A stretch of DNA of 64,000 nucleotides from assembly GCF_028368995.1 (NCBI RefSeq), contig NZ_JAQNDL010000003.1:288001-352000 (forward strand). The letters are read 5' to 3'. This document shows, piece after piece, positions 1 through 64,000 of this stretch. A program made the position numbers and the translations under genes. The stretch is from Nannocystis bainbridge (lineage in GTDB: Bacteria > Myxococcota_A > Polyangia > Nannocystales > Nannocystaceae). The notes beneath the pieces were generated by a model that ran no database searches, was not told the origin of the DNA, and saw nothing but the letters and a program-made list of their open reading frames with translations. Position 1 is the stretch's first letter. The number at the start of each line of letters is the position of its first letter.

Positions 1-362
1 CACGACGACGGCGGCGCGCCGAAGTCCGGATCTACCGCCATGTCGAACTTGACCGCGTCGGTCGCCGAGACGTCGGTGGTCGAGCTGGTGCCCGCGGACG
101 TGTCGGTGGTGTCGGTGGTGCCGGTCATCGTCCCGCTCATCGTCCCCGGCGTGCCCGTCGAGGTCTCGCTGTCGCTGTCCGAACCGCCCTCCGTCGGCGC
201 CGTCGAGGTCGGCGTCACCGTGGTCGGACCGGGGCTCGTCGTGCTCACCGTCGTCGTCGCCGACGCGCCCGCCGTCGCCTGGCTGTCGTCGCCACAGCCG
301 GTGAAGACGAGCGCGAGCGAACCGGTGGCGAGGGCGTGAACGACGGACGTGCGGGTGGACAT
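1..362 (-). CDS. Thr/Ser-rich lipoprotein, N-terminal part (runs off the window)
   Basis: Manual minus-strand translation from ATG 362: MSTRTSVVHALATGSLALVFTGC (lipobox), then a T/S/G-rich linker and a KFDM motif. The + strand ORF 40..339 is its antisense shadow. Confidence 0.75.
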   Translation of the reverse strand, partial: MSTRTSVVHALATGSLALVFTGCGDDSQATAGASATTTVSTTSPGPTTVTPTSTAPTEGGSDSDSETSTGTPGTMSGTMTGTTDTTDTSAGTSSTTDVSATDAVKFDMAVDPDFGAPPSS

Positions 363-604
363 CGCCGGCCATCGTACACCACGCCGCGCCCCTCGCGGTC
401 CGCGCTCGCGGCCTCGCACGAAGCGCGCGCGCGAACCGTGGCCTGTCCTCGCCGGCGGATCCCTCCGTGAGCGGTCGCCCTCGCGTGAACCGCTGCACGA
501 TGGGTTCGTCTTCGCCCCCGCGCGGCGCTCGAACCCGAGCGACGACGTGTGCCGCGATACTGCCCGGCCCGCTCTTGCGCGAATCCGCCGGCGACATCGC
601 TCCC

Positions 605-638
605 GGCCCCATGGGGGCCCCATGGGGCCCCATGGGGC
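605..638. promoter_or_regulatory. Three phased CCCCATGGGG palindromes, candidate upstream activator sequence
   Basis: CATG cores at 610, 621 and 631 (10-11 bp period), about 70-90 bp upstream of a sigma54-like promoter. Confidence 0.45.
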
Positions 639-699
639 TACGCCCGCGTTTTTCGGCCAGCTCAGCGGGGGCCATCCGCGAATCTCCACGCGATTTCAT

Positions 700-715
700 G
701 GGTGCGGAGCTTGCT
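700..715 (+). promoter_or_regulatory. Sigma54 -24/-12 promoter candidate for the M23 gene
   Basis: gGGTGCGgagcTTGCt, with GG(701-702)-N10-GC(713-714), just upstream of ATG 729. Confidence 0.55.
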
Positions 716-728
716 ATGGCGAGCGCAG

Positions 729-2735
729 ATGCTTTCATCGATCCGTCTATGCGCTTTGCACATTCATCGGAGCACGCTGCTCGCAATCATCCTCGGTATG
801 GGCGCGACCGCCTGTGAGATCGAGGGTCAGGAGCTGCTGGCGGAGGACGACCTCCAGATCGACACCGACGCCGCCGGGCTCCACGCCGACCTCGCGCTCG
901 AGGACGCCGTCGAGCCGCAGGCCGCGGGCAGCTACCCGACCTGGCAGGTGTTGGCCCCGTTCCGCCTCGACGACCTCAAGCCCAACCATTACCCGACGAT
1001 CTTTGCGAACGCCGACAAGTGGCACGACATCGTCATCAACCGCTACGACGGCGGCTGGACCGGGCAGCGGCCCGGGCTGACCGGCGAGACCAACAGCCTG
1101 GGCTGGGGCGTGCCGGTCTACGCCGGCGTCGACGGCGAGGTGATGAGCTGCTGGCGCACTGCCCCGTACGACGCGGCCTACGTCGACGTGCAGCACAAAC
1201 TGGCGATCGGCGGCAACTTCATCACCATCAAGACCAGCGACGGCAAGTGGTTGTACTACGCCCACCTGGACACCAACTCGATCCCCGCCGAACTGTGCCC
1301 GAATGTGAGCACCAACGGCGGCTACCTTCAGGTTTGTGACAAGCCGAACGAGCCCTGGGACTGCGAGGTGTGCGACGACAACGGCGGCAAGCAGTGCTCC
1401 CTGGTCGAGACGTACATCCCGGCGGGCAGCCGGCCGCAGGTGCACGCGGGCCAGTTCATCGGCCGGACGGGCGCGATCGGCAACGCCGCCATGGCGCACC
1501 TGCACATGGGCGCGGGCACCATCAACACCGTCGGCGGCATCGATCGCATGGTCCAGACCGACCTTCACATCACCTTCGAGCACAGCTGGCACGCGCCCGG
1601 GCCCGGCGAGTCGCCGCCGATCGCCTGGACGGCCTCCTCGGGCATGAGCCTCCCCAACGCAGTGACCACCGATCACACCCTGATGTGGTTCGGCGGCAAG
1701 CGCGAGGAGACCTACTCGGGCACCTACCGGCTGGCCAAGTACGGCGGCGGCGTGGGCACCGACCTCCTGTGCCACGACACCGACAGCGGCAACCTTTACA
1801 CCGACGGCGATGACTCCCCGGTCAAGTTCGGCGGCACCAACTGGTCGCGCACGGCCAACTTCTGCAAGGGCGATTCGCAGCGGCTGCTCACCGGCGATTT
1901 CGACGGCGACACGCGGTCGGACCTGCTGTGCCACGATCTCGAGACGGGCATCATCCAGATCGACTACGGCGCCTTCAACACGGTCTCCGGCAACACCGAG
2001 TTCAACGGCGTCAATTTCACCAGCGTGAACGGGTGGTGCAACGGCGACACCCAGCAGCTCATCGTCGGCAACTTCGACGACGACACCAAGGACGACCTGC
2101 TGTGCCACGATCACGCCGACGGCCGCCGCTGGCTCGACCGCGCGAATGACGGGTTCGCCGGCACCAATCATTCGTTCGGGACCGGTTGGTGCTTCGGTCA
2201 CTTCGAGCGGCTGCACGTCGGCCGCTTCGACACGACCTCGGCCGGCGACGACCTGCTGTGCCACAACACCTCCACCGGCGCGATCCAGATCGACGCCACC
2301 CCCAGCAACGCCCAGATCGCCCTCGGCACGCCGATCTTCGGCGCCACCGACCAGACCACCGGCCCGTGGTGCTACGCCCGCGGCCAGCGGCTGTTCGCCG
2401 GCGATTTCCTGACCGGCTCGTGGCTCGACGAGCTGGTCTGCCACGACAGCGACACCGGCAAGACCTTCATCAACGTCCCGACCTCGAACGCCAGCTATCC
2501 CGGGACTTCCTCGGTCGGCGCGGTGAGCGGGTTCTGCACCGGCCCGTACGAGCGCCTCAAGGTCGGCGACATCGACGGCGACAACGCCGACGATTTGCTG
2601 TGCTTCGACCGGGTCACCGGCGAGCGCTCGATCGACTACGCCGCCTGGGAGAACAGCGTCGGCGGCGTGTTCGGCGGGGTCGACTGGACCTCGACCGGCG
2701 CCTGGTGCCACGACCCCGATCAGTCGCTCCACTGA
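729..2735 (+). CDS. M23 family metallopeptidase lipoprotein with C-terminal FG-GAP/VCBS-like repeats
   Basis: Signal peptide ending GATAC. M23 motifs GVPVYAGVDGEV, GNFITI..YAHL and GQFIGRTGAIGN..AHLH. About six repeats of GDFDGD..DLLCHD. Confidence 0.8.
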   Translation: MLSSIRLCALHIHRSTLLAIILGMGATACEIEGQELLAEDDLQIDTDAAGLHADLALEDAVEPQAAGSYPTWQVLAPFRLDDLKPNHYPTIFANADKWHDIVINRYDGGWTGQRPGLTGETNSLGWGVPVYAGVDGEVMSCWRTAPYDAAYVDVQHKLAIGGNFITIKTSDGKWLYYAHLDTNSIPAELCPNVSTNGGYLQVCDKPNEPWDCEVCDDNGGKQCSLVETYIPAGSRPQVHAGQFIGRTGAIGNAAMAHLHMGAGTINTVGGIDRMVQTDLHITFEHSWHAPGPGESPPIAWTASSGMSLPNAVTTDHTLMWFGGKREETYSGTYRLAKYGGGVGTDLLCHDTDSGNLYTDGDDSPVKFGGTNWSRTANFCKGDSQRLLTGDFDGDTRSDLLCHDLETGIIQIDYGAFNTVSGNTEFNGVNFTSVNGWCNGDTQQLIVGNFDDDTKDDLLCHDHADGRRWLDRANDGFAGTNHSFGTGWCFGHFERLHVGRFDTTSAGDDLLCHNTSTGAIQIDATPSNAQIALGTPIFGATDQTTGPWCYARGQRLFAGDFLTGSWLDELVCHDSDTGKTFINVPTSNASYPGTSSVGAVSGFCTGPYERLKVGDIDGDNADDLLCFDRVTGERSIDYAAWENSVGGVFGGVDWTSTGAWCHDPDQSLH

Positions 2736-2772
2736 TCGGGCACCGACGCGCGGGCCTGGTCTGCGCGTCGAA

Positions 2773-4161
2773 TCAGCTCTCGGCCGGCCGCTCGGGCACC
2801 GCGATCGCGTACATCCCGAGCCAGCGCGTGATCTGCTTGCGCTCGCACTCGTAGTGCTTCGCCGTCGCGCGGATGCTCCAATCGTTGGCCATCAACGTCG
2901 CCAGCAGCGCCTCGCGGCTCGGTCGCGGTCGCGGCCGCCGCGGGGCCGCCCTGGCGCCCGCGGCCTCCGGCTGGGTCGACGCGATCGCGGCGGCGACGGA
3001 CGCCGCACCTGCCCCGAAGGACAGCAGGTCGGGCCACGGGTCGGACTCGCGCCGCTCGCCCTCGATCCCGCACGCGTGAAGGAAGCGCTGCAGGCCGCGC
3101 AGGTTGTCCGGCCAGGTCTGCCGCAGCAGCGCCTCGGCGACCGCGGTCGGGAACTCGAGCGGCGCCGGCGAGACCCGGCTGCGCGGGGCACACCAGGCCC
3201 GGTGGAGGCGATCGATCCACGCGATCAGGTCGGCCCGGCGCGCCCGCAGCGGCGGCACGTGGACCTCCCACAGCGCCAGGCGGGCGTACAGGTCGCGGCG
3301 GAACTTGCCCTGCTCGATGTCGTCGACCAGCGAGCGGTTGGTGGCCGCGATCAGGCGCACGTCGACGCGGTGGCGCTGCGTGCTGCCGACGGCGACGACC
3401 TCGCCGAGCTCGACCGCCCGCAGCAGCTTGGGCTGGAGGTCGAGCGGCAGCTCGCCGAGCTCGTCGAGGAACAGAGTCCCGCCGGAGGCCGCGCGGAACA
3501 TGCCGCCGTGCTCCTGCGTCGCCCCGGTGAAGGCCCCGCGGGTGTGCCCGAACAGCTGGCTCTCGATCAGCTGCGGGCTGAGGGCCGCGCAGTTGATCAC
3601 CACCAGGCTGCCCTGGCGCCCGCTCAGGCGGTGCAGCTCGGCGGCGATGTTCTCCTTGCCGACGCCGGTCTCGCCGAGGATCAGCGCCGGCGAGCGGTCG
3701 GGCCCGGCGCGACCGATCGCCTGCCGCAGCTGCCGCACCGCCAGCGAGTCGCCGGGCACCGCCTCGTGCGACACCTGCGGCGTGTCGCGCAGATCGGCGT
3801 CGCGGCGCTCGTAGACCGCCAGCACGTCGCCGAAGCGCAGCACCGCCTGGTCCTCGAGGTAGAAGGGCAGCGCCTGGATCGCCTGGCCGTCGACCCACGT
3901 GCCGTTGCGGCTCTCGAGGTCGGCGACGCAGTGGCGGCCGGCGGCCTGGTCCCAGCGGATGCTGGCGTGCTGGCGCGACACCGTCTTGTGGGCCGCGACG
4001 ATCGCCCCCGGCGCGCCCGGCTGGCGCCCGAGGACCGCCGGCGCCTCGTCGAGCGGGTGAGCGCCGGCCAGGCTGCGCGGGTAGACGACGACCAGCCGGG
4101 CCGTGCGCGGTGGCGCGCAGATTCGCGCAGCCCGCTCCGTGGACACGGTCTCGTCCGGCAT
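2773..4161 (-). CDS. FHA-domain sigma54-dependent transcriptional activator (bEBP)
   Basis: FHA motifs (LGR..VSRQHA..DLESRNGTWVDG), Walker A GETGVGKE, GAFTGA loop, LFLDE and a C-terminal HTH. Start chosen at MPDET; upstream ATGs are possible. Confidence 0.92.
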   Translation of the reverse strand: MPDETVSTERAARICAPPRTARLVVVYPRSLAGAHPLDEAPAVLGRQPGAPGAIVAAHKTVSRQHASIRWDQAAGRHCVADLESRNGTWVDGQAIQALPFYLEDQAVLRFGDVLAVYERRDADLRDTPQVSHEAVPGDSLAVRQLRQAIGRAGPDRSPALILGETGVGKENIAAELHRLSGRQGSLVVINCAALSPQLIESQLFGHTRGAFTGATQEHGGMFRAASGGTLFLDELGELPLDLQPKLLRAVELGEVVAVGSTQRHRVDVRLIAATNRSLVDDIEQGKFRRDLYARLALWEVHVPPLRARRADLIAWIDRLHRAWCAPRSRVSPAPLEFPTAVAEALLRQTWPDNLRGLQRFLHACGIEGERRESDPWPDLLSFGAGAASVAAAIASTQPEAAGARAAPRRPRPRPSREALLATLMANDWSIRATAKHYECERKQITRWLGMYAIAVPERPAES

Positions 4162-4293
4162 CGACGGCGGGTTTTCGGGATTGCGCGAGCCCATGGGGCG
4201 GTCGGCATGGTGTCCCATGCGGCCGCACCTCGGCAAGCCCGAGAAAACGTGGTGAAGTCGCGCGGCACCCCTAAAATCATTGAAGATTTGTCG

Positions 4294-4309
4294 AGGCACG
4301 GCGGTTGCT
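4294..4309 (+). promoter_or_regulatory. Sigma54 -24/-12 promoter of the ADYC-kinase operon
   Basis: aGGCACGgcggTTGCt is a near-perfect match to TGGCACGNNNNTTGCW. It is divergent from the bEBP gene and has an AT-rich segment just upstream. Confidence 0.8.
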
Positions 4310-4376
4310 CAACCGGGTTTCACAGGCTCCCGGAGCCAGCAATCCACCCGTTCCTTGTCACATCGGAGAAACTACT

Positions 4377-5360
4377 ATGTCGCTGTTCATGATTGGCTTC
4401 CGCCTCGCCCCGCTCGCCCTCATCGGCCTCTCCGCTGTCGGCTGCACCGAGGTGCCGAGCGAGGACGACCTCGAGTTCCGCACCACCTGCACTGCATGCA
4501 CCTTCAACTCGCCGCACATCGACAACGCCCCGATGCCGGAGCTCGCCCTCGATGGCGAAGAGAACTCCGCCGGAGTGAAGCTGATCGCCCTGCGCGACAC
4601 CCAGACCACCGTGGATTACGAGGTCGGCACGGACTCTCAGGAGGATCTGGTGGCCCGCGACGGCAACCTCAAGGTCGCCATCGGCCCTGCGCTGTACGGC
4701 TGGGAGCTCGTGCTGGAGAAGGACGGTGTCGAGAAGATCGCCACCATCACGGGGCACGGCGAGATCGAAGCTTGGTCCGACAACGGCCGACCCATGCCCA
4801 CGTACGCGATCTCTTACCATGGCCTGGTCGACGGCGCCTGGGGCCACTGGAACGTGTGCCCTGAGTTCGTCGGCAGCCCCGAATCGCCCGTGTTGACGAT
4901 CATTCGCGGTCAGACGTACGACCGCGAGGACAAGCGCGTCGACCTGATCGACTCCGACTGGGTGACCTTCGCGTGTGTCGGCGAGGCGGCCTTCAAGGCC
5001 AAGGCCCTCGGCTACTCCCAGGGGCGCAGATTCGCCGGCACCAACGCGCCGGCCACCCGCGGGCAGCAGGACGCGACCCTCAAGATGATCACCGCCGATT
5101 ACTGCGGCACCGGCCACAGCTTCACGGCACCGAATACGGCGCTGCACTGGGAGAACCGGGCGGGTACCGTCACCATTCCGATGGGGACCGTGACCGGCCC
5201 GCTCGAGGCCGTATGGGGCCCGGACGGCGCCCTGTGCCTCGACAATCCGCGCCACACGACCAAGGCGTTGGTCGAGGCGGAGTGCGGCTACCCCATTCCG
5301 TCCTGCGCGGGCTTCGACTACACCGGGCCGTGGGAGTGGAAGACCTTCAAGAAGCTATAG
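4377..5360 (+). CDS. ADYC-domain lipoprotein (copy 1)
   Basis: GGAG RBS, lipobox AVGC, conserved MITADYCGTGHSFT and EAVWGPDGALCL motifs. Confidence 0.85.
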   Translation: MSLFMIGFRLAPLALIGLSAVGCTEVPSEDDLEFRTTCTACTFNSPHIDNAPMPELALDGEENSAGVKLIALRDTQTTVDYEVGTDSQEDLVARDGNLKVAIGPALYGWELVLEKDGVEKIATITGHGEIEAWSDNGRPMPTYAISYHGLVDGAWGHWNVCPEFVGSPESPVLTIIRGQTYDREDKRVDLIDSDWVTFACVGEAAFKAKALGYSQGRRFAGTNAPATRGQQDATLKMITADYCGTGHSFTAPNTALHWENRAGTVTIPMGTVTGPLEAVWGPDGALCLDNPRHTTKALVEAECGYPIPSCAGFDYTGPWEWKTFKKL

Positions 5361-5421
5361 CCGGCAGCAGGCGCCCGGAGCCGCAATCCACCCCGTTCCT
5401 TGTCACCTCGGAAATACTACC

Positions 5422-6429
5422 ATGTCGCTGTTCAATGTTGGCTTCCGCTTCGTCCCGCTCGCCCTCGTCGGACTCTCCGTCGCTTGTACCGCCCTGCCGG
5501 ACGACGCCGACCTCGAGTTCCGCACCACCTGCACTGCCTGCACCTTCAACTCGCCGGACGTCGACGACGCGCCGATCCCGGAGCTCGCGTTCGACGGCCA
5601 GGAGAACTTCGCCGGTGTGAGCCTGATCGGGCTGCGCGAGAACGTCGGGGGCCGGATCTTCGAGTTCGATGTCTACAACGACGAGATGATCGCCCGTTAT
5701 GGCAAGACCATCGTCGAGAGCGGCGGTGGACTCGTCGGCTGGCAGCTCTTGATGGAGCGGGATGGCCAACCACTGATCGCCAGAATCACGGGATACGACG
5801 CCGCCGCCGAGGGGCTCACCGACGACGGCCAGCCCCTGACGGCGTACGCGATCGCTTACGACGGCCTGATCGGCGGCGTCCCGGCCTACGCAATCAACGT
5901 TTGCCCGGAGTTCGCCGCCACCGCATCAGAGCCGGTCTTGACTATCATCCGCAGCCAGACCTACGACCGCGAGGAAAAGCGCGTCGACCTCATCGATCCC
6001 AATTGGGTGACCTTCGCCTGCAAGGGCGAGGCCGCCTACAAGGCCAAAGCCCTCGGCTACAGCGAGTCGCGCATTTTCCCCGGCAGCAGCGGGCCGGCCA
6101 CCCGCGCGCAACAGGACGCGACCCTCAAGATGATCACCGCCGACTACTGCGGCACCGGTCACAGCTTCACGGAGCAGGGTACCGAGCTGCACTGGGAGAA
6201 TCGGGTCGGGTCCGTCACGGCGACGCCCGGCCCCATGGACCCGATCGAGGCCGTGTGGGGCCCGGACGGCGCGCTGTGCCTGGATGAACCGCGCTACACG
6301 ACCAAGCTGCTGGTCGAGGCGGAGTGCGGTCACACCTTTCCGTCCTGCGCGGGATTCGACTACAGCGGGCCGTGGGAGTGGAAGACCTGGAAGAAACTGC
6401 CGCCCCCACCCCCGCCCCCCCAGCCCTAG
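5422..6429 (+). CDS. ADYC-domain lipoprotein (copy 2)
   Basis: Lipobox SVAC, MITADYCG motif, full-length paralog of 4377..5360, poly-Pro tail. Confidence 0.85.
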   Translation: MSLFNVGFRFVPLALVGLSVACTALPDDADLEFRTTCTACTFNSPDVDDAPIPELAFDGQENFAGVSLIGLRENVGGRIFEFDVYNDEMIARYGKTIVESGGGLVGWQLLMERDGQPLIARITGYDAAAEGLTDDGQPLTAYAIAYDGLIGGVPAYAINVCPEFAATASEPVLTIIRSQTYDREEKRVDLIDPNWVTFACKGEAAYKAKALGYSESRIFPGSSGPATRAQQDATLKMITADYCGTGHSFTEQGTELHWENRVGSVTATPGPMDPIEAVWGPDGALCLDEPRYTTKLLVEAECGHTFPSCAGFDYSGPWEWKTWKKLPPPPPPPQP

Positions 6430-6432
6430 CCC

Positions 6433-9153
6433 ATGGCCCACGAGGACAACCCGGTCACAGGCACGTCCACCTCGCACGGCGAGGTGACGCAGGACGTGGT
6501 TCCCGCGCCCGCTCGCAACCTGGGCGGCGTGGGCCCGCTGCCGGCCAAGCTCGGCCGCTATCACGTGCTCGGTCAGCTCGGCGCCGGCGGCATGGGCGTG
6601 GTGCTCACCGCCTACGACCCCGACCTCGATCGCAAGGTCGCGCTCAAGCTGCTGCGCGCGCACGGCAACGCCGGCTCGGCCGGGCGAATGCTGCGCGAGG
6701 CCCACGCGCTGGCCCGCCTCTCGCACCCCAACGTGGTCCAGATCCACGACACCGGGGCGATCGACGGCCAGGTCTTCATCGCCATGGAGTTGGTCCGCGG
6801 CGTCGACCTGCGGACCTGGCTGACCCAGCCGCGCCCGCTCGTGGAGGTGCTGCGCGCCTTCGTCGACGCCGGTCGCGGCCTGGCCGCGGCCCACGACGCC
6901 GGCTTCGTCCACCGCGACTTCAAGCCCGAGAACGTGCTGCTCGGCGAGGACGGGCGGGCCCGGGTCGCCGACTTCGGGCTGGTCCGCCTCCACGACGAGC
7001 TGCCCGACGAGCCGGTGAATTCGCCCTCGACGCGCGGCGCCCTCGGCCACTCGCTCACCGTCACCGGCGCGCGCCTCGGCACGCCCGGGTACATGTCGCC
7101 CGAGCAGCACCTCGGCCTCACGGCCGACGCCCGCAGCGACCAGTTCAGCTACTGCGTGGCGCTGTGGGAGGCGCTGCACAGGCAGCGACCGTTCGCCGGC
7201 GACAGCCCCGAGGCGATCGTCGCGGCGGTCCGCGCCGGCCGGCTGCGGGCGCCGCCCCGGGGCTCCCGCGTGCCCGCCGAACTGAATCGGCTGCTGCAGC
7301 GCGGCCTGGCCTACGACCCCGAGCAGCGCCACCCGAGCATGCACGCGCTGCTGGCCGCGCTGACCGTCGATCCGGCCCGCAGGCGCCGGCGCTGGCTGCT
7401 CGGTCTCGTCGGGGCCGGCCTGCTCGCAGCGGTCGCCGGCGTGTGGCTGAGCGGCGAGGCCGAGCCGTGCGCCGGCGGCCCGGAGGCCCTGGCGCCCACC
7501 TGGAACCCCTTGCGCCGCCAGGCTGTCGCCGAGGCGCTGACACCGAGCTCCGACCCGGCGCTGCCGCGATTCGTGCTCGCGGGCCTCGACGCTTACGCCG
7601 GCGAGTGGCTGACGTCGCACCGCGACGCCTGCCTCGATCATCGCCGCGGCGAGCAGTCGAGCGCGCTGCTCGACGCCCGCATGCACTGCCTCGATCGCCG
7701 CCGCCAGACCCTCGCCGCCGTCGCGCGCCTGCTCGTCGGCGAGGCTGGCGACGTCGACGCAGGCCGCCCTGGTCGCGCCGAAGCGGAGCCTCCGGACGCC
7801 GCGCAATTGATCGCCCGCATGCCGGCGATCTCCGCCTGCGCCGATCCGGCCGTGGTGCTCAGTGAGGCTGCCGTTCCCGAGGATCCCGCGCTCGCCGGCG
7901 AGGTCGCGGCCGTCGCCTCGCGGCTGATCACCGCCCGCGTGCGCCATGACGCCGGTGACCTCGAAGGCGCCCGCGCCCTCGCCGAGGACGCGCTCGCCCG
8001 GGCCCGCCGCGCCAAGTTTGCACCGATCCTCGCCGAGGCGTTGCTGGTCCAGGCCCGCATCCACTTCACCCCGCAACAGTGGGAGCTCGCCCGTCCCGCG
8101 CTGGACGAGGCGCTCGTTCAGGCCGTGGCAGCACGCCGTGACGACCTCGCCGCCGAAGCCATGGCACGCCTGCTGTTCGTCGACGGCGTCCATCTCGGCC
8201 GCACCGCGGAGATGCTGCGCCTCGCGCCGTTGGCCCTCGCCATGGCCGCGCGGGCCCCGGAGCCGCACGCCGCCCGCGGGTTGGCGCACAACAATATCAG
8301 CGTCGTGCAGACGCTCTCGCACGAACGAGAGCGGGCGACCTTGTCGATGAAATCCGCCGTCGAGGAGATGCTGGCTGCGCCCCACACCGACCCGATCGAG
8401 CTGGCCCACGTGTTTTTCAACGCGGCCGTGATGACCGCTGCTCCCGCGCAACGGCACGCCGGCCTCGACCGCGCGAGGGCGCTGCTGGCCGAGCGCCTCG
8501 GACCCCGTCACCTGGTCACCCTCGACGCCCGGATGGCCGCCGCGAGGTTCGAGCCCGATTTGAAGATGGGTGCGGCGCAGCTCGACGAGGTTTGTCCGGA
8601 GTATCTCCGCGGCCACGGCCGCACGATCACCACCTGCGCGTCGTGCTTCAATCTCCTCGTCCACCTGCAGATGTATCTCGGCGAGACGACGCGCGCCCTG
8701 GCCAGCGCGGAGCAAGGCCTCTCGTGCCACGCCCGGCCCTTCACCGACCAGGACGCCAGCCTGCGGGCCAAGGCGCAGGCGTTCATCGCCGTGCACTCGG
8801 GCCACCCGCTCGCCGCGCTCGAGCACCTGAAGCAGGCGCGCCGGTGGCCCGATTCGCTGCAAGGGGTCCCGTGGATCCGCCCAGAGCTGGCCGAGCTCGA
8901 CCTGATCCGCGGCCGTGCGCTGCTGCTGCTCGACCGCCCCGCCGAGGCCACCGAGGCGCTCGAGCAAGCCATGCCGGGCTACGCCATCTTCGTGGACCGC
9001 CCCGAGCTGCTGACGCCGCTGCTGCTCGCCGAGACGCAGACACTGCTCGCGCGGGCCCTGCTGGCCGCCGAGACGCCCGACCACGAGCGCGCCGCCCAGT
9101 TGACTGCATCAGCCCAGGCGACCCTCGCAGCCCACGGCGCGGTCGTGCCCTGA
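6433..9153 (+). CDS. Membrane Ser/Thr protein kinase with TPR-like C-terminal region
   Basis: GAGGMG, VALK, HRDFKPEN, DFG and GTPGYMSPE motifs, a TM helix, then helical repeats. Confidence 0.93.
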   Translation: MAHEDNPVTGTSTSHGEVTQDVVPAPARNLGGVGPLPAKLGRYHVLGQLGAGGMGVVLTAYDPDLDRKVALKLLRAHGNAGSAGRMLREAHALARLSHPNVVQIHDTGAIDGQVFIAMELVRGVDLRTWLTQPRPLVEVLRAFVDAGRGLAAAHDAGFVHRDFKPENVLLGEDGRARVADFGLVRLHDELPDEPVNSPSTRGALGHSLTVTGARLGTPGYMSPEQHLGLTADARSDQFSYCVALWEALHRQRPFAGDSPEAIVAAVRAGRLRAPPRGSRVPAELNRLLQRGLAYDPEQRHPSMHALLAALTVDPARRRRRWLLGLVGAGLLAAVAGVWLSGEAEPCAGGPEALAPTWNPLRRQAVAEALTPSSDPALPRFVLAGLDAYAGEWLTSHRDACLDHRRGEQSSALLDARMHCLDRRRQTLAAVARLLVGEAGDVDAGRPGRAEAEPPDAAQLIARMPAISACADPAVVLSEAAVPEDPALAGEVAAVASRLITARVRHDAGDLEGARALAEDALARARRAKFAPILAEALLVQARIHFTPQQWELARPALDEALVQAVAARRDDLAAEAMARLLFVDGVHLGRTAEMLRLAPLALAMAARAPEPHAARGLAHNNISVVQTLSHERERATLSMKSAVEEMLAAPHTDPIELAHVFFNAAVMTAAPAQRHAGLDRARALLAERLGPRHLVTLDARMAAARFEPDLKMGAAQLDEVCPEYLRGHGRTITTCASCFNLLVHLQMYLGETTRALASAEQGLSCHARPFTDQDASLRAKAQAFIAVHSGHPLAALEHLKQARRWPDSLQGVPWIRPELAELDLIRGRALLLLDRPAEATEALEQAMPGYAIFVDRPELLTPLLLAETQTLLARALLAAETPDHERAAQLTASAQATLAAHGAVVP

Positions 9154-9575
9154 GCGCCGCCGGGTGTTCCCATTCGCGCGAGAGCAGTCCCTCGGCGACC
9201 ACGATCGACGCTCATCAGCCTCGCCAGACGCACCTCCCCGTGTCCTCGACCTCCACGCCCCTTCCATCCCTGACGCTTCGCATCCCGCGCGTCGCGCATC
9301 ACGTCGTTCGATTACCGACACCAGGCATACCGTTCGTCCGGCCCCGCCTCTCCTGCTCGCGCTCACGGCCGCGCGGTTGAACGGACCATGCGCGAAGGCT
9401 CGCATCGTCGCGCAATCCAACTGGCGGATTCGCTATCGCTCCAGAAAACACGAGCAGGTCGTGCGGTGACTCGAAAATCATGGAAGATTGTCGCGGCACG
9501 CAGGGTCCTCCATCCGGCTCCACAGGCTCCCTGCATCAATAATCCACCGCTCCTCGTCATCTCGGAGAACTCACC

Positions 9576-10547
9576 ATGTCCCTGTTCATAGTCGACTTTC
9601 GCCATGTCCCGCTCGCCCTCCTCGCCCTCACCGTCGCCTGCACCGAGATTCCCGGCGAAGACGACCTGCAGTTCCGGACCACCAATGACACCACCCCCCT
9701 CAACTCACCCGACATCAACCACGCCCCGGTCCCGGAGGTCGCGCTCGACGGCCAGGAGAACTTCGCCGGCGTGACCCTGGTCGGCCTGCGCCACCTCGAA
9801 ACCTCCAGCCAGATCTTCCAGCTCGACACGATCGACGACGCGTTGGTCGCCCGCGACGGCTCTTCCATCATCGCCAGCGGCAGTGACCTCCTCGGCTGGG
9901 AGCTCGTGATGGAGCGGGACGGCCACGAACTTATCGCCACCATCTCGGGGTATTCCGACGACATCGAGGCCCTCGCCGACGACGGCGAACCGCTGACAGC
10001 CTACGCGCTCTCCTACCATGGCCTGAAGGACGGCGTCTGGGGTCAATGGAACGAGTGCCCGGAGTTCGCCGCCAGCCCGGACTCTCCCGTCTTGACCCTC
10101 ATCCGCGGCCAGACCTACGACCGCGAGGACCGGCGCGTCGACCTCATCGATCCCGACTGGGTGACCTTCGCCTGCCTCGGCGAGGCCGCCTTCAAGGCCA
10201 AGTCGCTCGGTTACAGTCAGTCGCGCATCTTCCCCGGCACCAGCGCCCCGGCCACCCGCGCCCAGCAGGACGCCACCCTCAAGATGATCACCGCCGACTA
10301 CTGCGGCACCGGCCACAGCTTCACCGAGCAGGGCGTCGCCATCGACTGGCAGAATCGGGCGGCCAGCGTCACGCCCGCCGCCACGCCGGGCGACCTCGAG
10401 GCCGTGTGGGGCCCGGACGGCGCGCTGTGCCTCGAGGAGCCGCGCCTCAGGCCCCGGCAGGACGTCGAGGCGGAGTGCACCATCCCGAGCTGCGCCGGCT
10501 TCGACTTCACCGGCGCGTGGGAGTGGAAGTCCTTCCACAAGCCCTAG
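9576..10547 (+). CDS. ADYC-domain lipoprotein (copy 3)
   Basis: GGAG RBS, lipobox TVAC, MITADYCG motif, paralog of copies 1 and 2. Confidence 0.85.
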   Translation: MSLFIVDFRHVPLALLALTVACTEIPGEDDLQFRTTNDTTPLNSPDINHAPVPEVALDGQENFAGVTLVGLRHLETSSQIFQLDTIDDALVARDGSSIIASGSDLLGWELVMERDGHELIATISGYSDDIEALADDGEPLTAYALSYHGLKDGVWGQWNECPEFAASPDSPVLTLIRGQTYDREDRRVDLIDPDWVTFACLGEAAFKAKSLGYSQSRIFPGTSAPATRAQQDATLKMITADYCGTGHSFTEQGVAIDWQNRAASVTPAATPGDLEAVWGPDGALCLEEPRLRPRQDVEAECTIPSCAGFDFTGAWEWKSFHKP

Positions 10548-10645
10548 CGCGTGCGCGCGCAGATCGCCTCGCCGTGACCCGCGCGCGAATGCAGAGCCCC
10601 CGCGCTGCGTGACTCTCGCCGGCGAGCCCGGTAGAGTCGGGCCCC

Positions 10646-12133
10646 ATGCAGCGCCCTGCTGTCATTGCGTTCTCCAGGCTCCGCCCTGCTCCCGCCCTCG
10701 CGCTCGCCCTCGCATGTTGCGGCGGCGATCCTGCCGATCCCACGGCCAGCGCGGGCACGGACCCGTCGAGCTCGACCGGCGATCCGACCACGCCCACCGA
10801 CGCGAGCACCACCACCGCGTCGACTACCACCGCGCCGACCACCACCGACGCCACGACCGGCGACACCGCGCCCGCCGGCGAATGGCAGTTCGTCACCCTC
10901 GCCGAGCAGACCTTCCCGCTCAACAGCACCCAGGTCACCGTCGAGTTCATCCGCGCCGATCGCCCTGATGGTGGCCGCTCCTACCTGCTCTACCAGCACG
11001 CCCCCGGCGCGAACGCCCCGCTCGTCATCCAGACCCAGCCCTACGCCGGCATCGACTGGACCGGCGAGGAGGTCGACGCGCGCTGGGCCGCGCTCGGCGA
11101 CGGCGCCCACCCCGACATCGACGCCCCCGACCCCGACGCCGGAGACACGATCGCCTATCAATGGCAGGACCCGGCCCAGGCCGTCGGCTCCAACCTGGTG
11201 TGGGCATTCAACGGCTTCGCGGTGATCCACGCCTACGGCCGCTTCTACGCCGGTGGCGACCTCGCCGACGACGTGCTCGACGCGGTCGCCCCCTACGCGT
11301 TCGCGCGCACGCGCCCCGGCGAACTCGACCTCGAGCGAATCGGCGCGCTCGGCACCAGCTGGGGCGGCATGATGGCGCTGTTCGGCGCCAGCCAGGCCCC
11401 GGCCGACGCCGCCCCGCGCATGGTCGTCCCGATCTCGGCCCCCTCGGACTTCGCCGATCTATGGACCTGGTCGACCGACACTTTTTTAAATCTCTCGCTC
11501 AACCCCGCCATGGTGTCGGGCTTCTATTCGCCGTACTGGCGCCGCGCCGCGCCGACGATCGGCACCCCGCCCGCCGGCCCGGCCGCCAATCCCTACATGC
11601 ATTCCGGCCTGTGCCCCGGCCTGCCCGGCACCCTCGTCGTCCCCCACGACAGCTGGGACGCGATCATCCCGGTCACGCAGACGCAGGACCTCGCGGCCGC
11701 GTGCGCCAACGTCGAGCCGATCTACTGGCCGCGCGCCACCCCGCTCGATCCGAAGACGGCGACGATGACCCACGGCCCGTTCGCCGCCGAGGGCCTGGTC
11801 CCGAGCGTGCTCATCTACACCTACGCCGCCCTCGTCCTCGCGCTCGCGCCCCCCGAGGCCCCGACCGTCTATTCCGTGGCGAGCGGCCCCTCGCTGGTCC
11901 TCCACCTCGAGCTCGTGCTCGCCGCCCAGCAGGCCGGCGAAGACGTGGCGTGGATCGTCCCGCGCCTGCGCGAGCTCGCCGACCCGCGGCTGCAGACATT
12001 GGTCGCCGAGACCAATCAGCTCCAGCCCGGCGCCGAAGTGCTGGCGAGCGCCGTCAACCAGGTCTGGGGCACCGACTTCGACGCCGACGGCCTGCGCGCC
12101 CAGCTCGAGCTCGGCCTGCCCGACCCGCCGTGA
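10646..12133 (+). CDS. Lipoprotein, alpha/beta-hydrolase fold
   Basis: Lipobox LALAC, Thr-rich linker, nucleophile elbow GTSWGG in the context RIGALGTSWGG, candidate Asp (DAIIP) and His (THG). Confidence 0.7.
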   Translation: MQRPAVIAFSRLRPAPALALALACCGGDPADPTASAGTDPSSSTGDPTTPTDASTTTASTTTAPTTTDATTGDTAPAGEWQFVTLAEQTFPLNSTQVTVEFIRADRPDGGRSYLLYQHAPGANAPLVIQTQPYAGIDWTGEEVDARWAALGDGAHPDIDAPDPDAGDTIAYQWQDPAQAVGSNLVWAFNGFAVIHAYGRFYAGGDLADDVLDAVAPYAFARTRPGELDLERIGALGTSWGGMMALFGASQAPADAAPRMVVPISAPSDFADLWTWSTDTFLNLSLNPAMVSGFYSPYWRRAAPTIGTPPAGPAANPYMHSGLCPGLPGTLVVPHDSWDAIIPVTQTQDLAAACANVEPIYWPRATPLDPKTATMTHGPFAAEGLVPSVLIYTYAALVLALAPPEAPTVYSVASGPSLVLHLELVLAAQQAGEDVAWIVPRLRELADPRLQTLVAETNQLQPGAEVLASAVNQVWGTDFDADGLRAQLELGLPDPP

Positions 12134-12312
12134 CGAATCATCACATGTCCTGAGGGACATCTCATCCATGCCCCGCGGCCGGCTCGCTCCCGGCCGCGAG
12201 CCCTGCCAGCGCCCAGCTCGAGCTCGGCCTACCGTGATCCATCATCACATGTCCTGAGGGACATCTCATCCACGCCCCGCGCCCGCTTCGCTCCCCGCCG
12301 CGAGCCCTGCCA
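12096..12312. repeat. Imperfect tandem duplication (~105-113 bp x2) containing the 14-bp-period dyad
   Basis: gcgcccagctcgagctcggcct occurs at 12096 and 12209; atcatcacatgtcctgagggacatctcatcca occurs twice, 104 bp apart. Confidence 0.85.
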
Positions 12313-12354
12313 TCGCCCGGGTTAGCAGCCTCGCCCGGCCAGAATCGGTCACAT

Positions 12355-13074
12355 TTGCCGCGCGAGCCCGTCACCGACCGCCTCGACCGCACTCTCGGCC
12401 TGCTCGCCTCCCGGCCCTCGTGGACGGCGCGCGAGCTGGCCGACGAGCTCGGCGTCTGCGTCCGCACCGTGCGGCGCGACCTCGTCCGCCTCGCGGCCCG
12501 CGGCGTCGCCGTCGAGGCCGAGCGCGGGCGCGGCGGCGGCGTGCGGGTGCCGGCGCGCTCGGGCCTCGGCCGCGTGCAGCTCGGCGCCGAGGAGCTGCTC
12601 GACCTCTTGCTCGCGCTGGCCCTCGCCGAGCGGCTGCGCTCGCCGCTGCTGCTGACGACCCTCGGCGGGCTGCGGCAGAAGCTCGCCGCCGCCTTCCCGC
12701 CCGAGGAGCGGGCCCGGATCGCCGGCTTGCGTCGTCGGATCCTCGTCGGCCCCACCTCGGCCGCCATCACCGCCTCGTGGAAGCCGCCGCGCCCCGCGGT
12801 GCTGCGCCCGATCCACGAGGCGTTCTTCCATCAGCGCGCGCTCGAGCTGACCTACCGCGCCGGCCAGCGCTGCACCATTCGCGTCGTCGAGCCGCACTAC
12901 CTGCTGCTGAACTGGCCCGCGTGGTACCTGCTGGTCTGGGACCACCTGCGCGGCGCCGTCCGGGCCCTGCGCGTCGATCGCATCGAGGCCGCGGACCTCA
13001 CCGACGCCACCTTCCGCGTGCGCAAGGCCGAGGCGATGGTCGCCTCGCTGGGCGACATCTTCGCCCAGCTGTAG
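12355..13074 (+). CDS. HTH-WYL domain transcriptional regulator (YafY/PafB-like)
   Basis: N-terminal HTH (TARELADELGVCVRTVRRDL..G.GGG) and WYL motif (VEPHYL..WYL..RALRVDRI). Start uncertain. Confidence 0.9.
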   Translation: MPREPVTDRLDRTLGLLASRPSWTARELADELGVCVRTVRRDLVRLAARGVAVEAERGRGGGVRVPARSGLGRVQLGAEELLDLLLALALAERLRSPLLLTTLGGLRQKLAAAFPPEERARIAGLRRRILVGPTSAAITASWKPPRPAVLRPIHEAFFHQRALELTYRAGQRCTIRVVEPHYLLLNWPAWYLLVWDHLRGAVRALRVDRIEAADLTDATFRVRKAEAMVASLGDIFAQL

Positions 13075-13083
13075 CCCCGGGCG

Positions 13084-14034
13084 TCACGCCCCGAAGTCGA
13101 GCACCAGCCGCCCGCGCACGCCGCCCGCCTCGAGCAGGCGATGCGCCTCCGCCACCTCCGCGGCCGGCAGCACCTTCGCCACGCGCAGCGTCAGCTGCCC
13201 GTCCTCGACTTGCTGGCGCAGGCGATCGATCTTCGCCGTGTCGGTCAGCCCCGTGCTGACGAGCACCGGGTGCGCGACGATGCCGCGCTCGGTCGGCCCG
13301 CTCCACCCGCGCACCGTCACGATCCCGCCGCCGTCGCGGATCGCCGGCAGGATCTGCTCGTGAAGCAGCGCCGCGTCGATCACCGCGTCCACGCCTCCCG
13401 GCGCGACCTCGCGGAACCGTCGCGCCAGATCGTCGCCGCGCTCGACGATGACATCGGCCCCGAGGCGCTCGACCAGCGCGCGATCGGCCGGCGACGCGTC
13501 GGCGATCACCCGCAGCCCGTCGGCCTTGGCCAGCTCGATCGCGTAGCCGCCGACCGCCCCCGCCGCGCCCGTCACCGCCACTGTCTGCCCCGGCTGCAGC
13601 GCCAGCGCGTCGAGCCCCAGCCGCACCGTCAGCGCGTTCATCAGCAGCGTCGAAGCGGCCGGCAGGTCGCTGCCCTTCGGCACTGGCACCACCGACGCCG
13701 CCGGCGCCACGATCTGCTCCGCGTACGCCCCCTTGTGCGGCCCGAGGTACGAGACGACCGCGATGACCTCGTCGCCGACCTTCAGCCGGCCGTCGCCGCC
13801 CGGTCCGACCGCATCGATGATCCCGGCTGCGTCCATCCCCGGGATGTACGGCGGCGGCGGCACGTTCGGCAGCAGCCGCGCGATCTCCCCCGAGCGCAGC
13901 AGCACGTCGGTCGGATTGACCGCGGCCGCCCGCACGCGGATCCGGACCTCGTTCGCCCCCGGCTGCGGCGACGGCAACGTGACGATCTTCAGGACCTCCG
14001 GTCCACCGAACTCTTCGACGACGATTGCTCTCAT
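13084..14034 (-). CDS. NADP-dependent oxidoreductase (MDR / quinone oxidoreductase family)
   Basis: MRAIVVEEFGGPEVL, VNPTD, PYIPGMDAAG, GAAGAVG Rossmann motif, C-terminal GRLVL. Confidence 0.92.
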   Translation of the reverse strand: MRAIVVEEFGGPEVLKIVTLPSPQPGANEVRIRVRAAAVNPTDVLLRSGEIARLLPNVPPPPYIPGMDAAGIIDAVGPGGDGRLKVGDEVIAVVSYLGPHKGAYAEQIVAPAASVVPVPKGSDLPAASTLLMNALTVRLGLDALALQPGQTVAVTGAAGAVGGYAIELAKADGLRVIADASPADRALVERLGADVIVERGDDLARRFREVAPGGVDAVIDAALLHEQILPAIRDGGGIVTVRGWSGPTERGIVAHPVLVSTGLTDTAKIDRLRQQVEDGQLTLRVAKVLPAAEVAEAHRLLEAGGVRGRLVLDFGA

Positions 14035-14244
14035 GCGAAAGGTGATAGTCCCCCGCTGCCGCCGCGACAAGCCGCGCGGCCCTCTCGCGCGCGACCCTCA
14101 CGCTTCGCCTGGGCGACGTCCGACGCATCCGACGCGCGCATCGTCGAGACGCCGCCGAACTCGTCCCTCGCGCGCGGGCGAGGGGCGAGACCCGCAGCGC
14201 ACCGCCGCGGCGGAGGCGCGCGCAGCGGGGCGACGGCGAGCCTC

Positions 14245-14296
14245 TAACATGTCCCGGAAGACATATCCTTTTGAACATGACCTCAAAGACACATCA
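14245..14296. repeat. 14-bp-period palindrome array (4 units)
   Basis: Cores at 14248, 14262, 14276 and 14290 (aacatgtccc-ggaagacatatcc-ttttgaacatgacc-tcaaagacac). Confidence 0.75.
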
Positions 14297-15091
14297 AAGC
14301 GCATCGGACCGCTCGAGCCACGCGCCCGCCGCCAGCACCAGCGCCACCGCCAGCGGCAGCGCGATCAGCAGCGACAGCGGCCCGAGCCACGCCATCGTCG
14401 CGTCGTGCCACAGCAGGTTCGGCATCACCAGGCTCAGGGCCAGCGGGTGCCTGGCGAACGCGTCGGGCCGATACAGCAGCACGGCCGTCGGCATCGAAGT
14501 CCCGAACCACGCCGCGCACGCCACCAGCAGGCCGGCGAACGGATCGCGGATCTTCACGAACACCAGCTGCAGCGCCGCCAGCAGCACCACCACCACCGCG
14601 GTGAGGAACAGCCCGCTGCCGAACGTCCCCGCCGGCGTCACGCTGCTGCCGGCCTCGCTGTCGCTCGCGATCGCCGCCGCCATCGCCGCGGAGCTGACCA
14701 CCCCGACCGCCGCCGTCCACCCCAGCACCGGCGTCGCGCGGGCCGCCACCAGCGCCGCCGCGCGCACCGGCTTGGCCAGCAGCAGCTCGAGGCGATGCTC
14801 CTCGCGCGCCAGCAGCACCACCCCGAGCGAGCCTGCCAGGCCGACGAAGAAGGTCGGGAAGTACACCGCCATCAGGTCGTTGAGCGCCAGCACCGCGGCC
14901 ATGTCCTCGAGGGCGAAGCCCGCGCGCATGAACCCGATCGCCCGCTCCGGGAGCAGCGGCAGCAATTGGTGCGTGAACACCACGCCGCCGATCCCCACCA
15001 GCATCATGATCAGCGGCCCGCGGCGCGGCGCGAACTGCCACTCGCGGCGCACGTGGCCGCAGAAATCGAGCGTCGAAGCCACCACGGTCAC
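14294..15091 (-). CDS. ABC-2 type transporter permease
   Basis: Multiple TM helices, REEHRLELLLAKPV motif, GTG start with GGAGG RBS overlapping the upstream stop. Confidence 0.8.
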   Translation of the reverse strand: MTVVASTLDFCGHVRREWQFAPRRGPLIMMLVGIGGVVFTHQLLPLLPERAIGFMRAGFALEDMAAVLALNDLMAVYFPTFFVGLAGSLGVVLLAREEHRLELLLAKPVRAAALVAARATPVLGWTAAVGVVSSAAMAAAIASDSEAGSSVTPAGTFGSGLFLTAVVVVLLAALQLVFVKIRDPFAGLLVACAAWFGTSMPTAVLLYRPDAFARHPLALSLVMPNLLWHDATMAWLGPLSLLIALPLAVALVLAAGAWLERSDAL

Positions 15092-15855
15092 ACCTCCATT
15101 TTTCGCACGAGCCTCGCGCCCGCCGCGATCGTCACCGCGGTCCATGCCAGCAGCGCCAGCATCGGCGGCAGCAGCACCGCCGGGCTCAACTGCTGCAAGT
15201 TCCCCATCGCCAGCGTCCCCAGCGTCAGCGGATTGGCCAGCGTCAGCGCGTACCAGTCCGGCTGGTAGAACCCGACCAGCGCCAGCCCGACCATCACCCC
15301 GAGCAGCATCCACGCCACCAGCGCGCCCGCCCCGCGCCGGCCCACTGCCACCATCACCGTCGCCGCGAACGCGGTGGCGAACACCGCCGCGCACGCGTGC
15401 AGGCCCATCGCCGCCAGGAACGTGCCCGCGCGGAAGCCCGCGATCTGGCCGTGAAACCACGCCACCGCCGGCACCTGCGTCACCGCGTAGAGCGTCAGCA
15501 TCACCGCGCACGCCGACACCGTGCGGATCACGAAGTAGCGCCCCAGCGTCAGCGGCTTGGCCGCCAGCAGCCCCAGCACCCGCGTGTCGCGCTCGCGCAG
15601 CACCACCCCGCTGGCCAGGATCACCGGGACGAACGCGATCACCTTGTTCATCACCAGATCGATCCACACGAACATGAACAGCGCGAACGGATCCTCGTCG
15701 GCGAGCCACGCCGCGATCACCTCGCGCACGTGCGGCGGCGGCTCGGCCAGCAGCAGCGGGACCGCCAGCACCGCGTAGATCATCAGCGCCGCCGCCACGT
15801 ACGTCTTGCGCTCGCCCAGCGCCGCGCGGTAATCGAGCCATTGCAGGCGGGTCAT
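15088..15855 (-). CDS. ABC-2 type transporter permease
   Basis: Multiple TM helices, RERDTRVLGLLAAKP motif, ATGA coupling to the ATPase gene. Confidence 0.82.
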   Translation of the reverse strand: MTRLQWLDYRAALGERKTYVAAALMIYAVLAVPLLLAEPPPHVREVIAAWLADEDPFALFMFVWIDLVMNKVIAFVPVILASGVVLRERDTRVLGLLAAKPLTLGRYFVIRTVSACAVMLTLYAVTQVPAVAWFHGQIAGFRAGTFLAAMGLHACAAVFATAFAATVMVAVGRRGAGALVAWMLLGVMVGLALVGFYQPDWYALTLANPLTLGTLAMGNLQQLSPAVLLPPMLALLAWTAVTIAAGARLVRKMEV

Positions 15856-16592
15856 GACGCGTGCCTCCGCACCAGCTCGAGGTAGAGCTCGTCCATCGTC
15901 GTCGCCCCGTGCTCGCGCTTCAGCGCCGCGATCTCGCCGCAGGCGATCAGCCGCGCGTGGTGCATCGCCGCGACCCGGCGGCACAGCGTCTCGACGTCTG
16001 ACAGGATGTGCGACGAGAACATCACCGTGACCCCCTGCTGCTGCGCCAGCGCGCGCAGGTGCTCGAGCAGCTCGTGGCGGCCGAGCGGGTCGAGGCCCGA
16101 GGTCGGCTCGTCGAGCAGCAGCACCCGCGGCTCGTTGATGAGCGCCTGCGCCAGCCCGACCTTCTGCGTCATCCCGGTCGAGAACCCGCGCAGCTTGCGG
16201 TCGGCCACGGCCTCGAGGCCGAAGCGCCGCAGCAGCGCCTCGCCGCGGGCCCGCGCGGTCGCCCGCGGGATGGCGAACATCGCCGCCACGTACTGCAGGA
16301 ACTCGCGCGGCGTCATGTCCGGCGGCAGCGCGTACGAGGCCGGCAAATAGCCGCACACGCGCCGCACCTCGAGCGTCGCGGCCACGACGTCGTGGCCGAG
16401 CACCGCGGCCCGCCCGCCGGTCGGCCGCGTCAATCCCAGCAACATGCGCAGCGTCGTCGTCTTGCCCGCGCCGTTGTGGCCCATGAACCCGAAGATCTCG
16501 CCCGGCTCGACGGAAAAGCTGACGCCGTCGACCGCCTGCATCGCCCCGAAGCGCTTGCCCAGCGCCTCGACCAAGATCGCACTGCCACTCAT
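15852..16592 (-). CDS. ABC transporter ATP-binding protein
   Basis: GHNGAGKTT, FSTGM signature, LLLDEPTSGLD and SSH motifs. Confidence 0.95.
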   Translation of the reverse strand: MSGSAILVEALGKRFGAMQAVDGVSFSVEPGEIFGFMGHNGAGKTTTLRMLLGLTRPTGGRAAVLGHDVVAATLEVRRVCGYLPASYALPPDMTPREFLQYVAAMFAIPRATARARGEALLRRFGLEAVADRKLRGFSTGMTQKVGLAQALINEPRVLLLDEPTSGLDPLGRHELLEHLRALAQQQGVTVMFSSHILSDVETLCRRVAAMHHARLIACGEIAALKREHGATTMDELYLELVRRHAS

Positions 16593-17254
16593 GACTGCCT
16601 CCTCGCCTGTTTGCGTCTCGTCGCCTTGACCGCGGGCCCCGGCTTCGCCGCCGACTTCGGCGGCGCGGCCAGGCCCGCGAGGAACAGCTGCACCAGCCCC
16701 TCGAGCACGCGCTCCTGCGACACGCTCACGAGCCCGCTGGTCAGCACGAGCTGCTGCGGCGCCGAGCGCAGCACGCCGAGCGCGAACGGCACCGTCTCGC
16801 GGTCGACGTCGGCGCGGATCTCCCCGAGCGCGACGCCCTCGTCGACCCAACCCCGGATTTGCTCGAGCTGCGCCCGCGCGGCCCGCCCGTCGTCCTCGTG
16901 CGAGCCGATGCCGAGCGCCCGCAATTCCGGGTCCTCGCGCATCAGCCGGCCGAACAGCGGCTCGCGGGCGTACTGGCGATAGGCGAACCGCAGCGTCTCG
17001 CCGAGCCGCTGCAGCGGCGACGCGATCGCCAGCACCTCGGCCGCGAAGCTGCGCCGGATCGCCGTGAACGTCTCGTCGACCACCGCGCGCAGCAGCGTCT
17101 CCTTGTCGGCGAACTCGAGGTAGAGCGCCCCCTTGGCGCACCGCGCCTCCTCGGCCACCGCGTCGAGCGTGGTGCCCTTGAAGCCCCGCTCGGTGAACTG
17201 CCGCTTCGCCACGTCGAGGATCCTCCGCCGCCTTGTCGGGTCGCGCGCTGCCAT
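16589..17254 (-). CDS. TetR/AcrR family regulator
   Basis: ILDVAKRQFTERGFKGTTLDAVAEEARCAKGALYLEFADKETL. Confidence 0.93.
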   Translation of the reverse strand: MAARDPTRRRRILDVAKRQFTERGFKGTTLDAVAEEARCAKGALYLEFADKETLLRAVVDETFTAIRRSFAAEVLAIASPLQRLGETLRFAYRQYAREPLFGRLMREDPELRALGIGSHEDDGRAARAQLEQIRGWVDEGVALGEIRADVDRETVPFALGVLRSAPQQLVLTSGLVSVSQERVLEGLVQLFLAGLAAPPKSAAKPGPAVKATRRKQARRQS

Positions 17255-17271
17255 GAAAATCATCCTGGCTT

Positions 17272-17301
17272 AAATGACTGCCAGAGTCAAACCAGTCATT
17301 T
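17272..17301. promoter_or_regulatory. TetR operator candidate (inverted repeat)
   Basis: AAATGACTG-N12-CAGTCATTT immediately upstream of tetR. Confidence 0.7.
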
Positions 17302-17405
17302 TGAGGACGTCATCATGAGCAAAATCGCCCCGCCTCGGCCCCTCCTCCCCCCATTCTCGACTCCCACCATTCGCCCGCTCCCTTTGCCCGTGCTACGTAT
17401 CGCGC

Positions 17406-17864
17406 GTGAGCACGACCGAGATCACGTTTCACATCCGGGCCCCGCGCGCGGCCGTCTATCGCGCCCTCCTCGACGCCGACGCCGTCGCCCGGTGGCGCGT
17501 CCCGCCGGGCATGACGAGCCGCGTGCACAGCTTCGAGCCGCGCGAGGGCGGCGCCTTCCGCGTCTCGCTCACCTACGACGCGGAAGGCCAGGCCGGCAAG
17601 ACCTCCGCCCATACCGACACCTATCACGGGCGCTTCGTCGAGCTCGTGCCCGGGCGGAAGATCGTCGAATCGCTCGAGTTCGAGACCACCGATCCCTCGC
17701 TGCAGGGCACGATGACGATCACCACCACCCTCACCGACGCGGGGGACGGCGGCACCGATCTGCGGGCCACCCACGCCGACCTCCCGCCCGGCGTGGCCCC
17801 GGCCGACAACGCCACCGGCTGGCGCGAATCCATGGCCCGACTGGCAGCGCTGGTCGAACCATGA
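17406..17864 (+). CDS. SRPBCC/AHSA1-like domain protein
   Basis: IRAPRAAVYRALLD..W, GRFVELVPGRKIV and GWRESMARLAALVE motifs. Confidence 0.88.
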   Translation: MSTTEITFHIRAPRAAVYRALLDADAVARWRVPPGMTSRVHSFEPREGGAFRVSLTYDAEGQAGKTSAHTDTYHGRFVELVPGRKIVESLEFETTDPSLQGTMTITTTLTDAGDGGTDLRATHADLPPGVAPADNATGWRESMARLAALVEP

Positions 17865-19012
17865 CCGCCCCCAGCCTCTACCGCCGGCCGCTGCCGCGCG
17901 AGCTCGTCGCCTTCGCCTCGCCCGCGGGCAGGGCCCTGTTCGACGCGGCGCGCGCGGCTGGCGGGCTCGAGTCGTTCTTCCCGCTCATTGAACAGTTCCA
18001 CACCCAGGCCGATCCGGCCTTCTGCGGCCTCGGCACCCTCGTCGTCGCCCTCAACGCCCTCGGCGTCGACCCGGGCCGGCTGTGGCGCGGACCATGGCGG
18101 TGGTTCAGCGAGGAATTGCTCGACTGTTGCAGCCCGCTCGAGCGCGTGCGCGCCGTCGGCATCACCCTCGACGAGTTCGCCTGCCTGGCCCGCTGCAACG
18201 GCGCCGCCGCCGAGGTCCACCGCCCTGATGCGTCCTCGCTCCTCGAATTCCGCGCCGCGATCGAGGCCGCCGCGCGCAGCGTCGTCGATCCGGCCCTCGT
18301 CGTCAGCTACGACCGCAGCGCGCTCGGCCAGACCGGCGCCGGCCACTTCTCGCCGATCGGCGGCTACGACCCCGCCAGCGATCACGCCCTCGTGCTCGAC
18401 GTGGCCCGCTTCAAGTACCCGCCGCACTGGGTCCCCGTGCCCGCCCTCTACGCGGCCACGCAGGCGCCCGACCCCGCGACCGGCCGCCCGCGCGGATGGG
18501 TCACCCTGCGCCGCAACGCCCGCCCGCCGAGCCTCCTGTTCACGGCCCGCTGCGTCGCCGGCGGCGGCTACGAGGCGTTCGCCGCGGCCCTCGCCGCCGT
18601 CACCACGGCCCTCGCCACCGCCTCCGCGCCCGACCTCGATTCCGTCTTGCGCGCGCTCGGCTCGGCCCTGCCCGGCCTGCCCCTCACCATCGAGCGGCGC
18701 CCGCTGGTCCTGTCCGAACAGACAGGTGAAGCCGAGGCCCTGCTGGCGGCCCTCCGCGGCCTGCCGCTGCACGCCCGCGTCGAAGCCCTCGGCCCGCCGT
18801 GGCCGGCCGACGCCGTCACCCTGCTGCTGCTCGCGCTGCCCGCCGAGGCCTGGTCCGGCCTGACCGCCGAGGCCCGCGCCGAGCTGCAGCCGCTGCTCGA
18901 CCTCGAGCGCCTGCCGCCGCCCGTGCGCATCGAAGCCGAGCACGTCTGCCGCCAGCTCGCCGACCTCGGCGCCCTGGCCCGCCGCCCGGCCTGCGGCGAC
19001 TGCTGCGAATGA
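17861..19012 (+). CDS. Phytochelatin synthase (glutathione gamma-glutamylcysteinyltransferase) family protein
   Basis: TQADPAFCGL (catalytic Cys), GHFSP (His) and LDVARFKYPPHW (Asp); DPGRLWRGPWRWFSEELLDCC; ATGA overlap with the SRPBCC gene. Confidence 0.92.
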   Translation: MTAPSLYRRPLPRELVAFASPAGRALFDAARAAGGLESFFPLIEQFHTQADPAFCGLGTLVVALNALGVDPGRLWRGPWRWFSEELLDCCSPLERVRAVGITLDEFACLARCNGAAAEVHRPDASSLLEFRAAIEAAARSVVDPALVVSYDRSALGQTGAGHFSPIGGYDPASDHALVLDVARFKYPPHWVPVPALYAATQAPDPATGRPRGWVTLRRNARPPSLLFTARCVAGGGYEAFAAALAAVTTALATASAPDLDSVLRALGSALPGLPLTIERRPLVLSEQTGEAEALLAALRGLPLHARVEALGPPWPADAVTLLLLALPAEAWSGLTAEARAELQPLLDLERLPPPVRIEAEHVCRQLADLGALARRPACGDCCE

Positions 19013-19046
19013 TTCATGGGCCCCGGCCTGCGCTATCCTGCCGCGC

Positions 19047-20846
<1,800 letters not shown>

Positions 20847-20979
20847 CGCGCCCACGCGCGACGCGTCCGCCTGAGGGCCGGCCCGACACTCCGTTGCCTA
20901 TGCGCGCCGACTCACGCGCACGGGCGCGGACGGTGACAAGCTCGGGGCCCCGCGGCACACTGCCCCCGCGAACTCGAGC

Positions 20980-22194
20980 ATGCCCACCGTCCAGCAACTC
21001 GTGGCCGAGATCGCAGCGTTGCGCGCCGCCAACGCGTCGCTGCAGCAGGCCCACGCCGAGCAGCGCCGGCAGCTGTCGCGCACCGCCTCGCTGCTGCGCG
21101 CGCTCGCCGAGTACGCGCCGATGGTGCTGTACGCCAAGGACCTCGAGGGCCGCTTCACCCTCAGCAATCGCCTGCACGCGACGCTGCTCGGGCGCACCCC
21201 GGAGCAGGTAGTCGGCAAGCTCGAGGCGGACCTGCTCGACGGATCGGTGGCCGCGGAGATCCAGCAGGTGATGGACGAGGTGATCCGCACCGGCACGCCG
21301 AGCGTCAGCGAGTTCGAGATCCCGATCGACGACCGCGAGCGGGTGTTCCTCGAGCACATCTTCCCGCTCGGCCGCGACGACGACCCCGACGGCCACTCCG
21401 GCGGCATCGGCGGCGTCGCCATCGACGTCACCGAACGCAAGCGCGCCGAGGAGGCCGTGCGCGTGTTCGAGGCGCTGGTCCACCACTCGCCCGACGGCGT
21501 GCTGGTGCGCCCCAACACCCCGACCGCGCCGATGTTCTGCAACCCCGCGCTGCGGCGGATCCTCGCCCTCCCGCCCGACGCCACCGCCGAGGACGCGGCG
21601 TCGATGCTCCTCGACATCGTGCCCGGCACCACCGAGTTCATGCGCCTCGACGGCGCGCGCGTCGACCTCGAGCTGACCATGTTCGCGATCCCCGGCGCCG
21701 CCGGCGGACGCGGCGCCCAGGCCACCCAGGTCCGCGACGTCACCCGCCTGCGCACCGCGATCCGCGAGCGCGAGCAGCAGGACAAGGTCATCCGCCAGCA
21801 GCAGGCCGAGCTCATCGCCGAGATGTCGGCGCAGGTGCTGCCGCTGGCCCCTGGCGTGCTGATGCTGCCGCTGATCGGCACGCTCGACGAGGCGCGCTCG
21901 CTGCACGTGCGCGAGTCGGCGCTCGACGCGATCGTCCGCCACCAGACCCGCGTGATCATCCTCGACCTCACCGGCCTGCGCGCCGTCGATGCGACCCCGG
22001 CCGGTCACATCATTCAGCTGGTCGAGGCCGTCACGCTGATCGGCGCCCGCACGGTCCTCACCGGCATCCAGCCGGCCACCGCAGCCGCCCTGGTCGACCA
22101 CGGCATGCAGCTGGACGGCTCGCTCATGGTCCTGGGCACCCTGCAAGACGCCATTCAGGTCACCCTGGCGATGGCCCGCAAGCGCCGCCGCTGA
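20980..22194 (+). CDS. PAS-domain STAS protein (RsbR-like)
   Basis: PAS (YAKDLEGRF..DVTERKRAEE) and C-terminal STAS (LPLIGTLD..IILDLTG..VLTGIQP). Confidence 0.85.
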   Translation: MPTVQQLVAEIAALRAANASLQQAHAEQRRQLSRTASLLRALAEYAPMVLYAKDLEGRFTLSNRLHATLLGRTPEQVVGKLEADLLDGSVAAEIQQVMDEVIRTGTPSVSEFEIPIDDRERVFLEHIFPLGRDDDPDGHSGGIGGVAIDVTERKRAEEAVRVFEALVHHSPDGVLVRPNTPTAPMFCNPALRRILALPPDATAEDAASMLLDIVPGTTEFMRLDGARVDLELTMFAIPGAAGGRGAQATQVRDVTRLRTAIREREQQDKVIRQQQAELIAEMSAQVLPLAPGVLMLPLIGTLDEARSLHVRESALDAIVRHQTRVIILDLTGLRAVDATPAGHIIQLVEAVTLIGARTVLTGIQPATAAALVDHGMQLDGSLMVLGTLQDAIQVTLAMARKRRR

Positions 22195-22205
22195 GGCGAC
22201 GCGCC

Positions 22206-22237
22206 GGACCTGTCCCGCGGGACATCTTTTATTTTTT
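22206..22237 (+). terminator. Hairpin (the 14-bp dyad) followed by a T-tract; possible intrinsic terminator
   Basis: TGTCCCgcGGGACA followed by tcttttatttttt, between convergent genes. Confidence 0.5.
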
Positions 22238-22250
22238 CACACGGCCCGCC

Positions 22251-22667
22251 TCAGCGGGCGCACCACAGCTCGTACTCGACCAGCATGTGGTCGATCGACA
22301 GCGCCTCGACCACCCGCAGCGTGCCCGCGGTCGGCTTCGTCACCTCGCCGGCCAGGAACTCGGCGATCACCGCGAAGATGGCGTCGAACGAGGCCCGCGG
22401 GACCGCGCGCGTGAAGGTGTACTCGATGCGCACGATGTCGCCGACCCCGTAGCCGGCGCCGGCGAGGAACCCCGGCACCTGCTGAAAGATGAACCGCGTC
22501 TGCGCCACGGCGTCGCCGGGGAACTGGATCACGCCGTCGGCGTCGTGCGCCCCGATGCCCGACGCGAGGTACAGGTCGGAGACGTTCTTGAGGTTCATGC
22601 CCCAGCTGAACAGCCGGCTGAAATCGGGGCCCTTGGCGTACGGGTACGCGGTCTTTTGCAGCGCCAT
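22251..22667 (-). CDS. RidA/YjgF family protein
   Basis: LYLASG..GDAVAQTRFIF..LAGAGYGVGDIV..PTAGTLRVVEAL..LVEYE. Confidence 0.75.
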   Translation of the reverse strand: MALQKTAYPYAKGPDFSRLFSWGMNLKNVSDLYLASGIGAHDADGVIQFPGDAVAQTRFIFQQVPGFLAGAGYGVGDIVRIEYTFTRAVPRASFDAIFAVIAEFLAGEVTKPTAGTLRVVEALSIDHMLVEYELWCAR

Positions 22668-22767
22668 GAGAGTCGCGCCCGTCTTAGCAAGAACCCCGCG
22701 CCGAACCCAGTCCCCATCGGCGCCCACGACCACAAATCATCGTACCGACATCACCGCACGTCGGCGC

Positions 22768-22807
22768 CAATGACAGCTGTCCGCAGAGCTCAATGACAGC
22801 TGTCCGC
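22768..22807. repeat. Direct repeat of caatgacagctgtccgc (17 bp x2, 23-bp period) with internal palindrome GACAGCTGTC
   Basis: Copies at 22768 and 22791 in the divergent intergenic region. Confidence 0.7.
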
Positions 22808-23169
22808 CAGCTCCCCCCGCGCGGCCGGCCGCATACTGCACAGCACGTCCTTGCATGAATCAAACGTCTCACGTATCGACGGCGGAAAATCTCATGCGCG
22901 TCCCTGTGATGATTCAGAGCCTAATGCCTATAGTGGAAGTCTCTCCGCCGACCCGTCCGATCGCGCCGCGCGCCCGCGCCCGCCGGTGCTGGCGACGCGC
23001 ACGGACCGCCGCAGCCGAGTTCGTGCAGCGCTCCACGGATTGCTCGCCACCCGGCCACCGCGGCCACGATCGGGGTCGGGCGTCCGCGCGTGACCTCCGG
23101 GACGCTGTCGCCGCCGCGCGGGGGACCCCGCTTGCAAGCGCTTGGCTCCTGGTAGTACCGTGATTCTTC

Positions 23170-24282
23170 ATGCGCGCCCTCGCCCTGACCCTCATCACGC
23201 TCGGCGTCCCTTGTCTCTCCGCGTGCAGCGACGACGGCGGCGGCGGAGGCACCAATGCCAGCGCGGGGCCGACCCTGGGCGGGCTCAGCAACCTGACCCT
23301 GCCAGGCGACACCTCGACCACCGGCGGCACCGACGGCACGGGCACGAATCCGACCACCACCACCGGCGTCACCGACGCCAACCCGAGCGAGCCCGCGACT
23401 ACCGACGACAGCGGTTCCGCGCCCAAGTTCGACATCGGCGAGGCGCCCGACGGCGGCCTGCCCCCGGTCGACACCGGCTGCAAGAAGGTCGACCTGCTGT
23501 TCGTCATCGACAACAGCGGCAGCATGGCCGACGAGCAGATCAACCTCGTCAACAGCTTCCCCGACTTCGTGTCGGAGATGCAGACCCAATTGATGAACAC
23601 CGACAGCTACCACGTCGGCGTCGTCAGCAGCGACAGCAACGTCTATAACGGCGCCGGCTGCCAGATGTACGGCGGTCTCATCAATCGCACCGGCGGCGCC
23701 AGCTCGAGCAACGCCACCTGCACCCCCTACGCCGGCGGCAAGAACTGGATGAGCGAGACCGACGACCTCGGGTCCAAGTTCGCCTGCGCCGGCCAGGTCG
23801 GCACCGGCGGCGACGGCAACGAGCAGCCGATGTACGCCATGCTGCAGGCGGTCCAGCCGCAGTTCAACGGCCCCGGCGCGTGCAACGACGGCTTCATCCG
23901 CGAGGACGCGCTGCTGGTCGTCGTGCTCATCACCGACGAGGAGGACGACCACGAGGTCCAGGCCTGCCAGCAATTGCCGCAGTCGGGCTCGCCCGGCGAA
24001 CCGGGCGATTGGTACACCGGCCTGGTCGCCGCCAAGGGCAATGTCGAGACCAACATCGTCGTCCTGTCGCTGATCGGCCCCGTCAATCCGACCTGCCCCG
24101 CGCTCGACAAGTGCAACGGCGGCATCACCGGCGCCGAGCTGTCGTCGCGCATCGTGCAATTCACCGAGATGTTCACCAACGGCTTCGTCGGCCAGATCTG
24201 CGCCCCGTCGTACAAGCAGTTCTTCTCGCAGGCGATCGGCCTCATCGACGAGGCCTGCGAGAACTTCATGCCCCCGGGCTGA
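23170..24282 (+). CDS. Lipoprotein with vWA-like domain
   Basis: Lipobox LSAC, Thr-rich linker, KFD motif, VDLLFVIDNSGSM (MIDAS DxSxS) and VVLITDEED. Confidence 0.82.
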   Translation: MRALALTLITLGVPCLSACSDDGGGGGTNASAGPTLGGLSNLTLPGDTSTTGGTDGTGTNPTTTTGVTDANPSEPATTDDSGSAPKFDIGEAPDGGLPPVDTGCKKVDLLFVIDNSGSMADEQINLVNSFPDFVSEMQTQLMNTDSYHVGVVSSDSNVYNGAGCQMYGGLINRTGGASSSNATCTPYAGGKNWMSETDDLGSKFACAGQVGTGGDGNEQPMYAMLQAVQPQFNGPGACNDGFIREDALLVVVLITDEEDDHEVQACQQLPQSGSPGEPGDWYTGLVAAKGNVETNIVVLSLIGPVNPTCPALDKCNGGITGAELSSRIVQFTEMFTNGFVGQICAPSYKQFFSQAIGLIDEACENFMPPG

Positions 24283-24318
24283 CGCGCGCCGCCGGGCCGC
24301 GCGTCGGCCCGACCGCGC

Positions 24319-27300
24319 TCAACCCATCGCCGTGTCGGCGAGGCCGTAGCCCATCTCCGTCAGGTCGCAGGCCAGGATCGCCACCGCGCAGCTGGTCGTC
24401 AGCGCGTTGGCGGCCTGGATCCGGCTGTTGTCGACCCCGTCGAGCAGGCGGTAGAGCCCGCGCAGGCTCCAATTCGCCATGCGGAAGCCGATCTGCGCCC
24501 AGAACTCGTCGCCCGCCAGCTCGCCCTGGGCGAACACGACGATCGCCGTCGCCAGCTCGCCGCTGCCGATCACGACCTCGACCACCGCGTCGATGGCCGC
24601 GATCACCGCCACGCCTTCGGGCCAGCTGATCGCCCACGCGGTCGAGCCGACCATCCACAGCCCGCCGCACAGCGCCAGCACCCCGTGCGTGACGCCGAAC
24701 CACCGCGTCTCCGCGTCCTCGAACGCCGCCGCCGCGCCGATGTCGAACGCCGCCGCGACCACCGACGTCGCCCCCCCGATCGCGCTGAACGTCCACACGC
24801 TGACGAAATCACCGGACCACTCGCTCGCGCTGCGGGCGATGAACAGCGCCGAATTGACGAGGCTGATGCCGAACTGCGTCCAGCGGATCGCCTCCTCTGC
24901 CTGCGACCTCGTCGATTTCTGCTGCGACCCGGTCGACTTGTGGCCGCCGCCCGTCAGCACCGCCGGCACCGCCCCCACCAGCGCGATCAGCCGCAGCATG
25001 TCGAGCTTGCGCCCGCGCAGGATCGCCACCTCGATCACCTCGGTCAGGTACGGGACCGTCAGGCGCGACGTCAACGTGCTGCGGGCCATCCCGCCGAGGT
25101 CGGCGGTGCGATCGGCGATCCACCCCGCCGTCTCCGTCGTCACCGAGCGGCCCGCCGCCCACATCTTGGGCGGCAGGTCGAGCAGCGCGTCCATCGGCGT
25201 GGCGAGCACGTCGCGCCCCTCGAGCAGCGCCTTCGGCAGCGCCGCCGTGGTCGCCTCGCGCTCCGCCGCGGTCGTCGTCTCGTCGAGCTGCGTCGGCCCC
25301 TGCTTGCCCTTCGGGTCGTCCGCGAGCTTCGGCCCCGAGCCGGTGAACGCCTCCTCGATCACGTCGACCAGCCATTTGAGCTCATCGAAATCGGGCATCT
25401 CGAACCCGCCGACGCCGAACGCCCGACCGAGCGAATTGCCGGACAGCCCCGACCGCACCGGCCGCGCCACCAGCTCGTCGAGCAGCGCCGGGATGTCGCG
25501 GATCTGCTCCGCGTAGCCGCCTACTTTGGCAAACTGCTGCTTCGCCAGCTCGTACAGCTCGTCGGACTTGGCGAGGAACTTGTCCCAATTGAAGAGCATC
25601 GCCAGGAACTCGATGAAGTCGCGCAGCGCCGCGCCGATGCGCTGCAAGAACGCCTCGATCGCGCCAGCGACCTCGAGCGCACCCGCCACGATCGTGCGGA
25701 ACATCTGCTTCGAGCCGTCGACGACTCGCTCGCCGACCACCATCACCGCGCCCCACGTCGTCTTCGTGCCGTCGATCGCCAGGTCGCGCGCATCGAGGAT
25801 GCAGCTGCGGATCGCCTGCTCGCCGGCCCGCACCGCCGCCCCTGCGGCCTTGTTCGCCAGCTTGGCCGCGTCCTCGGCCGCCGAGATCGTCAGCTTCGCC
25901 ACGTCGCCGCCGAGGTCGACGACCGCGGAGCCGACCGCCGCGCCCGCCTCCTCGACCACGCCCCAGACCTCGTTCCACGACACCTTCTGCCCTGTCTGGA
26001 TCGACGCCGGCGCCCCGGTCGGCAGCGCGCCCGCGGCATCGCGCATGAACTGGGTCACCGCCTCGCTGGCGTCCTTCCCCATGCTGCTCTTCAGCACCGG
26101 TGACTTGCCGGGCGGCGGCTGCTTCAGCGCCGCCACGCTGAGGCGCGCCAGCTGCTGCTGCGCCGCATCGGCCGGTCGCACGATCGTCCAGCAATCGGCG
26201 TCCATCCCGGCTGCGCGGATCCGCAGCGTCGGGCAATCGAGCGACTTGGCCGCCAGCACCCGCACGCGCGCCCGCCCGCCGTCGCTGACGCGGACCCTCA
26301 TGGTCACGTCCGGCTTCCACGCCTCGATCCGCAGCTTGCCGCCGTCGCTGCGGACCACCGTCACCGGCGCGTCGACGCGGACCTCGACCTCGCCCGCGAG
26401 CTTGCTCCCGCCGGCGCCGCGCGGCTCGATCGCCACCTCGTACACCGCGCAGCGGACCAGCGAGCCCTTGACCGTCCCGTACTCCCCCGCCGTCGGCACC
26501 TTGAGATCGATCTCCCCGATGCCGAAGCCGACGTCGATCGTCTTGTTGGGGAACAGCGACACCGGCAATTCATCGAGCAGCAGCTTGCCGGCCGCGCGCA
26601 CGTGGACCCGCCGCGCGTCGTGCAGCGCCCGCAGCGGCAGGCCCTCGCCGTCGCCCTGCGTCAACCTGCCCCTCGGCCGCGCGTGCAGGCGTCGCGGCGC
26701 CGCGTCGATCGCCAGGCCCTCGGCCAGCGTGTCGAAGTGATAGCAGAGCACCAGCTGCGGCTCGTCGCCGCGAGCCCGGCGCAGCCGCAGCGCGCGTACT
26801 TCCTCGAGCGAGCGCCCGCCCTGCCACACCCGCAGCTCGGCGAGCTCGCCCAGGAAATCCTTGCCGATCGCGCCGCCCCTGCGCCCCCCTTCGCGCGCAG
26901 CCGCCAGCGGCGCCGCCTGCTGCTCGTGGACGACCCGGCCGTCGACGAACACTCTGCACATTCCGCCGCCGTCGACCGACACGCACAGGTGCTGCCATTC
27001 GTCCCCGCGCACCGCCCCGGGCACCTCGATCCGCGACGACCCGACCTTCGCCACGAAATCGACGCGCACCAGCCCCTTTTCCGGCTCCAGCGAGACCTGG
27101 AAATGCTCCGGCCCGCCGAGCGCCAGCAGCGACATGCCCGGCCGATCCTTCCGCGGCCGGACCCACGCCTCGACCGCGATCCCCCCGGTGAAATCCGCCG
27201 TCACCGCCGGCAGCTCGGCATGATCACCCTTCTCGTCCCACACCAGCGCGCCCGGGCTCGCGCTGCGCAGCGCGTCGAGCTCGGCGCTCTCGCTCGTCTG

Positions 27301-27840
27301 ACCCGCGCCCACCAATTGCCCGTGCCGCTGCAGCGGCCCCGCGTCGCGCACCGCGGCCCCTTCGAGCAGCCCGGCGTAATGCGCCAGCGGCCCCTGCGGC
27401 GCGGCCCCCGGCGCTCGCTCCTCCGCCGTGCGCACCCGCGCCAGCAAGCGCACGTCGGCCAGCGTGAACCCGGGCGAGCCCGGATCGGCGAGCCGGATCG
27501 ACGGCGTCGCCGTGAGCTTCGGCAACGTCCCGACCGCCGCCCGGGGCCCGTCGACGAAGATCGCCGCCGTCCCGTCGGCCGCGAACTCGACCGCGACGTG
27601 GGTCCACCGGCCCGCCGTCATCGCCCCCGGCGCCACCAGCTTGAGCACGCCCACGCGCAGCTCGAGCGCCCCGTTCGCCGTCATCACCAGGAGCGGCCCG
27701 CCCTCGCCCCAATACCACACCTGCCCGCCCTTGCCCGTCGGCCGGACCCACATCTGAATGCTGAACCCCGCGCCCGCCTCTGCCGCCGAGACCCCGGGAA
27801 TGTCGATATACCCCTTCGCCGCCACATCCATCACCTTCAT
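24319..27840 (-). CDS. Large protein with two LamG-like (concanavalin A/glucanase) domains and a hydrophobic C-terminus
   Basis: FSIQMWVRP..WTHVAV..IFVDG and IAVEAWVRP..WQHLCV..VFVDG..GELAELRVW. GGAGGAG RBS before ATG 27840. Several hydrophobic helices at the C-terminus. Confidence 0.75.
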   Translation of the reverse strand: MKVMDVAAKGYIDIPGVSAAEAGAGFSIQMWVRPTGKGGQVWYWGEGGPLLVMTANGALELRVGVLKLVAPGAMTAGRWTHVAVEFAADGTAAIFVDGPRAAVGTLPKLTATPSIRLADPGSPGFTLADVRLLARVRTAEERAPGAAPQGPLAHYAGLLEGAAVRDAGPLQRHGQLVGAGQTSESAELDALRSASPGALVWDEKGDHAELPAVTADFTGGIAVEAWVRPRKDRPGMSLLALGGPEHFQVSLEPEKGLVRVDFVAKVGSSRIEVPGAVRGDEWQHLCVSVDGGGMCRVFVDGRVVHEQQAAPLAAAREGGRRGGAIGKDFLGELAELRVWQGGRSLEEVRALRLRRARGDEPQLVLCYHFDTLAEGLAIDAAPRRLHARPRGRLTQGDGEGLPLRALHDARRVHVRAAGKLLLDELPVSLFPNKTIDVGFGIGEIDLKVPTAGEYGTVKGSLVRCAVYEVAIEPRGAGGSKLAGEVEVRVDAPVTVVRSDGGKLRIEAWKPDVTMRVRVSDGGRARVRVLAAKSLDCPTLRIRAAGMDADCWTIVRPADAAQQQLARLSVAALKQPPPGKSPVLKSSMGKDASEAVTQFMRDAAGALPTGAPASIQTGQKVSWNEVWGVVEEAGAAVGSAVVDLGGDVAKLTISAAEDAAKLANKAAGAAVRAGEQAIRSCILDARDLAIDGTKTTWGAVMVVGERVVDGSKQMFRTIVAGALEVAGAIEAFLQRIGAALRDFIEFLAMLFNWDKFLAKSDELYELAKQQFAKVGGYAEQIRDIPALLDELVARPVRSGLSGNSLGRAFGVGGFEMPDFDELKWLVDVIEEAFTGSGPKLADDPKGKQGPTQLDETTTAAEREATTAALPKALLEGRDVLATPMDALLDLPPKMWAAGRSVTTETAGWIADRTADLGGMARSTLTSRLTVPYLTEVIEVAILRGRKLDMLRLIALVGAVPAVLTGGGHKSTGSQQKSTRSQAEEAIRWTQFGISLVNSALFIARSASEWSGDFVSVWTFSAIGGATSVVAAAFDIGAAAAFEDAETRWFGVTHGVLALCGGLWMVGSTAWAISWPEGVAVIAAIDAVVEVVIGSGELATAIVVFAQGELAGDEFWAQIGFRMANWSLRGLYRLLDGVDNSRIQAANALTTSCAVAILACDLTEMGYGLADTAMG

Positions 27841-28253
27841 CGTCGACTCCTCCGTTCCAACCGTCGCCAGGTCTAGCCGGTTCGCCGCCGCCGCGTCGGC
27901 CCATTCCTCGGCGCTCCATCCTTCCTCCACAATGCGCACAGCCGGCCCACGATCGCGCTCCATGCTCCCTCCACAATGCGCAATCACGGCTCCGACGCGC
28001 GGTCACGGACGCGGTGATTCCAGCGGAGCCGGGGGGAACGCCCCTGAGGCCGACCGTCACCACGCTCTCGGGACATGTTCGAATCGACATGTCCCTTGCG
28101 CCAGCCACAAACTCACCGCGACGGCCGCCCTCGGCTCGGCGAAGCTCTTCTCCCGGCCGGGTCGGCGTGTCGACCCCGCTGCCCGGACCCCGCCGCCCCG
28201 CTCCGCGATCGGCGACCGCGCGTGGTCCGCCGCGAGCTCGTGACTTCGCGCCC

Positions 28254-28278
28254 GTCACCTTTTCCGCGCCGGCCCGTA
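28254..28278 (+). promoter_or_regulatory. ECF sigma promoter candidate (autoregulatory)
   Basis: GTCACC-N15-CGTA just upstream of the ECF ATG, with a near-identical copy at 36131-36155 (-). Confidence 0.7.
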
Positions 28279-28290
28279 CCCTGCCGACAG

Positions 28291-28881
28291 ATGCAGCTCC
28301 CCTGGCCGCTGCGCGACGAGCTCCACGCGCGTCGCCTCGCCCGCGCCCGCGACGGCGACGGCGAGGCCTTCCGCGCGCTCTACCGCGACCTCTACCCCGA
28401 CGTCGTCCGCTTCGTCGCCCGCCGCGTGCCGGTCCGCGCCGACGCCGAGGACCTGGCCGCGCGGGTGTTCGTCGCCTTCGTCGAGCGGCTCGGCGACTTC
28501 GACCGCGCGCGCGGCAGCGTGCGCGGCTGGGTGCTCACCTTCGCCCGCAACGCCGTCATCGATCACCTGCGCAGGCGCCGGCCCGCCGCCGCCCCCGAGC
28601 TGCTCGACCTGCTGCCGAGCGACGCCCTCGGCCCCGAGAGCGGCCTCCTCCAGCGCGAGCAGCTCGGCCAGCTCGCCGCTCTCGTCGCGGAGCTGCCCGC
28701 CGACGCCCGCGAGCTGCTGGCCCTGCGCTTCGCCGACGGCCTCCGTCACCGTGAGATCGCCGAGGTCCTCGGGCTGCAGGAGGCCGCCGTCAAACAGCGC
28801 GTCTCGCGGGTCCTCCGCGACCTCCGCGCCCGCCTCCGCCCCGCCGCGGGCAAGAAAGGAGCCGAAGGTGCCCTGGCTTGA
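28291..28881 (+). CDS. ECF RNA polymerase sigma factor
   Basis: GDGEAFRALY, DAEDL..VF, WVLTFARNAVIDHLRR, region 4 LRHREIAEVLG..VKQRVSR. Confidence 0.93.
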   Translation: MQLPWPLRDELHARRLARARDGDGEAFRALYRDLYPDVVRFVARRVPVRADAEDLAARVFVAFVERLGDFDRARGSVRGWVLTFARNAVIDHLRRRRPAAAPELLDLLPSDALGPESGLLQREQLGQLAALVAELPADARELLALRFADGLRHREIAEVLGLQEAAVKQRVSRVLRDLRARLRPAAGKKGAEGALA

Positions 28882-29614
28882 TCGCCTCCCCGCTGCGCTC
28901 CGCCGCCTCTACCGCGCCGGCGCGCCCGAATCACATGTCCTTAAAGACATGTCCGTTCCACCACTGTCTTTGGAACAGGACCTCATGGCCAGGTTCGCCC
29001 GCCGCGCCCCGGCGCCCGCGCGGCCCGGCCTGGCCGGGTTCGTCCGCGGCCACCGCTGGGCCCTCTCGACCGGCCTGGCTGCGATCGCGGTCGCGGCCGC
29101 CTGCCGCATGCCCTCCGACTACGACCGCGGCTTCGGCGCGACGGTCTGGTGCGAGGCCGCCGTCGCCGACGTGCACGCCGGCGATCGCCTGCGCGCCGTC
29201 GCCGACCGCCTGCAGGAGCGCGCGGGCGCCGAGCAGGTCACGGTGCGCGTCCACGCCGAGCACGACGACCTTGCGACGATCCGCATCGATCTCTGGGGCG
29301 AGGCCGCGACCGGGGTCGACGACGCCCTGCTGACCGAGCTCGCCGACGTGCCCGAGCTGCGGCTCGATGGCTGCCGCGTCGAGCCCCTGGTCGAGACGGT
29401 CCACGGCACCCTCGGCGGCCGCCTCGGCCTCGAATGGTTCGACCTCGAGCTGCTCGACCGGGACGACGCCGAGGCCGCGCGCGCCGAGATCCTGGAGCGC
29501 CTCGAGGCCCGCGGCCTCCGCGGCGACGCCCAGGTCGAGATCTTCGACGACGGCGCCGGCCGCCGCGAGGTCACGATCCGCATCGAGGCCGAGGGCGAAC
29601 TCACCGAGCCCTGA
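28868..29614 (+). CDS. Putative anti-sigma factor (single TM, extracytoplasmic domain)
   Basis: GTG with AAGGAG RBS overlapping the ECF 3' end; short N-terminus, TM helix (WALSTGLAAIAVAAAC), then a soluble domain. Confidence 0.65.
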   Translation: MPWLDRLPAALRRLYRAGAPESHVLKDMSVPPLSLEQDLMARFARRAPAPARPGLAGFVRGHRWALSTGLAAIAVAAACRMPSDYDRGFGATVWCEAAVADVHAGDRLRAVADRLQERAGAEQVTVRVHAEHDDLATIRIDLWGEAATGVDDALLTELADVPELRLDGCRVEPLVETVHGTLGGRLGLEWFDLELLDRDDAEAARAEILERLEARGLRGDAQVEIFDDGAGRREVTIRIEAEGELTEP

Positions 29615-29787
29615 TTCTTTTAGAGGGGACATGTCCGAAAGGACATGGCGGCAAGGCCGCTGCGGGGCTCTGCCCGCGAGGCCCGGGCCACGGTCACACG
29701 CCAGCCCGCGCCGGCCCGCAGCGGCGCGCCGATCGGCATGTGCTAAGGTCGCGCGCGCCCGGGTCTTCCCCCGTTGCCGCGCCGTCC

Positions 29788-34692
<4,905 letters not shown>

Positions 34693-34961
34693 CGGCAGGT
34701 TCCATGTGTTCCAAGGCGAGGACGTGACGGTGATGACCCGTCCGGGCCAGGCGTCGTTCGCCGCGAATTGCCGCCGGATCGAGCCGACCCGCACCGCGTT
34801 CGCGGGGTGAATCGCGCACCGACCCCTGCTGTGCAGAACGGCGCTGCACGGTTCACCCTGGGAGGGATTCATTGTGCCGGCGCCGCCTCGGCGACACGGT
34901 TGACAGCCGCTCCTGCGGAGCGGATCCTCCTGCCCCCAAACCTCCCTCGACACGATCGCAG

Positions 34962-35561
34962 ATGCACGACCACGATTGGCCGACCCTCCTGCGCGCAATC
35001 AGCGAGCGCCTGTTCGAAGTCACCGACGAGGATGCCCGCGAGGCGGCGTGGTTCGCCGCCGCCGAAGGCGACACCGAGCGCGAGGCGCTCGAAGCCCGGA
35101 CGCGGACCGCGTCGCGCTGGCTGGGCTTCCCCGGCGCCACCGAGGAGGAGATCGCAGCGCGCGAGCGTGAGCTCGGGGTCCGGTTCCCCGACGACTACCG
35201 GTCGTTTCTCCGCGCCAGCAATGGCTTCCTGAGCATGGCCGGCTTCCCCTATGGCATGTGTTCGTTGAGCCCCGTGCAGCAGGTCGGCTGGTTCCGCGAC
35301 CTCGACAGCGCCGGACGGCTCAAGGCCTATCGGCGCGACTTCGCCGATGCCGATCCGGATGCGCTCCCCGACGATTGGGCCGTCCCGTTCGAAGAATTCG
35401 AGCGGACGCTGCTCATCGGAGAGAGCGACGGCAACGAATGCATCCTCCTCCTCCCGCCCGGCCCCGACAACGACTGGGAGCTGTGGACCTACGATCCGGA
35501 GGCGGGCTTCGGCGGGGAGTCGTTTCGCGCGCTCATGGAGCACGGACTCCGCCACGAGTAA
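34962..35561 (+). CDS. SMI1/KNR4 (SUKH) family protein
   Basis: PGATEEEIAARERELGVRFPDDYRSFLRASNG. Confidence 0.88.
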   Translation: MHDHDWPTLLRAISERLFEVTDEDAREAAWFAAAEGDTEREALEARTRTASRWLGFPGATEEEIAARERELGVRFPDDYRSFLRASNGFLSMAGFPYGMCSLSPVQQVGWFRDLDSAGRLKAYRRDFADADPDALPDDWAVPFEEFERTLLIGESDGNECILLLPPGPDNDWELWTYDPEAGFGGESFRALMEHGLRHE

Positions 35562-35563
35562 AA

Positions 35564-36109
35564 TCAGTGGACTTCTTCCTTGTCGATCTTGACCTCGATC
35601 CGGCGGCCCTCGGCGCTGTCCTGGATCTGCACGTCCACGTGGCCGTCGACCCCGTCGGCTTGCAGCTGCTCGAGGATCTCCTGCTTCGCCGCCTCGGGTG
35701 ACAGCTCGTGGCTGACCTCGATCACCGGCAGGTCGGCCGGGCCGCCGATCGCCGGGGCTGTCGTGATCGTCGCGTTCGCCAGCGCCGGGAAGTTCGCCTC
35801 GAGGTCTGCCGTCAGCGCCGCGCCTGGCGGCAGCGAGGTTGCGAACAGCTCGATCTCCAGCGACGAGCCCGCCTGATCGTCCCGCTGCAGGCGCACCGTC
35901 GTCGCGCCCGTCTCCACCGCCTTGCCCTCGAGGTGCTTGGCGATCGCCTGGGCCGTCGCGTGGTCGAGGTCGGCGTCCGCGATCTTCACGGTGATGCCGG
36001 GCATCTCGGCGAGCTCCGCCGCCCGGGCCTGGACCTCCGGGTCGGGTTGGCAGGCCATGGCTGCGAGCGAGGCGAGGACGAGGGCGAGCGAGGCGATGGT
36101 GGTGCGCAT
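35564..36109 (-). CDS. Lipoprotein similar to the extracytoplasmic domain of the anti-sigma at 28868
   Basis: GGAG RBS, lipobox AMAC; C-terminal EAAKQEILEQLQADGVDGHVDVQI..GRRIEVKI aligns with EAARAEILERLEARGLRGDAQVEI..GRREVTIRI. Confidence 0.75.
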   Translation of the reverse strand: MRTTIASLALVLASLAAMACQPDPEVQARAAELAEMPGITVKIADADLDHATAQAIAKHLEGKAVETGATTVRLQRDDQAGSSLEIELFATSLPPGAALTADLEANFPALANATITTAPAIGGPADLPVIEVSHELSPEAAKQEILEQLQADGVDGHVDVQIQDSAEGRRIEVKIDKEEVH

Positions 36110-36130
36110 GAAGTCTCCGTTGCCTCGCTC

Positions 36131-36155
36131 TACGGGCCGCGCAGAAAAAGGTGAC
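36131..36155 (-). promoter_or_regulatory. ECF sigma promoter candidate
   Basis: Minus strand GTCACCTTTTTCTGCGCGGCCCGTA, 20/25 identical to 28254-28278. Confidence 0.7.
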
Positions 36156-36283
36156 AGTCGCTCGCTCGCCGCCGGCCCGGGCGAGATCGCGCCGCGCATC
36201 GCCGCGGCCAATCATCACACCATCGAGCCCACCGCCGCTCGCTGGTCGCGTCGGCGCCGCGATCCATCTTGATCGCAAACCTC

Positions 36284-38500
36284 ATGGATCTCTCGAAGTT
36301 CGCGCGACGCTCCGGCCCGCTGGCGTTTGCGATGACGATCGCCGCCCAGGCCTGGACAGCCCACGCCGCCCCGGCGCCGACCCTCGCCGCGGCCGCCGAC
36401 GAGACCCTGCGGCTGCGCGGGCGGGTCCTCGATCGCCAGGGCCGTCCGCTCGCCGGCGTCACCGTCGAGGCGTTCGACTTCGCCGCGCCGGTGCAGCGGC
36501 CCGCCGTCGTCAGCGGGCCCGACGGGCGCTTCGCCGTGCCGGACCTGGCCCGGCGCTCGCTGCTGCTGCGGCTCAGCCACCACTCGCACTACGTCGAGTG
36601 GATCCCGCTCGATTTGCAGCGGCCGGCGCGGGTCACCACCGTCGACGCCGGCGCGCTCGTTTTGACCGCGCGCCGGTCCGGGCGCGTGCGGCTGATGTTC
36701 GTCGGCGACACCATGTTCGGGCGCCGCTTCGTCGACGCCGACGAGGACGGCGTCGAGGGCGAGGCCGGCGACCTGATCCGCCCCGACTCGCGCACCGCCG
36801 ACGCCGCGCGGGTGCTGCGATTCGTCGGCGACGTCCTGGCCTCCGCCGATTACACCGTCGCCAACCTCGAGTGCGTCGTCACCGATCGCCCGGACACGCC
36901 GCACCCCTACAAGCCGTACGTCCTGCACTCGCACCCCGACACGATGCGCGGTCTCGTGAATGTCGGCGTCGACGCCGTCAGCTCCGGCAACAATCACGTG
37001 TTCGATTTCCTGGCCGCCGGCGTCAGCGACACCCTCACCGCCCTCGCCGCCGCCGGGCTCGACGACACCGGCGCGGGCGCCAGCGAGAGCGCCGCCCTCG
37101 GCACCGCGATCGCGCGCACGCTGAACAAGGTCGACCTCGCGCTGCTGGGCCTCTCGCACATGCGCTTCGACGGCCCCGACCTCGCGGCCTACCGCCTCGT
37201 CGCCGCCGATCCGGCCAAGAGCGGGGCGCTCTACGCCTCGGCGGACAACCTCGGCCAATTCCTCGCCGACGCCGGTGAGGCGTTCGCGGTGCCGATGCTG
37301 CACGGCGGCGACGAGTACGCCCGCTATCCGACCGCCGACATGCGCGCGCTGTTCGTCGCCGCGATCGAGGGCGGCGCCGGCCTGGTCGTCGCTCACCACC
37401 CGCACGTGCTGCAGGGCGTCGGCGTGGTCGACGGGCCCGACGCGCCGCGGTTCGTGCTCATGTCGCTCGGCAATTTTTTGTTCGACCACACCCGCCACGA
37501 CACCGTCGACTCGGCGATCGCCGTGGTCGACGTCGAGGCGCGCGCCGACGGCGGCCACGACGTCGCGCGCGTCGAGCTGATCCCGCTGCGCCTCGACGGC
37601 TACGTGCCGCGGCTGCTCGCCGGCGCGGCGCTGGCCCGCGTCGGCCGCTCGCTCGGCCACCTCTCGACCAGCCTGCCCACCCATACTCGCGACGGTCTGC
37701 GCGGCGCCGTCGTGTTCCCCTCGCGCCACCGCGTGCTCGCGTTCGCCGACGCGAGCCACTACCGGGTCACCGACACCCGCGAGCCGGTCCACCTCGCCGT
37801 GCTCGGCCGCGACAGCGGCGCGGTGACGTTCGCCCGCCGCGGCCCGGCCGACAGCCTCGCGCGCGTCGACACCGAAGTGCCCGCCGACATCGTGCTCGGC
37901 CGCGACCTCCTCGATCACGGCGACTTCGAGGACCTCGACGTCGACGGCGAGGTCGGCGACGCCTTCGGCTGGGACCTGAGCCCTGCCGCGTTCGTCCAGG
38001 GCCGCACCGTGCGCCACGGCGTGCGCGCGGCGGTCCTGCGGCGCGCCGTCACCGACGCCGACACGACCTCCCTGGTGACCCGCCGCCGCGTCCCGATCGA
38101 CGGCGACAAGCCGATCACGATCCGCGGCTACCTGCGCGGCGAGGCGGCCGGGGCCGTGGTCGTGCGCGCCCGCTTCTTCGCCGACGACGCCCTGCTCGCC
38201 GAACAGGTGGTGTTCACGCAGAAGCCCGGCAGCTACGACTGGGCCCGCTTCTCCACCACCGTCAGCCCGCCGCCGGGCGCCCGCGGGATGCACCTGTCGT
38301 TTCGCCAGGATCGACCGGCGCGCGGCACCGGCGTGGCCTTCCTCGACGACGTGGCCGCGATCCAATGGGAGCGCACGGTCGCGGCCGGCGAGGCGATCCC
38401 GACCCCCAACGACTGGGACTTCGTCCGCTTCCGCGACGTCGCGCCGAACACCACCCGCCTCGACGCCGTGTTCACCCACCGCCGCTACGCCGCGAACTGA
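36284..38500 (+). CDS. CapA/PGA_cap metallophosphatase-family secreted protein with an N-terminal carboxypeptidase-regulatory-like domain and a C-terminal CBM-like domain
   Basis: Signal peptide; GRVLD..GRPLAGVTV; FVGDTMFGR, ANLE, GNNHVFD, HGGDEY, HHPHVLQG and SLGNFLF; GDFED jelly-roll. Confidence 0.85.
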   Translation: MDLSKFARRSGPLAFAMTIAAQAWTAHAAPAPTLAAAADETLRLRGRVLDRQGRPLAGVTVEAFDFAAPVQRPAVVSGPDGRFAVPDLARRSLLLRLSHHSHYVEWIPLDLQRPARVTTVDAGALVLTARRSGRVRLMFVGDTMFGRRFVDADEDGVEGEAGDLIRPDSRTADAARVLRFVGDVLASADYTVANLECVVTDRPDTPHPYKPYVLHSHPDTMRGLVNVGVDAVSSGNNHVFDFLAAGVSDTLTALAAAGLDDTGAGASESAALGTAIARTLNKVDLALLGLSHMRFDGPDLAAYRLVAADPAKSGALYASADNLGQFLADAGEAFAVPMLHGGDEYARYPTADMRALFVAAIEGGAGLVVAHHPHVLQGVGVVDGPDAPRFVLMSLGNFLFDHTRHDTVDSAIAVVDVEARADGGHDVARVELIPLRLDGYVPRLLAGAALARVGRSLGHLSTSLPTHTRDGLRGAVVFPSRHRVLAFADASHYRVTDTREPVHLAVLGRDSGAVTFARRGPADSLARVDTEVPADIVLGRDLLDHGDFEDLDVDGEVGDAFGWDLSPAAFVQGRTVRHGVRAAVLRRAVTDADTTSLVTRRRVPIDGDKPITIRGYLRGEAAGAVVVRARFFADDALLAEQVVFTQKPGSYDWARFSTTVSPPPGARGMHLSFRQDRPARGTGVAFLDDVAAIQWERTVAAGEAIPTPNDWDFVRFRDVAPNTTRLDAVFTHRRYAAN

Positions 38501-38533
38501 GGCGCCACGCCGCGGACCGAGGCGCAGCCGCGC

Positions 38534-39754
38534 TCACGTGCGCACGGTCGGGGCTGGGCCGTGCCAGGTCGGCGCTTCGCTGACGCGGAACACCTCGCGC
38601 AGCTCGCTCGCGCTCTGGAACCGGCGCGCCGGGTCCTTCTCGAGCGCGCGGAGGATCAGCGCCTCCCACTCGAGCGGGATGTCGGGGCGGAGCAGCCGCG
38701 GCGCCGGCACCGGATCCTGGCAGTGGGCCAGGCCGAGGGCGATCGGCGACGGCGCGCTGAACGGCGGCCGGCCGGTCAGCGCGTGGTAGAGCATCGCCCC
38801 GAGCGCGTAGATGTCGGTGCGGGCGTCGACCTGGCCGCCGCGGACCTGCTCCGGCGCCATGTACTCGGGCGTGCCGACGACCATGTTGGTCGCCGTCATC
38901 CCCGACTCGGCCAGCGGGCGGGCGATCCCGAAGTCGATGATCTTGACCTGGCGATCGCCCGCGAGCAGCACGTTGGCCGGTTTGAGATCGCGGTGGATCA
39001 CCCCGGCCGCGTGGGCCGCCGCCAGGCCGTCGCACAGCTGCTCCGCGATCGGCCGCAGCTGCGCGGCGGGCAGGGCCCCGATCCGCTTGAGCCGGGCCGC
39101 CAGGCTCTCGCCGGCCACGTACTCCATCGAAAGGAACAGCAGCCCGTTCTCCTCGCCGAGGTCGTGCAGACGCACGACGTTGGGGTGGGAGATCCGCCTG
39201 GCCGTGCTGGCCTCGCGGCGCAGGCGATCGGCGGCGCTGGGGTCGAGCAGGCCGAGGCCGGCGACCACCTTGAGCGCGACCTCCTCGCCGAGCTGTTCGT
39301 CGCGCGCGAGGTAGACCGCACCCATGCCGCCGGCGCCGAGCAGGCGCACGACGACGAAGCGATTGGCGACCCGCTGGCCAGGCCGGACCTGGCCGGCGAT
39401 CAGGCTCTCGGCCTCACCGGCCGCGGCCGAGACCGCCGCGCGCTGGGCCGGCGCGGGCCCGAGAGCGGCGATGCTCTGGGTCGCGACCGCCAGCCGCTGC
39501 AGCTTGGCGTTGAGCTCGAAGTCGACGTTGCAGACGATGGTCTCGAGCGACTGCACGCGCTGCTCGAGGATCTTTCGCTCCTCGACCAGCGCCTTGCGCT
39601 CTTCCATCAGAGCCTTGAGCTGGCCGGCGTCGCCGCCCTGGCCCGACTCGAGCTCCTTCATCCGCTGCTCGTGCTTGAAGCGGAGGTACTTCGGGCCGAG
39701 CAGCCCGAGGACCACGCTGATGAAGAAGAAGATCGGGACGAGGACCTCGGCCAT
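38534..39754 (-). CDS. Ser/Thr protein kinase with N-terminal TM helix and coiled coil
   Basis: GAGGMG, VALK, HRDLKPAN, DFG and GTPEYMAPE motifs; N-terminal hydrophobic helix and LEQRVQSLETIV. Confidence 0.93.
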   Translation of the reverse strand: MAEVLVPIFFFISVVLGLLGPKYLRFKHEQRMKELESGQGGDAGQLKALMEERKALVEERKILEQRVQSLETIVCNVDFELNAKLQRLAVATQSIAALGPAPAQRAAVSAAAGEAESLIAGQVRPGQRVANRFVVVRLLGAGGMGAVYLARDEQLGEEVALKVVAGLGLLDPSAADRLRREASTARRISHPNVVRLHDLGEENGLLFLSMEYVAGESLAARLKRIGALPAAQLRPIAEQLCDGLAAAHAAGVIHRDLKPANVLLAGDRQVKIIDFGIARPLAESGMTATNMVVGTPEYMAPEQVRGGQVDARTDIYALGAMLYHALTGRPPFSAPSPIALGLAHCQDPVPAPRLLRPDIPLEWEALILRALEKDPARRFQSASELREVFRVSEAPTWHGPAPTVRT

Positions 39755-39819
39755 ACGCTCTTCTTCTTACATCTCCGCTCCGGACAGCGGGCGAGCGGGC
39801 GGCGAATTGCCGCCGGGGC

Positions 39820-40056
39820 TCAGACCTTCTCGCCGCGGGCGCGGAGCTCCGCGACCACGATCTCGATGCCCCGCTTGTCGATCACGCGCAGGCCGTGGGC
39901 GCTGACCCGCAGGGTGACCCAGCGGTCCTCGCTCGGCACGAAGAAGCGCTTGCGGTGCAAGTTGGGGATGTTCCGCTTGTGCGTGCGGACGTGCGAATGC
40001 GACACATTCATGCCGCCCTGAGGGCGCTTCCCGGTGACCTGACAGACTTGCGACAT
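39820..40056 (-). CDS. rpmB: 50S ribosomal protein L28
   Basis: [48 protein letters not shown]. Confidence 0.97.
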
Positions 40057-40085
40057 AAAGCGGCCTTGTGCGTTGGAGGGGCGGG

Positions 40086-40115
40086 AAAGTAGCCGCGGGC
40101 TCCCGGGGGTGTCAA
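40086..40115 (-). promoter_or_regulatory. Sigma70-type promoter of rpmB
   Basis: Minus strand TTGACA-N18-TACTTT, 30 bp upstream of the ATG. Confidence 0.7.
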
Positions 40116-40484
40116 GGGAACTCCCGCCGCCCCGCCGCCCGCGATCGCGGCCCGGCCCTCGCCCCGGCCGCGGCGCCCTGGCCTGGACCCCTGGCGCAGC
40201 AGACGCTCGAATCTGCCGCTTTGGGCCGCTCCCGGGGCTTCCTGGGGCTCCCGGCGGCCTCGCCGCCCGTGCGCTAGCGCTCGCGCCACTGGCGCCTTGC
40301 TGCCGCTGGCCGCCGCCGAAACGAATGGCCCTGATTTAACGCCGACCGGCAGGCGGGCAGATCTTGCTGGATCGCGGCCGGCCGAACGGCCCTGCGCCGG
40401 GCGGACGCCTACAGCGCACGCGAGGCGCCGCGATCTCCCGCGAGCGCCGGCGTCGAGATCTGCGCGCGGACCGCCTGCACCGGT

Positions 40485-40564
40485 GGACATGTCCCACGGG
40501 ACATGTCTGAAAAACCACGTACGAAAGGGCACGTCCCGCAGGACATGCCCTTTCGTTCATGCGT
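40485..40564. repeat. 14-bp-period palindrome array (6 units)
   Basis: CATG/CACG cores at 40488, 40502, 40516, 40530, 40544 and 40558. Confidence 0.85.
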
Positions 40565-40585
40565 ACGAATGGACCGGGTCAGGGC

Positions 40586-41269
40586 TCAGGGCGCGGCGCC
40601 CTCGTCGATCCACTGCTCGACCAGCGCGATCTTGTCGGCGGCGAGCGGCGGGCCGCCCTTGGGCATCTGCGCCGGGTTGCCGTTGAACGGGCCGTCGCCG
40701 CTGGTGCCTTTGAGCTTGGCCAGGAAGTACGACGCGGCCGCGTCGCCGGGCGCGATCCGCTTGAAGCCGGCGGCCTGGGTCGAGTCGACGTCGACGATCG
40801 CCGTATAGGCGGAGGCGGCGTCGGAGAACGTCAGGCCGCCGCTGCCCTGGGTGTGACAGCCGCAGTTGCCGGCGATCGCGGCCGGGAACACGTCGGTCTC
40901 CCAGCTGAGGCCATCGCCGGTGGTGGTCGTCGTGGTCGTCTCCGGCTCCGTCGAGGTGCCGGGCTCGGTGGTGGTGGTCCCGGGCTCGGTGGTGGTGGTC
41001 CCGGGCTCCTCGGTGGTGGTGCCGGGCACGGTCGTCGAGTCCGTGTCCGTGGCGGTGGTGGTGGTCGTCGTCGTCGGCTCACCCGTGGTCGGCTCGTCGG
41101 TGGTCGACTCGGTCGCCGTGGACGTGCCGTCGGTCGTCGAGGCCGTATCGTCGGTCGTGGTCGTGCCGGGGGTGACGTTCGCGTCGGTGGCATTGCCGTC
41201 GTCACCACAAGCGACGAGCGGCAAGGTCAGCAAACTGAAAGTGAAAATCAATTGAAGCGAGTTCTTCAT
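40586..41269 (-). CDS. Thr-rich lipoprotein with C-terminal cytochrome c-like domain
   Basis: Lipobox LVAC, TTTTEPG repeats, SWETDVFP..NCGCH..PGDAAASY..QMP..WIDEGA. Confidence 0.72.
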   Translation of the reverse strand: MKNSLQLIFTFSLLTLPLVACGDDGNATDANVTPGTTTTDDTASTTDGTSTATESTTDEPTTGEPTTTTTTTATDTDSTTVPGTTTEEPGTTTTEPGTTTTEPGTSTEPETTTTTTTGDGLSWETDVFPAAIAGNCGCHTQGSGGLTFSDAASAYTAIVDVDSTQAAGFKRIAPGDAAASYFLAKLKGTSGDGPFNGNPAQMPKGGPPLAADKIALVEQWIDEGAAP

Positions 41270-41387
41270 CGCGGCGGGACACTATCACGAGTCTCCGCAG
41301 CCAGAAGCGCCGACCGCCGCGCTCGGGGTCGTCCCGAGCGCGGCGGTAGGCCACTTCATTTGCGACGTCTGAGGTCGCACGCACCCA

Positions 41388-41978
41388 TCAATCGTCGAGC
41401 GCGCCGGCGGTGATCCACGCCTCGATCTTGTCGAGGTCCGCGTCGCTCAGCGCGGCCGCGGGCGGCGGCGGCATGGCGGTACCGTTGCCGCCCACCTCGA
41501 CGTGCGTGTTCTTGATCTTGTGCCACAGGTAGCTGTCGTCGGGCTCCCCCGCCGCGACCAGCTGCATCGAGGCGAGCTCGATCGACTGCTGGCCGACGAG
41601 CTCGCCGTACGAGTCGCCGGGGGTGATCACGAACCAACCGGAGGCCGAGCCGCCGGCCACGTGACAGCCCGTGGTGCAGTTGGCGTCCCAGATCGGTTGG
41701 ATGTCGGTCTCGTAGCTGATCGCGACCGGGTTGGTGGTCGCCGTGTCGGTGTCTTCCGTGGTGCTCGTGCCGTCAGTGCCGTCGGTACCATCGGTGCCAT
41801 CGGTGGTGGTCGTCGGCTGGTTGGTGTTGTTGGTGGTCGCGTTGGTGCCGTCGGTGGTGGTGTCGTCGGTGTCCGAATCACCACCCCCGTTGTCGCCGCA
41901 CGCGGCAGCGGCGAAAATCATCACGGCAAACGAGGCCTGGCGGGCGCTCGAAATCCAGGGCATGGAAACACTGCTCAT
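41388..41978 (-). CDS. Thr-rich lipoprotein with C-terminal cytochrome c-like domain (paralog of 40586)
   Basis: Lipobox AAAC, SYETDIQPIW..NCTTGCH..GEPDDSYL..AMPP..WITAGA. Confidence 0.72.
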   Translation of the reverse strand: MSSVSMPWISSARQASFAVMIFAAAACGDNGGGDSDTDDTTTDGTNATTNNTNQPTTTTDGTDGTDGTDGTSTTEDTDTATTNPVAISYETDIQPIWDANCTTGCHVAGGSASGWFVITPGDSYGELVGQQSIELASMQLVAAGEPDDSYLWHKIKNTHVEVGGNGTAMPPPPAAALSDADLDKIEAWITAGALDD

Positions 41979-42145
41979 AGCGCAACAATCGATACCATTT
42001 CATCACTGGCGTGATCAAGCGTCCAATCGCGGATGGGGCGAGAAAGCCCCAGGGCGCTCCCCGAATCATCTTGCCTTCAAGACAGGCTCTTCGTGACAGG
42101 TGGCTGCGGAGAGCCCGCGAGTGGCCCGTGCTAACCTCGCAGTCC

Positions 42146-43099
42146 GTGAGCCTCCTGCGCGCATTGCCGGCGATCGGGCTCGCGCTCGCGCTCACGGGCT
42201 GCGGGGCGCCGCTCGCATACTCGCGCTTCGTCGCCGAGACGCCGTACAGCACGGCGCCGCTGCCCGCACGCGCCCACGTGTTCCTGATCGCGGGCGGCTC
42301 CGACGTCGCCAACTTCGCTGCCGAGGTCGCTGCACAGCGCGAGCTGCTGCGCACCCGCGGCGTGCAGGCCGACGAGATCGCGTGCTACTGGGCCCAGCCG
42401 ACGCGGGAGGCGTTCCGCCGCGACCGTGCGCAGTACCGTCGCCTCGCGGCCGCGCTCGTCGACTGTTACCCGGCCGCCACGGCGATCGTGCGCGAGCACC
42501 TGGCCCGCGCGGCCGCGAGCGAGCCGCCGTTCCTCTACGTCTACGTCAGCACCCACGGGCTGAGCTCGCTGCTGCCCCCGGATGTCCCGAAGGACCTGCT
42601 CGAAGCGCCAGATGCGGCGATGCTCGACCAGTACGCGCTGCAGCTGGCGGCCGGGCCGGGCCGCGGGTTCCACCCGGCGTTCCTGATGGCGGCCCGCCGC
42701 GCCGGCGCGCCGACCGACGACCTGGTGTTCTCGCCGGGCATGCTGGCCCGCGCGCTGCAGGCGTTGCCCGCTGCGACGCCGAAGGTGGTGGTGCTGCAGG
42801 CCTGCCACGCCGGCGGCTTCGCCCCCGCGCTCGCGCAGGTGCCGGGCCTGGTCGGCCTGGCCGCGGCCCGCCACGACCGCACCAGCTTCGGCTGCGACCC
42901 CGGCCCCGACATGACGATCTTCGGCGCGATCTACATCCGCCTGCTGGAGCGCCGCCTCGGCGAGCCCGCAGCCCTGCCCTCGCTCGACTGGCACGCGCTC
43001 TACAAGCAATTGCAGGCCGAGGTCACCCGCGCCGAGGCCGCCCAGGGCGCGACGCCGTCGCTGCCGGTGCTGCTCGAGAGCGCGGCGCCGGAGCCGTAG
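42146..43099 (+). CDS. Clan CD cysteine peptidase lipoprotein (C13/legumain-like)
   Basis: Lipobox LTGC; His-Gly (YVSTHG) and Cys (VVLQACHAGGF); AAARHDRTSFGC. Start uncertain. Confidence 0.75.
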   Translation: MSLLRALPAIGLALALTGCGAPLAYSRFVAETPYSTAPLPARAHVFLIAGGSDVANFAAEVAAQRELLRTRGVQADEIACYWAQPTREAFRRDRAQYRRLAAALVDCYPAATAIVREHLARAAASEPPFLYVYVSTHGLSSLLPPDVPKDLLEAPDAAMLDQYALQLAAGPGRGFHPAFLMAARRAGAPTDDLVFSPGMLARALQALPAATPKVVVLQACHAGGFAPALAQVPGLVGLAAARHDRTSFGCDPGPDMTIFGAIYIRLLERRLGEPAALPSLDWHALYKQLQAEVTRAEAAQGATPSLPVLLESAAPEP

Positions 43100-43108
43100 C
43101 GGCGCCGC

Positions 43109-43457
43109 GGACAGGTCCTCGAGGACATGTCCTTCGGGACATCTTCCTTAAAAAAACGGCGCTCGTCATGACAATGCCCGAAGGACATGTGCTTTCGGCC
43201 AGCCATGCGATCCGCCCGCGCGGCCCGCGGTCGCAGCATGGCCCGGAGGACATGCCCGATCGGTCAGCCTCGCGTGCCCCCGACGCTCGCCGCGCTCACG
43301 ACCCCAGCCGATGCGCCGCGAGCCGGCTGGGCGCCCGCGAATCGAGCGCCGCCGCGCGAGCCGGACGGACCTGTCCCGAAGGACATCCTCGCTCGCGCCG
43401 GTCAGCCACGCCGCTGCTATCGGACTGACCTGTCCCGAAGGACACCCTCGCTCGCGG
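43109..43457. repeat. Cluster of 14-bp-period dyads between convergent genes, including a ~35-bp direct repeat
   Basis: Cores at 43112/43126/43140, 43186/43200, 43237/43251/43265, 43370/43384 and 43429/43443; gacctgtcccgaaggaca-cctcgctcgcg occurs twice. Confidence 0.85.
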
Positions 43458-43458
43458 C

Positions 43459-46200
43459 TCAGCCCTGGCCGGCGATCCACGCCGAGATCGCGGCGGCGAG
43501 GGCCGTCTCGCCGCCCGCGGACGCCTCGCCGAGGGCCTGGCGGGCCAGCGCCACCGTCTGCGCCCGGCTCTCCGGGCCGGTCTCGCCGGCGGCGGCGTCG
43601 GCGGCTGCGCGCGCCTTGGCGAGGGCGAAGCGGGCCAGCGCGACCTGGGCCGGCGCGCCGGCGCGGGTCGCCAGGCCGAGCGCGCGGGTGCACGCGCCCT
43701 GGGCCGCGGCGTGCTCGCCGAGGGCCGAGTCGACGGCGCACAGCCACGTCAGCGGCTCGACCAGGCGCGGATGGTCGGGGCCGAGGCTGTACTCCCAGGC
43801 CGCCAGCGCGCGCCGCAGATCGCCGGCCGCGTCGGCCCACCGCTGCTGGGCGGCCGCCGCCAGCCCGCGGCCGACCAGCGCCGGCGCCATGTCCGGGTGG
43901 TCCTGGCCGTAGATCTTGGCGTAGATGGCGAGCGCGTCGTCGTAGCGCTCGCGGGCCGCCGCCGCGTCGCTGCGGGCGCGCGCGAGGTCGCCGGCGACCA
44001 CGTGGACGCGGGCCCGGCCCGGGTGCTCCGGCGGCAGGCGGGCCGTCGCCAGCTCGTGGGCGCGGGCGACGTGGCTGGCGGCCTCGCGGTCGCGACCGCC
44101 GCGCTGACAGGCCGCCCCCAGGTCGAGCAAGATCGGCAGCAGCCGCGGATGATCGACGCCGAGCAGCTCCTCGCCGCGGCGCAGCGCCGCCGCCAGCTCG
44201 ACCCGCGCCGCCTCGGCGTCGCCCTCCTGCAGCAGCGCCCGGCCGTAGCGACCGCGCGCGCTGGCCTCGCGGCGGCCGTCGTCGCCGAGCCGCTGCAGCG
44301 CGGCCGACAGGCGCGGCCACAGGCGACGCGCCTCGCCGCGGCGGCCGAGGTCCTCGCACTCGACGCCGAGCTGCAGGGTCAGGGCGTCGGCCGCGACCTC
44401 GTCGTGGCGGCTCGCCTCCGCCGCCCACAGCGCGTCGGCCAGCCCGCGCGACGCCGCCTCGGCCCGCCCCAGCGCCCGCTCGATCGCCGCCCGCCCGTAC
44501 AGCGCCTCCGCCCGGGCCGGCAGCCACGTCTCCTCGTCGGCCGCCAGCGCGCGCGCGATGTCCCACGCCCGCGGCGCGTCGCCCAGCGCCAGCACCGCCC
44601 CCGCGTGGTCGAGCTCCGCCCGCAGCCGCTCGACCAGCGCGCGCGGCCCGTCCTCCTCCGGCTCCGGCACCGCCGCCGCCAGCCGCCGCGGATCGTCGCA
44701 GTCGCGCGGGGCCGGCAGGCCGTCGAGCGCCGTGCCGGCCCGATCGAGCGCCGGGCCCGAGGCCTCGGACAGCGCCCGCGCCAGCCCGGCGAAGGCGCTG
44801 CGCCGGCGCTCGAGGCAGGCCCGTCGCCGCGGCCCCGCCGCGTCCGCGGCCGCCGGATCTGCCTGCGCGTTGCGACATGTCTCCTGGTACATGTCCCGAA
44901 GTTCTTGCGCGTGGCGATCGATGGCCGCCAGGATCGGACCGGCGAACACCGCCCCGCCGGGTCGCTCGGCCAGGGCGCGGCCGAGCCCGGCCCTGCGCGC
45001 GTCGTCCCAGCCGAGGTCGGGCGCCTCGCACATGCCCGCCGGGACAGGTGACTCCGGGCGGGCCGCGACCACCTCGTGCACGGCGAACGCGGCCCCGGCG
45101 AACGCGACCGCCAGGCCGGCGCCGAGCCAGATCCGGCGGCTCAGCCGGTGCCCCCGCGGCCGCTCGCCGAGGTAGTCGAGCAGCTCGTCCATGCCCTTGA
45201 AGCGGTCGGCGGGGCGGACGCTGAGCCCGCGCAGGACGATGCGGTGCAGCCACGCCGGCACGTCCGTGTCCTTCGGCACCTCTTGCACGCGGCCGGCCAG
45301 CACCGCCTCGCGGACCACCGGCACGCGGTCGCCGACGAACGGGCGCTGGCCGTAGAGGCCCTCGTACAGCGCGACGCAGAAGCTGAACTGATCGGTGCGC
45401 GCGTCGGTGGCCTGGCCCTGATACTGCTCGGGGGCCATGTACGCCGGCGTGCCCGTCATGCCGCCCGTGCGGGTGATCCGCATGTCGAGCAGGCTCTTCT
45501 CGGCCATGCCCTTGATCGCCTCGGTATAGGTGTCGGGGCGGGCCAGCGGGCCGATGCCGCGGCCGGCGCGGGCGAGCCCGAAGTCGCCGACGCGCACGCG
45601 ACCCTCGGCGTCGATCATCACGTTGTCGGGCTTGAAGTCGCGGTGGATGACGCCGGCCTTGTGCGCCGCCGCCAGCCCGCGGCCGGCCTCCATGAACACC
45701 AGCAGCACTTCCTTCCACCCGCGTCGCCGCGGCCCGTGCGGGCCCTCGGCCGAGCGCAACCACTTCGTCAGCGTCACGCCCTTGACGAACTCCATGGCGA
45801 GGAAGATCTGGTCCTCGACCGAGCCGACGTCGAAGATCGCGATCACGTTCGGGTGCGACAGCTGGGCCATCGCCTGCGCCTCGCGCAGCAGCCGGTGGCG
45901 CGCCTTGTCGCGCTTGGTGCGGCTGATCGCGGCGGTCCGCAGCACCTTGAGCGCGACCTTGCGATCGAGGTCGCGGTCATAGGCGACATAGACGACGCCC
46001 ATGCCGCCGGAGCCGAGCCGCTTCAGCACGTTGAAGCGGCCGATCTGGCTCGGCACCGGCTCGAGCTCGGCCGCGCAGTCGTTGGCCGGCTCGCCGTCGA
46101 CCGGCGGCGTCAGCGGCGTGCCCATCTCGGGCGACGGGCTCACGTGCGACAGCACCGGCGTCAGCGGTGTGTCCAGTGTCCGATCGGCGGGAGAAGACAC
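43459..46200 (-). CDS. Membrane Ser/Thr protein kinase with TPR repeats
   Basis: GSGGMG, HRDFKPDN, DFG and GTPAYMAPE motifs, TM helix, LG.DHP TPR repeats. Start uncertain. Confidence 0.92.
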   Translation of the reverse strand: MSSPADRTLDTPLTPVLSHVSPSPEMGTPLTPPVDGEPANDCAAELEPVPSQIGRFNVLKRLGSGGMGVVYVAYDRDLDRKVALKVLRTAAISRTKRDKARHRLLREAQAMAQLSHPNVIAIFDVGSVEDQIFLAMEFVKGVTLTKWLRSAEGPHGPRRRGWKEVLLVFMEAGRGLAAAHKAGVIHRDFKPDNVMIDAEGRVRVGDFGLARAGRGIGPLARPDTYTEAIKGMAEKSLLDMRITRTGGMTGTPAYMAPEQYQGQATDARTDQFSFCVALYEGLYGQRPFVGDRVPVVREAVLAGRVQEVPKDTDVPAWLHRIVLRGLSVRPADRFKGMDELLDYLGERPRGHRLSRRIWLGAGLAVAFAGAAFAVHEVVAARPESPVPAGMCEAPDLGWDDARRAGLGRALAERPGGAVFAGPILAAIDRHAQELRDMYQETCRNAQADPAAADAAGPRRRACLERRRSAFAGLARALSEASGPALDRAGTALDGLPAPRDCDDPRRLAAAVPEPEEDGPRALVERLRAELDHAGAVLALGDAPRAWDIARALAADEETWLPARAEALYGRAAIERALGRAEAASRGLADALWAAEASRHDEVAADALTLQLGVECEDLGRRGEARRLWPRLSAALQRLGDDGRREASARGRYGRALLQEGDAEAARVELAAALRRGEELLGVDHPRLLPILLDLGAACQRGGRDREAASHVARAHELATARLPPEHPGRARVHVVAGDLARARSDAAAARERYDDALAIYAKIYGQDHPDMAPALVGRGLAAAAQQRWADAAGDLRRALAAWEYSLGPDHPRLVEPLTWLCAVDSALGEHAAAQGACTRALGLATRAGAPAQVALARFALAKARAAADAAAGETGPESRAQTVALARQALGEASAGGETALAAAISAWIAGQG

Positions 46201-46264
46201 GAGTCTGGGGGCATCGTACCACGGCCCTTGCGGCCGCCTCATCGGTCCAGATAGCCTGGCGGCG

Positions 46265-46831
46265 ATGCCCCGTCGCGCTCGCGTCTTCGCGCTCGCCGCT
46301 CACCTCACCGCCGGGATCGCGGCCTGCGCGGGTAGCCGCGGCGGTCCGGTCCCGCCCAGCCGCGCCGAGGCGCCGGCGCCGTTCGCGGTGGCCCCGGATT
46401 TTCGCCTCCCCGACAGCACCGGGACCCCCCGCGGGCTGGCGGATCTCGCCGGCCCCAACGGCCTGGTCCTGGTCACCTATCGCGGCCACTGGTGACCCTT
46501 CTGTCGCGTGCAGCTCGGGAAGCTGCAGGAGATTTTGCCGGAGCTGCAGGCGCTCGGGGTCGGGATCGCGGCGGTGTCCGCCGACGACCTCGAGGGGGCG
46601 AAGATCATGATCGAGCGGACGCACGTGACGTTCCCGATCCTCAGCGACCCCACGGGCGTGATGCTGAAGTCGTGGTCGCGCTGGGACTTCGGCAACGGCG
46701 TCGGCCTCGCCGGCACCTTCATCCTCGGCCGCGACTTCGCGCCGGTGTTCTTCGAGGACGACGGCGAGCGGTTCTACAAGCGGCCGCGGATCGATCGCGT
46801 GCTCGACGTGGCGCGCACGCTGGCGCCCTGA
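46265..46831 (+). CDS. AhpC/TSA (redoxin) family lipoprotein, probable selenoprotein with in-frame UGA
   Basis: APDFRLPDSTG..LVTYRGHW-TGA(46493)-PFCRVQL continues in the same frame to IAAVSADD..FPILSDP..GTFIL; hairpin downstream of the UGA. Confidence 0.8.
46509..46527 (+). promoter_or_regulatory. Bacterial SECIS-like hairpin
   Basis: Stem TGCAGCT/AGCTGCA with loop CGGGA; the loop starts 20 nt after the UGA. Confidence 0.65.
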
Positions 46832-46951
46832 CGTCAATCGCCGCGGACTGCTGACATTCGCGAATAGGGGCTCGCCAGCGACGGGTGCTTCGGACTGCAG
46901 GTCCGATCGCAGTCGCTGCCCGGGCTCGCCGACCCCGTGCATCCTCTTCGA

Positions 46952-48277
46952 ATGAGCAATACCTTGATCAGAATTGCGGGGGCGCTCGCGCTGACCGCCG
47001 CGTGCGGCCCCAAGAGCGGCAACGAGAGCGACAGCACCAGCGAGACCGGCGGCGAGTCGATCACCGAGAGCACCACCGGAAGCGGGACCGCCGACCCGCC
47101 GGAGTCGACCGGCACGCCCGAGCCCACCACCGGCGAGCCCACCACCGGCGAACCGGCCGAATGTCCCGAAGGACAGGATCCCCTCGCGCCGCTGTGGAGC
47201 GCCGAGTTCGCGCCCGAGCCGTCGTCGTTCGGGTTCTACAGCGGCATGGTGCCGATGGGGCGCATGGCGGACGGGCGGATCGTCGTGGCCATGAACTTTC
47301 AGCCGTCCCAGGACCAGAGCGGACTGGCGCTGCTGGTGACCGCGCCGGACGGCGCGCTGCTCGGCCCGCAGACGGCCGCGCTGGGCACCTCGGCGGTCGA
47401 AGTCCACGCCCTGCACGTCGACGCGGACGATCAGCCGCTGGTGCTCGCCGAGCACTTCGACGGGGACGGTTCGGTCCACATGTTGACGCGCTTCGACACC
47501 GACATGGCGCCGCTGTCGCAGGCCCTGCTGCCCTTCCCGTCGCCGCACCCGCTGTTCCGGCCGGTGATGGGCGTGGGCGGCGACGTGCTGGCGATCGCGG
47601 GCCTCGACGAACAGCAGGGCACGCAGCAGATCACCAGGCTCGCGCCCGACACCGGGGCGCCGCTGTGGAAGCACGAGCTCGCCGGGCCCGCCGACCTGTT
47701 CCCGCGCCAGATCGCCGTCGGCCCGCAGGGCGACGTCGCGGTCGCGGCCCACGCCGACTTCAACGCCGACGAGGAGGACACGCTGCGGCTGTGGCGCTTC
47801 GACGCCGACGGCACGCTGCTGTGGGACCGCGTGCTCACCGTCCCGGTCTACGAGGACATCACCGCCCTGCACTTCGCCCCGGACGACCAGCTCGTCGTGC
47901 TGCGCGGCACCGTCGAGTTCTCGACGCGCGTCGAGCTGCTGTCCGTCGAAGTCGCCACCGGCGAGACCCGCTGGGAGCTGACCGTCGCCGAGCCCGAGGG
48001 CGACATGACGGCGTGGGCGCAGGACATGTTGGTCGACAGCGACCGCTTCACGATCCCCGTGTCGCGCAGCAAGTCGCATCACGACATCGCCACCAGCACG
48101 CACTCGCTCGAGCTGCGGACCGTGTCGCTCGCCGGCGAACTGCTGGAAGTCACCCCGCTGCCCGGGGTGCTGATGCCGGATGCGACCTCGTGGGTGCGCA
48201 GCCTCCGGGGCCGCTGCGGCGAGCTGATCGTGCTCGAGAGCTCCTCGAACCTGCGGCTGTTCGCGTTCGCGCCGTGA
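46952..48277 (+). CDS. Lipoprotein with beta-propeller-like domain
   Basis: Lipobox TAAC, Thr/Glu-rich linker, repeated DTGAPLW / DGTLLW / TGETRW motifs. Confidence 0.72.
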   Translation: MSNTLIRIAGALALTAACGPKSGNESDSTSETGGESITESTTGSGTADPPESTGTPEPTTGEPTTGEPAECPEGQDPLAPLWSAEFAPEPSSFGFYSGMVPMGRMADGRIVVAMNFQPSQDQSGLALLVTAPDGALLGPQTAALGTSAVEVHALHVDADDQPLVLAEHFDGDGSVHMLTRFDTDMAPLSQALLPFPSPHPLFRPVMGVGGDVLAIAGLDEQQGTQQITRLAPDTGAPLWKHELAGPADLFPRQIAVGPQGDVAVAAHADFNADEEDTLRLWRFDADGTLLWDRVLTVPVYEDITALHFAPDDQLVVLRGTVEFSTRVELLSVEVATGETRWELTVAEPEGDMTAWAQDMLVDSDRFTIPVSRSKSHHDIATSTHSLELRTVSLAGELLEVTPLPGVLMPDATSWVRSLRGRCGELIVLESSSNLRLFAFAP

Positions 48278-48319
48278 GCCGCGGCCACGCGCGACGTCCC
48301 GGCGAATGGTGGCAGTCCG

Positions 48320-49915
48320 TCACCCGGGCAGCAGCGGCAGGCGCACCGTGAAGGTCGTGCCCTCGCCGGGCTCGCTCTCGACCCGGATGTCGCCGCCGAG
48401 CAGGTGACACAGCTCGCGGCAGATCGCCAGGCCGAGGCCGGTGCCGCCGAACTTGCGGGCGATCGAGCCGTCGGCCTGCTGGAAGGCGCTGAACAGGCTG
48501 CCGATCTTGTGCGCCGGGATCCCCGGCCCGGTGTCGGACACCACCGCGACCAGGAACTCGACGTCGTCCTCGCGCTCGAACGCGACCCGCAGCTCGATCC
48601 ACCCGCGGCGCGTGAACTTGACCGCGTTGCCGAGCAGGTTGAGCAGGATCTGCTTCAACTTGGTGCGGTCGACCTCGATCGTCCGCTGCTCCTCGCTGCA
48701 GACGATCTGGATGTGGTTGCCGTTCTTGACCGCCGCCGGCAGCACGGTGCTCTGCAGGTCGTCGAGCAGCGGGCCGAGCACGCAGCGCTCGCGCACGACC
48801 TCCATCTTCGACGCCTCGATCTTCGAAAGGTCGAGGATGTTGTTGATGAGCTCGAGCAGGTGGGTCGCGGCGCCGTGGATGCGCCCGAGGTCGCGGTGCA
48901 GCTCGGTCTCGGCCTCGCGCTCCTCGGCCAGCAGCTCGGTGTAGCCGATGATCGCGTTGAGCGGGGTCCGCAGCTCGTGGCTCATGTTGGCGAGGAAGAT
49001 GCTCTTGGTCTGGCTGGCCGCGAGCGCCAGCGTCTCGGCCCTTCGCCGCTCCTGCACCTCGAGCGTGAGCTGCTCGGTGCGCTCCGCCACGCGCACCTCG
49101 AGCTCGTCGCGGGTGCGCCGCAGGTCCTCTTCGATGCGCCGGCGCGCGGTGATGTCGGTGATCGCGACCAGCGAGCCGCGGTGCTCGCCCTGCGGCCCGA
49201 ACAGCGGCTTGGCCGAGACGATGGCCCAGAAGTCGGCCCCGTCCTCGCGGCGGAACCGGAAATCGAACTGGTCCTCGGTGCCCTGGCGCCGCCGCTTGAG
49301 GTTGGAGCGCGCCGCGGCGGCGCTGTCCTCGTCCATGTAATCGAAGATCCGGCGCCCGATCATGGCCTCGGGGGTGGTCGCCAGCATGGCCGCGAGCCGC
49401 GCGTTGACGAAATCGATCGCGCCGTCAGGGTCGTTGACGAGGATGCCGTCGTTGATGGTCTGCAGCAGGGTGTGGAAGTACGAGTCGTCGCGCTTGAGCT
49501 CGACCGTCGAGGCGCTGCGCACGGCGCGGACCAGGCAGAGGAAGCCGACCGGGCGGGCCTGGGCGTCGAGCCACGGGACGATCGTGTGCTCGGTCCAGCG
49601 GACCGGCGCCTGCGGCGGCTGCCAGCGGAACATCGAGGTGCACGGCGAAGCGCCGGCGATCACATCGTCGTAGCGCTCGCGGTCGTCGCCGTGGACCAGC
49701 CCGCGCAGCCCCTCGGGGTCGGCGAACAGCTCCGCCGGCTCGCGCCCCGCCAGCTCGCGCACGGCCCCCGCCAGCTCCTCGATCTGCGGCCGCGGCGCGA
49801 GTCGCACCCGTGCCAGCAGCAGCTCGGCGGCGTCCCACAGCGCAGACGCGTCAGGACCCCCGAAGTCGACGTGCGTGCGCCCGAACTGCCCCGGTAGTCC
49901 CGACCCGGCGGTCAT
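48320..49915 (-). CDS. PAS-domain sensor histidine kinase
   Basis: PAS domains; [16 protein letters not shown] (H box), [16 protein letters not shown] and GTGLGL. Confidence 0.93.
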
Positions 49916-50044
49916 CCGCTGTGATGATAACACCCGACGCGGCGACCGGGACGCGAAGGTCACTGCGTCGCGCGCACCCCGCCATGCCGCTGCAATCGCG
50001 CACGGCTTGCGGTCGAGCGTGCGCCGCGGCGCTGCGCCGCCGGC

Positions 50045-51037
50045 TCAGGGCAGCGCGAGGCCCCGGTCCGGCACCGCCAACCACGACAGCGCCGGCTGCG
50101 GTGGACCCGGATGCACGCCGAGGTAGCGATTGATGGCGAAACTGGTGACGTAGAGCTTCTTCATCGTCAACAATGTCGGCCCGAAGACCAGGCTCGACGG
50201 CGCGTCGAGCAGGCCACCCTCGGCCAGGACGGTGACGTCGCCGTCATCATCGATGCGCACCAGCCGGTCCTGACCGTTGACCGCGACGTAGAGGTCACCG
50301 TCGGCGTCGAACGCGATGCCGTCGGCGCCGGCCAGCGCCTCGTAGTCGTCGACCCAGACCTCGGGCTCGCCGGGCTCGCCGTGACAGTCGACCGGGATGC
50401 GGACGATCGTCCCGAAATCGAGGTTGCCGACGTAGAGGTTGCGCTTCCACCGGTCGAACGCGATGCCGTCGACGCCGAAGCTGTGGAACGGCAAGAACGG
50501 GCTCACCGGGTCGCCCTCGAGCGACGGATCGGCGAGCCACACCTCGGCCTCCCCGTCGTCGTCGATCTTCCAGATCAGGCCGAGGAACGGGTCGGTGACG
50601 TAGAGATCGCCGCGCTCGTCGAAGGCGAGGTCGTTGGGGAAGCCGGACGGATCGAGCGCGGCATACTGGGTGGTGTGGCCGGTGACGGGGTGGATCCGCC
50701 ACACGAACGCGGCCGCAGGCGCGGGGGCGAACGAGCCGCTGCCGGCGTACAGCCAGCCGTCGGCGCCGAACTTGAGCCCGAGCATGAAGGTGCCGGCCGG
50801 CACCGGCGGCGTCGCGAGCGTCGTGAACTGGCCGCCCGGCTTCAGCTTCTTCACCACCGGCCCCATCGACATGTAGAGGTTGCCCGCCCAGTCGGCGGTG
50901 ATCGACTCGGGCAGCTCGCCCTGCGCCGGGTCGAACGCCCGCACCAGCTTCGGCGCGGCCGCCTCCGCCTGACCCGCGCCGCACAGCACCGCCGCACCCA
51001 TCACGATCGCCATCGTGGTTTTCATCGTCATCGTCAT
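50045..51037 (-). CDS. Secreted SMP-30/gluconolactonase-like beta-propeller protein
   Basis: Signal peptide; PESI, PNDLAFDERGDLYVTD, DGIAFD and ADGIAFDADGDLYVA. Confidence 0.85.
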   Translation of the reverse strand: MTMTMKTTMAIVMGAAVLCGAGQAEAAAPKLVRAFDPAQGELPESITADWAGNLYMSMGPVVKKLKPGGQFTTLATPPVPAGTFMLGLKFGADGWLYAGSGSFAPAPAAAFVWRIHPVTGHTTQYAALDPSGFPNDLAFDERGDLYVTDPFLGLIWKIDDDGEAEVWLADPSLEGDPVSPFLPFHSFGVDGIAFDRWKRNLYVGNLDFGTIVRIPVDCHGEPGEPEVWVDDYEALAGADGIAFDADGDLYVAVNGQDRLVRIDDDGDVTVLAEGGLLDAPSSLVFGPTLLTMKKLYVTSFAINRYLGVHPGPPQPALSWLAVPDRGLALP

Positions 51038-51616
51038 CACCGATCCCCCCACCGCAGACGCTACGGGCCGGGCGCACGCCGCGTCAACGCTCAATCATAA
51101 GACCATGGGAAATTCCATGCATCGGTCGATGCAATGACGTGTAGGCGCCGCCGTCACGTCGCCGCATCAGCACGAGGATGACGCGGCCCGCCGGCGACAC
51201 CGGCGAGCGGCCCATGGTGCCGCGCCGCCCCAACCCGCGGACGGTGACTGCAATCGGCCTTGCACGGCCGCGCTCCCTCTACACAATGCACATTCGGCGA
51301 ATCACGCGTCGTGCTTCGCCCGCGCGCGCACCTCTTTCGCCGACACGAAATCGCGGCGAGCCTCGCGGCGAAGCGCCGCCCTCGCGGCGCGCCGCTCGTC
51401 GCGGCCGCGCACCGGTTCCCGGCGCCGAATCAAGATGTCTCTTCGGACATGTCCCTTCGTCACCCACGGCTCGCCGCCCGGCCGCTCGCGCGGCTGCCCG
51501 AAGGGCCGAGCTCGGTGCCGGCCCGAGCCGCGGGCGCGCGGCCTGGCGGGCTCTCGGCGGCGAGCGGCTGCAGGGTCGTGGACGCGGGCGGCGGCGCGCT
51601 CTAGACTGCCGCGGCT

Positions 51617-52174
51617 ATGGCACGAAGCAAGACCAGCAATTGGGTGAGCCTCGCCCTCGCGGCGACCGTGGGCATCGGCGCGTACGAGCTCGGGCTGTTC
51701 GACTGCGACAGCACCGACGGGGTCGAGCACCTCGCCAATCAGGTGTGGATCGAGCGGCTCCCGCAGAACGACCGCGACCAGATCCACCACCTCGTGCTGC
51801 TCGAGCAAGGCCGCGACCGCTTCGGCGGGTTCGGCAAGAGCTCGCAGTGGCGGCACTTCCTCGAGATCTTCGCGTGGCACCGCGAGCAGGGCCGCCTGAC
51901 CCTCCACCTGCCGCAAGACCGCGTGCGCCTCGACCTCGAGGCCCGTGTGTGGGACTGCGAGGACGAGGCCCCGGCCCCGTTCGAGCTGTGCCTCGAGCTC
52001 AAGGGCCAGAAGCACACGTCGCGCTACTACAGCCGCTACGACTGGGTCATCGAGGGCGACAAGGCGCCCCACATCGAGGGCCTGCCCGAGCTGGTCCCCC
52101 ACGCGGCCCCGACGCTGCCCGAAGGCTTCGAGTTCACGCCCGACGCCGACGCCCAGGCGCTGCTGGCCCACTGA
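51617..52174 (+). CDS. Hypothetical membrane-anchored/exported protein
   Basis: Typical GC3-rich codon usage and an N-terminal hydrophobic segment; no family recognised. Confidence 0.65.
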   Translation: MARSKTSNWVSLALAATVGIGAYELGLFDCDSTDGVEHLANQVWIERLPQNDRDQIHHLVLLEQGRDRFGGFGKSSQWRHFLEIFAWHREQGRLTLHLPQDRVRLDLEARVWDCEDEAPAPFELCLELKGQKHTSRYYSRYDWVIEGDKAPHIEGLPELVPHAAPTLPEGFEFTPDADAQALLAH

Positions 52175-52452
52175 GCCGCGGTCGCCCGCGAGCGCGCCCG
52201 GCGAGCCGCGAGACGGCTCGCCGCGGCGCCTGAGTCCCGTCGCCGACGCGCCCCCGCGCGACGGCTCGCCGTCGAACCTCCGCACGCTGGCTCGCGCTAT
52301 GAGCGTGCCGCGTCGACCCGCGATACGGCTCGCGCGGGGCTGCCGATGCGCCCGGCGGGTTCCCCCGGCCCGCCTCGTCGAGCGGGCGGAGCAATCGCCG
52401 AGCGCCGCCGTGTGAGCCGCTCCACCGAGCCGACCTCCCGCCGGTCTCGAAA

Positions 52453-52518
52453 GAACATGTCTTGAAGGACCGAAACTTTCGGACATTTCCATATAGACAT
52501 GCCCTTTGGGACATATGC
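52453..52518. repeat. 14-bp-period palindrome array (5 units)
   Basis: Cores at 52456, 52470, 52484, 52498 and 52512. Confidence 0.8.
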
Positions 52519-53523
52519 CGACGGCCCGTCGCCCAGGCCGCGTCGGCCCCACCGCGGGGACCCCGAAGCGAGGCGATCCCTCGGGCGGGACGGTCCGCGT
52601 CGAACGGACGAGCTCGAGGACGGGCGGCCGCTGCGCGGGAGCGGCCGCCCGTCGCCACCGAGGCCGGCCCCCGAGCGCGCGTCGACCTTGCTCCGGCGTA
52701 ACGCTCGTCTCTTCCCCTCAAAAAATGAAGCGAGCCGACGCGCGAGGCTGGCGCCGGCTGCCCGATCGCGGCGGAGAGGCGACCCGGCCGGCGCCGCGTA
52801 CGACGCTGATTTCGCCTCGCCCCGCCGTCGAAGCAACCGGCGCCCGCGACGCGCCCGGGCTCGACCGGGACCGATCTTCGCAGCGCTGGCGCCGGGCGCG
52901 GACTCGAGGCTGCCTCGCGCCGAGTTGCCGTGACTCGGCGTGCCCGTCCGCCGACGGCCCGCGATCTCCTGACGAAAAGGACACGTCGGATCGCGGCTCG
53001 CGTGCGACAGGGCCTGCGAGCGCTTCGCCTGCCACGCGACGGCCGACTCGAACAGCCGCCGATCCTGCGGACGTTCGCCCTCGGGCGTGCCGCCGCGACA
53101 GGCCCACAGCCCACGATCGCAGCGACCCGTGCCGGGCCGGGCGCGCCCTCGCGCGAGCGACCGGAGCCCGCGCGGGCCTGCGAGTCCTTGCGAGCGTCGC
53201 GAGCTGTCGTGCCGCCACGCTGACGAACGTGAAGGGAAGCTCTCGGGGCGAAGGCGATGCGCGGCGGCCCGCACGCACGAGCGCCCTCGTGCCTCGCGGC
53301 CTCGAACTGCGCCTCGGGGGCCGCTGTCCGACCGCTTCTTCTCCGGAGAGGGCCCGGCGCCTCGCTCGGCGGGCCGACGTCGCAACTCGGGCCGCCCGCA
53401 TACCACGCCGCCCGCGGCCACGTCTCGCGCGGCAGACCCCAGCGAGCGCCTCCGCCGCGAACTCGAGCGCGATGCCTGGCTCACGGTCCCCCCCCCCTTG
53501 CAAGGCCCCGCGTCGCTCGGCTA

Positions 53524-53919
53524 ATGGGACCCCAGGTGACCCGGAGCGAGACCGAGGGGATCTGCGTCGAGGTGAAGACGCGCTACGTCGGCGGGCGTGC
53601 CTTGCCCGAGGGCGCACGCTTCGTCTTCGCTTACACAATCCGGATCTCCAACACCGGCGATGCGCCCGCCCAGCTGTGCCGCCGTCACTGGTTCATCACC
53701 GACGCGCACGGCGACGTGCGCGAGGTCGAGGGCGAGGGCGTGGTCGGCTCGCAGCCGCTGCTGCACCCCGGCGAGTCGTTCGAGTACACCAGCGGCTGCG
53801 TGCTCGAGACGCCCCACGGCGCCATGCACGGCAGCTACACCATGTTCCGCCCCAGCGGCGCCTGCTTCGAGGCGCTGGTCGACGCGTTCGTCCTGGCCGA
53901 CCCGCAGGCCATTGTCTGA
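53524..53919 (+). CDS. apaG: ApaG (DUF525) protein
   Basis: FVFAYTIRISN..QLCRRHWFITD..EVEGEGVVGSQP..FEYTSG..GAMHGSY. Confidence 0.95.
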   Translation: MGPQVTRSETEGICVEVKTRYVGGRALPEGARFVFAYTIRISNTGDAPAQLCRRHWFITDAHGDVREVEGEGVVGSQPLLHPGESFEYTSGCVLETPHGAMHGSYTMFRPSGACFEALVDAFVLADPQAIV

Positions 53920-53956
53920 AGGGACATGTCCTCGGGGCCATGGCCCGAGAGACAGC
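53910..53956. repeat. 14-bp-period palindrome array (4 units) overlapping the apaG stop
   Basis: Cores at 53911, 53925, 53939 and 53953. Confidence 0.75.
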
Positions 53957-54030
53957 AGCTTGAGCCTGTCGCCGAGCTCGCGTCCCTGACGACGCGGACG
54001 CCTGCGGCCGGGACGTGATAGCGTCGCCGC

Positions 54031-54825
54031 GTGCGCCTCCATGCCCTCGCCGTCGCCGCGTTGCGGGGCCACGTCGAGCGGTTCCTCCGCGCCCACGGCG
54101 TCGACCCCGGGCAGCCGCGCGAGGACGCCGAGCTCGACACCTTCACCCTCGTGAGCATGCTGCTGGCCGCGCTGGGCCACGTCCGCGCCGCCTACCCGTG
54201 GCCCGCAGGCGCGCCCGGGCCCGACCCGCCGGGCCTCCTGCCGGCCGTCGCCGCCGCCCTGCCCGCCTACCACGCGCCGCTCACCGCCGACGCCTGCGTC
54301 GAGGCCCTGCGGCGGGTCCTCGGCTTCGCCGTCGACGCCGGCCCGTGCCAGCGACGCGCCGCCCCGCCGGCCGTCTATCCCTACATGTCCTTCGAGACAG
54401 ATGACTCCCTGCGCGCCGCCGACCTCGCCGACCGCGTGCTCGGCGTCGTCACCGACGACGGCTGGCTCGCCGAGCCCGCGCGCCGTGACATCGTCCTCGC
54501 CGCCGCCCTGCCCGCCAACGCCGAGCCGACCCGCTTCGAAGCGCTGGACCGCGAGCGCGCCAGCGCCCTGGCCGCCCACCTCCTCCCGGGGACCGACCGC
54601 CACGCCGCCGCCGCCGCGTTCGTCCGGCTGTTCGGCGACGCCACCCTCTGCTTCGGCCTGCACGACCAGGGCAGCGAACGACCCGACCCCTTCGCCCACG
54701 GCCACGCGTGGAGCCGCTACGACGCCCACGGCTACGGCAGCTGGGGCCGCACCCTCGTGCTCGCCGTCACCGACGGCCTCCGCGTCGCCTACCTCGACGC
54801 CCTGTGGGACGTCACCAGCGAGTGA
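54031..54825 (+). CDS. Hypothetical protein
   Basis: GC3-rich coding frame with protein-like composition; no family recognised. Confidence 0.6.
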   Translation: MRLHALAVAALRGHVERFLRAHGVDPGQPREDAELDTFTLVSMLLAALGHVRAAYPWPAGAPGPDPPGLLPAVAAALPAYHAPLTADACVEALRRVLGFAVDAGPCQRRAAPPAVYPYMSFETDDSLRAADLADRVLGVVTDDGWLAEPARRDIVLAAALPANAEPTRFEALDRERASALAAHLLPGTDRHAAAAAFVRLFGDATLCFGLHDQGSERPDPFAHGHAWSRYDAHGYGSWGRTLVLAVTDGLRVAYLDALWDVTSE

Positions 54826-54876
54826 CCCGGGACATCGAGCCCGCGTCCCCGGTCGCCTCGCAGCGCGACATCCGAG

Positions 54877-54953
54877 GGGCATGTCTCTGAGAACATGCCC
54901 CGGAGCACATGCCCGAAAGGACATGTCCTCGAGAGCATGCCCGCGGGGACAGC
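54877..54953. repeat. 14-bp-period palindrome array (6 units) between convergent genes
   Basis: CATG at 54880, 54894, 54908, 54922 and 54936, plus GACAG at 54950. Confidence 0.88.
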
Positions 54954-54954
54954 C

Positions 54955-55731
54955 TCAGCCGAGCCCGGCCAGGAACGCCGACACCACCGCCGCCGTCTCG
55001 TCGGGCCGCTCGACCTGCACGTAGTGCCCCGCCCCGCGGAGCACGGCCAGGCGCGCGCCTGCGATCCGGTCGACGATCGTCTGGCGCAGGAACGGCGGTG
55101 GCATGAACGGATCGTCGGTCGCCACCACCAGCGTGCGGGCCGTGATCGCCCCCAGGCGATCGGCGAAGCTCAGCCCCGACCACGACTCGAAGCCCTCGGC
55201 GATGCACTTCGAAGGGATCGTCTCTCCGGCCGCCAGCAGCCGCTCGCGCGCGCTGTCCGACAGGTTCGTGCACGCCATCCCGAGGATCGTCGCCTTCGCC
55301 TCGCGGTTGTCGGCCCCGCGGAACAGCCCCGCCGCGTCGGGCGGGAACGGGATGCCCGACGCCGGCACCGGGCACAGCAGCACCTGCCCTTGCACCCGCT
55401 TCGGCTCCGCCGCCGCGATCCACTGCGCGATCGCCCCGCCCATGCTGTGGCCGATCAGCACGAATGACCTGTCCCCGAGGACATCCATCAGCTCGGTGAT
55501 GTCGGCCGCGTAGCGCTCGACCGTGTAGCCCGCCTCGGGCCGGCCGGACTCGCCGGCGCCGCGCAGGTCGGGGATCACGAGCCGGAAGCCCGCCAGGTCG
55601 AGCCGCTCGGCCAGCTCGTCGTAGACCGCGCTGGAGACCATCCAGCCGTGGATCGCCAGGACCGTCCGCGGGCCCTCGCCGAGCACGCGGTAGGCGATCT
55701 GGACCTTGTCGCTCGTCGTCATCGTCGGCAT
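54955..55731 (-). CDS. Alpha/beta hydrolase
   Basis: IHGW, DLRGAGES, GHSMGG, DD.F and GAGHY..E.P motifs. Confidence 0.93.
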   Translation of the reverse strand: MPTMTTSDKVQIAYRVLGEGPRTVLAIHGWMVSSAVYDELAERLDLAGFRLVIPDLRGAGESGRPEAGYTVERYAADITELMDVLGDRSFVLIGHSMGGAIAQWIAAAEPKRVQGQVLLCPVPASGIPFPPDAAGLFRGADNREAKATILGMACTNLSDSARERLLAAGETIPSKCIAEGFESWSGLSFADRLGAITARTLVVATDDPFMPPPFLRQTIVDRIAGARLAVLRGAGHYVQVERPDETAAVVSAFLAGLG

Positions 55732-55848
55732 AGGCGGCGATGATAAGCCGAACCGTCGCGGCCCGACACCGCGGCAGATGGGGGCGTGAAACGGCCGGAG
55801 GCGAGGGCCCGGGTGGGACCTCGCCTCCGCCGCCGCGTCACTGCCGCG

Positions 55849-58800
55849 CTACAGTTCGCCGATCTGGCGCAGGAAGTCGGTCGCCTCGGTGCAGTTCGGG
55901 TCCTCCATCAGCGCCTTGCGGCCCCACAGCACCGCCTTCTGGCGGTCGCCGCGCCGCTCGGCGATGTAGCCCTGGCGCAGGTAGGCCACCGCCCGGCTCA
56001 TCGGCGCCGCCTCCATCAGCGCGATGCTGCGGAGCACGCGGATGGCGAGGTCGTAGTCCTCCATCTGCTCGGCCAGCGTCGCCAGGGCGACCGCCACGTC
56101 GCCGTTGTTGCGGTCGGTGTTGTGGGCCTCCTTGAGCCAGTGCAGCTCCTGCTCGAAGTTCTCCTGGGCCCCGGCGACCATCGCCTTGCGGTACTGCATG
56201 GCGCACAGCTCGGGCGAGCGGCGGCCCCTCATCGCCTCGATCGCCGCGTCGAGGATGGTGTTGGCCTCGTCGAACTGCTCGGCCGCGGCGTAGGCCTCGA
56301 CCAGCAGCAAGTTGACCGCCTGATCGGCCGGGCGCAGCTTGAGCGCCCGCTTGAGCGCCTCGACGGCCGCCTCCGCGTCCTCGTCGAGCAGCAGCTCGCC
56401 GGCCTGGCGCAGCGTGACGAAGCGGGTCCCCTCGTCGGTGATCACGTCGGCCTCGGCGATCAGCAGCCGCGCGAGCGCCGGGTAGTTCTCGGTCTCCTCG
56501 AGGATCTGCTTCAGCCGCGCGCGCACGGCCTCGTTCTTCGGCTGGGCCTTGTGGGCCACCTCGAGCCCGGCCTGGGCGTCGTGCGGCCGGCCGACCTGCT
56601 CGCAGGCGTCGACCAACTGCATCGCCGCCTTGATCTGCTCCGCGCCGGTCTCGGCGGCCACCAGCCGGGTCGCCGTCTCGATCACGCTCTCCCACCGGCC
56701 CGCCGCGACGTCCATCACCGTCAGCTGGCGCAGCGCCTCGGTGTCGCCGGGCGCGTGCTCGAGCCACCCCGACAGCGCGTGGCGGGCCTGGTCGTCGGCG
56801 CCCTCCTTGCGCAGGACGTCGGCCAGCCGCAGCGTCGCGCTGCGCTCGCCCTCGCTGTCGTTGCGCTTGGCGGCCGCGCTGCGCCAGCGCTCGAGCCCGT
56901 CGATCAGATCGGGGATGAGCTCGGCGCCGACCAGGCCGTACGCCTCCTCGAGGTCGGCGGAGGCCCGGGCCTCGTCGCCGATGATCATGCGCAGCTCGGC
57001 GCGGCGGCGCAGGAACTCGACCTGCACGTCCTGCTCGAGCGGGCGCCAGTCGATCGCCTTCGTCAGCTCCTCGACCGCGCTGACGTGCTCGCCGGTGTCG
57101 CACAGGCGGGCGATGAACTCGCGCAGCAGGTCGTTGTCGTTGGGGTCGAGGGCGGCCGCGGTGCGCAGCACCTCGGCCGACTTGCCGGCGTCCATCAGCT
57201 GATCGGCGTAGATCGTCGAGGCCTCGCGCAGCAGCCCGACCGCCTGCGTCGGGTCGACCGAGCGGTCGGCCGACCCGACCAGCAGCTCGGCCAGGCGCTC
57301 GAACTCGCCGCGCTCGCGGTACCACGCCTCGAGCCGCTCGCGCAGCGCCTCGCTGTCGGGCGCGGCCTTGTAGCCGGCCTCGAGCACGCGGGTGGTCGCC
57401 TCGCGCTCGCCGAGCTTGTCGTACTGACCGGCCAGGTCGAGCGCCAGGCGGACCGCCGCCTCGCCGGTCTCGATCGCCAGCAGCCGCTCGCCGATCTCGG
57501 CCCGCTCGCGCGGGTCCGCCTCGCCCTCGGTCAGGCTCAGCATCGCCTCGATCAGCGCCCGGCTCTGCGGCGCGAAGTCGAGGGCGGTGCGGTAGACCGC
57601 CAGCGCCTCGTCGGGCTGGGTCTTGCGCAGCAGGTCGCCGAGCCGCAGCGAGGCCGCGATCACGCCCTCGCTGTCGCCCGCGCCCTGGGCCGTCAAGATC
57701 TGCTGGTTGAGCAGGTCGACCAACTCGGCGTCGAAGCCGGTCTTCTCGAACACCTCGGCCAGCAGCGCCTCGGCCTGCTTGTGGCCCGGCTCCTCCATCA
57801 GCACGTCCTTCAGCAGGCGCACCACTTCTTGCTCGTGGCCGCCGGCCTGCAGCAGCGCGTCGACCAGGTCGAGGCGCAGCTGGTTGCGCTCGCCGACCTC
57901 GGCGAGGCTCGGCAGCGTCGACTCGACCAGCTGCTGCAGCCGCGCCGGGTCACCGGCCTTGCGGTACACCGCCATCAGCGGGCCCCACACGGCCTTGTCG
58001 CTCGCGTCCTGCAGCAGCAGGTCCTCGTAGACCTCGGCGGCCAGCGGCAGCTGCTCGGTCTGCGCCGCCGCGAGCCCGGCGATCTCGCGCTGGAGCTCGA
58101 AGGTCCGCGCCAGCTGCCAGTTGGCGGCCGACTCGCGCAGGAAATCGACGGCGCCGCGCAGGTCACCCGCGGCCTTGCGGCGCTCGGCCAGGGTCAAGTA
58201 GGTCTCGGCGATCGCCTGGCCGCTGCCCTCGCGCTCGCCCACCAGCTCGATGCGTCGCACCAGCAGCTTCTCCGAGCGCTCGCTCTCGCCGAGCTCGAGC
58301 GCCAGGTTCGACGCCTCGTCGGCGACCTTGGGATCGACGCCCTCGACGTTGACCTTCTGCTCGAGGTACGCGAGCAGCCCCTGGCGGTCGCCGAGCTTGC
58401 GCACGATCTGCTCGTAGAGCTCGCCGAGCTCCTTGTGATCCGGCGCCGCCGCGAGCGCGCGGCGCAGCACCGGCTCGGCCAGGTCGAGGCGCGGCTCGGT
58501 CTGCAGCGCGCGCCGCATCGCCGCGACGCCGGCGTCACGCGACTCGGGCGCGGCCAGCTGCAGCTCGGCCAGGCCGAACGCCGCGCGGGCGCGGACCTCC
58601 GGCGTGGTCGCGTCGTCGGGGGCGCCGGCGATCCGCTCGAGCAGCTCGACCTGACGCGCCGAATCACCGCGAGCCGCGGCGATCCGCGACAGCCCCAGCC
58701 ACGCGTCGACGACCCGCTCACCGCTGGCCTCGACGCGCCCGTACAGCTCGGTCGCGCGGGCCTGGTCGGCGAACTCGCGCTCGACGATGTCGGCGGCGCG

Positions 58801-61800
58801 CAGCAGCAGGTCGGCCTGCAGCTTCGCGTCTTGCTTGCGGCGCGCGCGGTCGACCAGCCCGATCACCGCTTCGACGTAGCTCGCGCCGTGACCGAGGCGC
58901 GTCGCCAGCTCGGCCGCAGCCTGCTGCAGCGTCGCCGAAGCGGGGTCCTGCTGCAGCGCCTCGAACCGCAGGCCCAGCGCCTCCTCGGCCTGGCCGGTGG
59001 CCTCGAGCGCGTCGGCCAGGTCGCCGAGCACGCTGCCGCGGGCCGCCGGGTCCTGGGCCGCGGCCAGGCGCGAGCGCAGCACCCGGACCAGCAGCGATTG
59101 GTCGCCGCGGCTGCGCAGCGCGCGTTGCAGCTTGCGGGCCTCGCGGTCGTCCTGCAGCGCCGCCTCGATCGCCGAGCCGAGCAGCTCCTGCGCCAGGTCG
59201 GCCTGCCCGCGGCCCTCGGCCAGGCGGCTCAGCTCGTACTGCGCTTCAGCGATGCCGATCAGGCCCTCGTCGCCGTCGACCCCGCGGCGGCGCGCGGCCA
59301 GCAGCAGCGCGCGGTAGCTGCGTTCGGCGCGCGCGAGGTCACCTGTATCTCGGGACAGCTCGGCCAGCAGCTGCAGGCTCGCCACGTCGCCGACGTCGAT
59401 CGCCGTCGCCAGCTCGAGCTGGGCCACCGCCGCCTTGGTGTCGCCCAGCGCGCGCGCGACCTGGGCCAGCTTGTAGTGCACGCGCGCCCGCTCCGGCGGC
59501 CGGCGGCGCCCGAAGTCGGCCAGCAGCCGCTCCAGCACCCCCTGCGCGTCAGCCCAGCGCTCGCCCGAGACCAGCGCGTCGGCCAGGTAGGCCAGCACGC
59601 CGCGGTCGTCGGGCACGAGCGCGTGCAGGCGCTCGAGCACCGGGATCGCGCGATCGAGCTCGCCGAGGCGGTCGCGCACGATCGCCGCCGCCTCGTAGAG
59701 GAACGCCAGCACCTGCTCGCGATCCTCGGTGTGCTCGGCCGCGACTTGCAGCAGCGACGCCAGCGGCTCCCAGTCGCCCGCCTCGCGCTCGAGCTGGATC
59801 AGCAGGTCGCGCGTGCGCGCCTCGGCCGGGTGGTCGGCGACCGCCCGCGTCAGCACCTCGATCGCCTTGACGTTGCGCCCGGCCCCGAGCAGCGCGCTCG
59901 CCAGCCCGAGCACGATGTCGGTCCGCTCCGATCCTTCGGGCGTGCGGACCAGCCGCTCCGTCAGCCACGGCACCGCCTCGGCCGGCTCGCCGCGCGCCAC
60001 GTACAGCCGCGCCAGCGCGTCGAGGTTGTGGAAGTTCGGCGTCAGCGAAGCGGCGCGCCGGTGGCTCGACAGCGCCACCGCGACGTCGCCGATCCTGCGC
60101 TCGGCCAGCTCGGCCAGCTGCGTCCACAGCCGGACCGCGCGCGGCTTGTCGTCGACCTGCTCGAGCCGGGCCGCGTGCTCGCCGAGGAAGCTCGCCAGCT
60201 CGTCGGGGCTGGCCTTGTCGGCCAGGATCTCCGTCAACGCCGCCAGCGACGGGTCGTGGCTCGGATCGTCCTGCAGGTTCGACCGCAGCGCCTCGACTCG
60301 CCCGCCGCGCTGCTCGATCACCCCGACCAGCCGCGCGATCTCCAGCCGCAGCTCGAGCCGGCGCGCCGCGTCTGGCTCCTTGGCCAGCTCGTGCTTGCGC
60401 AGCGTCAGCAGCTCGGGGAACCGCTCCTCCGCCTGCAGCAGCGGCCCGAGCAGGCGCAGCACCTCGAGGTCGTCCGGGGCCGAGGCCAGCGCTGTCTCGT
60501 ACAGCCCGATCGCCCGCTGGCGATCGCCGAGCTCGGTGAAGATCGCGGCTGACCTCACGCGCATGTCCTGAGCGACAGGTTGCGCGAAGGGCAAGGTCGA
60601 GACCTTGGCCAGCAGCTCGGCCGCGGCCTTGCGGTCGCCGTCCTGCTCGGACAGCTGCGCCAGCTTCTGCGCCGCCCAGCCGACGCTGGCCTCGTTGCTG
60701 CGCTTGCCGGTGGCCGCCACCCCGCGGCTCCACAGCGCGGTCGCGCGGGCCAGAAGGCGCCGGAGGATGTCGCGGGTGATGTCGGTGCCGCCGAGCAGCC
60801 CGAGCGCCAGCTCCGACGCCTCGTACAGCGGATCGAAGTCCGTCTCGCTCAGCCCGTCGAGCGCCAGCAGCGTGTCGATCAGCGCCGGCTCGGGCGCCGC
60901 GCGCTGCAACTCGGCCAGCGTCTGCAGCCGCTCGCGGTGGCCCGGCTGGGCCGCCACCGAGCGCAGCAACGCCTCGCGCGCCGCGGCCTCGTCGCCGCGC
61001 TGCTCGCGGTGCCACTGGGCCACGCGGGCGGCCACGAACGCGTAGAGCTCCGGCGTCAGCGAGCTGCTGGCCGCGTTGGCGGCGGCCTCGAGCGCCAGCG
61101 TCAGCCGCTCCCAGCCGGCGTGCTCGGCCGCGAGGCCCTCGACCAGCGCGAACGTGGCGTCGTCGATCTTCTGGTCGCCGACGATCTGCCCGAGCAGCGC
61201 GTGCGCGGCGGCCGAGAAGTCGTCCACCGCCGCCGCGCTGCGGATCGCCCCGCGGACCGCCTCGGCGTCGCTGCGGGTCGCCGACAGCACCGCCTGGTAG
61301 GCCGCCAGCGCCCGCGCGGCGTCGTTCAGCTTGTGCTCCGCCAGCCGCGCCTCCGCCAGCCGCAGCTCGGTCGCGCGGTGCGGCTCGCCGGCGATCGTCA
61401 CCCCGGCCGCCTTGTGCAGCGCCTCGGCCGCGGGCCCGAAATCACCTGTCTCTTCGGACAGACGCAGAAGATCGCGCTCGATCGAGCGGTCGGCCGGCGC
61501 CAGCGGGAACGCCCGGGCCAGCGCCGCCACGGCGGCCGCTTTGTCGCCGGTGTGCGCCTCGTGCAGGCGGGCCGTCTCGCGCAGGATGTCGACCTGCTTG
61601 ATCGGATCGCCTTCGGCCCCCGCCAGGCGGGCGTCGACGATCGCCGCCAGCTCGCTCCACTCGCCGCGGCCGCGGTACAGCTTGCCGAGCACCTCGACCG
61701 CGCTGCTGCGCGCCTCGGTCTCGAGCGTCGCCAGCAGGCCCTCGCGCGCGCCCGCGTGGGCCGGGTCGGCCGTCAGCGCGGTGTCGTAGCAGGCCACCGC

Positions 61801-63621
61801 GCGTCCCGGCGCGTCGAGCTGACCGCGGAACACGTCGCCGAGGCGCGTCGAGAGATCGGCCAGGCGCGCGGTGCCGTGACCGGCTGCCCGATCGAGCAGC
61901 TCGGCCAGGTCGGGCCAGCGCGTGACCTGGGCCAGCAGCGACGCCAGCGCCTCGACCGTCTGCTCCGACTCGCCGAACCCGCGCACGATCTCTTGCCAGG
62001 TCGCGATCGCCCCCGGAAGGTCCGCCAGTTGCTCCGCCTGGATCCCCGCGACCCGCACCAGATCGGCGCGGCGCTGGTGCTCCGGCACCGGCCCGGCCGC
62101 GCGCTGGCGCAGCACCTCGACCACCTCGGCCCAGCGGCCCAGGCCCTCGAGCACCGCGATCGCGGCCGCCAGCGCCTCGCTGTCCTCGGCGTCGAGGCCG
62201 AGGCGAGCGCCCCAGCTCTTGAGCGCGCGCTCCGGATCACCTGACCCCAAGGCCAGCTTGGCCGCCTCGCCGAGCACCGTCGTCTGCGTCGGCCCCGACT
62301 CGAGCTCGCCGAGCCGCTCGAGCACCGTCAGCCGCTCCGCCGCCTGCCCCGACTGCGCCAGCAAGACGTCGAGCAGCCGCGCCGCCCGCAGCGCCAGCGC
62401 CCGGTCGGCCTGCGGCTCGCCGAGCACCTGCTGGTACAGCCCGATCGCGCCGGCGTCGTCGCCCAGCGCCGTGCGGTGGACATCACCCGCGTCGGCCCAC
62501 AGCGTCGCGCGCCGGGCCGCGTCGGGCTCGCTGGCGGCCGCGGCCGCCAGGCCCTTCACGTGCAGCGCGTGCTCGCCGTGCAGCTCCGCCAGATGGCGCA
62601 GCCGCCGGTGGTCCGCCCCCGAGCCCGGCAGCGCCCCGACCACCGCCACGTAGTGCTCCATCGCCGGCGCCGCGCGCCCGGCCGTCACCAGCCGCTCGGC
62701 GAGCTCGCGATGGAGCCCGATCGCCGCCTGCGGATCCGCGAACCCGAGCGCGACCCCGAGGATCCGGATCACCTCCTCGCCCAGGTCCGCCGCGTCGTAG
62801 CTGGTCCGCAGCAGGTCGAGCGCCCCGATGCGCACCTGCGCCGAAGCGTCGCTCAGCACCAGGATCCGCTCGAGCAGCGCCCACCCGTCGCGGTTGCCGA
62901 CATCGTCGGCCAGGAGCCCGCGCAGCTCCGTCAGCGCCTCGCCGGGCTGGGCCAGCCGGTCGAGCCACAGCTCCGCGATCTTGACCGGCAGCCCCGCCGT
63001 CGCCTCGCGCCCGAGCTGCCCGATCCGCCGCTTGTAGAGCGAGATCAGATCGCGGTGACGACCCTGCTTCTCGAGCAGGCGCTCGAGCGCCGCCTCGAGC
63101 CGCGTATCGCTCGGCCGCAGCGTCAGCAGCTGCTGCATGTAGTCGACCGCGTGGTCCGGCTGGCCGGCGAAATCGCGGGCGATGTCGGTGGCCTCCTCGA
63201 GGATCCCGATCCGGCGCGCCTCGTCGATCGTCTTGGACGCCAGGATCTGGTCGTAGAGCGCCAGCAGCTCGCTCCAGCGCTCGTTCAGGGTCAGCACCCC
63301 CGTCAGCCGCTGGAACGCCCAGCCGTCGCCCGGCTGGACCGAGAGCACGCGCCGCAGCACCTCGGTGAGGGCCGCCTCGTCGCCCGGGAACCACTCCTCG
63401 AAGAACGCGACGGCGCGCTGACCCACCACGCCGGCGGCGGCAGGATTGAGGTCTCTGGCGAGGATCTCGCGATAGAGGGCCGCGATCGCGGCGGCCCGCT
63501 CCGGCTCACCGAGCGCCTCGACCTGGTCCCAGCGGTCGGCCCGCTCGGGCTCGCTGCGGACCGCCGCCGCCGCGCTGTCGAAGCCCTGCTCATCGGAGAT
63601 ACGCGAAGATGTGTCTGCCAT
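55849..63621 (-). CDS. Giant tetratricopeptide-repeat protein (~2590 aa)
   Basis: Continuous ORF of helical TPR-like repeats (AL..L..L....W..L); GAGG RBS before MADTSS. Confidence 0.88.
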   Translation of the reverse strand: MADTSSRISDEQGFDSAAAAVRSEPERADRWDQVEALGEPERAAAIAALYREILARDLNPAAAGVVGQRAVAFFEEWFPGDEAALTEVLRRVLSVQPGDGWAFQRLTGVLTLNERWSELLALYDQILASKTIDEARRIGILEEATDIARDFAGQPDHAVDYMQQLLTLRPSDTRLEAALERLLEKQGRHRDLISLYKRRIGQLGREATAGLPVKIAELWLDRLAQPGEALTELRGLLADDVGNRDGWALLERILVLSDASAQVRIGALDLLRTSYDAADLGEEVIRILGVALGFADPQAAIGLHRELAERLVTAGRAAPAMEHYVAVVGALPGSGADHRRLRHLAELHGEHALHVKGLAAAAASEPDAARRATLWADAGDVHRTALGDDAGAIGLYQQVLGEPQADRALALRAARLLDVLLAQSGQAAERLTVLERLGELESGPTQTTVLGEAAKLALGSGDPERALKSWGARLGLDAEDSEALAAAIAVLEGLGRWAEVVEVLRQRAAGPVPEHQRRADLVRVAGIQAEQLADLPGAIATWQEIVRGFGESEQTVEALASLLAQVTRWPDLAELLDRAAGHGTARLADLSTRLGDVFRGQLDAPGRAVACYDTALTADPAHAGAREGLLATLETEARSSAVEVLGKLYRGRGEWSELAAIVDARLAGAEGDPIKQVDILRETARLHEAHTGDKAAAVAALARAFPLAPADRSIERDLLRLSEETGDFGPAAEALHKAAGVTIAGEPHRATELRLAEARLAEHKLNDAARALAAYQAVLSATRSDAEAVRGAIRSAAAVDDFSAAAHALLGQIVGDQKIDDATFALVEGLAAEHAGWERLTLALEAAANAASSSLTPELYAFVAARVAQWHREQRGDEAAAREALLRSVAAQPGHRERLQTLAELQRAAPEPALIDTLLALDGLSETDFDPLYEASELALGLLGGTDITRDILRRLLARATALWSRGVAATGKRSNEASVGWAAQKLAQLSEQDGDRKAAAELLAKVSTLPFAQPVAQDMRVRSAAIFTELGDRQRAIGLYETALASAPDDLEVLRLLGPLLQAEERFPELLTLRKHELAKEPDAARRLELRLEIARLVGVIEQRGGRVEALRSNLQDDPSHDPSLAALTEILADKASPDELASFLGEHAARLEQVDDKPRAVRLWTQLAELAERRIGDVAVALSSHRRAASLTPNFHNLDALARLYVARGEPAEAVPWLTERLVRTPEGSERTDIVLGLASALLGAGRNVKAIEVLTRAVADHPAEARTRDLLIQLEREAGDWEPLASLLQVAAEHTEDREQVLAFLYEAAAIVRDRLGELDRAIPVLERLHALVPDDRGVLAYLADALVSGERWADAQGVLERLLADFGRRRPPERARVHYKLAQVARALGDTKAAVAQLELATAIDVGDVASLQLLAELSRDTGDLARAERSYRALLLAARRRGVDGDEGLIGIAEAQYELSRLAEGRGQADLAQELLGSAIEAALQDDREARKLQRALRSRGDQSLLVRVLRSRLAAAQDPAARGSVLGDLADALEATGQAEEALGLRFEALQQDPASATLQQAAAELATRLGHGASYVEAVIGLVDRARRKQDAKLQADLLLRAADIVEREFADQARATELYGRVEASGERVVDAWLGLSRIAAARGDSARQVELLERIAGAPDDATTPEVRARAAFGLAELQLAAPESRDAGVAAMRRALQTEPRLDLAEPVLRRALAAAPDHKELGELYEQIVRKLGDRQGLLAYLEQKVNVEGVDPKVADEASNLALELGESERSEKLLVRRIELVGEREGSGQAIAETYLTLAERRKAAGDLRGAVDFLRESAANWQLARTFELQREIAGLAAAQTEQLPLAAEVYEDLLLQDASDKAVWGPLMAVYRKAGDPARLQQLVESTLPSLAEVGERNQLRLDLVDALLQAGGHEQEVVRLLKDVLMEEPGHKQAEALLAEVFEKTGFDAELVDLLNQQILTAQGAGDSEGVIAASLRLGDLLRKTQPDEALAVYRTALDFAPQSRALIEAMLSLTEGEADPRERAEIGERLLAIETGEAAVRLALDLAGQYDKLGEREATTRVLEAGYKAAPDSEALRERLEAWYRERGEFERLAELLVGSADRSVDPTQAVGLLREASTIYADQLMDAGKSAEVLRTAAALDPNDNDLLREFIARLCDTGEHVSAVEELTKAIDWRPLEQDVQVEFLRRRAELRMIIGDEARASADLEEAYGLVGAELIPDLIDGLERWRSAAAKRNDSEGERSATLRLADVLRKEGADDQARHALSGWLEHAPGDTEALRQLTVMDVAAGRWESVIETATRLVAAETGAEQIKAAMQLVDACEQVGRPHDAQAGLEVAHKAQPKNEAVRARLKQILEETENYPALARLLIAEADVITDEGTRFVTLRQAGELLLDEDAEAAVEALKRALKLRPADQAVNLLLVEAYAAAEQFDEANTILDAAIEAMRGRRSPELCAMQYRKAMVAGAQENFEQELHWLKEAHNTDRNNGDVAVALATLAEQMEDYDLAIRVLRSIALMEAAPMSRAVAYLRQGYIAERRGDRQKAVLWGRKALMEDPNCTEATDFLRQIGEL

Positions 63622-64000
63622 CGGAATTGCCTCGTGCCTGCCCCTCATCGGCGCCGCGCATGCCTGCACGGAGGCGCGCCTTCAGGGCGTATCGGCCAGG
63701 GTTGCACCATACCAGGCTTTGCTCGTCCCGCGGGCCGGCGGGGCCGCGCACCCCCGCGCGTGCCGTGACGTCCCCGTGAACCGCCGCGGCTTCACCACCG
63801 GCACATTTCCGCGCGCCGCATCGTCGTCACCGCGACATCGGGGCGCACGATCCACGCGCAGCGCGACGCGGCCCGATCGATTCACCCGCCGCGAACAGGG
63901 ACTCGCCGTGAGCACCGCGGAGCCGCCCCCGCGCGGTCACGCGAGAGCCGTCACGGGTCCTCGCGCAACGCAGGCGATCGCGCGACGCATGCGTCACCGC

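Follow-up and report, generated by a model that had tools for sequence, protein, structure and literature searches.

A selected DNA palindrome tiled every 14 bp at gene ends in Nannocystis, probably a docking site for an abundant dimeric protein

A phased palindrome in the Nannocystis genome

A 14-bp palindrome, TGTCY-N4-RGACA, recurs through the Nannocystis genome as single units and as arrays in exact 14-bp phase, with about 9,000 units in excess. It is a sequence-specific, non-mobile DNA element with the geometry of a dimer site, and it is under selection, which partly bears out the proposal of an initial annotation of the window (the whole 64,000-nucleotide stretch analysed). Judging from sequence comparison, the motif is probably a double-stranded DNA docking site for an abundant dimeric protein, whose arrays would mark where transcription units end or insulate these ends. 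Two thirds of the convergent junctions carry such a sharply defined, selected and phased array, and there are named candidate readers. If true, this would be a new way of marking gene ends.

In the window, TGTC-N6-GACA occurs 18 times and every other spacer from 0 to 20 occurs 0-3 times each; 100 dinucleotide shuffles give 0.51 copies on average and never more than 2. The whole genome has 3,663 copies vs 29-175 for each of the spacers 0-5 and 7-19, so that the spacer of six, which the initial annotation had proposed to count against a shuffled background, is enriched at both scales. The 14-bp phase claimed there also holds across the genome, where GACA-N0/14/28/42-TGTC is found 2237/1305/645/574 times. 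The motif is thus real, and what changes is its basic unit. It is TGTCY-N4-RGACA that is obligatory, not the GGACATGTCC box: of the 1,593 intergenic GACATGTC, only 74 have neither of the far TG/CA ends. The earlier unit counts refer to 10-bp junction boxes; counted as 14-bp units, the arrays at 14250, 40476, 52458, 53913 and 54882 come to 3, 6, 4, 3 and 5. The wider footprint spans about 20 bp (RCM-core-KGY), the middle positions are AT-rich (59%), and forms with a one-sided mismatch, such as TGGC...GACA, are frequent (759 vs 55 in the control).

A position-weight scan of the window returns 28 loci, close to the roughly 25 counted before. Of these, 27 lie within 12146-61460 and one is a weak in-gene copy at 3010; the reported absence of copies from the first 12 kb therefore holds for strict copies. 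Each of the 12 first-core positions listed earlier (12144-54880, with 43112 for the 43112-43443 group) does begin a motif core. Six of the 18 strict copies fall within predicted genes, a point that had not been stressed; gene positions come from an in-house hexamer gene caller (8,301 genes, 83% coding). An Rfam covariance-model scan of the window gives 0 matches at the gathering score. We found no description of the motif in Nannocystis in the main texts of freely available papers. Among the matches listed, the spaced forms of the motif return no paper, and those for GGACATGTCC are p53 sites or primers by title.

Arrays lie behind stop codons and between convergent genes

Arrays have sharp edges, and their lengths show a second peak at 5-6 units. 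Coverage by arrays is highest (0.15) 15-45 bp after stop codons and is about 0.01 over the 45 bp immediately upstream of start codons. The location at gene 3' ends and between convergent genes, described before for the window, is enriched genome-wide: among convergent gaps of 60-400 bp, 691 of 1,026 hold arrays. Array presence does not increase with an expression proxy (0.32-0.42), and an array is found at only 6 of 102 tRNA ends; both results count against end-marking. The rRNA operons and the tRNA array have no site of at least 12 bits, which we leave out as evidence because ribosomal-protein genes are a motif desert as well.

The window illustrates this placement. A single unit, TGTCC-TGAG-GGACA, lies at 12146..12159, 12 bp past the stop of gene 10646-12133(+), and an identical unit at 12250..12263 arose when about 104 bp at the end of the upstream gene were duplicated locally, so these two copies are not independent. 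The 3-unit array at 14250..14291 ends 2 bp short of the stop of gene 14294-15085(-), and a single unit at 22211..22224 occupies the convergent gap between 20980-22194(+) and 22251-22667(-). Two 2-unit arrays follow genes, one at 28936..28963 behind the ECF sigma gene 28291-28881(+) and one at 29618..29645, 3 bp past the stop of gene 28985-29614(+), and a 6-unit array at 40476..40559 follows the stop of gene 40586-41233(-) at a distance of 26 bp. The convergent gap 43099(+)/43459(-) holds the group at 43114..43444, with 3 units at 43114-43155, 2 units at 43239-43266 and singles at 43372 and 43431. Four in-phase units, two of them above the scan threshold, lie at 52458..52513. A 3-unit array at 53913..53954 overlaps the stop codon of the apaG-like gene 53536-53919(+), and the 5-unit array at 54882..54951 lies in a convergent gap and comes within 3 bp of the stop of the hydrolase gene 54955-55731(-). 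Divergent gaps are the minority class, as for the 2-unit array at 28076..28103; the single unit followed by a half unit at 51436..51449 is in a divergent gap too.

Inside genes, strict sites number 1,260 vs 85-96 after synonymous shuffling (14-fold), in all three frames; they are spread evenly along genes, and in-gene arrays reach 8 units. In the window we find single in-gene units at 18711..18724 (gene 17861-19012(+)), 47162..47175 (read as C-P-E-G-Q and present also in two relatives), 54386..54399 (gene 54031-54825(+)), 55470..55483 (identical in five relatives) and 61447..61460 (gene 55849-63621(-)), and 2-unit in-gene arrays at 42583..42610 (gene 42146-43099(+)), 44864..44891 (kinase-TPR gene 43459-46155(-)) and 60550..60577 (again in 55849-63621(-)).

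The distribution also speaks to an architectural reading, in which a nucleoid protein coats the sites for compaction or topology and they lie behind stops merely because this is the least harmful place. We regard this as unlikely. The motif is spread evenly across contigs, with no clear ori/ter gradient, as well as across genes; it is depleted before starts, and it is sparse in atypical, probably recent DNA as judged by gene nativeness (29% vs 73% of convergent gaps). A myxobacterial precedent exists in CdbA of Myxococcus xanthus, for which the available text of the report describes more than 500 sites (569 peaks) with little effect on transcription, modelled as an 18-bp direct repeat with repeats 4 bp apart (PMC7156744). 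Least expected from coating are sites that hug the stop codon, with coverage of 0.15 reduced to 0.05 within 150 bp and a U-shaped profile across 242 long convergent gaps, and a 5-6-unit class concentrated in convergent gaps (321 of 499 intergenic arrays of that length). Were the arrays architectural only, they would still be among the densest sequence-specific nucleoid codes described, able to rewrite protein linkers.

The letters are conserved, not the pairing

In orthologous intergenic arrays, the two terminal positions have identities of 0.91 and 0.97 and the central ones 0.55 and 0.40, vs 0.82 at four-fold sites. Across species the terminal TG/CA are kept and the centre drifts, and genic arrays hold TG/CA constant while the amino acids change; in sequence comparison, the TG...CA ends are the part of the motif on which purifying selection acts. 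Arrays also keep their places: at 46 testable places we find 28 arrays and 4 single units in orthologous position. In five related species, the position orthologous to the array at 40476..40559 carries same-register arrays whose centres differ. In the gap 43099(+)/43459(-), the relatives' arrays adjoin the same stops and differ in length. Units at the stop of 53536-53919(+) and arrays beside the stop of 54955-55731(-) recur at the same stops in five relatives. Two genic arrays in genome G000 are 42 bp longer than in five relatives. The motif is passed on in situ and expands through local duplications, which in genes add 42 bp at a time and keep the frame.

This record bears on a selfish REP- or MITE-like repeat spread by a transposase or recombinase. 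The TG...CA ends recall transposon termini, the extragenic 3' location is that of REP/BIME, in-frame genic arrays recall insertion elements, and array edges are sharp. However, 814 arrays of at least 4 units contain no copy families: all 13 perfect matches stem from duplicates at contig ends, a further 4 reach 36/40, and the others match unit-shuffled controls. Y1_Tnp/RAYT (PF01797) is found in 0/5 genomes (control 6/14), the arrays stay at orthologous places across species, and among the genes flanked by most units, inspected by sequence, there is no mobile-element gene. The selfish reading is thus largely refuted already and very improbable, and the initial annotation was right to set aside a MITE or a CRISPR.

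An RNA-level element, in which arrays, once transcribed, form hairpins and so terminate mRNAs or protect their 3' ends in a cell without Rho, we consider rather improbable. It would suit the position directly after stops, the fold of 5-6-unit arrays (about -35 kcal/mol vs -20 for base shuffles) and a few sites in the sister genus g4 that resemble a hairpin with a T-tract. In E. coli, hairpins position convergent termination, according to the available text of PMC13082048. On the sense strand behind the stops of tandem genes, G-U exceeds A-C (1131 vs 980, p=0.001), a small excess that hints at some RNA-level selection. Against hairpins, compensatory changes are absent within units, where observed/expected Watson-Crick pairing is 0.441/0.436, 0.629/0.621 and 0.576/0.580 at positions 3-5, and the flanks show neither stem extension nor compensatory pairing. 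One-sided mismatches are abundant, UUCG and CGAA loops have no strand bias (108 vs 96), and convergent gaps without arrays fold equally strongly (-32). What is conserved is the identity of the letters rather than their pairing, in genes too. Intrinsic terminators differ likewise, in that the arrays have no T-tract in the oriented 3' flank and their pairing is not maintained by compensation.

Since copy families, RAYT and compensatory pairing are all missing, the motif looks like a selected protein site on double-stranded DNA and not like a REP, MITE or hairpin; the REP-like alternative of the initial annotation is given up on the same three grounds. REP/BIME of enterobacteria and pseudomonads, which are associated with RAYT, are short palindromes clustered in hundreds to thousands behind stops and between convergent genes. 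The motif resembles them in being high-copy, extragenic and placed at 3' ends and convergent junctions. It differs in having no conserved full-length copy and no GTAG/CGTC foot, and in its individually unique units, strict head-to-tail 14-bp tiling and strong selection within genes.

One clade of a family without detected rho

The motif is limited to one clade of three genera (SH-aLRT 98). Since the motif-rich genera form one clade, every correlation with gene content is a single event; 400 other Myxococcota have 0-14 sites and thus provide no independent contrast. In the sister genera the units are mostly single, and in g4 the single sites show the same bias (14 in 8.4 kb of convergent vs 2 in 18.0 kb of divergent gaps). 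Candidate carriers outside Nannocystis were discarded, as the five genomes with array-like matches hold only 6-32 sites; the 17 loci chosen as lying outside Nannocystis (L020 and others) have no gene in common among the matches listed. Viral occurrence of the two-unit pattern was likewise set aside, with 32 scattered stretches whose GC is mostly unlike this host. Among the sequencing runs listed, apart from six rows of small share, no RNA run carries the motif.

Clade restriction, thousands of copies, enrichment in coding sequence and scarcity in atypical DNA would also fit a biased process, either DNA-uptake drive or methylation-linked repair, with no role at gene ends. HIP1 of cyanobacteria and the uptake words DUS/USS are clade-restricted, hyper-abundant short words enriched even in coding sequence, and the motif is like them in these respects. 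It is unlike them in being a spaced dyad with a free centre and no fixed word, 64% intergenic and arranged in phased arrays; nor does its box stand alone, as that of HIP1 does. A biased process would leave unexplained the exact 14-bp tiling, the 5-6-unit class and the association with stop codons, and CATG as such exceeds Markov expectation only 1.24-fold; we consider an origin of this kind highly unlikely. We found no methylome for Nannocystis in the literature.

The gene rho is found in 0/51 genomes of the family (control 8/14), and the Rho RNA-binding domain in 0/17 family genomes vs 61/104 other genomes of the class. U-tract terminators occur in 74 of the 1,026 convergent gaps of 60-400 bp, and in 57 of the 691 that hold arrays. 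Rho loss is family-wide and predates the motif. In the motif-poor genera, U-tract terminators are likewise few and the samples that were read contain no arrays of this kind, so a cell without Rho can live without the motif. The available text of a survey describes Rho-less species as having, typically, small genomes of low GC content with many intrinsic terminators, and counts one myxobacterium among them (PMC11347177). A large, GC-rich family without detected rho and with few U-tract terminators poses the question of how its members end transcription. The motif is also relevant to the expression of Nannocystis biosynthetic clusters in other hosts.

Candidate readers

The leading candidate reader, put forward tentatively from gene content and predicted fold, is a family of stand-alone mini-Fis proteins. 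They have 3-14 copies in 19/19 motif-rich genomes vs 0-3 in the 48 motif-poor genomes, of which 44 have a single copy, and among the 19 motif-rich genomes their copy number follows motif density (Spearman 0.68). G000 has 11 mini-Fis matches (HTH_8; for example G000:C2:2991539-2991757); further paralogues lie at C1:1320087 and C5:53556. Their modelled structure is a three-helix fold of Fis/NtrC type, natural tandem-fused doubles exist, and by codon bias, a weak measure of abundance, 6 of 9 scored copies are in the top 5%, with a seventh just outside. The recognition helix GITRHALKRR is identical in motif-poor genomes. A dimer prediction scores 0.30, which speaks neither for nor against dimerisation, and the gene tree does not resolve the branching. 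As to autoregulation, the 450 bp upstream of the ancestral single-copy gene hold no conserved motif copy. HU/IHF, searched as a control, tracks the clade too (4-5 copies in 11/13 genomes vs 2-3 in 38), so the mini-Fis copy profile is not specific. A clade-specific HU/IHF paralogue (G000:C5:217084-217377) is itself a second, doubtful candidate.

Other proteins were rejected. LexA was tried because the LexA box of Verrucomicrobia is TGTTC-N4-GAACA; one LexA is over the cut-off, and the 330 bp before lexA are without the motif. A box upstream of lexA resembles the Myxococcus LexA box. For a ParB/Noc paralogue there is one ParB match only in the genome, and a winged-helix nucleoid-like family has 0-9 matches in motif-rich and motif-poor family genomes alike, with no tracking. 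As a marker of Rho loss elsewhere, mini-Fis was dropped as well: strong matches are confined to this family, and other families give weak C-terminal HTH matches in long proteins.

Possible action of the arrays and comparison with known systems

If the motif is a docking site that marks transcription-unit ends, it may have started out, in the ancestor of the three genera, as a lone site read by a global regulator or a nucleoid protein. The Nannocystis dimers would later have come to bind next to one another at 14-bp intervals, with three of them on four helical turns, in blocks of 1-3 or 5-6 units. Such blocks could mark or insulate the ends by slowing RNA polymerase once translation has ceased behind it, or by absorbing strain between converging polymerases. 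It is possible, though improbable, that mini-Fis-type dimer blocks replace Rho and U-tract terminators as a DNA-encoded protein roadblock. RNA polymerase would then be stopped when no ribosome pushes, and Mfd (mfd is found in 5/5 genomes) would clear the stalled polymerase; translated polymerase would pass in-gene blocks, and antisense and converging transcription would be blocked both ways. A strict roadblock must tolerate all the in-gene sites and the 8-unit in-gene arrays. Termination by protein roadblock has precedents in Mfd-dependent roadblocks in bacteria and in MTERF/TTF-I in eukaryotes, with which the motif would share a DNA-bound protein, here predicted, at the end of a transcription unit. 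To our knowledge, the bacterial cases are single regulatory sites and not a genome-wide end-marking system, whereas the motif is genome-wide and its end-marking predicted. Translating ribosomes are stated to promote roadblock bypass in the available text of PMC13082048.

Like the sites of Fis and CdbA, the units are moderately degenerate, number in the hundreds to thousands in and between genes, and would be read by a small abundant protein. The E. coli Fis site is a 15-bp G-N13-C; here too the centre is AT-rich, and the candidate reader has a predicted Fis/NtrC-type fold. The motif differs from both in its excess of units and in being far sharper, tied to stop codons and tiled in phase, and the single dyads of the sister genera speak against a direct-repeat unit as in CdbA, where the reader is an RHH tetramer. 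With parS/ParB, NBS/Noc, ram/RacA (site frame TGNC-N6-GNCA), matS and SBS it shares the format of a 14-16-bp palindrome, which in those systems has dimeric helix-turn-helix readers. Those sites number in the tens in ori or ter regions, and the motif in the thousands, evenly spread. The landmark analogy drawn in the initial annotation (parS, matS, Noc, SlmA) is not supported, given the lack of a clear density gradient and a canonical parS at C1:4343336-4345334, which exists with the one ParB apart from the motif.

Abundance and anatomy of the motif

The window holds 18 strict copies of TGTC-N6-GACA and 0-3 copies for each other spacer from 0 to 20, and 100 dinucleotide-shuffled versions of it give a mean of 0.51 strict copies (maximum 2). 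A weight-matrix scan finds 28 loci, 27 of them from position 12146 onward, which bears out the dyad that the initial annotation had placed at about 25 loci. In the whole Nannocystis bainbridge genome (11.05 Mb in five contigs, 71-72% GC), of which the window is C2:288001-352000, spacer 6 stands out likewise: it has 3,663 strict copies, where each of spacers 0-5 and 7-19 has 29-175. The proposed 14-bp phase also holds: intergenic CATG pairs number 3213, 1830, 1200 and 646 at lags 14, 28, 42 and 56, whereas the off-phase lags listed give 38-151, and the motif spacing has harmonics at multiples of 14. A search pattern of two motif boxes matches at least 87 records, 46 of which a close flank places on this genome. 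The motif is real, and apparently undescribed in print: literature searches found no published description, and the main-text passages of PMC5217627, PMC8565304 and PMC13613805 name neither the motif nor the genus.

The unit reads TG(T/C/g)CY-N4-RG(A/G/c)CA; its centre is AT-rich and its flanks are RCM and KGY. Of the two earlier descriptions, the dyad stands as the obligatory unit and the GGACATGTCC box does not. A 10-bit threshold yields 11,859 units, compared with 1,499-3,151 in shifted-spacing controls. Of the 8,034 runs that these units form, 5,131 are single units (many of them background) and 1,483 are doubles; runs of three units number 606, runs of four 205, runs of five 346 and runs of six 199, and another 64 are longer. 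Array edges are sharp, and terminal units score on par with inner ones. With a period of 14 bp, or 4/3 of a helical turn, four turns would accommodate three dimers.

Taxonomic range

Among 67 genomes of the family Nannocystaceae, MTGTCY-N4-RGACAK occurs 103-2,824 times in 19, belonging to the motif-rich genera g1, g2 and g4, and 0-12 times in the other 48; the 400 other Myxococcota searched have 0-14 copies each. The three genera form one clade (SH-aLRT 98 in an RpoB tree of 30 genomes). In 40 regions of g2 and g4, 20 of them picked for containing sites, the sites are mostly single, their lean to stop codons and convergent gaps is clear in g4 and weaker in g2, and we found no stem extension around them. 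Separately, in an Anaerolineae genome (G061; loci L038, L061 and L064), one fixed, longer palindrome with the same two-box core recurs about eight times; with 26 sites, this genome is not otherwise enriched in the motif.

Position relative to genes

Using a purpose-built hexamer gene caller (8,301 genes, 83% coding), we assign 2,360 strict copies to intergenic sequence, 1,260 to genes and 43 to borders. At least one strict copy is present in 569 of 1,375 convergent, 766 of 3,850 tandem and 172 of 1,536 divergent gaps. For convergent gaps of 60-400 bp, the weight matrix finds an array or a strong single unit in 691/1,026, and a hairpin with U-tract occurs in 74/1,026. Arrays of at least 4 units start mostly at -3 to +15 relative to the stop codon. 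Array coverage is highest 15-45 bp past stops (0.15) and is about 0.01 just ahead of starts; it is U-shaped over 242 long convergent gaps, the middles of which may hold uncalled genes. Array presence climbs from 29% to 73% with the nativeness of the flanking genes, did not rise with an expression proxy, and is slightly commoner after lagging-strand genes (431/1,521 against 308/1,390). Motif density has no clear ori/ter gradient along the genome. Motif deserts often have lower GC and atypical codons, and the ribosomal-protein cluster is also a desert. Arrays accompany 6 of 102 tRNA ends; the genome has a 23-gene tRNA array (C2:2556665-2559233) and another tRNA cluster in which tRNA-Leu is frequent (C2:2356727-2357509).

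Selection and inheritance

Strict copies within genes are 14-fold over three synonymous shuffles (85-96) and occupy all frames. Drive by DNA uptake or methylation, another way for a short motif to accumulate, we consider very improbable, and a selfish repeat scarcely less so. Among the 814 arrays of at least 4 units, copy families are absent apart from 13 contig-end duplicates and four arrays at 36/40, and the only identical long arrays are due to near-identical inverted duplications at contig ends (C1:4515659-4536530, C2:3021502-3033751, C2:1-3617 and C5:710378-717528), which are probably assembly fold-backs. Comparison with related genomes, which the initial annotation had proposed, finds arrays flanking the same stops in five related species, with different centres. 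Identity at intergenic unit positions 1-7 is 0.91, 0.97, 0.76, 0.84, 0.83, 0.55 and 0.40, against 0.82 at four-fold sites (ungapped columns of 80-99%-identity alignments, 167-175 per class, so that divergent gaps are under-sampled). Of 20 genic arrays examined, 13 could be matched to an orthologous segment of one or more relatives; the peptide of genic arrays varies freely while TG/CA is kept, and two arrays are exactly 42 bp longer here than in five relatives. The DNA motif thereby shapes protein sequence: arrays translated in frame at C3:1012000-1018700, C3:1247970 and C2:2459317 show up in membrane proteins and enzymes as recurrent 'HV...DMS' peptide inserts.

The dyad could instead act in RNA, as a hairpin, and behind tandem genes G-U does slightly exceed A-C (1131 against 980). 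Within genes there is no such excess (1025 against 1039), Watson-Crick pairing within units is at its expected frequency, and neither pairing conservation nor a strand bias of the loops was found. Pairing is not the conserved property of the units, and we regard the hairpin as unlikely. What these comparisons establish is a selected, inherited DNA-level dyad, tiled at 14 bp close to stop codons, in a family without detected Rho.

The termination setting

The rho gene (TIGR00767) was found in 0/51 family genomes, with 8/14 control genomes positive, and the Rho RNA-binding domain in 0/17 family genomes against 61/104 others of the class; mfd is present in 5/5 genomes. Across the class, the domain was not found in 60/121 genomes, spanning whole or near-whole families (present in 0/17 of family f1, 0/6 of f19, 1/6 of f7, 3/16 of f10 and 5/14 of f15). 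Passages of PMC11347177, which covers 2,730 species, describe Rho as missing mainly from small low-GC genomes with many intrinsic terminators and name one myxobacterium without it, Haliangium ochraceum; beyond that single species, Rho loss is a repeated event in large GC-rich myxobacteria. The motif-poor genera likewise have few U-tract terminators, and arrays in 1 of 162 gaps (400 kb, with poor gene calls in G025). Rho loss therefore predates the motif and can occur without it.

Our favoured reading, held with only slight preference over its negation, is that a putative dimeric protein occupies the dyad, that in Nannocystis the dimers would bind cooperatively as blocks, and that the bound blocks may mark where transcription units end, or insulate those ends. 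A purely architectural role is a distinctly less probable reading. Equally doubtful is the boldest version of end-marking, in which an array acts as a roadblock to untranslated polymerase but lets translated polymerase through. Passages of PMC13082048 report that ribosomes promote roadblock bypass, and that head-on collisions end convergent transcription in E. coli; single sites less than 30 bp from a stop would, however, be met with the ribosome still close behind.

In its way of working, the motif is most similar to sequence-specific nucleoid-protein codes such as those of Fis and of CdbA (PMC7156744). REP/BIME elements share the genomic position of the motif, yet it lacks what defines a REP, and it likewise falls outside intrinsic terminators, parS, LexA boxes and HIP1; the REP-like option and the parS and HIP1 analogies first suggested are thus set aside. 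The motif offers a testable route toward something categorically new.

Candidate readers

A codon-bias shortlist surfaced the mini-Fis proteins, in which a Fis-type HTH stands alone in 66-82 aa; the genome has 11 matches. All 19 motif-rich genomes have 3-14 copies (five or more in 18), against 0-3 in 48 motif-poor genomes (exactly one in 44), and copy number follows motif density (Spearman 0.68 over the 19, which are mutually kin). Strong matches are confined to this family, and in four database proteins two such units are fused in tandem. The modelled structure (three helices, pLDDT 78) resembles Fis and sigma-54 activator DNA-binding domains, its best folds falling short of E 0.001. Copy number of a control family of winged-helix nucleoid-like proteins did not track the motif. 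Mini-Fis is thus a candidate reader, with counter-evidence: motif-poor genomes have an identical recognition helix, the two groups differ most clearly at residue 2 (Arg or Gln), and no motif was found in the ancestral promoter. In the 20 loci listed, the single copy of the motif-poor genera is syntenic with C2:2991539.

A second candidate is an extra HU/IHF paralogue (C5:217084-217377), matched in 13/19 motif-rich and 0/48 motif-poor genomes (E 1e-17); HU/IHF copies number 4-5 in 11/13 motif-rich genomes against 2-3 in 38 others. That HU/IHF tracks the motif too warns against reading specificity into a profile drawn from one clade. We excluded LexA, ParB/Noc and RAYT.

A mini-Fis with 76-79% identity to that at C5:53556 is encoded on three viral contigs (L309:3001-3180; L310 and L311:3001-3165; two of the three are near-identical), with weak motif units nearby; in L309 the gene adjoins recT. 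A basic, highly codon-biased protein family (L112-L114, at C2:1707006, C3:1107326 and C2:2529716) joins a small N-terminal domain to a winged-helix-like C-terminus through a linker rich in lysine and alanine, with no Pfam family over cut-off. Present in 33/36 family genomes and 0/24 outside, it looks like an undescribed nucleoid protein.

Other features of the window

The motif-free first 12 kb includes three ADYC-domain genes, a Ser/Thr kinase and an FHA-sigma54 activator (4377-10547). At 12100-12320, a gene end is tandemly duplicated (about 104 bp) upstream of an HTH-WYL gene (12355-13074). At 29788-34692 (+), with a 2-unit array ahead, lies a gene for a 1,634-aa protein in which a type IA topoisomerase is fused to a RecQ-type helicase, with Toprim, Topoisom_bac, DEAD, Helicase_C and RecQ_Zn_bind domains.

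Follow-up and report, generated by a model that had tools for sequence, protein, structure and literature searches.

It is rare for hyper-abundant DNA words to be maintained within genes, and what they do has long been in question. Among the closest analogues is HIP1 (GCGATCGC), a palindrome of cyanobacteria that is hyper-abundant, lies within ORFs and is conserved within and between them, which has been taken to indicate selection and a chromosome-level role; that report adds that 20 years of study had revealed no function (PMC5861425). Two other reports tie HIP1 to two DNA methylases (PMC4390886, PMC13756078). The uptake words of Neisseria (DUS) and the Pasteurellaceae (USS), those of Neisseria and Haemophilus being the other close analogues, are described as lineage-limited sequences with hundreds to thousands of copies and a presence in coding regions (PMC2346458). 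REP/BIME elements are imperfect palindromes whose extragenic clusters mark the 3' ends of genes, in many cases where two genes converge, and differ among relatives, and intrinsic (rho-independent) terminators are G+C-rich hairpins directly behind stop codons.

The window analysed here, a 64,000-nt stretch of the soil bacterium Nannocystis bainbridge (GCF_028368995.1, contig NZ_JAQNDL010000003.1, positions 288,001-352,000, forward strand), carries multiple copies of a dyad with the core TGTC-N6-GACA. With its extended arms the consensus reads TGTCC-N4-GGACA, a bipartite 5+N4+5 arrangement, and the fuller unit, GGACATGTCC followed by N4, tiles with an exact 14-bp period. The core occurs 3663 times in the 11-Mb genome against 29-155 copies for the other spacings (0-14), and exact GGACATGTCC is found 956 times against 0-26 for seven control palindromes. 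The register is strict, with a unit-to-unit distance of 14 bp in 2654 cases, 13 bp in 21 and 15 bp in 10. The ACATGT junction is the top over-represented palindromic hexamer (1.61x); a search for a general RCATGY enrichment found ACATGT alone raised, with GCATGC at 0.99. Variants with changes in the outer TG/CA show no enrichment, whereas those with inner changes are enriched 3-9x, and one-mismatch neighbours of the dyad are in excess overall (4684 vs 2882 expected). The depletion of such near-cognates that very-short-patch-like repair predicts was looked for and not seen. A literature search returned no paper on the dyad in Nannocystis or other myxobacteria; the decamer matched p53 response-element papers only, which we take to be a coincidence of sequence.

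The motif 18-mer was present in 10/10 other genomes of the genus, with traces in 5/5 genomes of two sister genera, and was found in none of 45 further genomes from the family and class, the reversed control being absent everywhere. We read the dyad as a Nannocystis-specific DNA-level recognition word kept by selection or drive, and place the probability of this at about 0.5. It resembles HIP1 in its over-abundance against a codon-aware expectation (13-14x in coding sequence) and in the conservation of synonymous positions within ORFs. It differs in that HIP1 is a contiguous 8-mer of another phylum, whereas the Nannocystis word is bipartite, keeps an exact 14-bp register, is 9x denser between genes than in them, and forms long hairpins at 3' ends. 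The D12 methylase family occurs in 53/61 relatives regardless of the motif and, for this reason, is uninformative as a lineage marker. Like the uptake words, the dyad is lineage-limited, numbers thousands of copies, also in coding sequence where they arise by substitution, and is scarce in an atypical-GC region (a low-GC 200-kb island with few sites). Uptake sequences occur as inverted pairs behind genes, and the Nannocystis copies form hairpins there as well. However, uptake words are asymmetric and read by a competence receptor, whereas the dyad yields a symmetric sequence logo, not that of a strand-oriented word, and its hairpins lack a U-tract. With REP/BIME elements it shares the palindromic clusters at gene 3' ends, between convergent genes in particular, and the variability among relatives, but has shorter units in a 14-bp tiling. 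No match to the Y1 transposase (RAYT, PF01797) was obtained in its own genome (90.5% complete), the same search being positive in 6/14 control genomes. Moreover, 1359 of the 3663 exact copies (37%) lie wholly in called coding sequence and are conserved there, at odds with an extragenic element. The arrays share with intrinsic terminators their G+C-rich hairpins directly behind stop codons, but use one stem sequence genome-wide, have counterparts within genes, and lack a U-tract, a T-rich stretch within 20 nt following 9.5% of 608 downstream dyads against 8.9% in a mirror control.

Synonymous-codon shuffling (10 shuffles) of the genes, which were called with a crude caller of our own, gave 97.3±11.1 dyads against the 1359 observed, and in the interiors of 2457 high-confidence genes 322 were seen against 24.7±5.1. 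Control spacings N4, N7 and N8 were at or near the shuffled expectation, and N5 stood at 42 vs 15.5. In the 55.6 kb of called coding sequence of the window, the six exact dyads compare with 0.58 expected from shuffling (Poisson P = 3e-5). The original inference, which counts equal to the codon-shuffled expectation would have refuted, thus passes this test, and its remark on uncommon A/T-ending codons is borne out: codons with a core base as their third base (n=3944) end in A/T in 37.1% of cases against 6.0% genome-wide. The copies are spread over 971/8217 genes, and some of them are non-independent, because in genes with 7-15 copies these belong to peptide repeats arranged in tandem, for example SPVPADMSPVTS.

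Eleven sites in the window had been placed within ORFs. All carry the motif, and ten of them (six exact, four degenerate) lie in coding sequence with the reading frames intact, as had been claimed; the site given as 28934 probably belongs to a leader.

18711..18724, exact dyad TGTCCGAACAGACA in the phytochelatin-synthase-like gene 17861-19012 (plus strand), encoding L-S-E-Q-T; host supported by Pfam
19896..19919, degenerate two-unit copy GGACATGGCC-TTTC-GTACATGTTC in the acyl-CoA dehydrogenase gene 19047-20846 (plus strand)
28936..28955, exact dyad with an abutting unit, between an ECF sigma gene (stop 28881) and the downstream ORF
44873..44896, two-unit copy CGACATGTCT-CCTG-GTACATGTCC with one core mismatch, in the Ser/Thr kinase-TPR gene 43459-46155 (minus strand)
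45033..45046, degenerate dyad TGCC-N6-GACA with one mismatch, in the same kinase-TPR gene (minus strand)
47162..47175, exact dyad with its first T at codon position 1, in the PQQ_2 gene 46952-48277 (plus strand), encoding C-P-E-G-Q
54386..54399, exact dyad in ORF 54031-54825 (plus strand), without a Pfam family
55470..55483, exact dyad in the alpha/beta hydrolase gene 54955-55731 (minus strand), sense strand ATG GAT GTC CTC GGG GAC AGG
59344..59357, degenerate dyad TGTA-N6-GACA with one mismatch, in the TPR giant gene 55849-63621 (minus strand)
60564..60577, exact dyad in the TPR giant gene (minus strand), sense strand CCT GTC GCT CAG GAC ATG
61447..61460, exact dyad in the TPR giant gene (minus strand), sense strand CTG TCC GAA GAG ACA GGT

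Pfam supports five host genes of the six exact in-gene sites, ORF 54031-54825 being the exception. In the frame through 28936 the first starts are ATG 28952, which lies within the second unit, TTG 28970 and ATG 28985; the only upstream in-frame start, GTG 28751, would imply a 131-nt overlap with the sigma gene. This locus differs among congeners by substitutions and one 6-bp deletion. The copy at 19896-19919 has a CATG pair at 14 bp, two core mismatches and the codons GGA, CAT and CTT, and is near-identical in five congeners, yet the flank there is also highly conserved.

Comparison of sites with genomes outside the motif-bearing clade gave gapless alignments in 5/5 cases, with the dyad replacing ordinary codons by several clustered substitutions, for example CTC GCC GAG CAC GCG to CTG TCC GAA CAG ACA. 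The 18711 dyad is identical in four congeners, and distant Nannocystis and outgroups have CTC[GT]CCGAGCACGCG or xPEHx without an indel. The 55470 dyad is identical in five congeners, while G006 reads GCG GAC GAG CTC GGC GCA CGC and G009 GCC GAC GAC CTC GAC GCC CGC, again without an indel. The same holds at 60564, where G009 and G002 have GAG ACC TCG CAG GCG/GCC ATG, and at 61447, where G004 has CTG GCC GAA GAG ACC GGC, of equal length and in common codons. The copy at 45033-45046 is partially lost by substitution in G005 and G007, the 54386 dyad is retained in G001 and has one substitution in the flanking CATG in G003, and the copy at 44873-44896 is free of indels in five congeners.

Conservation was quantified in one 440-kb block with 3-5 congeners, which are related and non-independent genomes, and the block extension used three of them; the syntenic block was located by DNA queries, and a one-gene synteny guess with G005, in which that gene alone matched, was dropped. 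Only 2/51 alignable coding-sequence dyads have any indel in the aligned congeners, so that the predicted origin of the sites by substitution held both among congeners and outside the motif-bearing clade. Of the A/T third positions in dyad cores, 46/57 show no difference in any aligned congener, compared with 1270/4583 for background positions (27.7%; Fisher 8e-17), and this repeats in both halves of the data (20/24 and 26/33). Core third positions overall are conserved in 130/147 cases against a background of 0.747, and the spacer is conserved less than the flanks. Conservation of whole coding-sequence sites is modest (27/51 vs 18.6 expected, p=0.012). Dyads in coding sequence are therefore kept at the nucleotide level, in agreement with the prediction that the motif is selected or generated at the level of DNA. 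Alignable intergenic cores are fully kept in 4/33 cases against 7.1 expected, no better than the intergenic background.

The intergenic copies are placed in a distinctive manner. Their density is 0.45/kb in divergent, promoter-bearing spacers, 1.26/kb in tandem and 3.23/kb in convergent spacers, of which 42% of 1334 have at least one copy; in tandem spacers 822 copies are nearer the upstream stop and 311 nearer the next start. Divergent spacers being the poorest, the dyad differs from a CRP/FNR-like operator. Three intergenic features of the window illustrate this population:

54876..54950, array of about five units at a 14-bp period between two convergent genes; RNA fold -42.4 kcal/mol, z = -4.45
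40486..40560, hairpin pair built from units, downstream of gene 40586-41269 (minus strand); fold z = -6.75
43124..43444, spacer between convergent genes, with copies at 43128, 43372 and 43431 among others

The hairpin pair keeps its position in five congeners while its loops vary freely. The 43124-43444 region differs in content and length in every congener (381, 521, 228, 154, 110 and 135 bp), and G010 displays a local tandem amplification, in which a unit of some 73 bp is present in triplicate.

These features raise the alternative of an element acting in RNA throughout, its hairpin stem serving as a terminator, a 3'-exonuclease barrier or a site for an RNA-binding protein, and its coding-sequence copies being internal RNA signals. 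The preference for positions just past stops, the occupancy of convergent spacers, the strong folds of the arrays and the persistence of stems with freely evolving loops all speak for it. So does the Watson-Crick covariation of isolated intergenic unit pairs (n=784), with z up to 7.5 and reaching beyond the motif, as well as the ratio of G·T to A·C combinations (895 vs 589) on the sense strand of downstream arrays. The intergenic hairpin behaviour and the G·T excess, as an RNA role would predict, are points that we count against the DNA-word reading. In coding sequence, however, isolated unit pairs (n=307) show no such covariation (|z|<1.7), the folds are weak and do not surpass those of shuffled sequences (z -0.1 to -2.1), and the sense strand has no consistent wobble asymmetry: there, sequence rather than structure is kept. 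A tetraloop bias (UUCG/GNRA) on the sense strand was sought and not seen (CGAA 48 vs TTCG 43), an Rfam search of the window returned no family, and the lack of a U-tract points the same way. A pure structure would also need no single stem sequence genome-wide. We therefore consider an RNA element throughout to be unlikely.

Of similarly low probability is a non-adaptive drive without cellular function, whereby a biased process re-creates the word, and selection on protein and codons removes costly copies. The process could be gene conversion in short patches with the many copies as donors, mismatch repair with a bias, or recombination biased by uptake in the way of DUS/USS. The density in coding sequence is 0.28 per kb in the lowest codon-bias decile and 0.036 per kb in the highest, an 8-fold fall that would be expected of such a process. 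Spacing is near-random, with a cluster-gap CV of 1.15 vs 1.02 for random placement, and a search for gap filling or regular spacing found a coding-sequence density of 0.105-0.2 per kb regardless of the distance to intergenic sites. The site-poor atypical-GC island, the fast replacement of intergenic copies at a maintained density and the clustered substitutions at origins likewise fit. Against it, one-mismatch neighbours are not depleted, and Neisseria uptake receptors read asymmetric words, unlike the dyad; the present data do not separate drive from selection. The codon-bias gradient itself is as compatible with a cost offset by non-adaptive drive as with a function.

A peptide-driven coincidence, in which wanted peptides, namely C-P-E-G-Q of Cys-rich repeats and V-P-x-D of low-complexity ones, yield the word as a by-product, finds some footing in the codon-position-1 class, which encodes xCPEGQx at 105/1359 sites and, including 47162, may be partly peptide-driven, and in the genes with copies in tandem repeats. 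As the shuffling preserves every amino acid and still leaves the excess, and as synonymous third positions are conserved and the copies spread over many genes, it is largely refuted for the bulk of sites and very improbable as a general account. Least probable of all is a mobile miniature repeat (REP/RAYT-like or MITE-like) inserted in frame into genes: the intergenic indels, the local amplification and the resemblance of the outer TG...CA to transposon termini recall one, but insertion was rejected for the coding-sequence copies on 0/5 out-of-clade and 2/51 congener indels, a 14-bp unit cannot insert in frame, and the RAYT search was negative. The original preference for DNA binding or mutational protection over a mobile repeat accordingly stands, as regards mobility, for the copies in coding sequence; the intergenic ones turn over fast and change by indels, and protection is inseparable here from selection or biased conversion.

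Returning to a DNA-level word specific to the genus, the dyad symmetry suggests a dimeric reader, and we infer a protein acting on double-stranded DNA. The outer TG and CA would be critical for recognition, and abutting copies would create the GGACATGTCC junctions and the exact period. The most likely reader is a dimeric sequence-specific protein able to tile on arrays. A genome-wide force would uphold the density of the word, whether selection acting through what the reader does or a drive, of which biased recombination is an example. Copies would accumulate where they are cheapest: they are commonest in 3' intergenic DNA and above all between convergent genes, where they also build long hairpins, while in genes they are commoner where codon bias is weak and stand in series in low-complexity repeat segments. 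Within genes the word is written through point substitutions, some of them synonymous and introducing rare codons, others replacing amino acids, and never through insertion, and it is then held against the strong pressure for G/C at third positions. More tentatively, and with some doubt, one may envisage a lineage-specific genome marking, in which a dimeric reader polymerises in the 14-bp register and the need or drive for density overrides codon usage, and even amino acids, in about one gene in eight. If so, its role could lie in organising the chromosome at gene ends or in telling self-DNA apart during recombination or uptake. The unsolved HIP1 problem would then have a second and independent instance, whose bipartite dyad and exact tiling give structural work a clearer handle.

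The dyad offers an independent hyper-abundant word in the Myxococcota, with two contrasting populations: within genes, single dyads that are conserved, and at the 3' ends of genes, hairpin arrays that evolve fast. The exact 14-bp tiling suits pull-down and structural work, and the sharp taxonomic boundary a comparative search for the reader gene. For annotation and for heterologous expression of Nannocystis genes, the rare-codon clusters at dyads should not be read as noise, and they would be lost on codon optimisation; 558 of the 3822 ACA codons (14.6%) sit in dyad cores.

The 14-bp dyad TGTC-N6-GACA occurs 3663 times in the genome searched (11.05 Mb in five contigs, C1-C5, 71.5% G+C, 90.5% complete), while each of the other spacings from 0 to 14 accounts for 29-155 copies. 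Its logo is symmetric, with the extended form RAC[A/C]-TGTCC-N4-GGACA-[T/G]GTY, and where dyads abut they form the decamer GGACATGTCC, of which the whole genome holds 956 exact copies as against 0-26 for seven control palindromes. Decamer units with at most two mismatches succeed one another at 14 bp in 2654 cases, compared to 21 cases for a 13-bp step and 10 for a 15-bp step; a 28-bp echo of this spacing is seen 579 times and a 42-bp echo 161 times, and the longest chains span 8 units. CATG pairs number 3736 at the 14-bp spacing versus 66-401 at others. One-mismatch variants of the dyad with a change in the outer TG or CA are about as frequent as in shuffles (~1x), indicating that these bases are critical, and those with a change at the inner positions reach 3-9 times the shuffled frequency, indicating that change is tolerated there. 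The spacing of dyads along the chromosome is approximately random, at a density of ~33 per 100 kb. A 200-kb island at ~1.1-1.3 Mb of C1, with a lower G+C content (0.686-0.692) and a reduced coding fraction, contains only 4+4 dyads (4 per 100 kb), and is probably acquired DNA.

All eleven sites listed in the original prediction are present, with the consensus C[A/C]TGTCC-N4-GGACA[T/G]G, and the gene names that it proposed are supported by Pfam. Its placement of all these sites inside ORFs holds for ten of them, six being exact and four degenerate, and probably fails for that at 28936.

Cited copies of the dyad and their location
18711: exact dyad in CDS, phytochelatin-synthase-like gene
19896-19919: degenerate copy in CDS
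28936: exact dyad between the stop of an ECF sigma gene (28881) and the in-frame starts of the next ORF
44873-44896: degenerate copy in CDS
45033: degenerate copy in CDS
47162: exact dyad in CDS
54386: exact dyad in CDS
55470: exact dyad in CDS, alpha/beta hydrolase gene
59344: degenerate copy in CDS, TPR giant gene
60564: exact dyad in CDS, TPR giant gene
61447: exact dyad in CDS, TPR giant gene

We read 28936 as part of a leader because of this position, the first in-frame starts after the stop upstream of it being ATG 28952, TTG 28970 and ATG 28985, and because the sole upstream start in its frame, GTG 28751, would overlap the ECF sigma gene by 131 nt. ATG 28952, a candidate start of the ORF following the sigma gene, itself lies inside GACATGTCC. 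At the other end of a gene, a three-unit array at C2:456173-456206 makes the final codons and enters the stop codon; units can thus supply gene boundaries.

For the genome-wide tests we used our own codon-likelihood gene caller (8217 CDS, ~85% coverage). By these calls, 1359 exact dyads lie wholly within CDS, 2259 are intergenic and 45 fall on an edge. Synonymous codons were then exchanged within each gene, leaving the protein and the codon usage of the gene unchanged; ten such shuffles yielded 97.3±11.1 in-CDS dyads (maximum 122) against the 1359 observed, a strong excess in favor of the predicted action at the DNA level. The control spacings N4 (80 observed vs 81 shuffled), N7 (108 vs 84) and N8 (15 vs 16) were close to expectation, and N5 gave 42 vs 15.5. 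The excess is also seen in 2457 high-confidence genes trimmed by 150 nt at each end (322 dyads vs 24.7±5.1) and in the window alone (6 exact in-CDS dyads vs 0.58 expected; P = 3e-5). At least one dyad is present in 971 of the 8217 genes, and in-CDS density declines from 0.28 to 0.036 per kb as codon bias rises. The first T of the dyad falls on the third codon position at 696 in-CDS sites, on the second at 558 and on the first at 105. As had been predicted, uncommon A/T-ending codons are concentrated at these sites, forming 37.1% of the 3944 codons whose third base lies in a core versus 6.0% genome-wide; ACA, which constitutes 2.3% of Thr codons, has 558 of its 3822 occurrences (14.6%) in dyad cores.

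Tandem low-complexity repeats in several proteins hold 7-15 dyads each. Large proteins with 11-15 dyads are encoded at C2:2066054-2070511 (-), C3:712627-717846 (-), C5:658301-661411 (+) and C2:1216680-1218890 (-); in these the first T is always at codon position 3, and the repeats are rich in Pro, Ala, Ser and Asp (PEAVPADSQA, APVLADSPA, SPVPADMSPVTS). This location in tandem peptide repeats shows that the word was multiplied there through duplication of coding repeats.

Five congeners share synteny with the window at 85-92% identity, and alignment to them revealed no motif-internal indel at any of the eleven sites. The claim that sites arise by point changes rather than insertion was borne out by orthologues outside the motif-bearing clade, which are gapless at all five sites compared codon by codon. 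At 18711, where this genome has CTG TCC GAA CAG ACA (LSEQT), more distant members of the genus have CTC GCC/TCC GAG CAC GCG and outgroups have xPEHx; at 55470, GAT GTC CTC GGG GAC AGG corresponds to GAC GAG CTC GGC GCA CGC; and at 61447, TCC GAA GAG ACA GGT corresponds to GCC GAA GAG ACC GGC, with 60564 and 59344 likewise gapless. The changes that make the dyad comprise both synonymous changes to rare codons (GAA, GAT, AGG, ACA, GGT) and amino-acid replacements. In G013, a genome of another genus in which the word is otherwise present only in traces, the 61447 orthologue in the TPR giant gene reads CTG TCT GAA CGG ACA GGT, an exact TGTC-N6-GACA. This match could be older in origin, or a chance product of a genome that makes greater use of A/T-ending codons.

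Conservation was evaluated in one syntenic block (contig 2, 301-741 kb), at positions with at least three congeners aligned. Background all-identical shares were 0.879, 0.909 and 0.747 at codon positions 1, 2 and 3, and 0.277 (1270/4583) for A/T third positions. At the 51 alignable in-CDS dyads, 130 of 147 core third positions were all-identical, including 46 of 57 with A or T (Fisher 8e-17; 20/24 and 26/33 in the block halves), the sample being this one block in 3-5 related and mutually non-independent genomes. The flanks of in-CDS dyads are better conserved than their N6 spacer (0.809 vs 0.752), and only 2 of the 51 dyads have an indel in any aligned congener. The eight-base core is kept in every aligned genome at 27 of the 51 sites versus 18.6 expected (p=0.012) from random CDS positions of matching phase, a conservative control since random third positions are mostly G/C. 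Such retention would be compatible with selection or biased conversion alike.

Intergenic copies behave differently in the same 440-kb block: 33 of 109 are alignable in at least three congeners, as opposed to 51 of the 70 in-CDS dyads. Full retention of the core is seen at 4 of the 33 intergenic sites (7.1 expected), with conservation not above the intergenic background; indels occur at 11 of the 33, and the spacer is the fastest-changing portion (0.374 identical). In one convergent spacer, length and content differ in each of six genomes, and units are present in every version. Intergenic dyads thus turn over fast. In the G010 relative, the orthologue of 43099-43459 carries a ~73-bp unit three times in tandem, each with a two-unit hairpin, showing local amplification, and dyads are embedded singly in ~50-bp direct repeats (12130-12180/12234-12284; 43360-43400/43419-43460; for example ATCATCACATGTCCTGAGGGACATCTCATCC), so that some intergenic copies spread within larger units. 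At 40056-40480 five congeners have a ~200-codon ORF that this genome lacks, and their spacer measures 990-1036 bp versus 561 bp in this genome; the hairpin pair immediately downstream is retained in all six genomes.

Convergent spacers, of which 42% (n=1334) have at least one dyad, are the densest at 3.23 dyads per kb, followed by tandem spacers (1.26), divergent spacers (0.45) and CDS (0.145). Of the dyads in tandem spacers, 822 are closer to the upstream stop and 311 to the next start, and stop codons lie within tens of bases of long arrays. By our gene calls an exact dyad with an abutting unit at 51436-51455 lies in a divergent spacer (50045-51040 - / 51644-52174 +), an unusual location for the motif; there may be a small uncalled gene there. 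Canonical intrinsic terminators were rejected, as no U-tract was found after intergenic dyads.

Array folds are very stable (z -4.45 and -6.75; matched by 0 of 200 shuffles), and Watson-Crick covariation is evident among the 784 isolated intergenic unit pairs, both within the unit and as far as 5 bases outside it (z up to 7.5). On the sense strand of downstream arrays G·T exceeds A·C (895 vs 589), as an RNA role predicts, with marginal base frequencies already biased in this direction. In-CDS unit pairs show no covariation (n=307, |z|<1.7), in-CDS sites fold no better than shuffles, and their wobble-compatible variants have no consistent sense-strand excess; CDS thus give no indication that pairing is selected. 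In genes the sequence itself appears to be kept, most simply through a putative reader of double-stranded DNA, and intergenic copies, in addition or independently, form hairpins.

The 18-mer CATGTCC-N4-GGACATG was counted 369 times in this genome, 2-266 times in each of the ten other genomes of the genus, 1-5 times in all five genomes of two sister genera, and not at all in 45 further genomes from the same family and class; its reversed control gave 0 in all genomes counted. No Y1/RAYT transposase gene was found in the genome searched, and a REP/RAYT system was therefore rejected. The window has no match to Rfam families, and our literature search did not find the motif described. The nearest analogues are HIP1 of cyanobacteria, which the pertinent passages of PMC5861425 present as over-represented, conserved within and between ORFs and of unknown function, and DNA uptake sequences (PMC2346458). 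The Nannocystis word differs from these in its bipartite dyad, exact 14-bp tiling, 3'-end hairpin arrays and taxon. Several palindromic hexamers, G+C-rich or mixed, are strongly under-represented genome-wide (observed/Markov expectation: AAGCTT 0.26, TCGCGA 0.30, AACGTT 0.36, TACGTA 0.37), a pattern such as restriction systems would yield.
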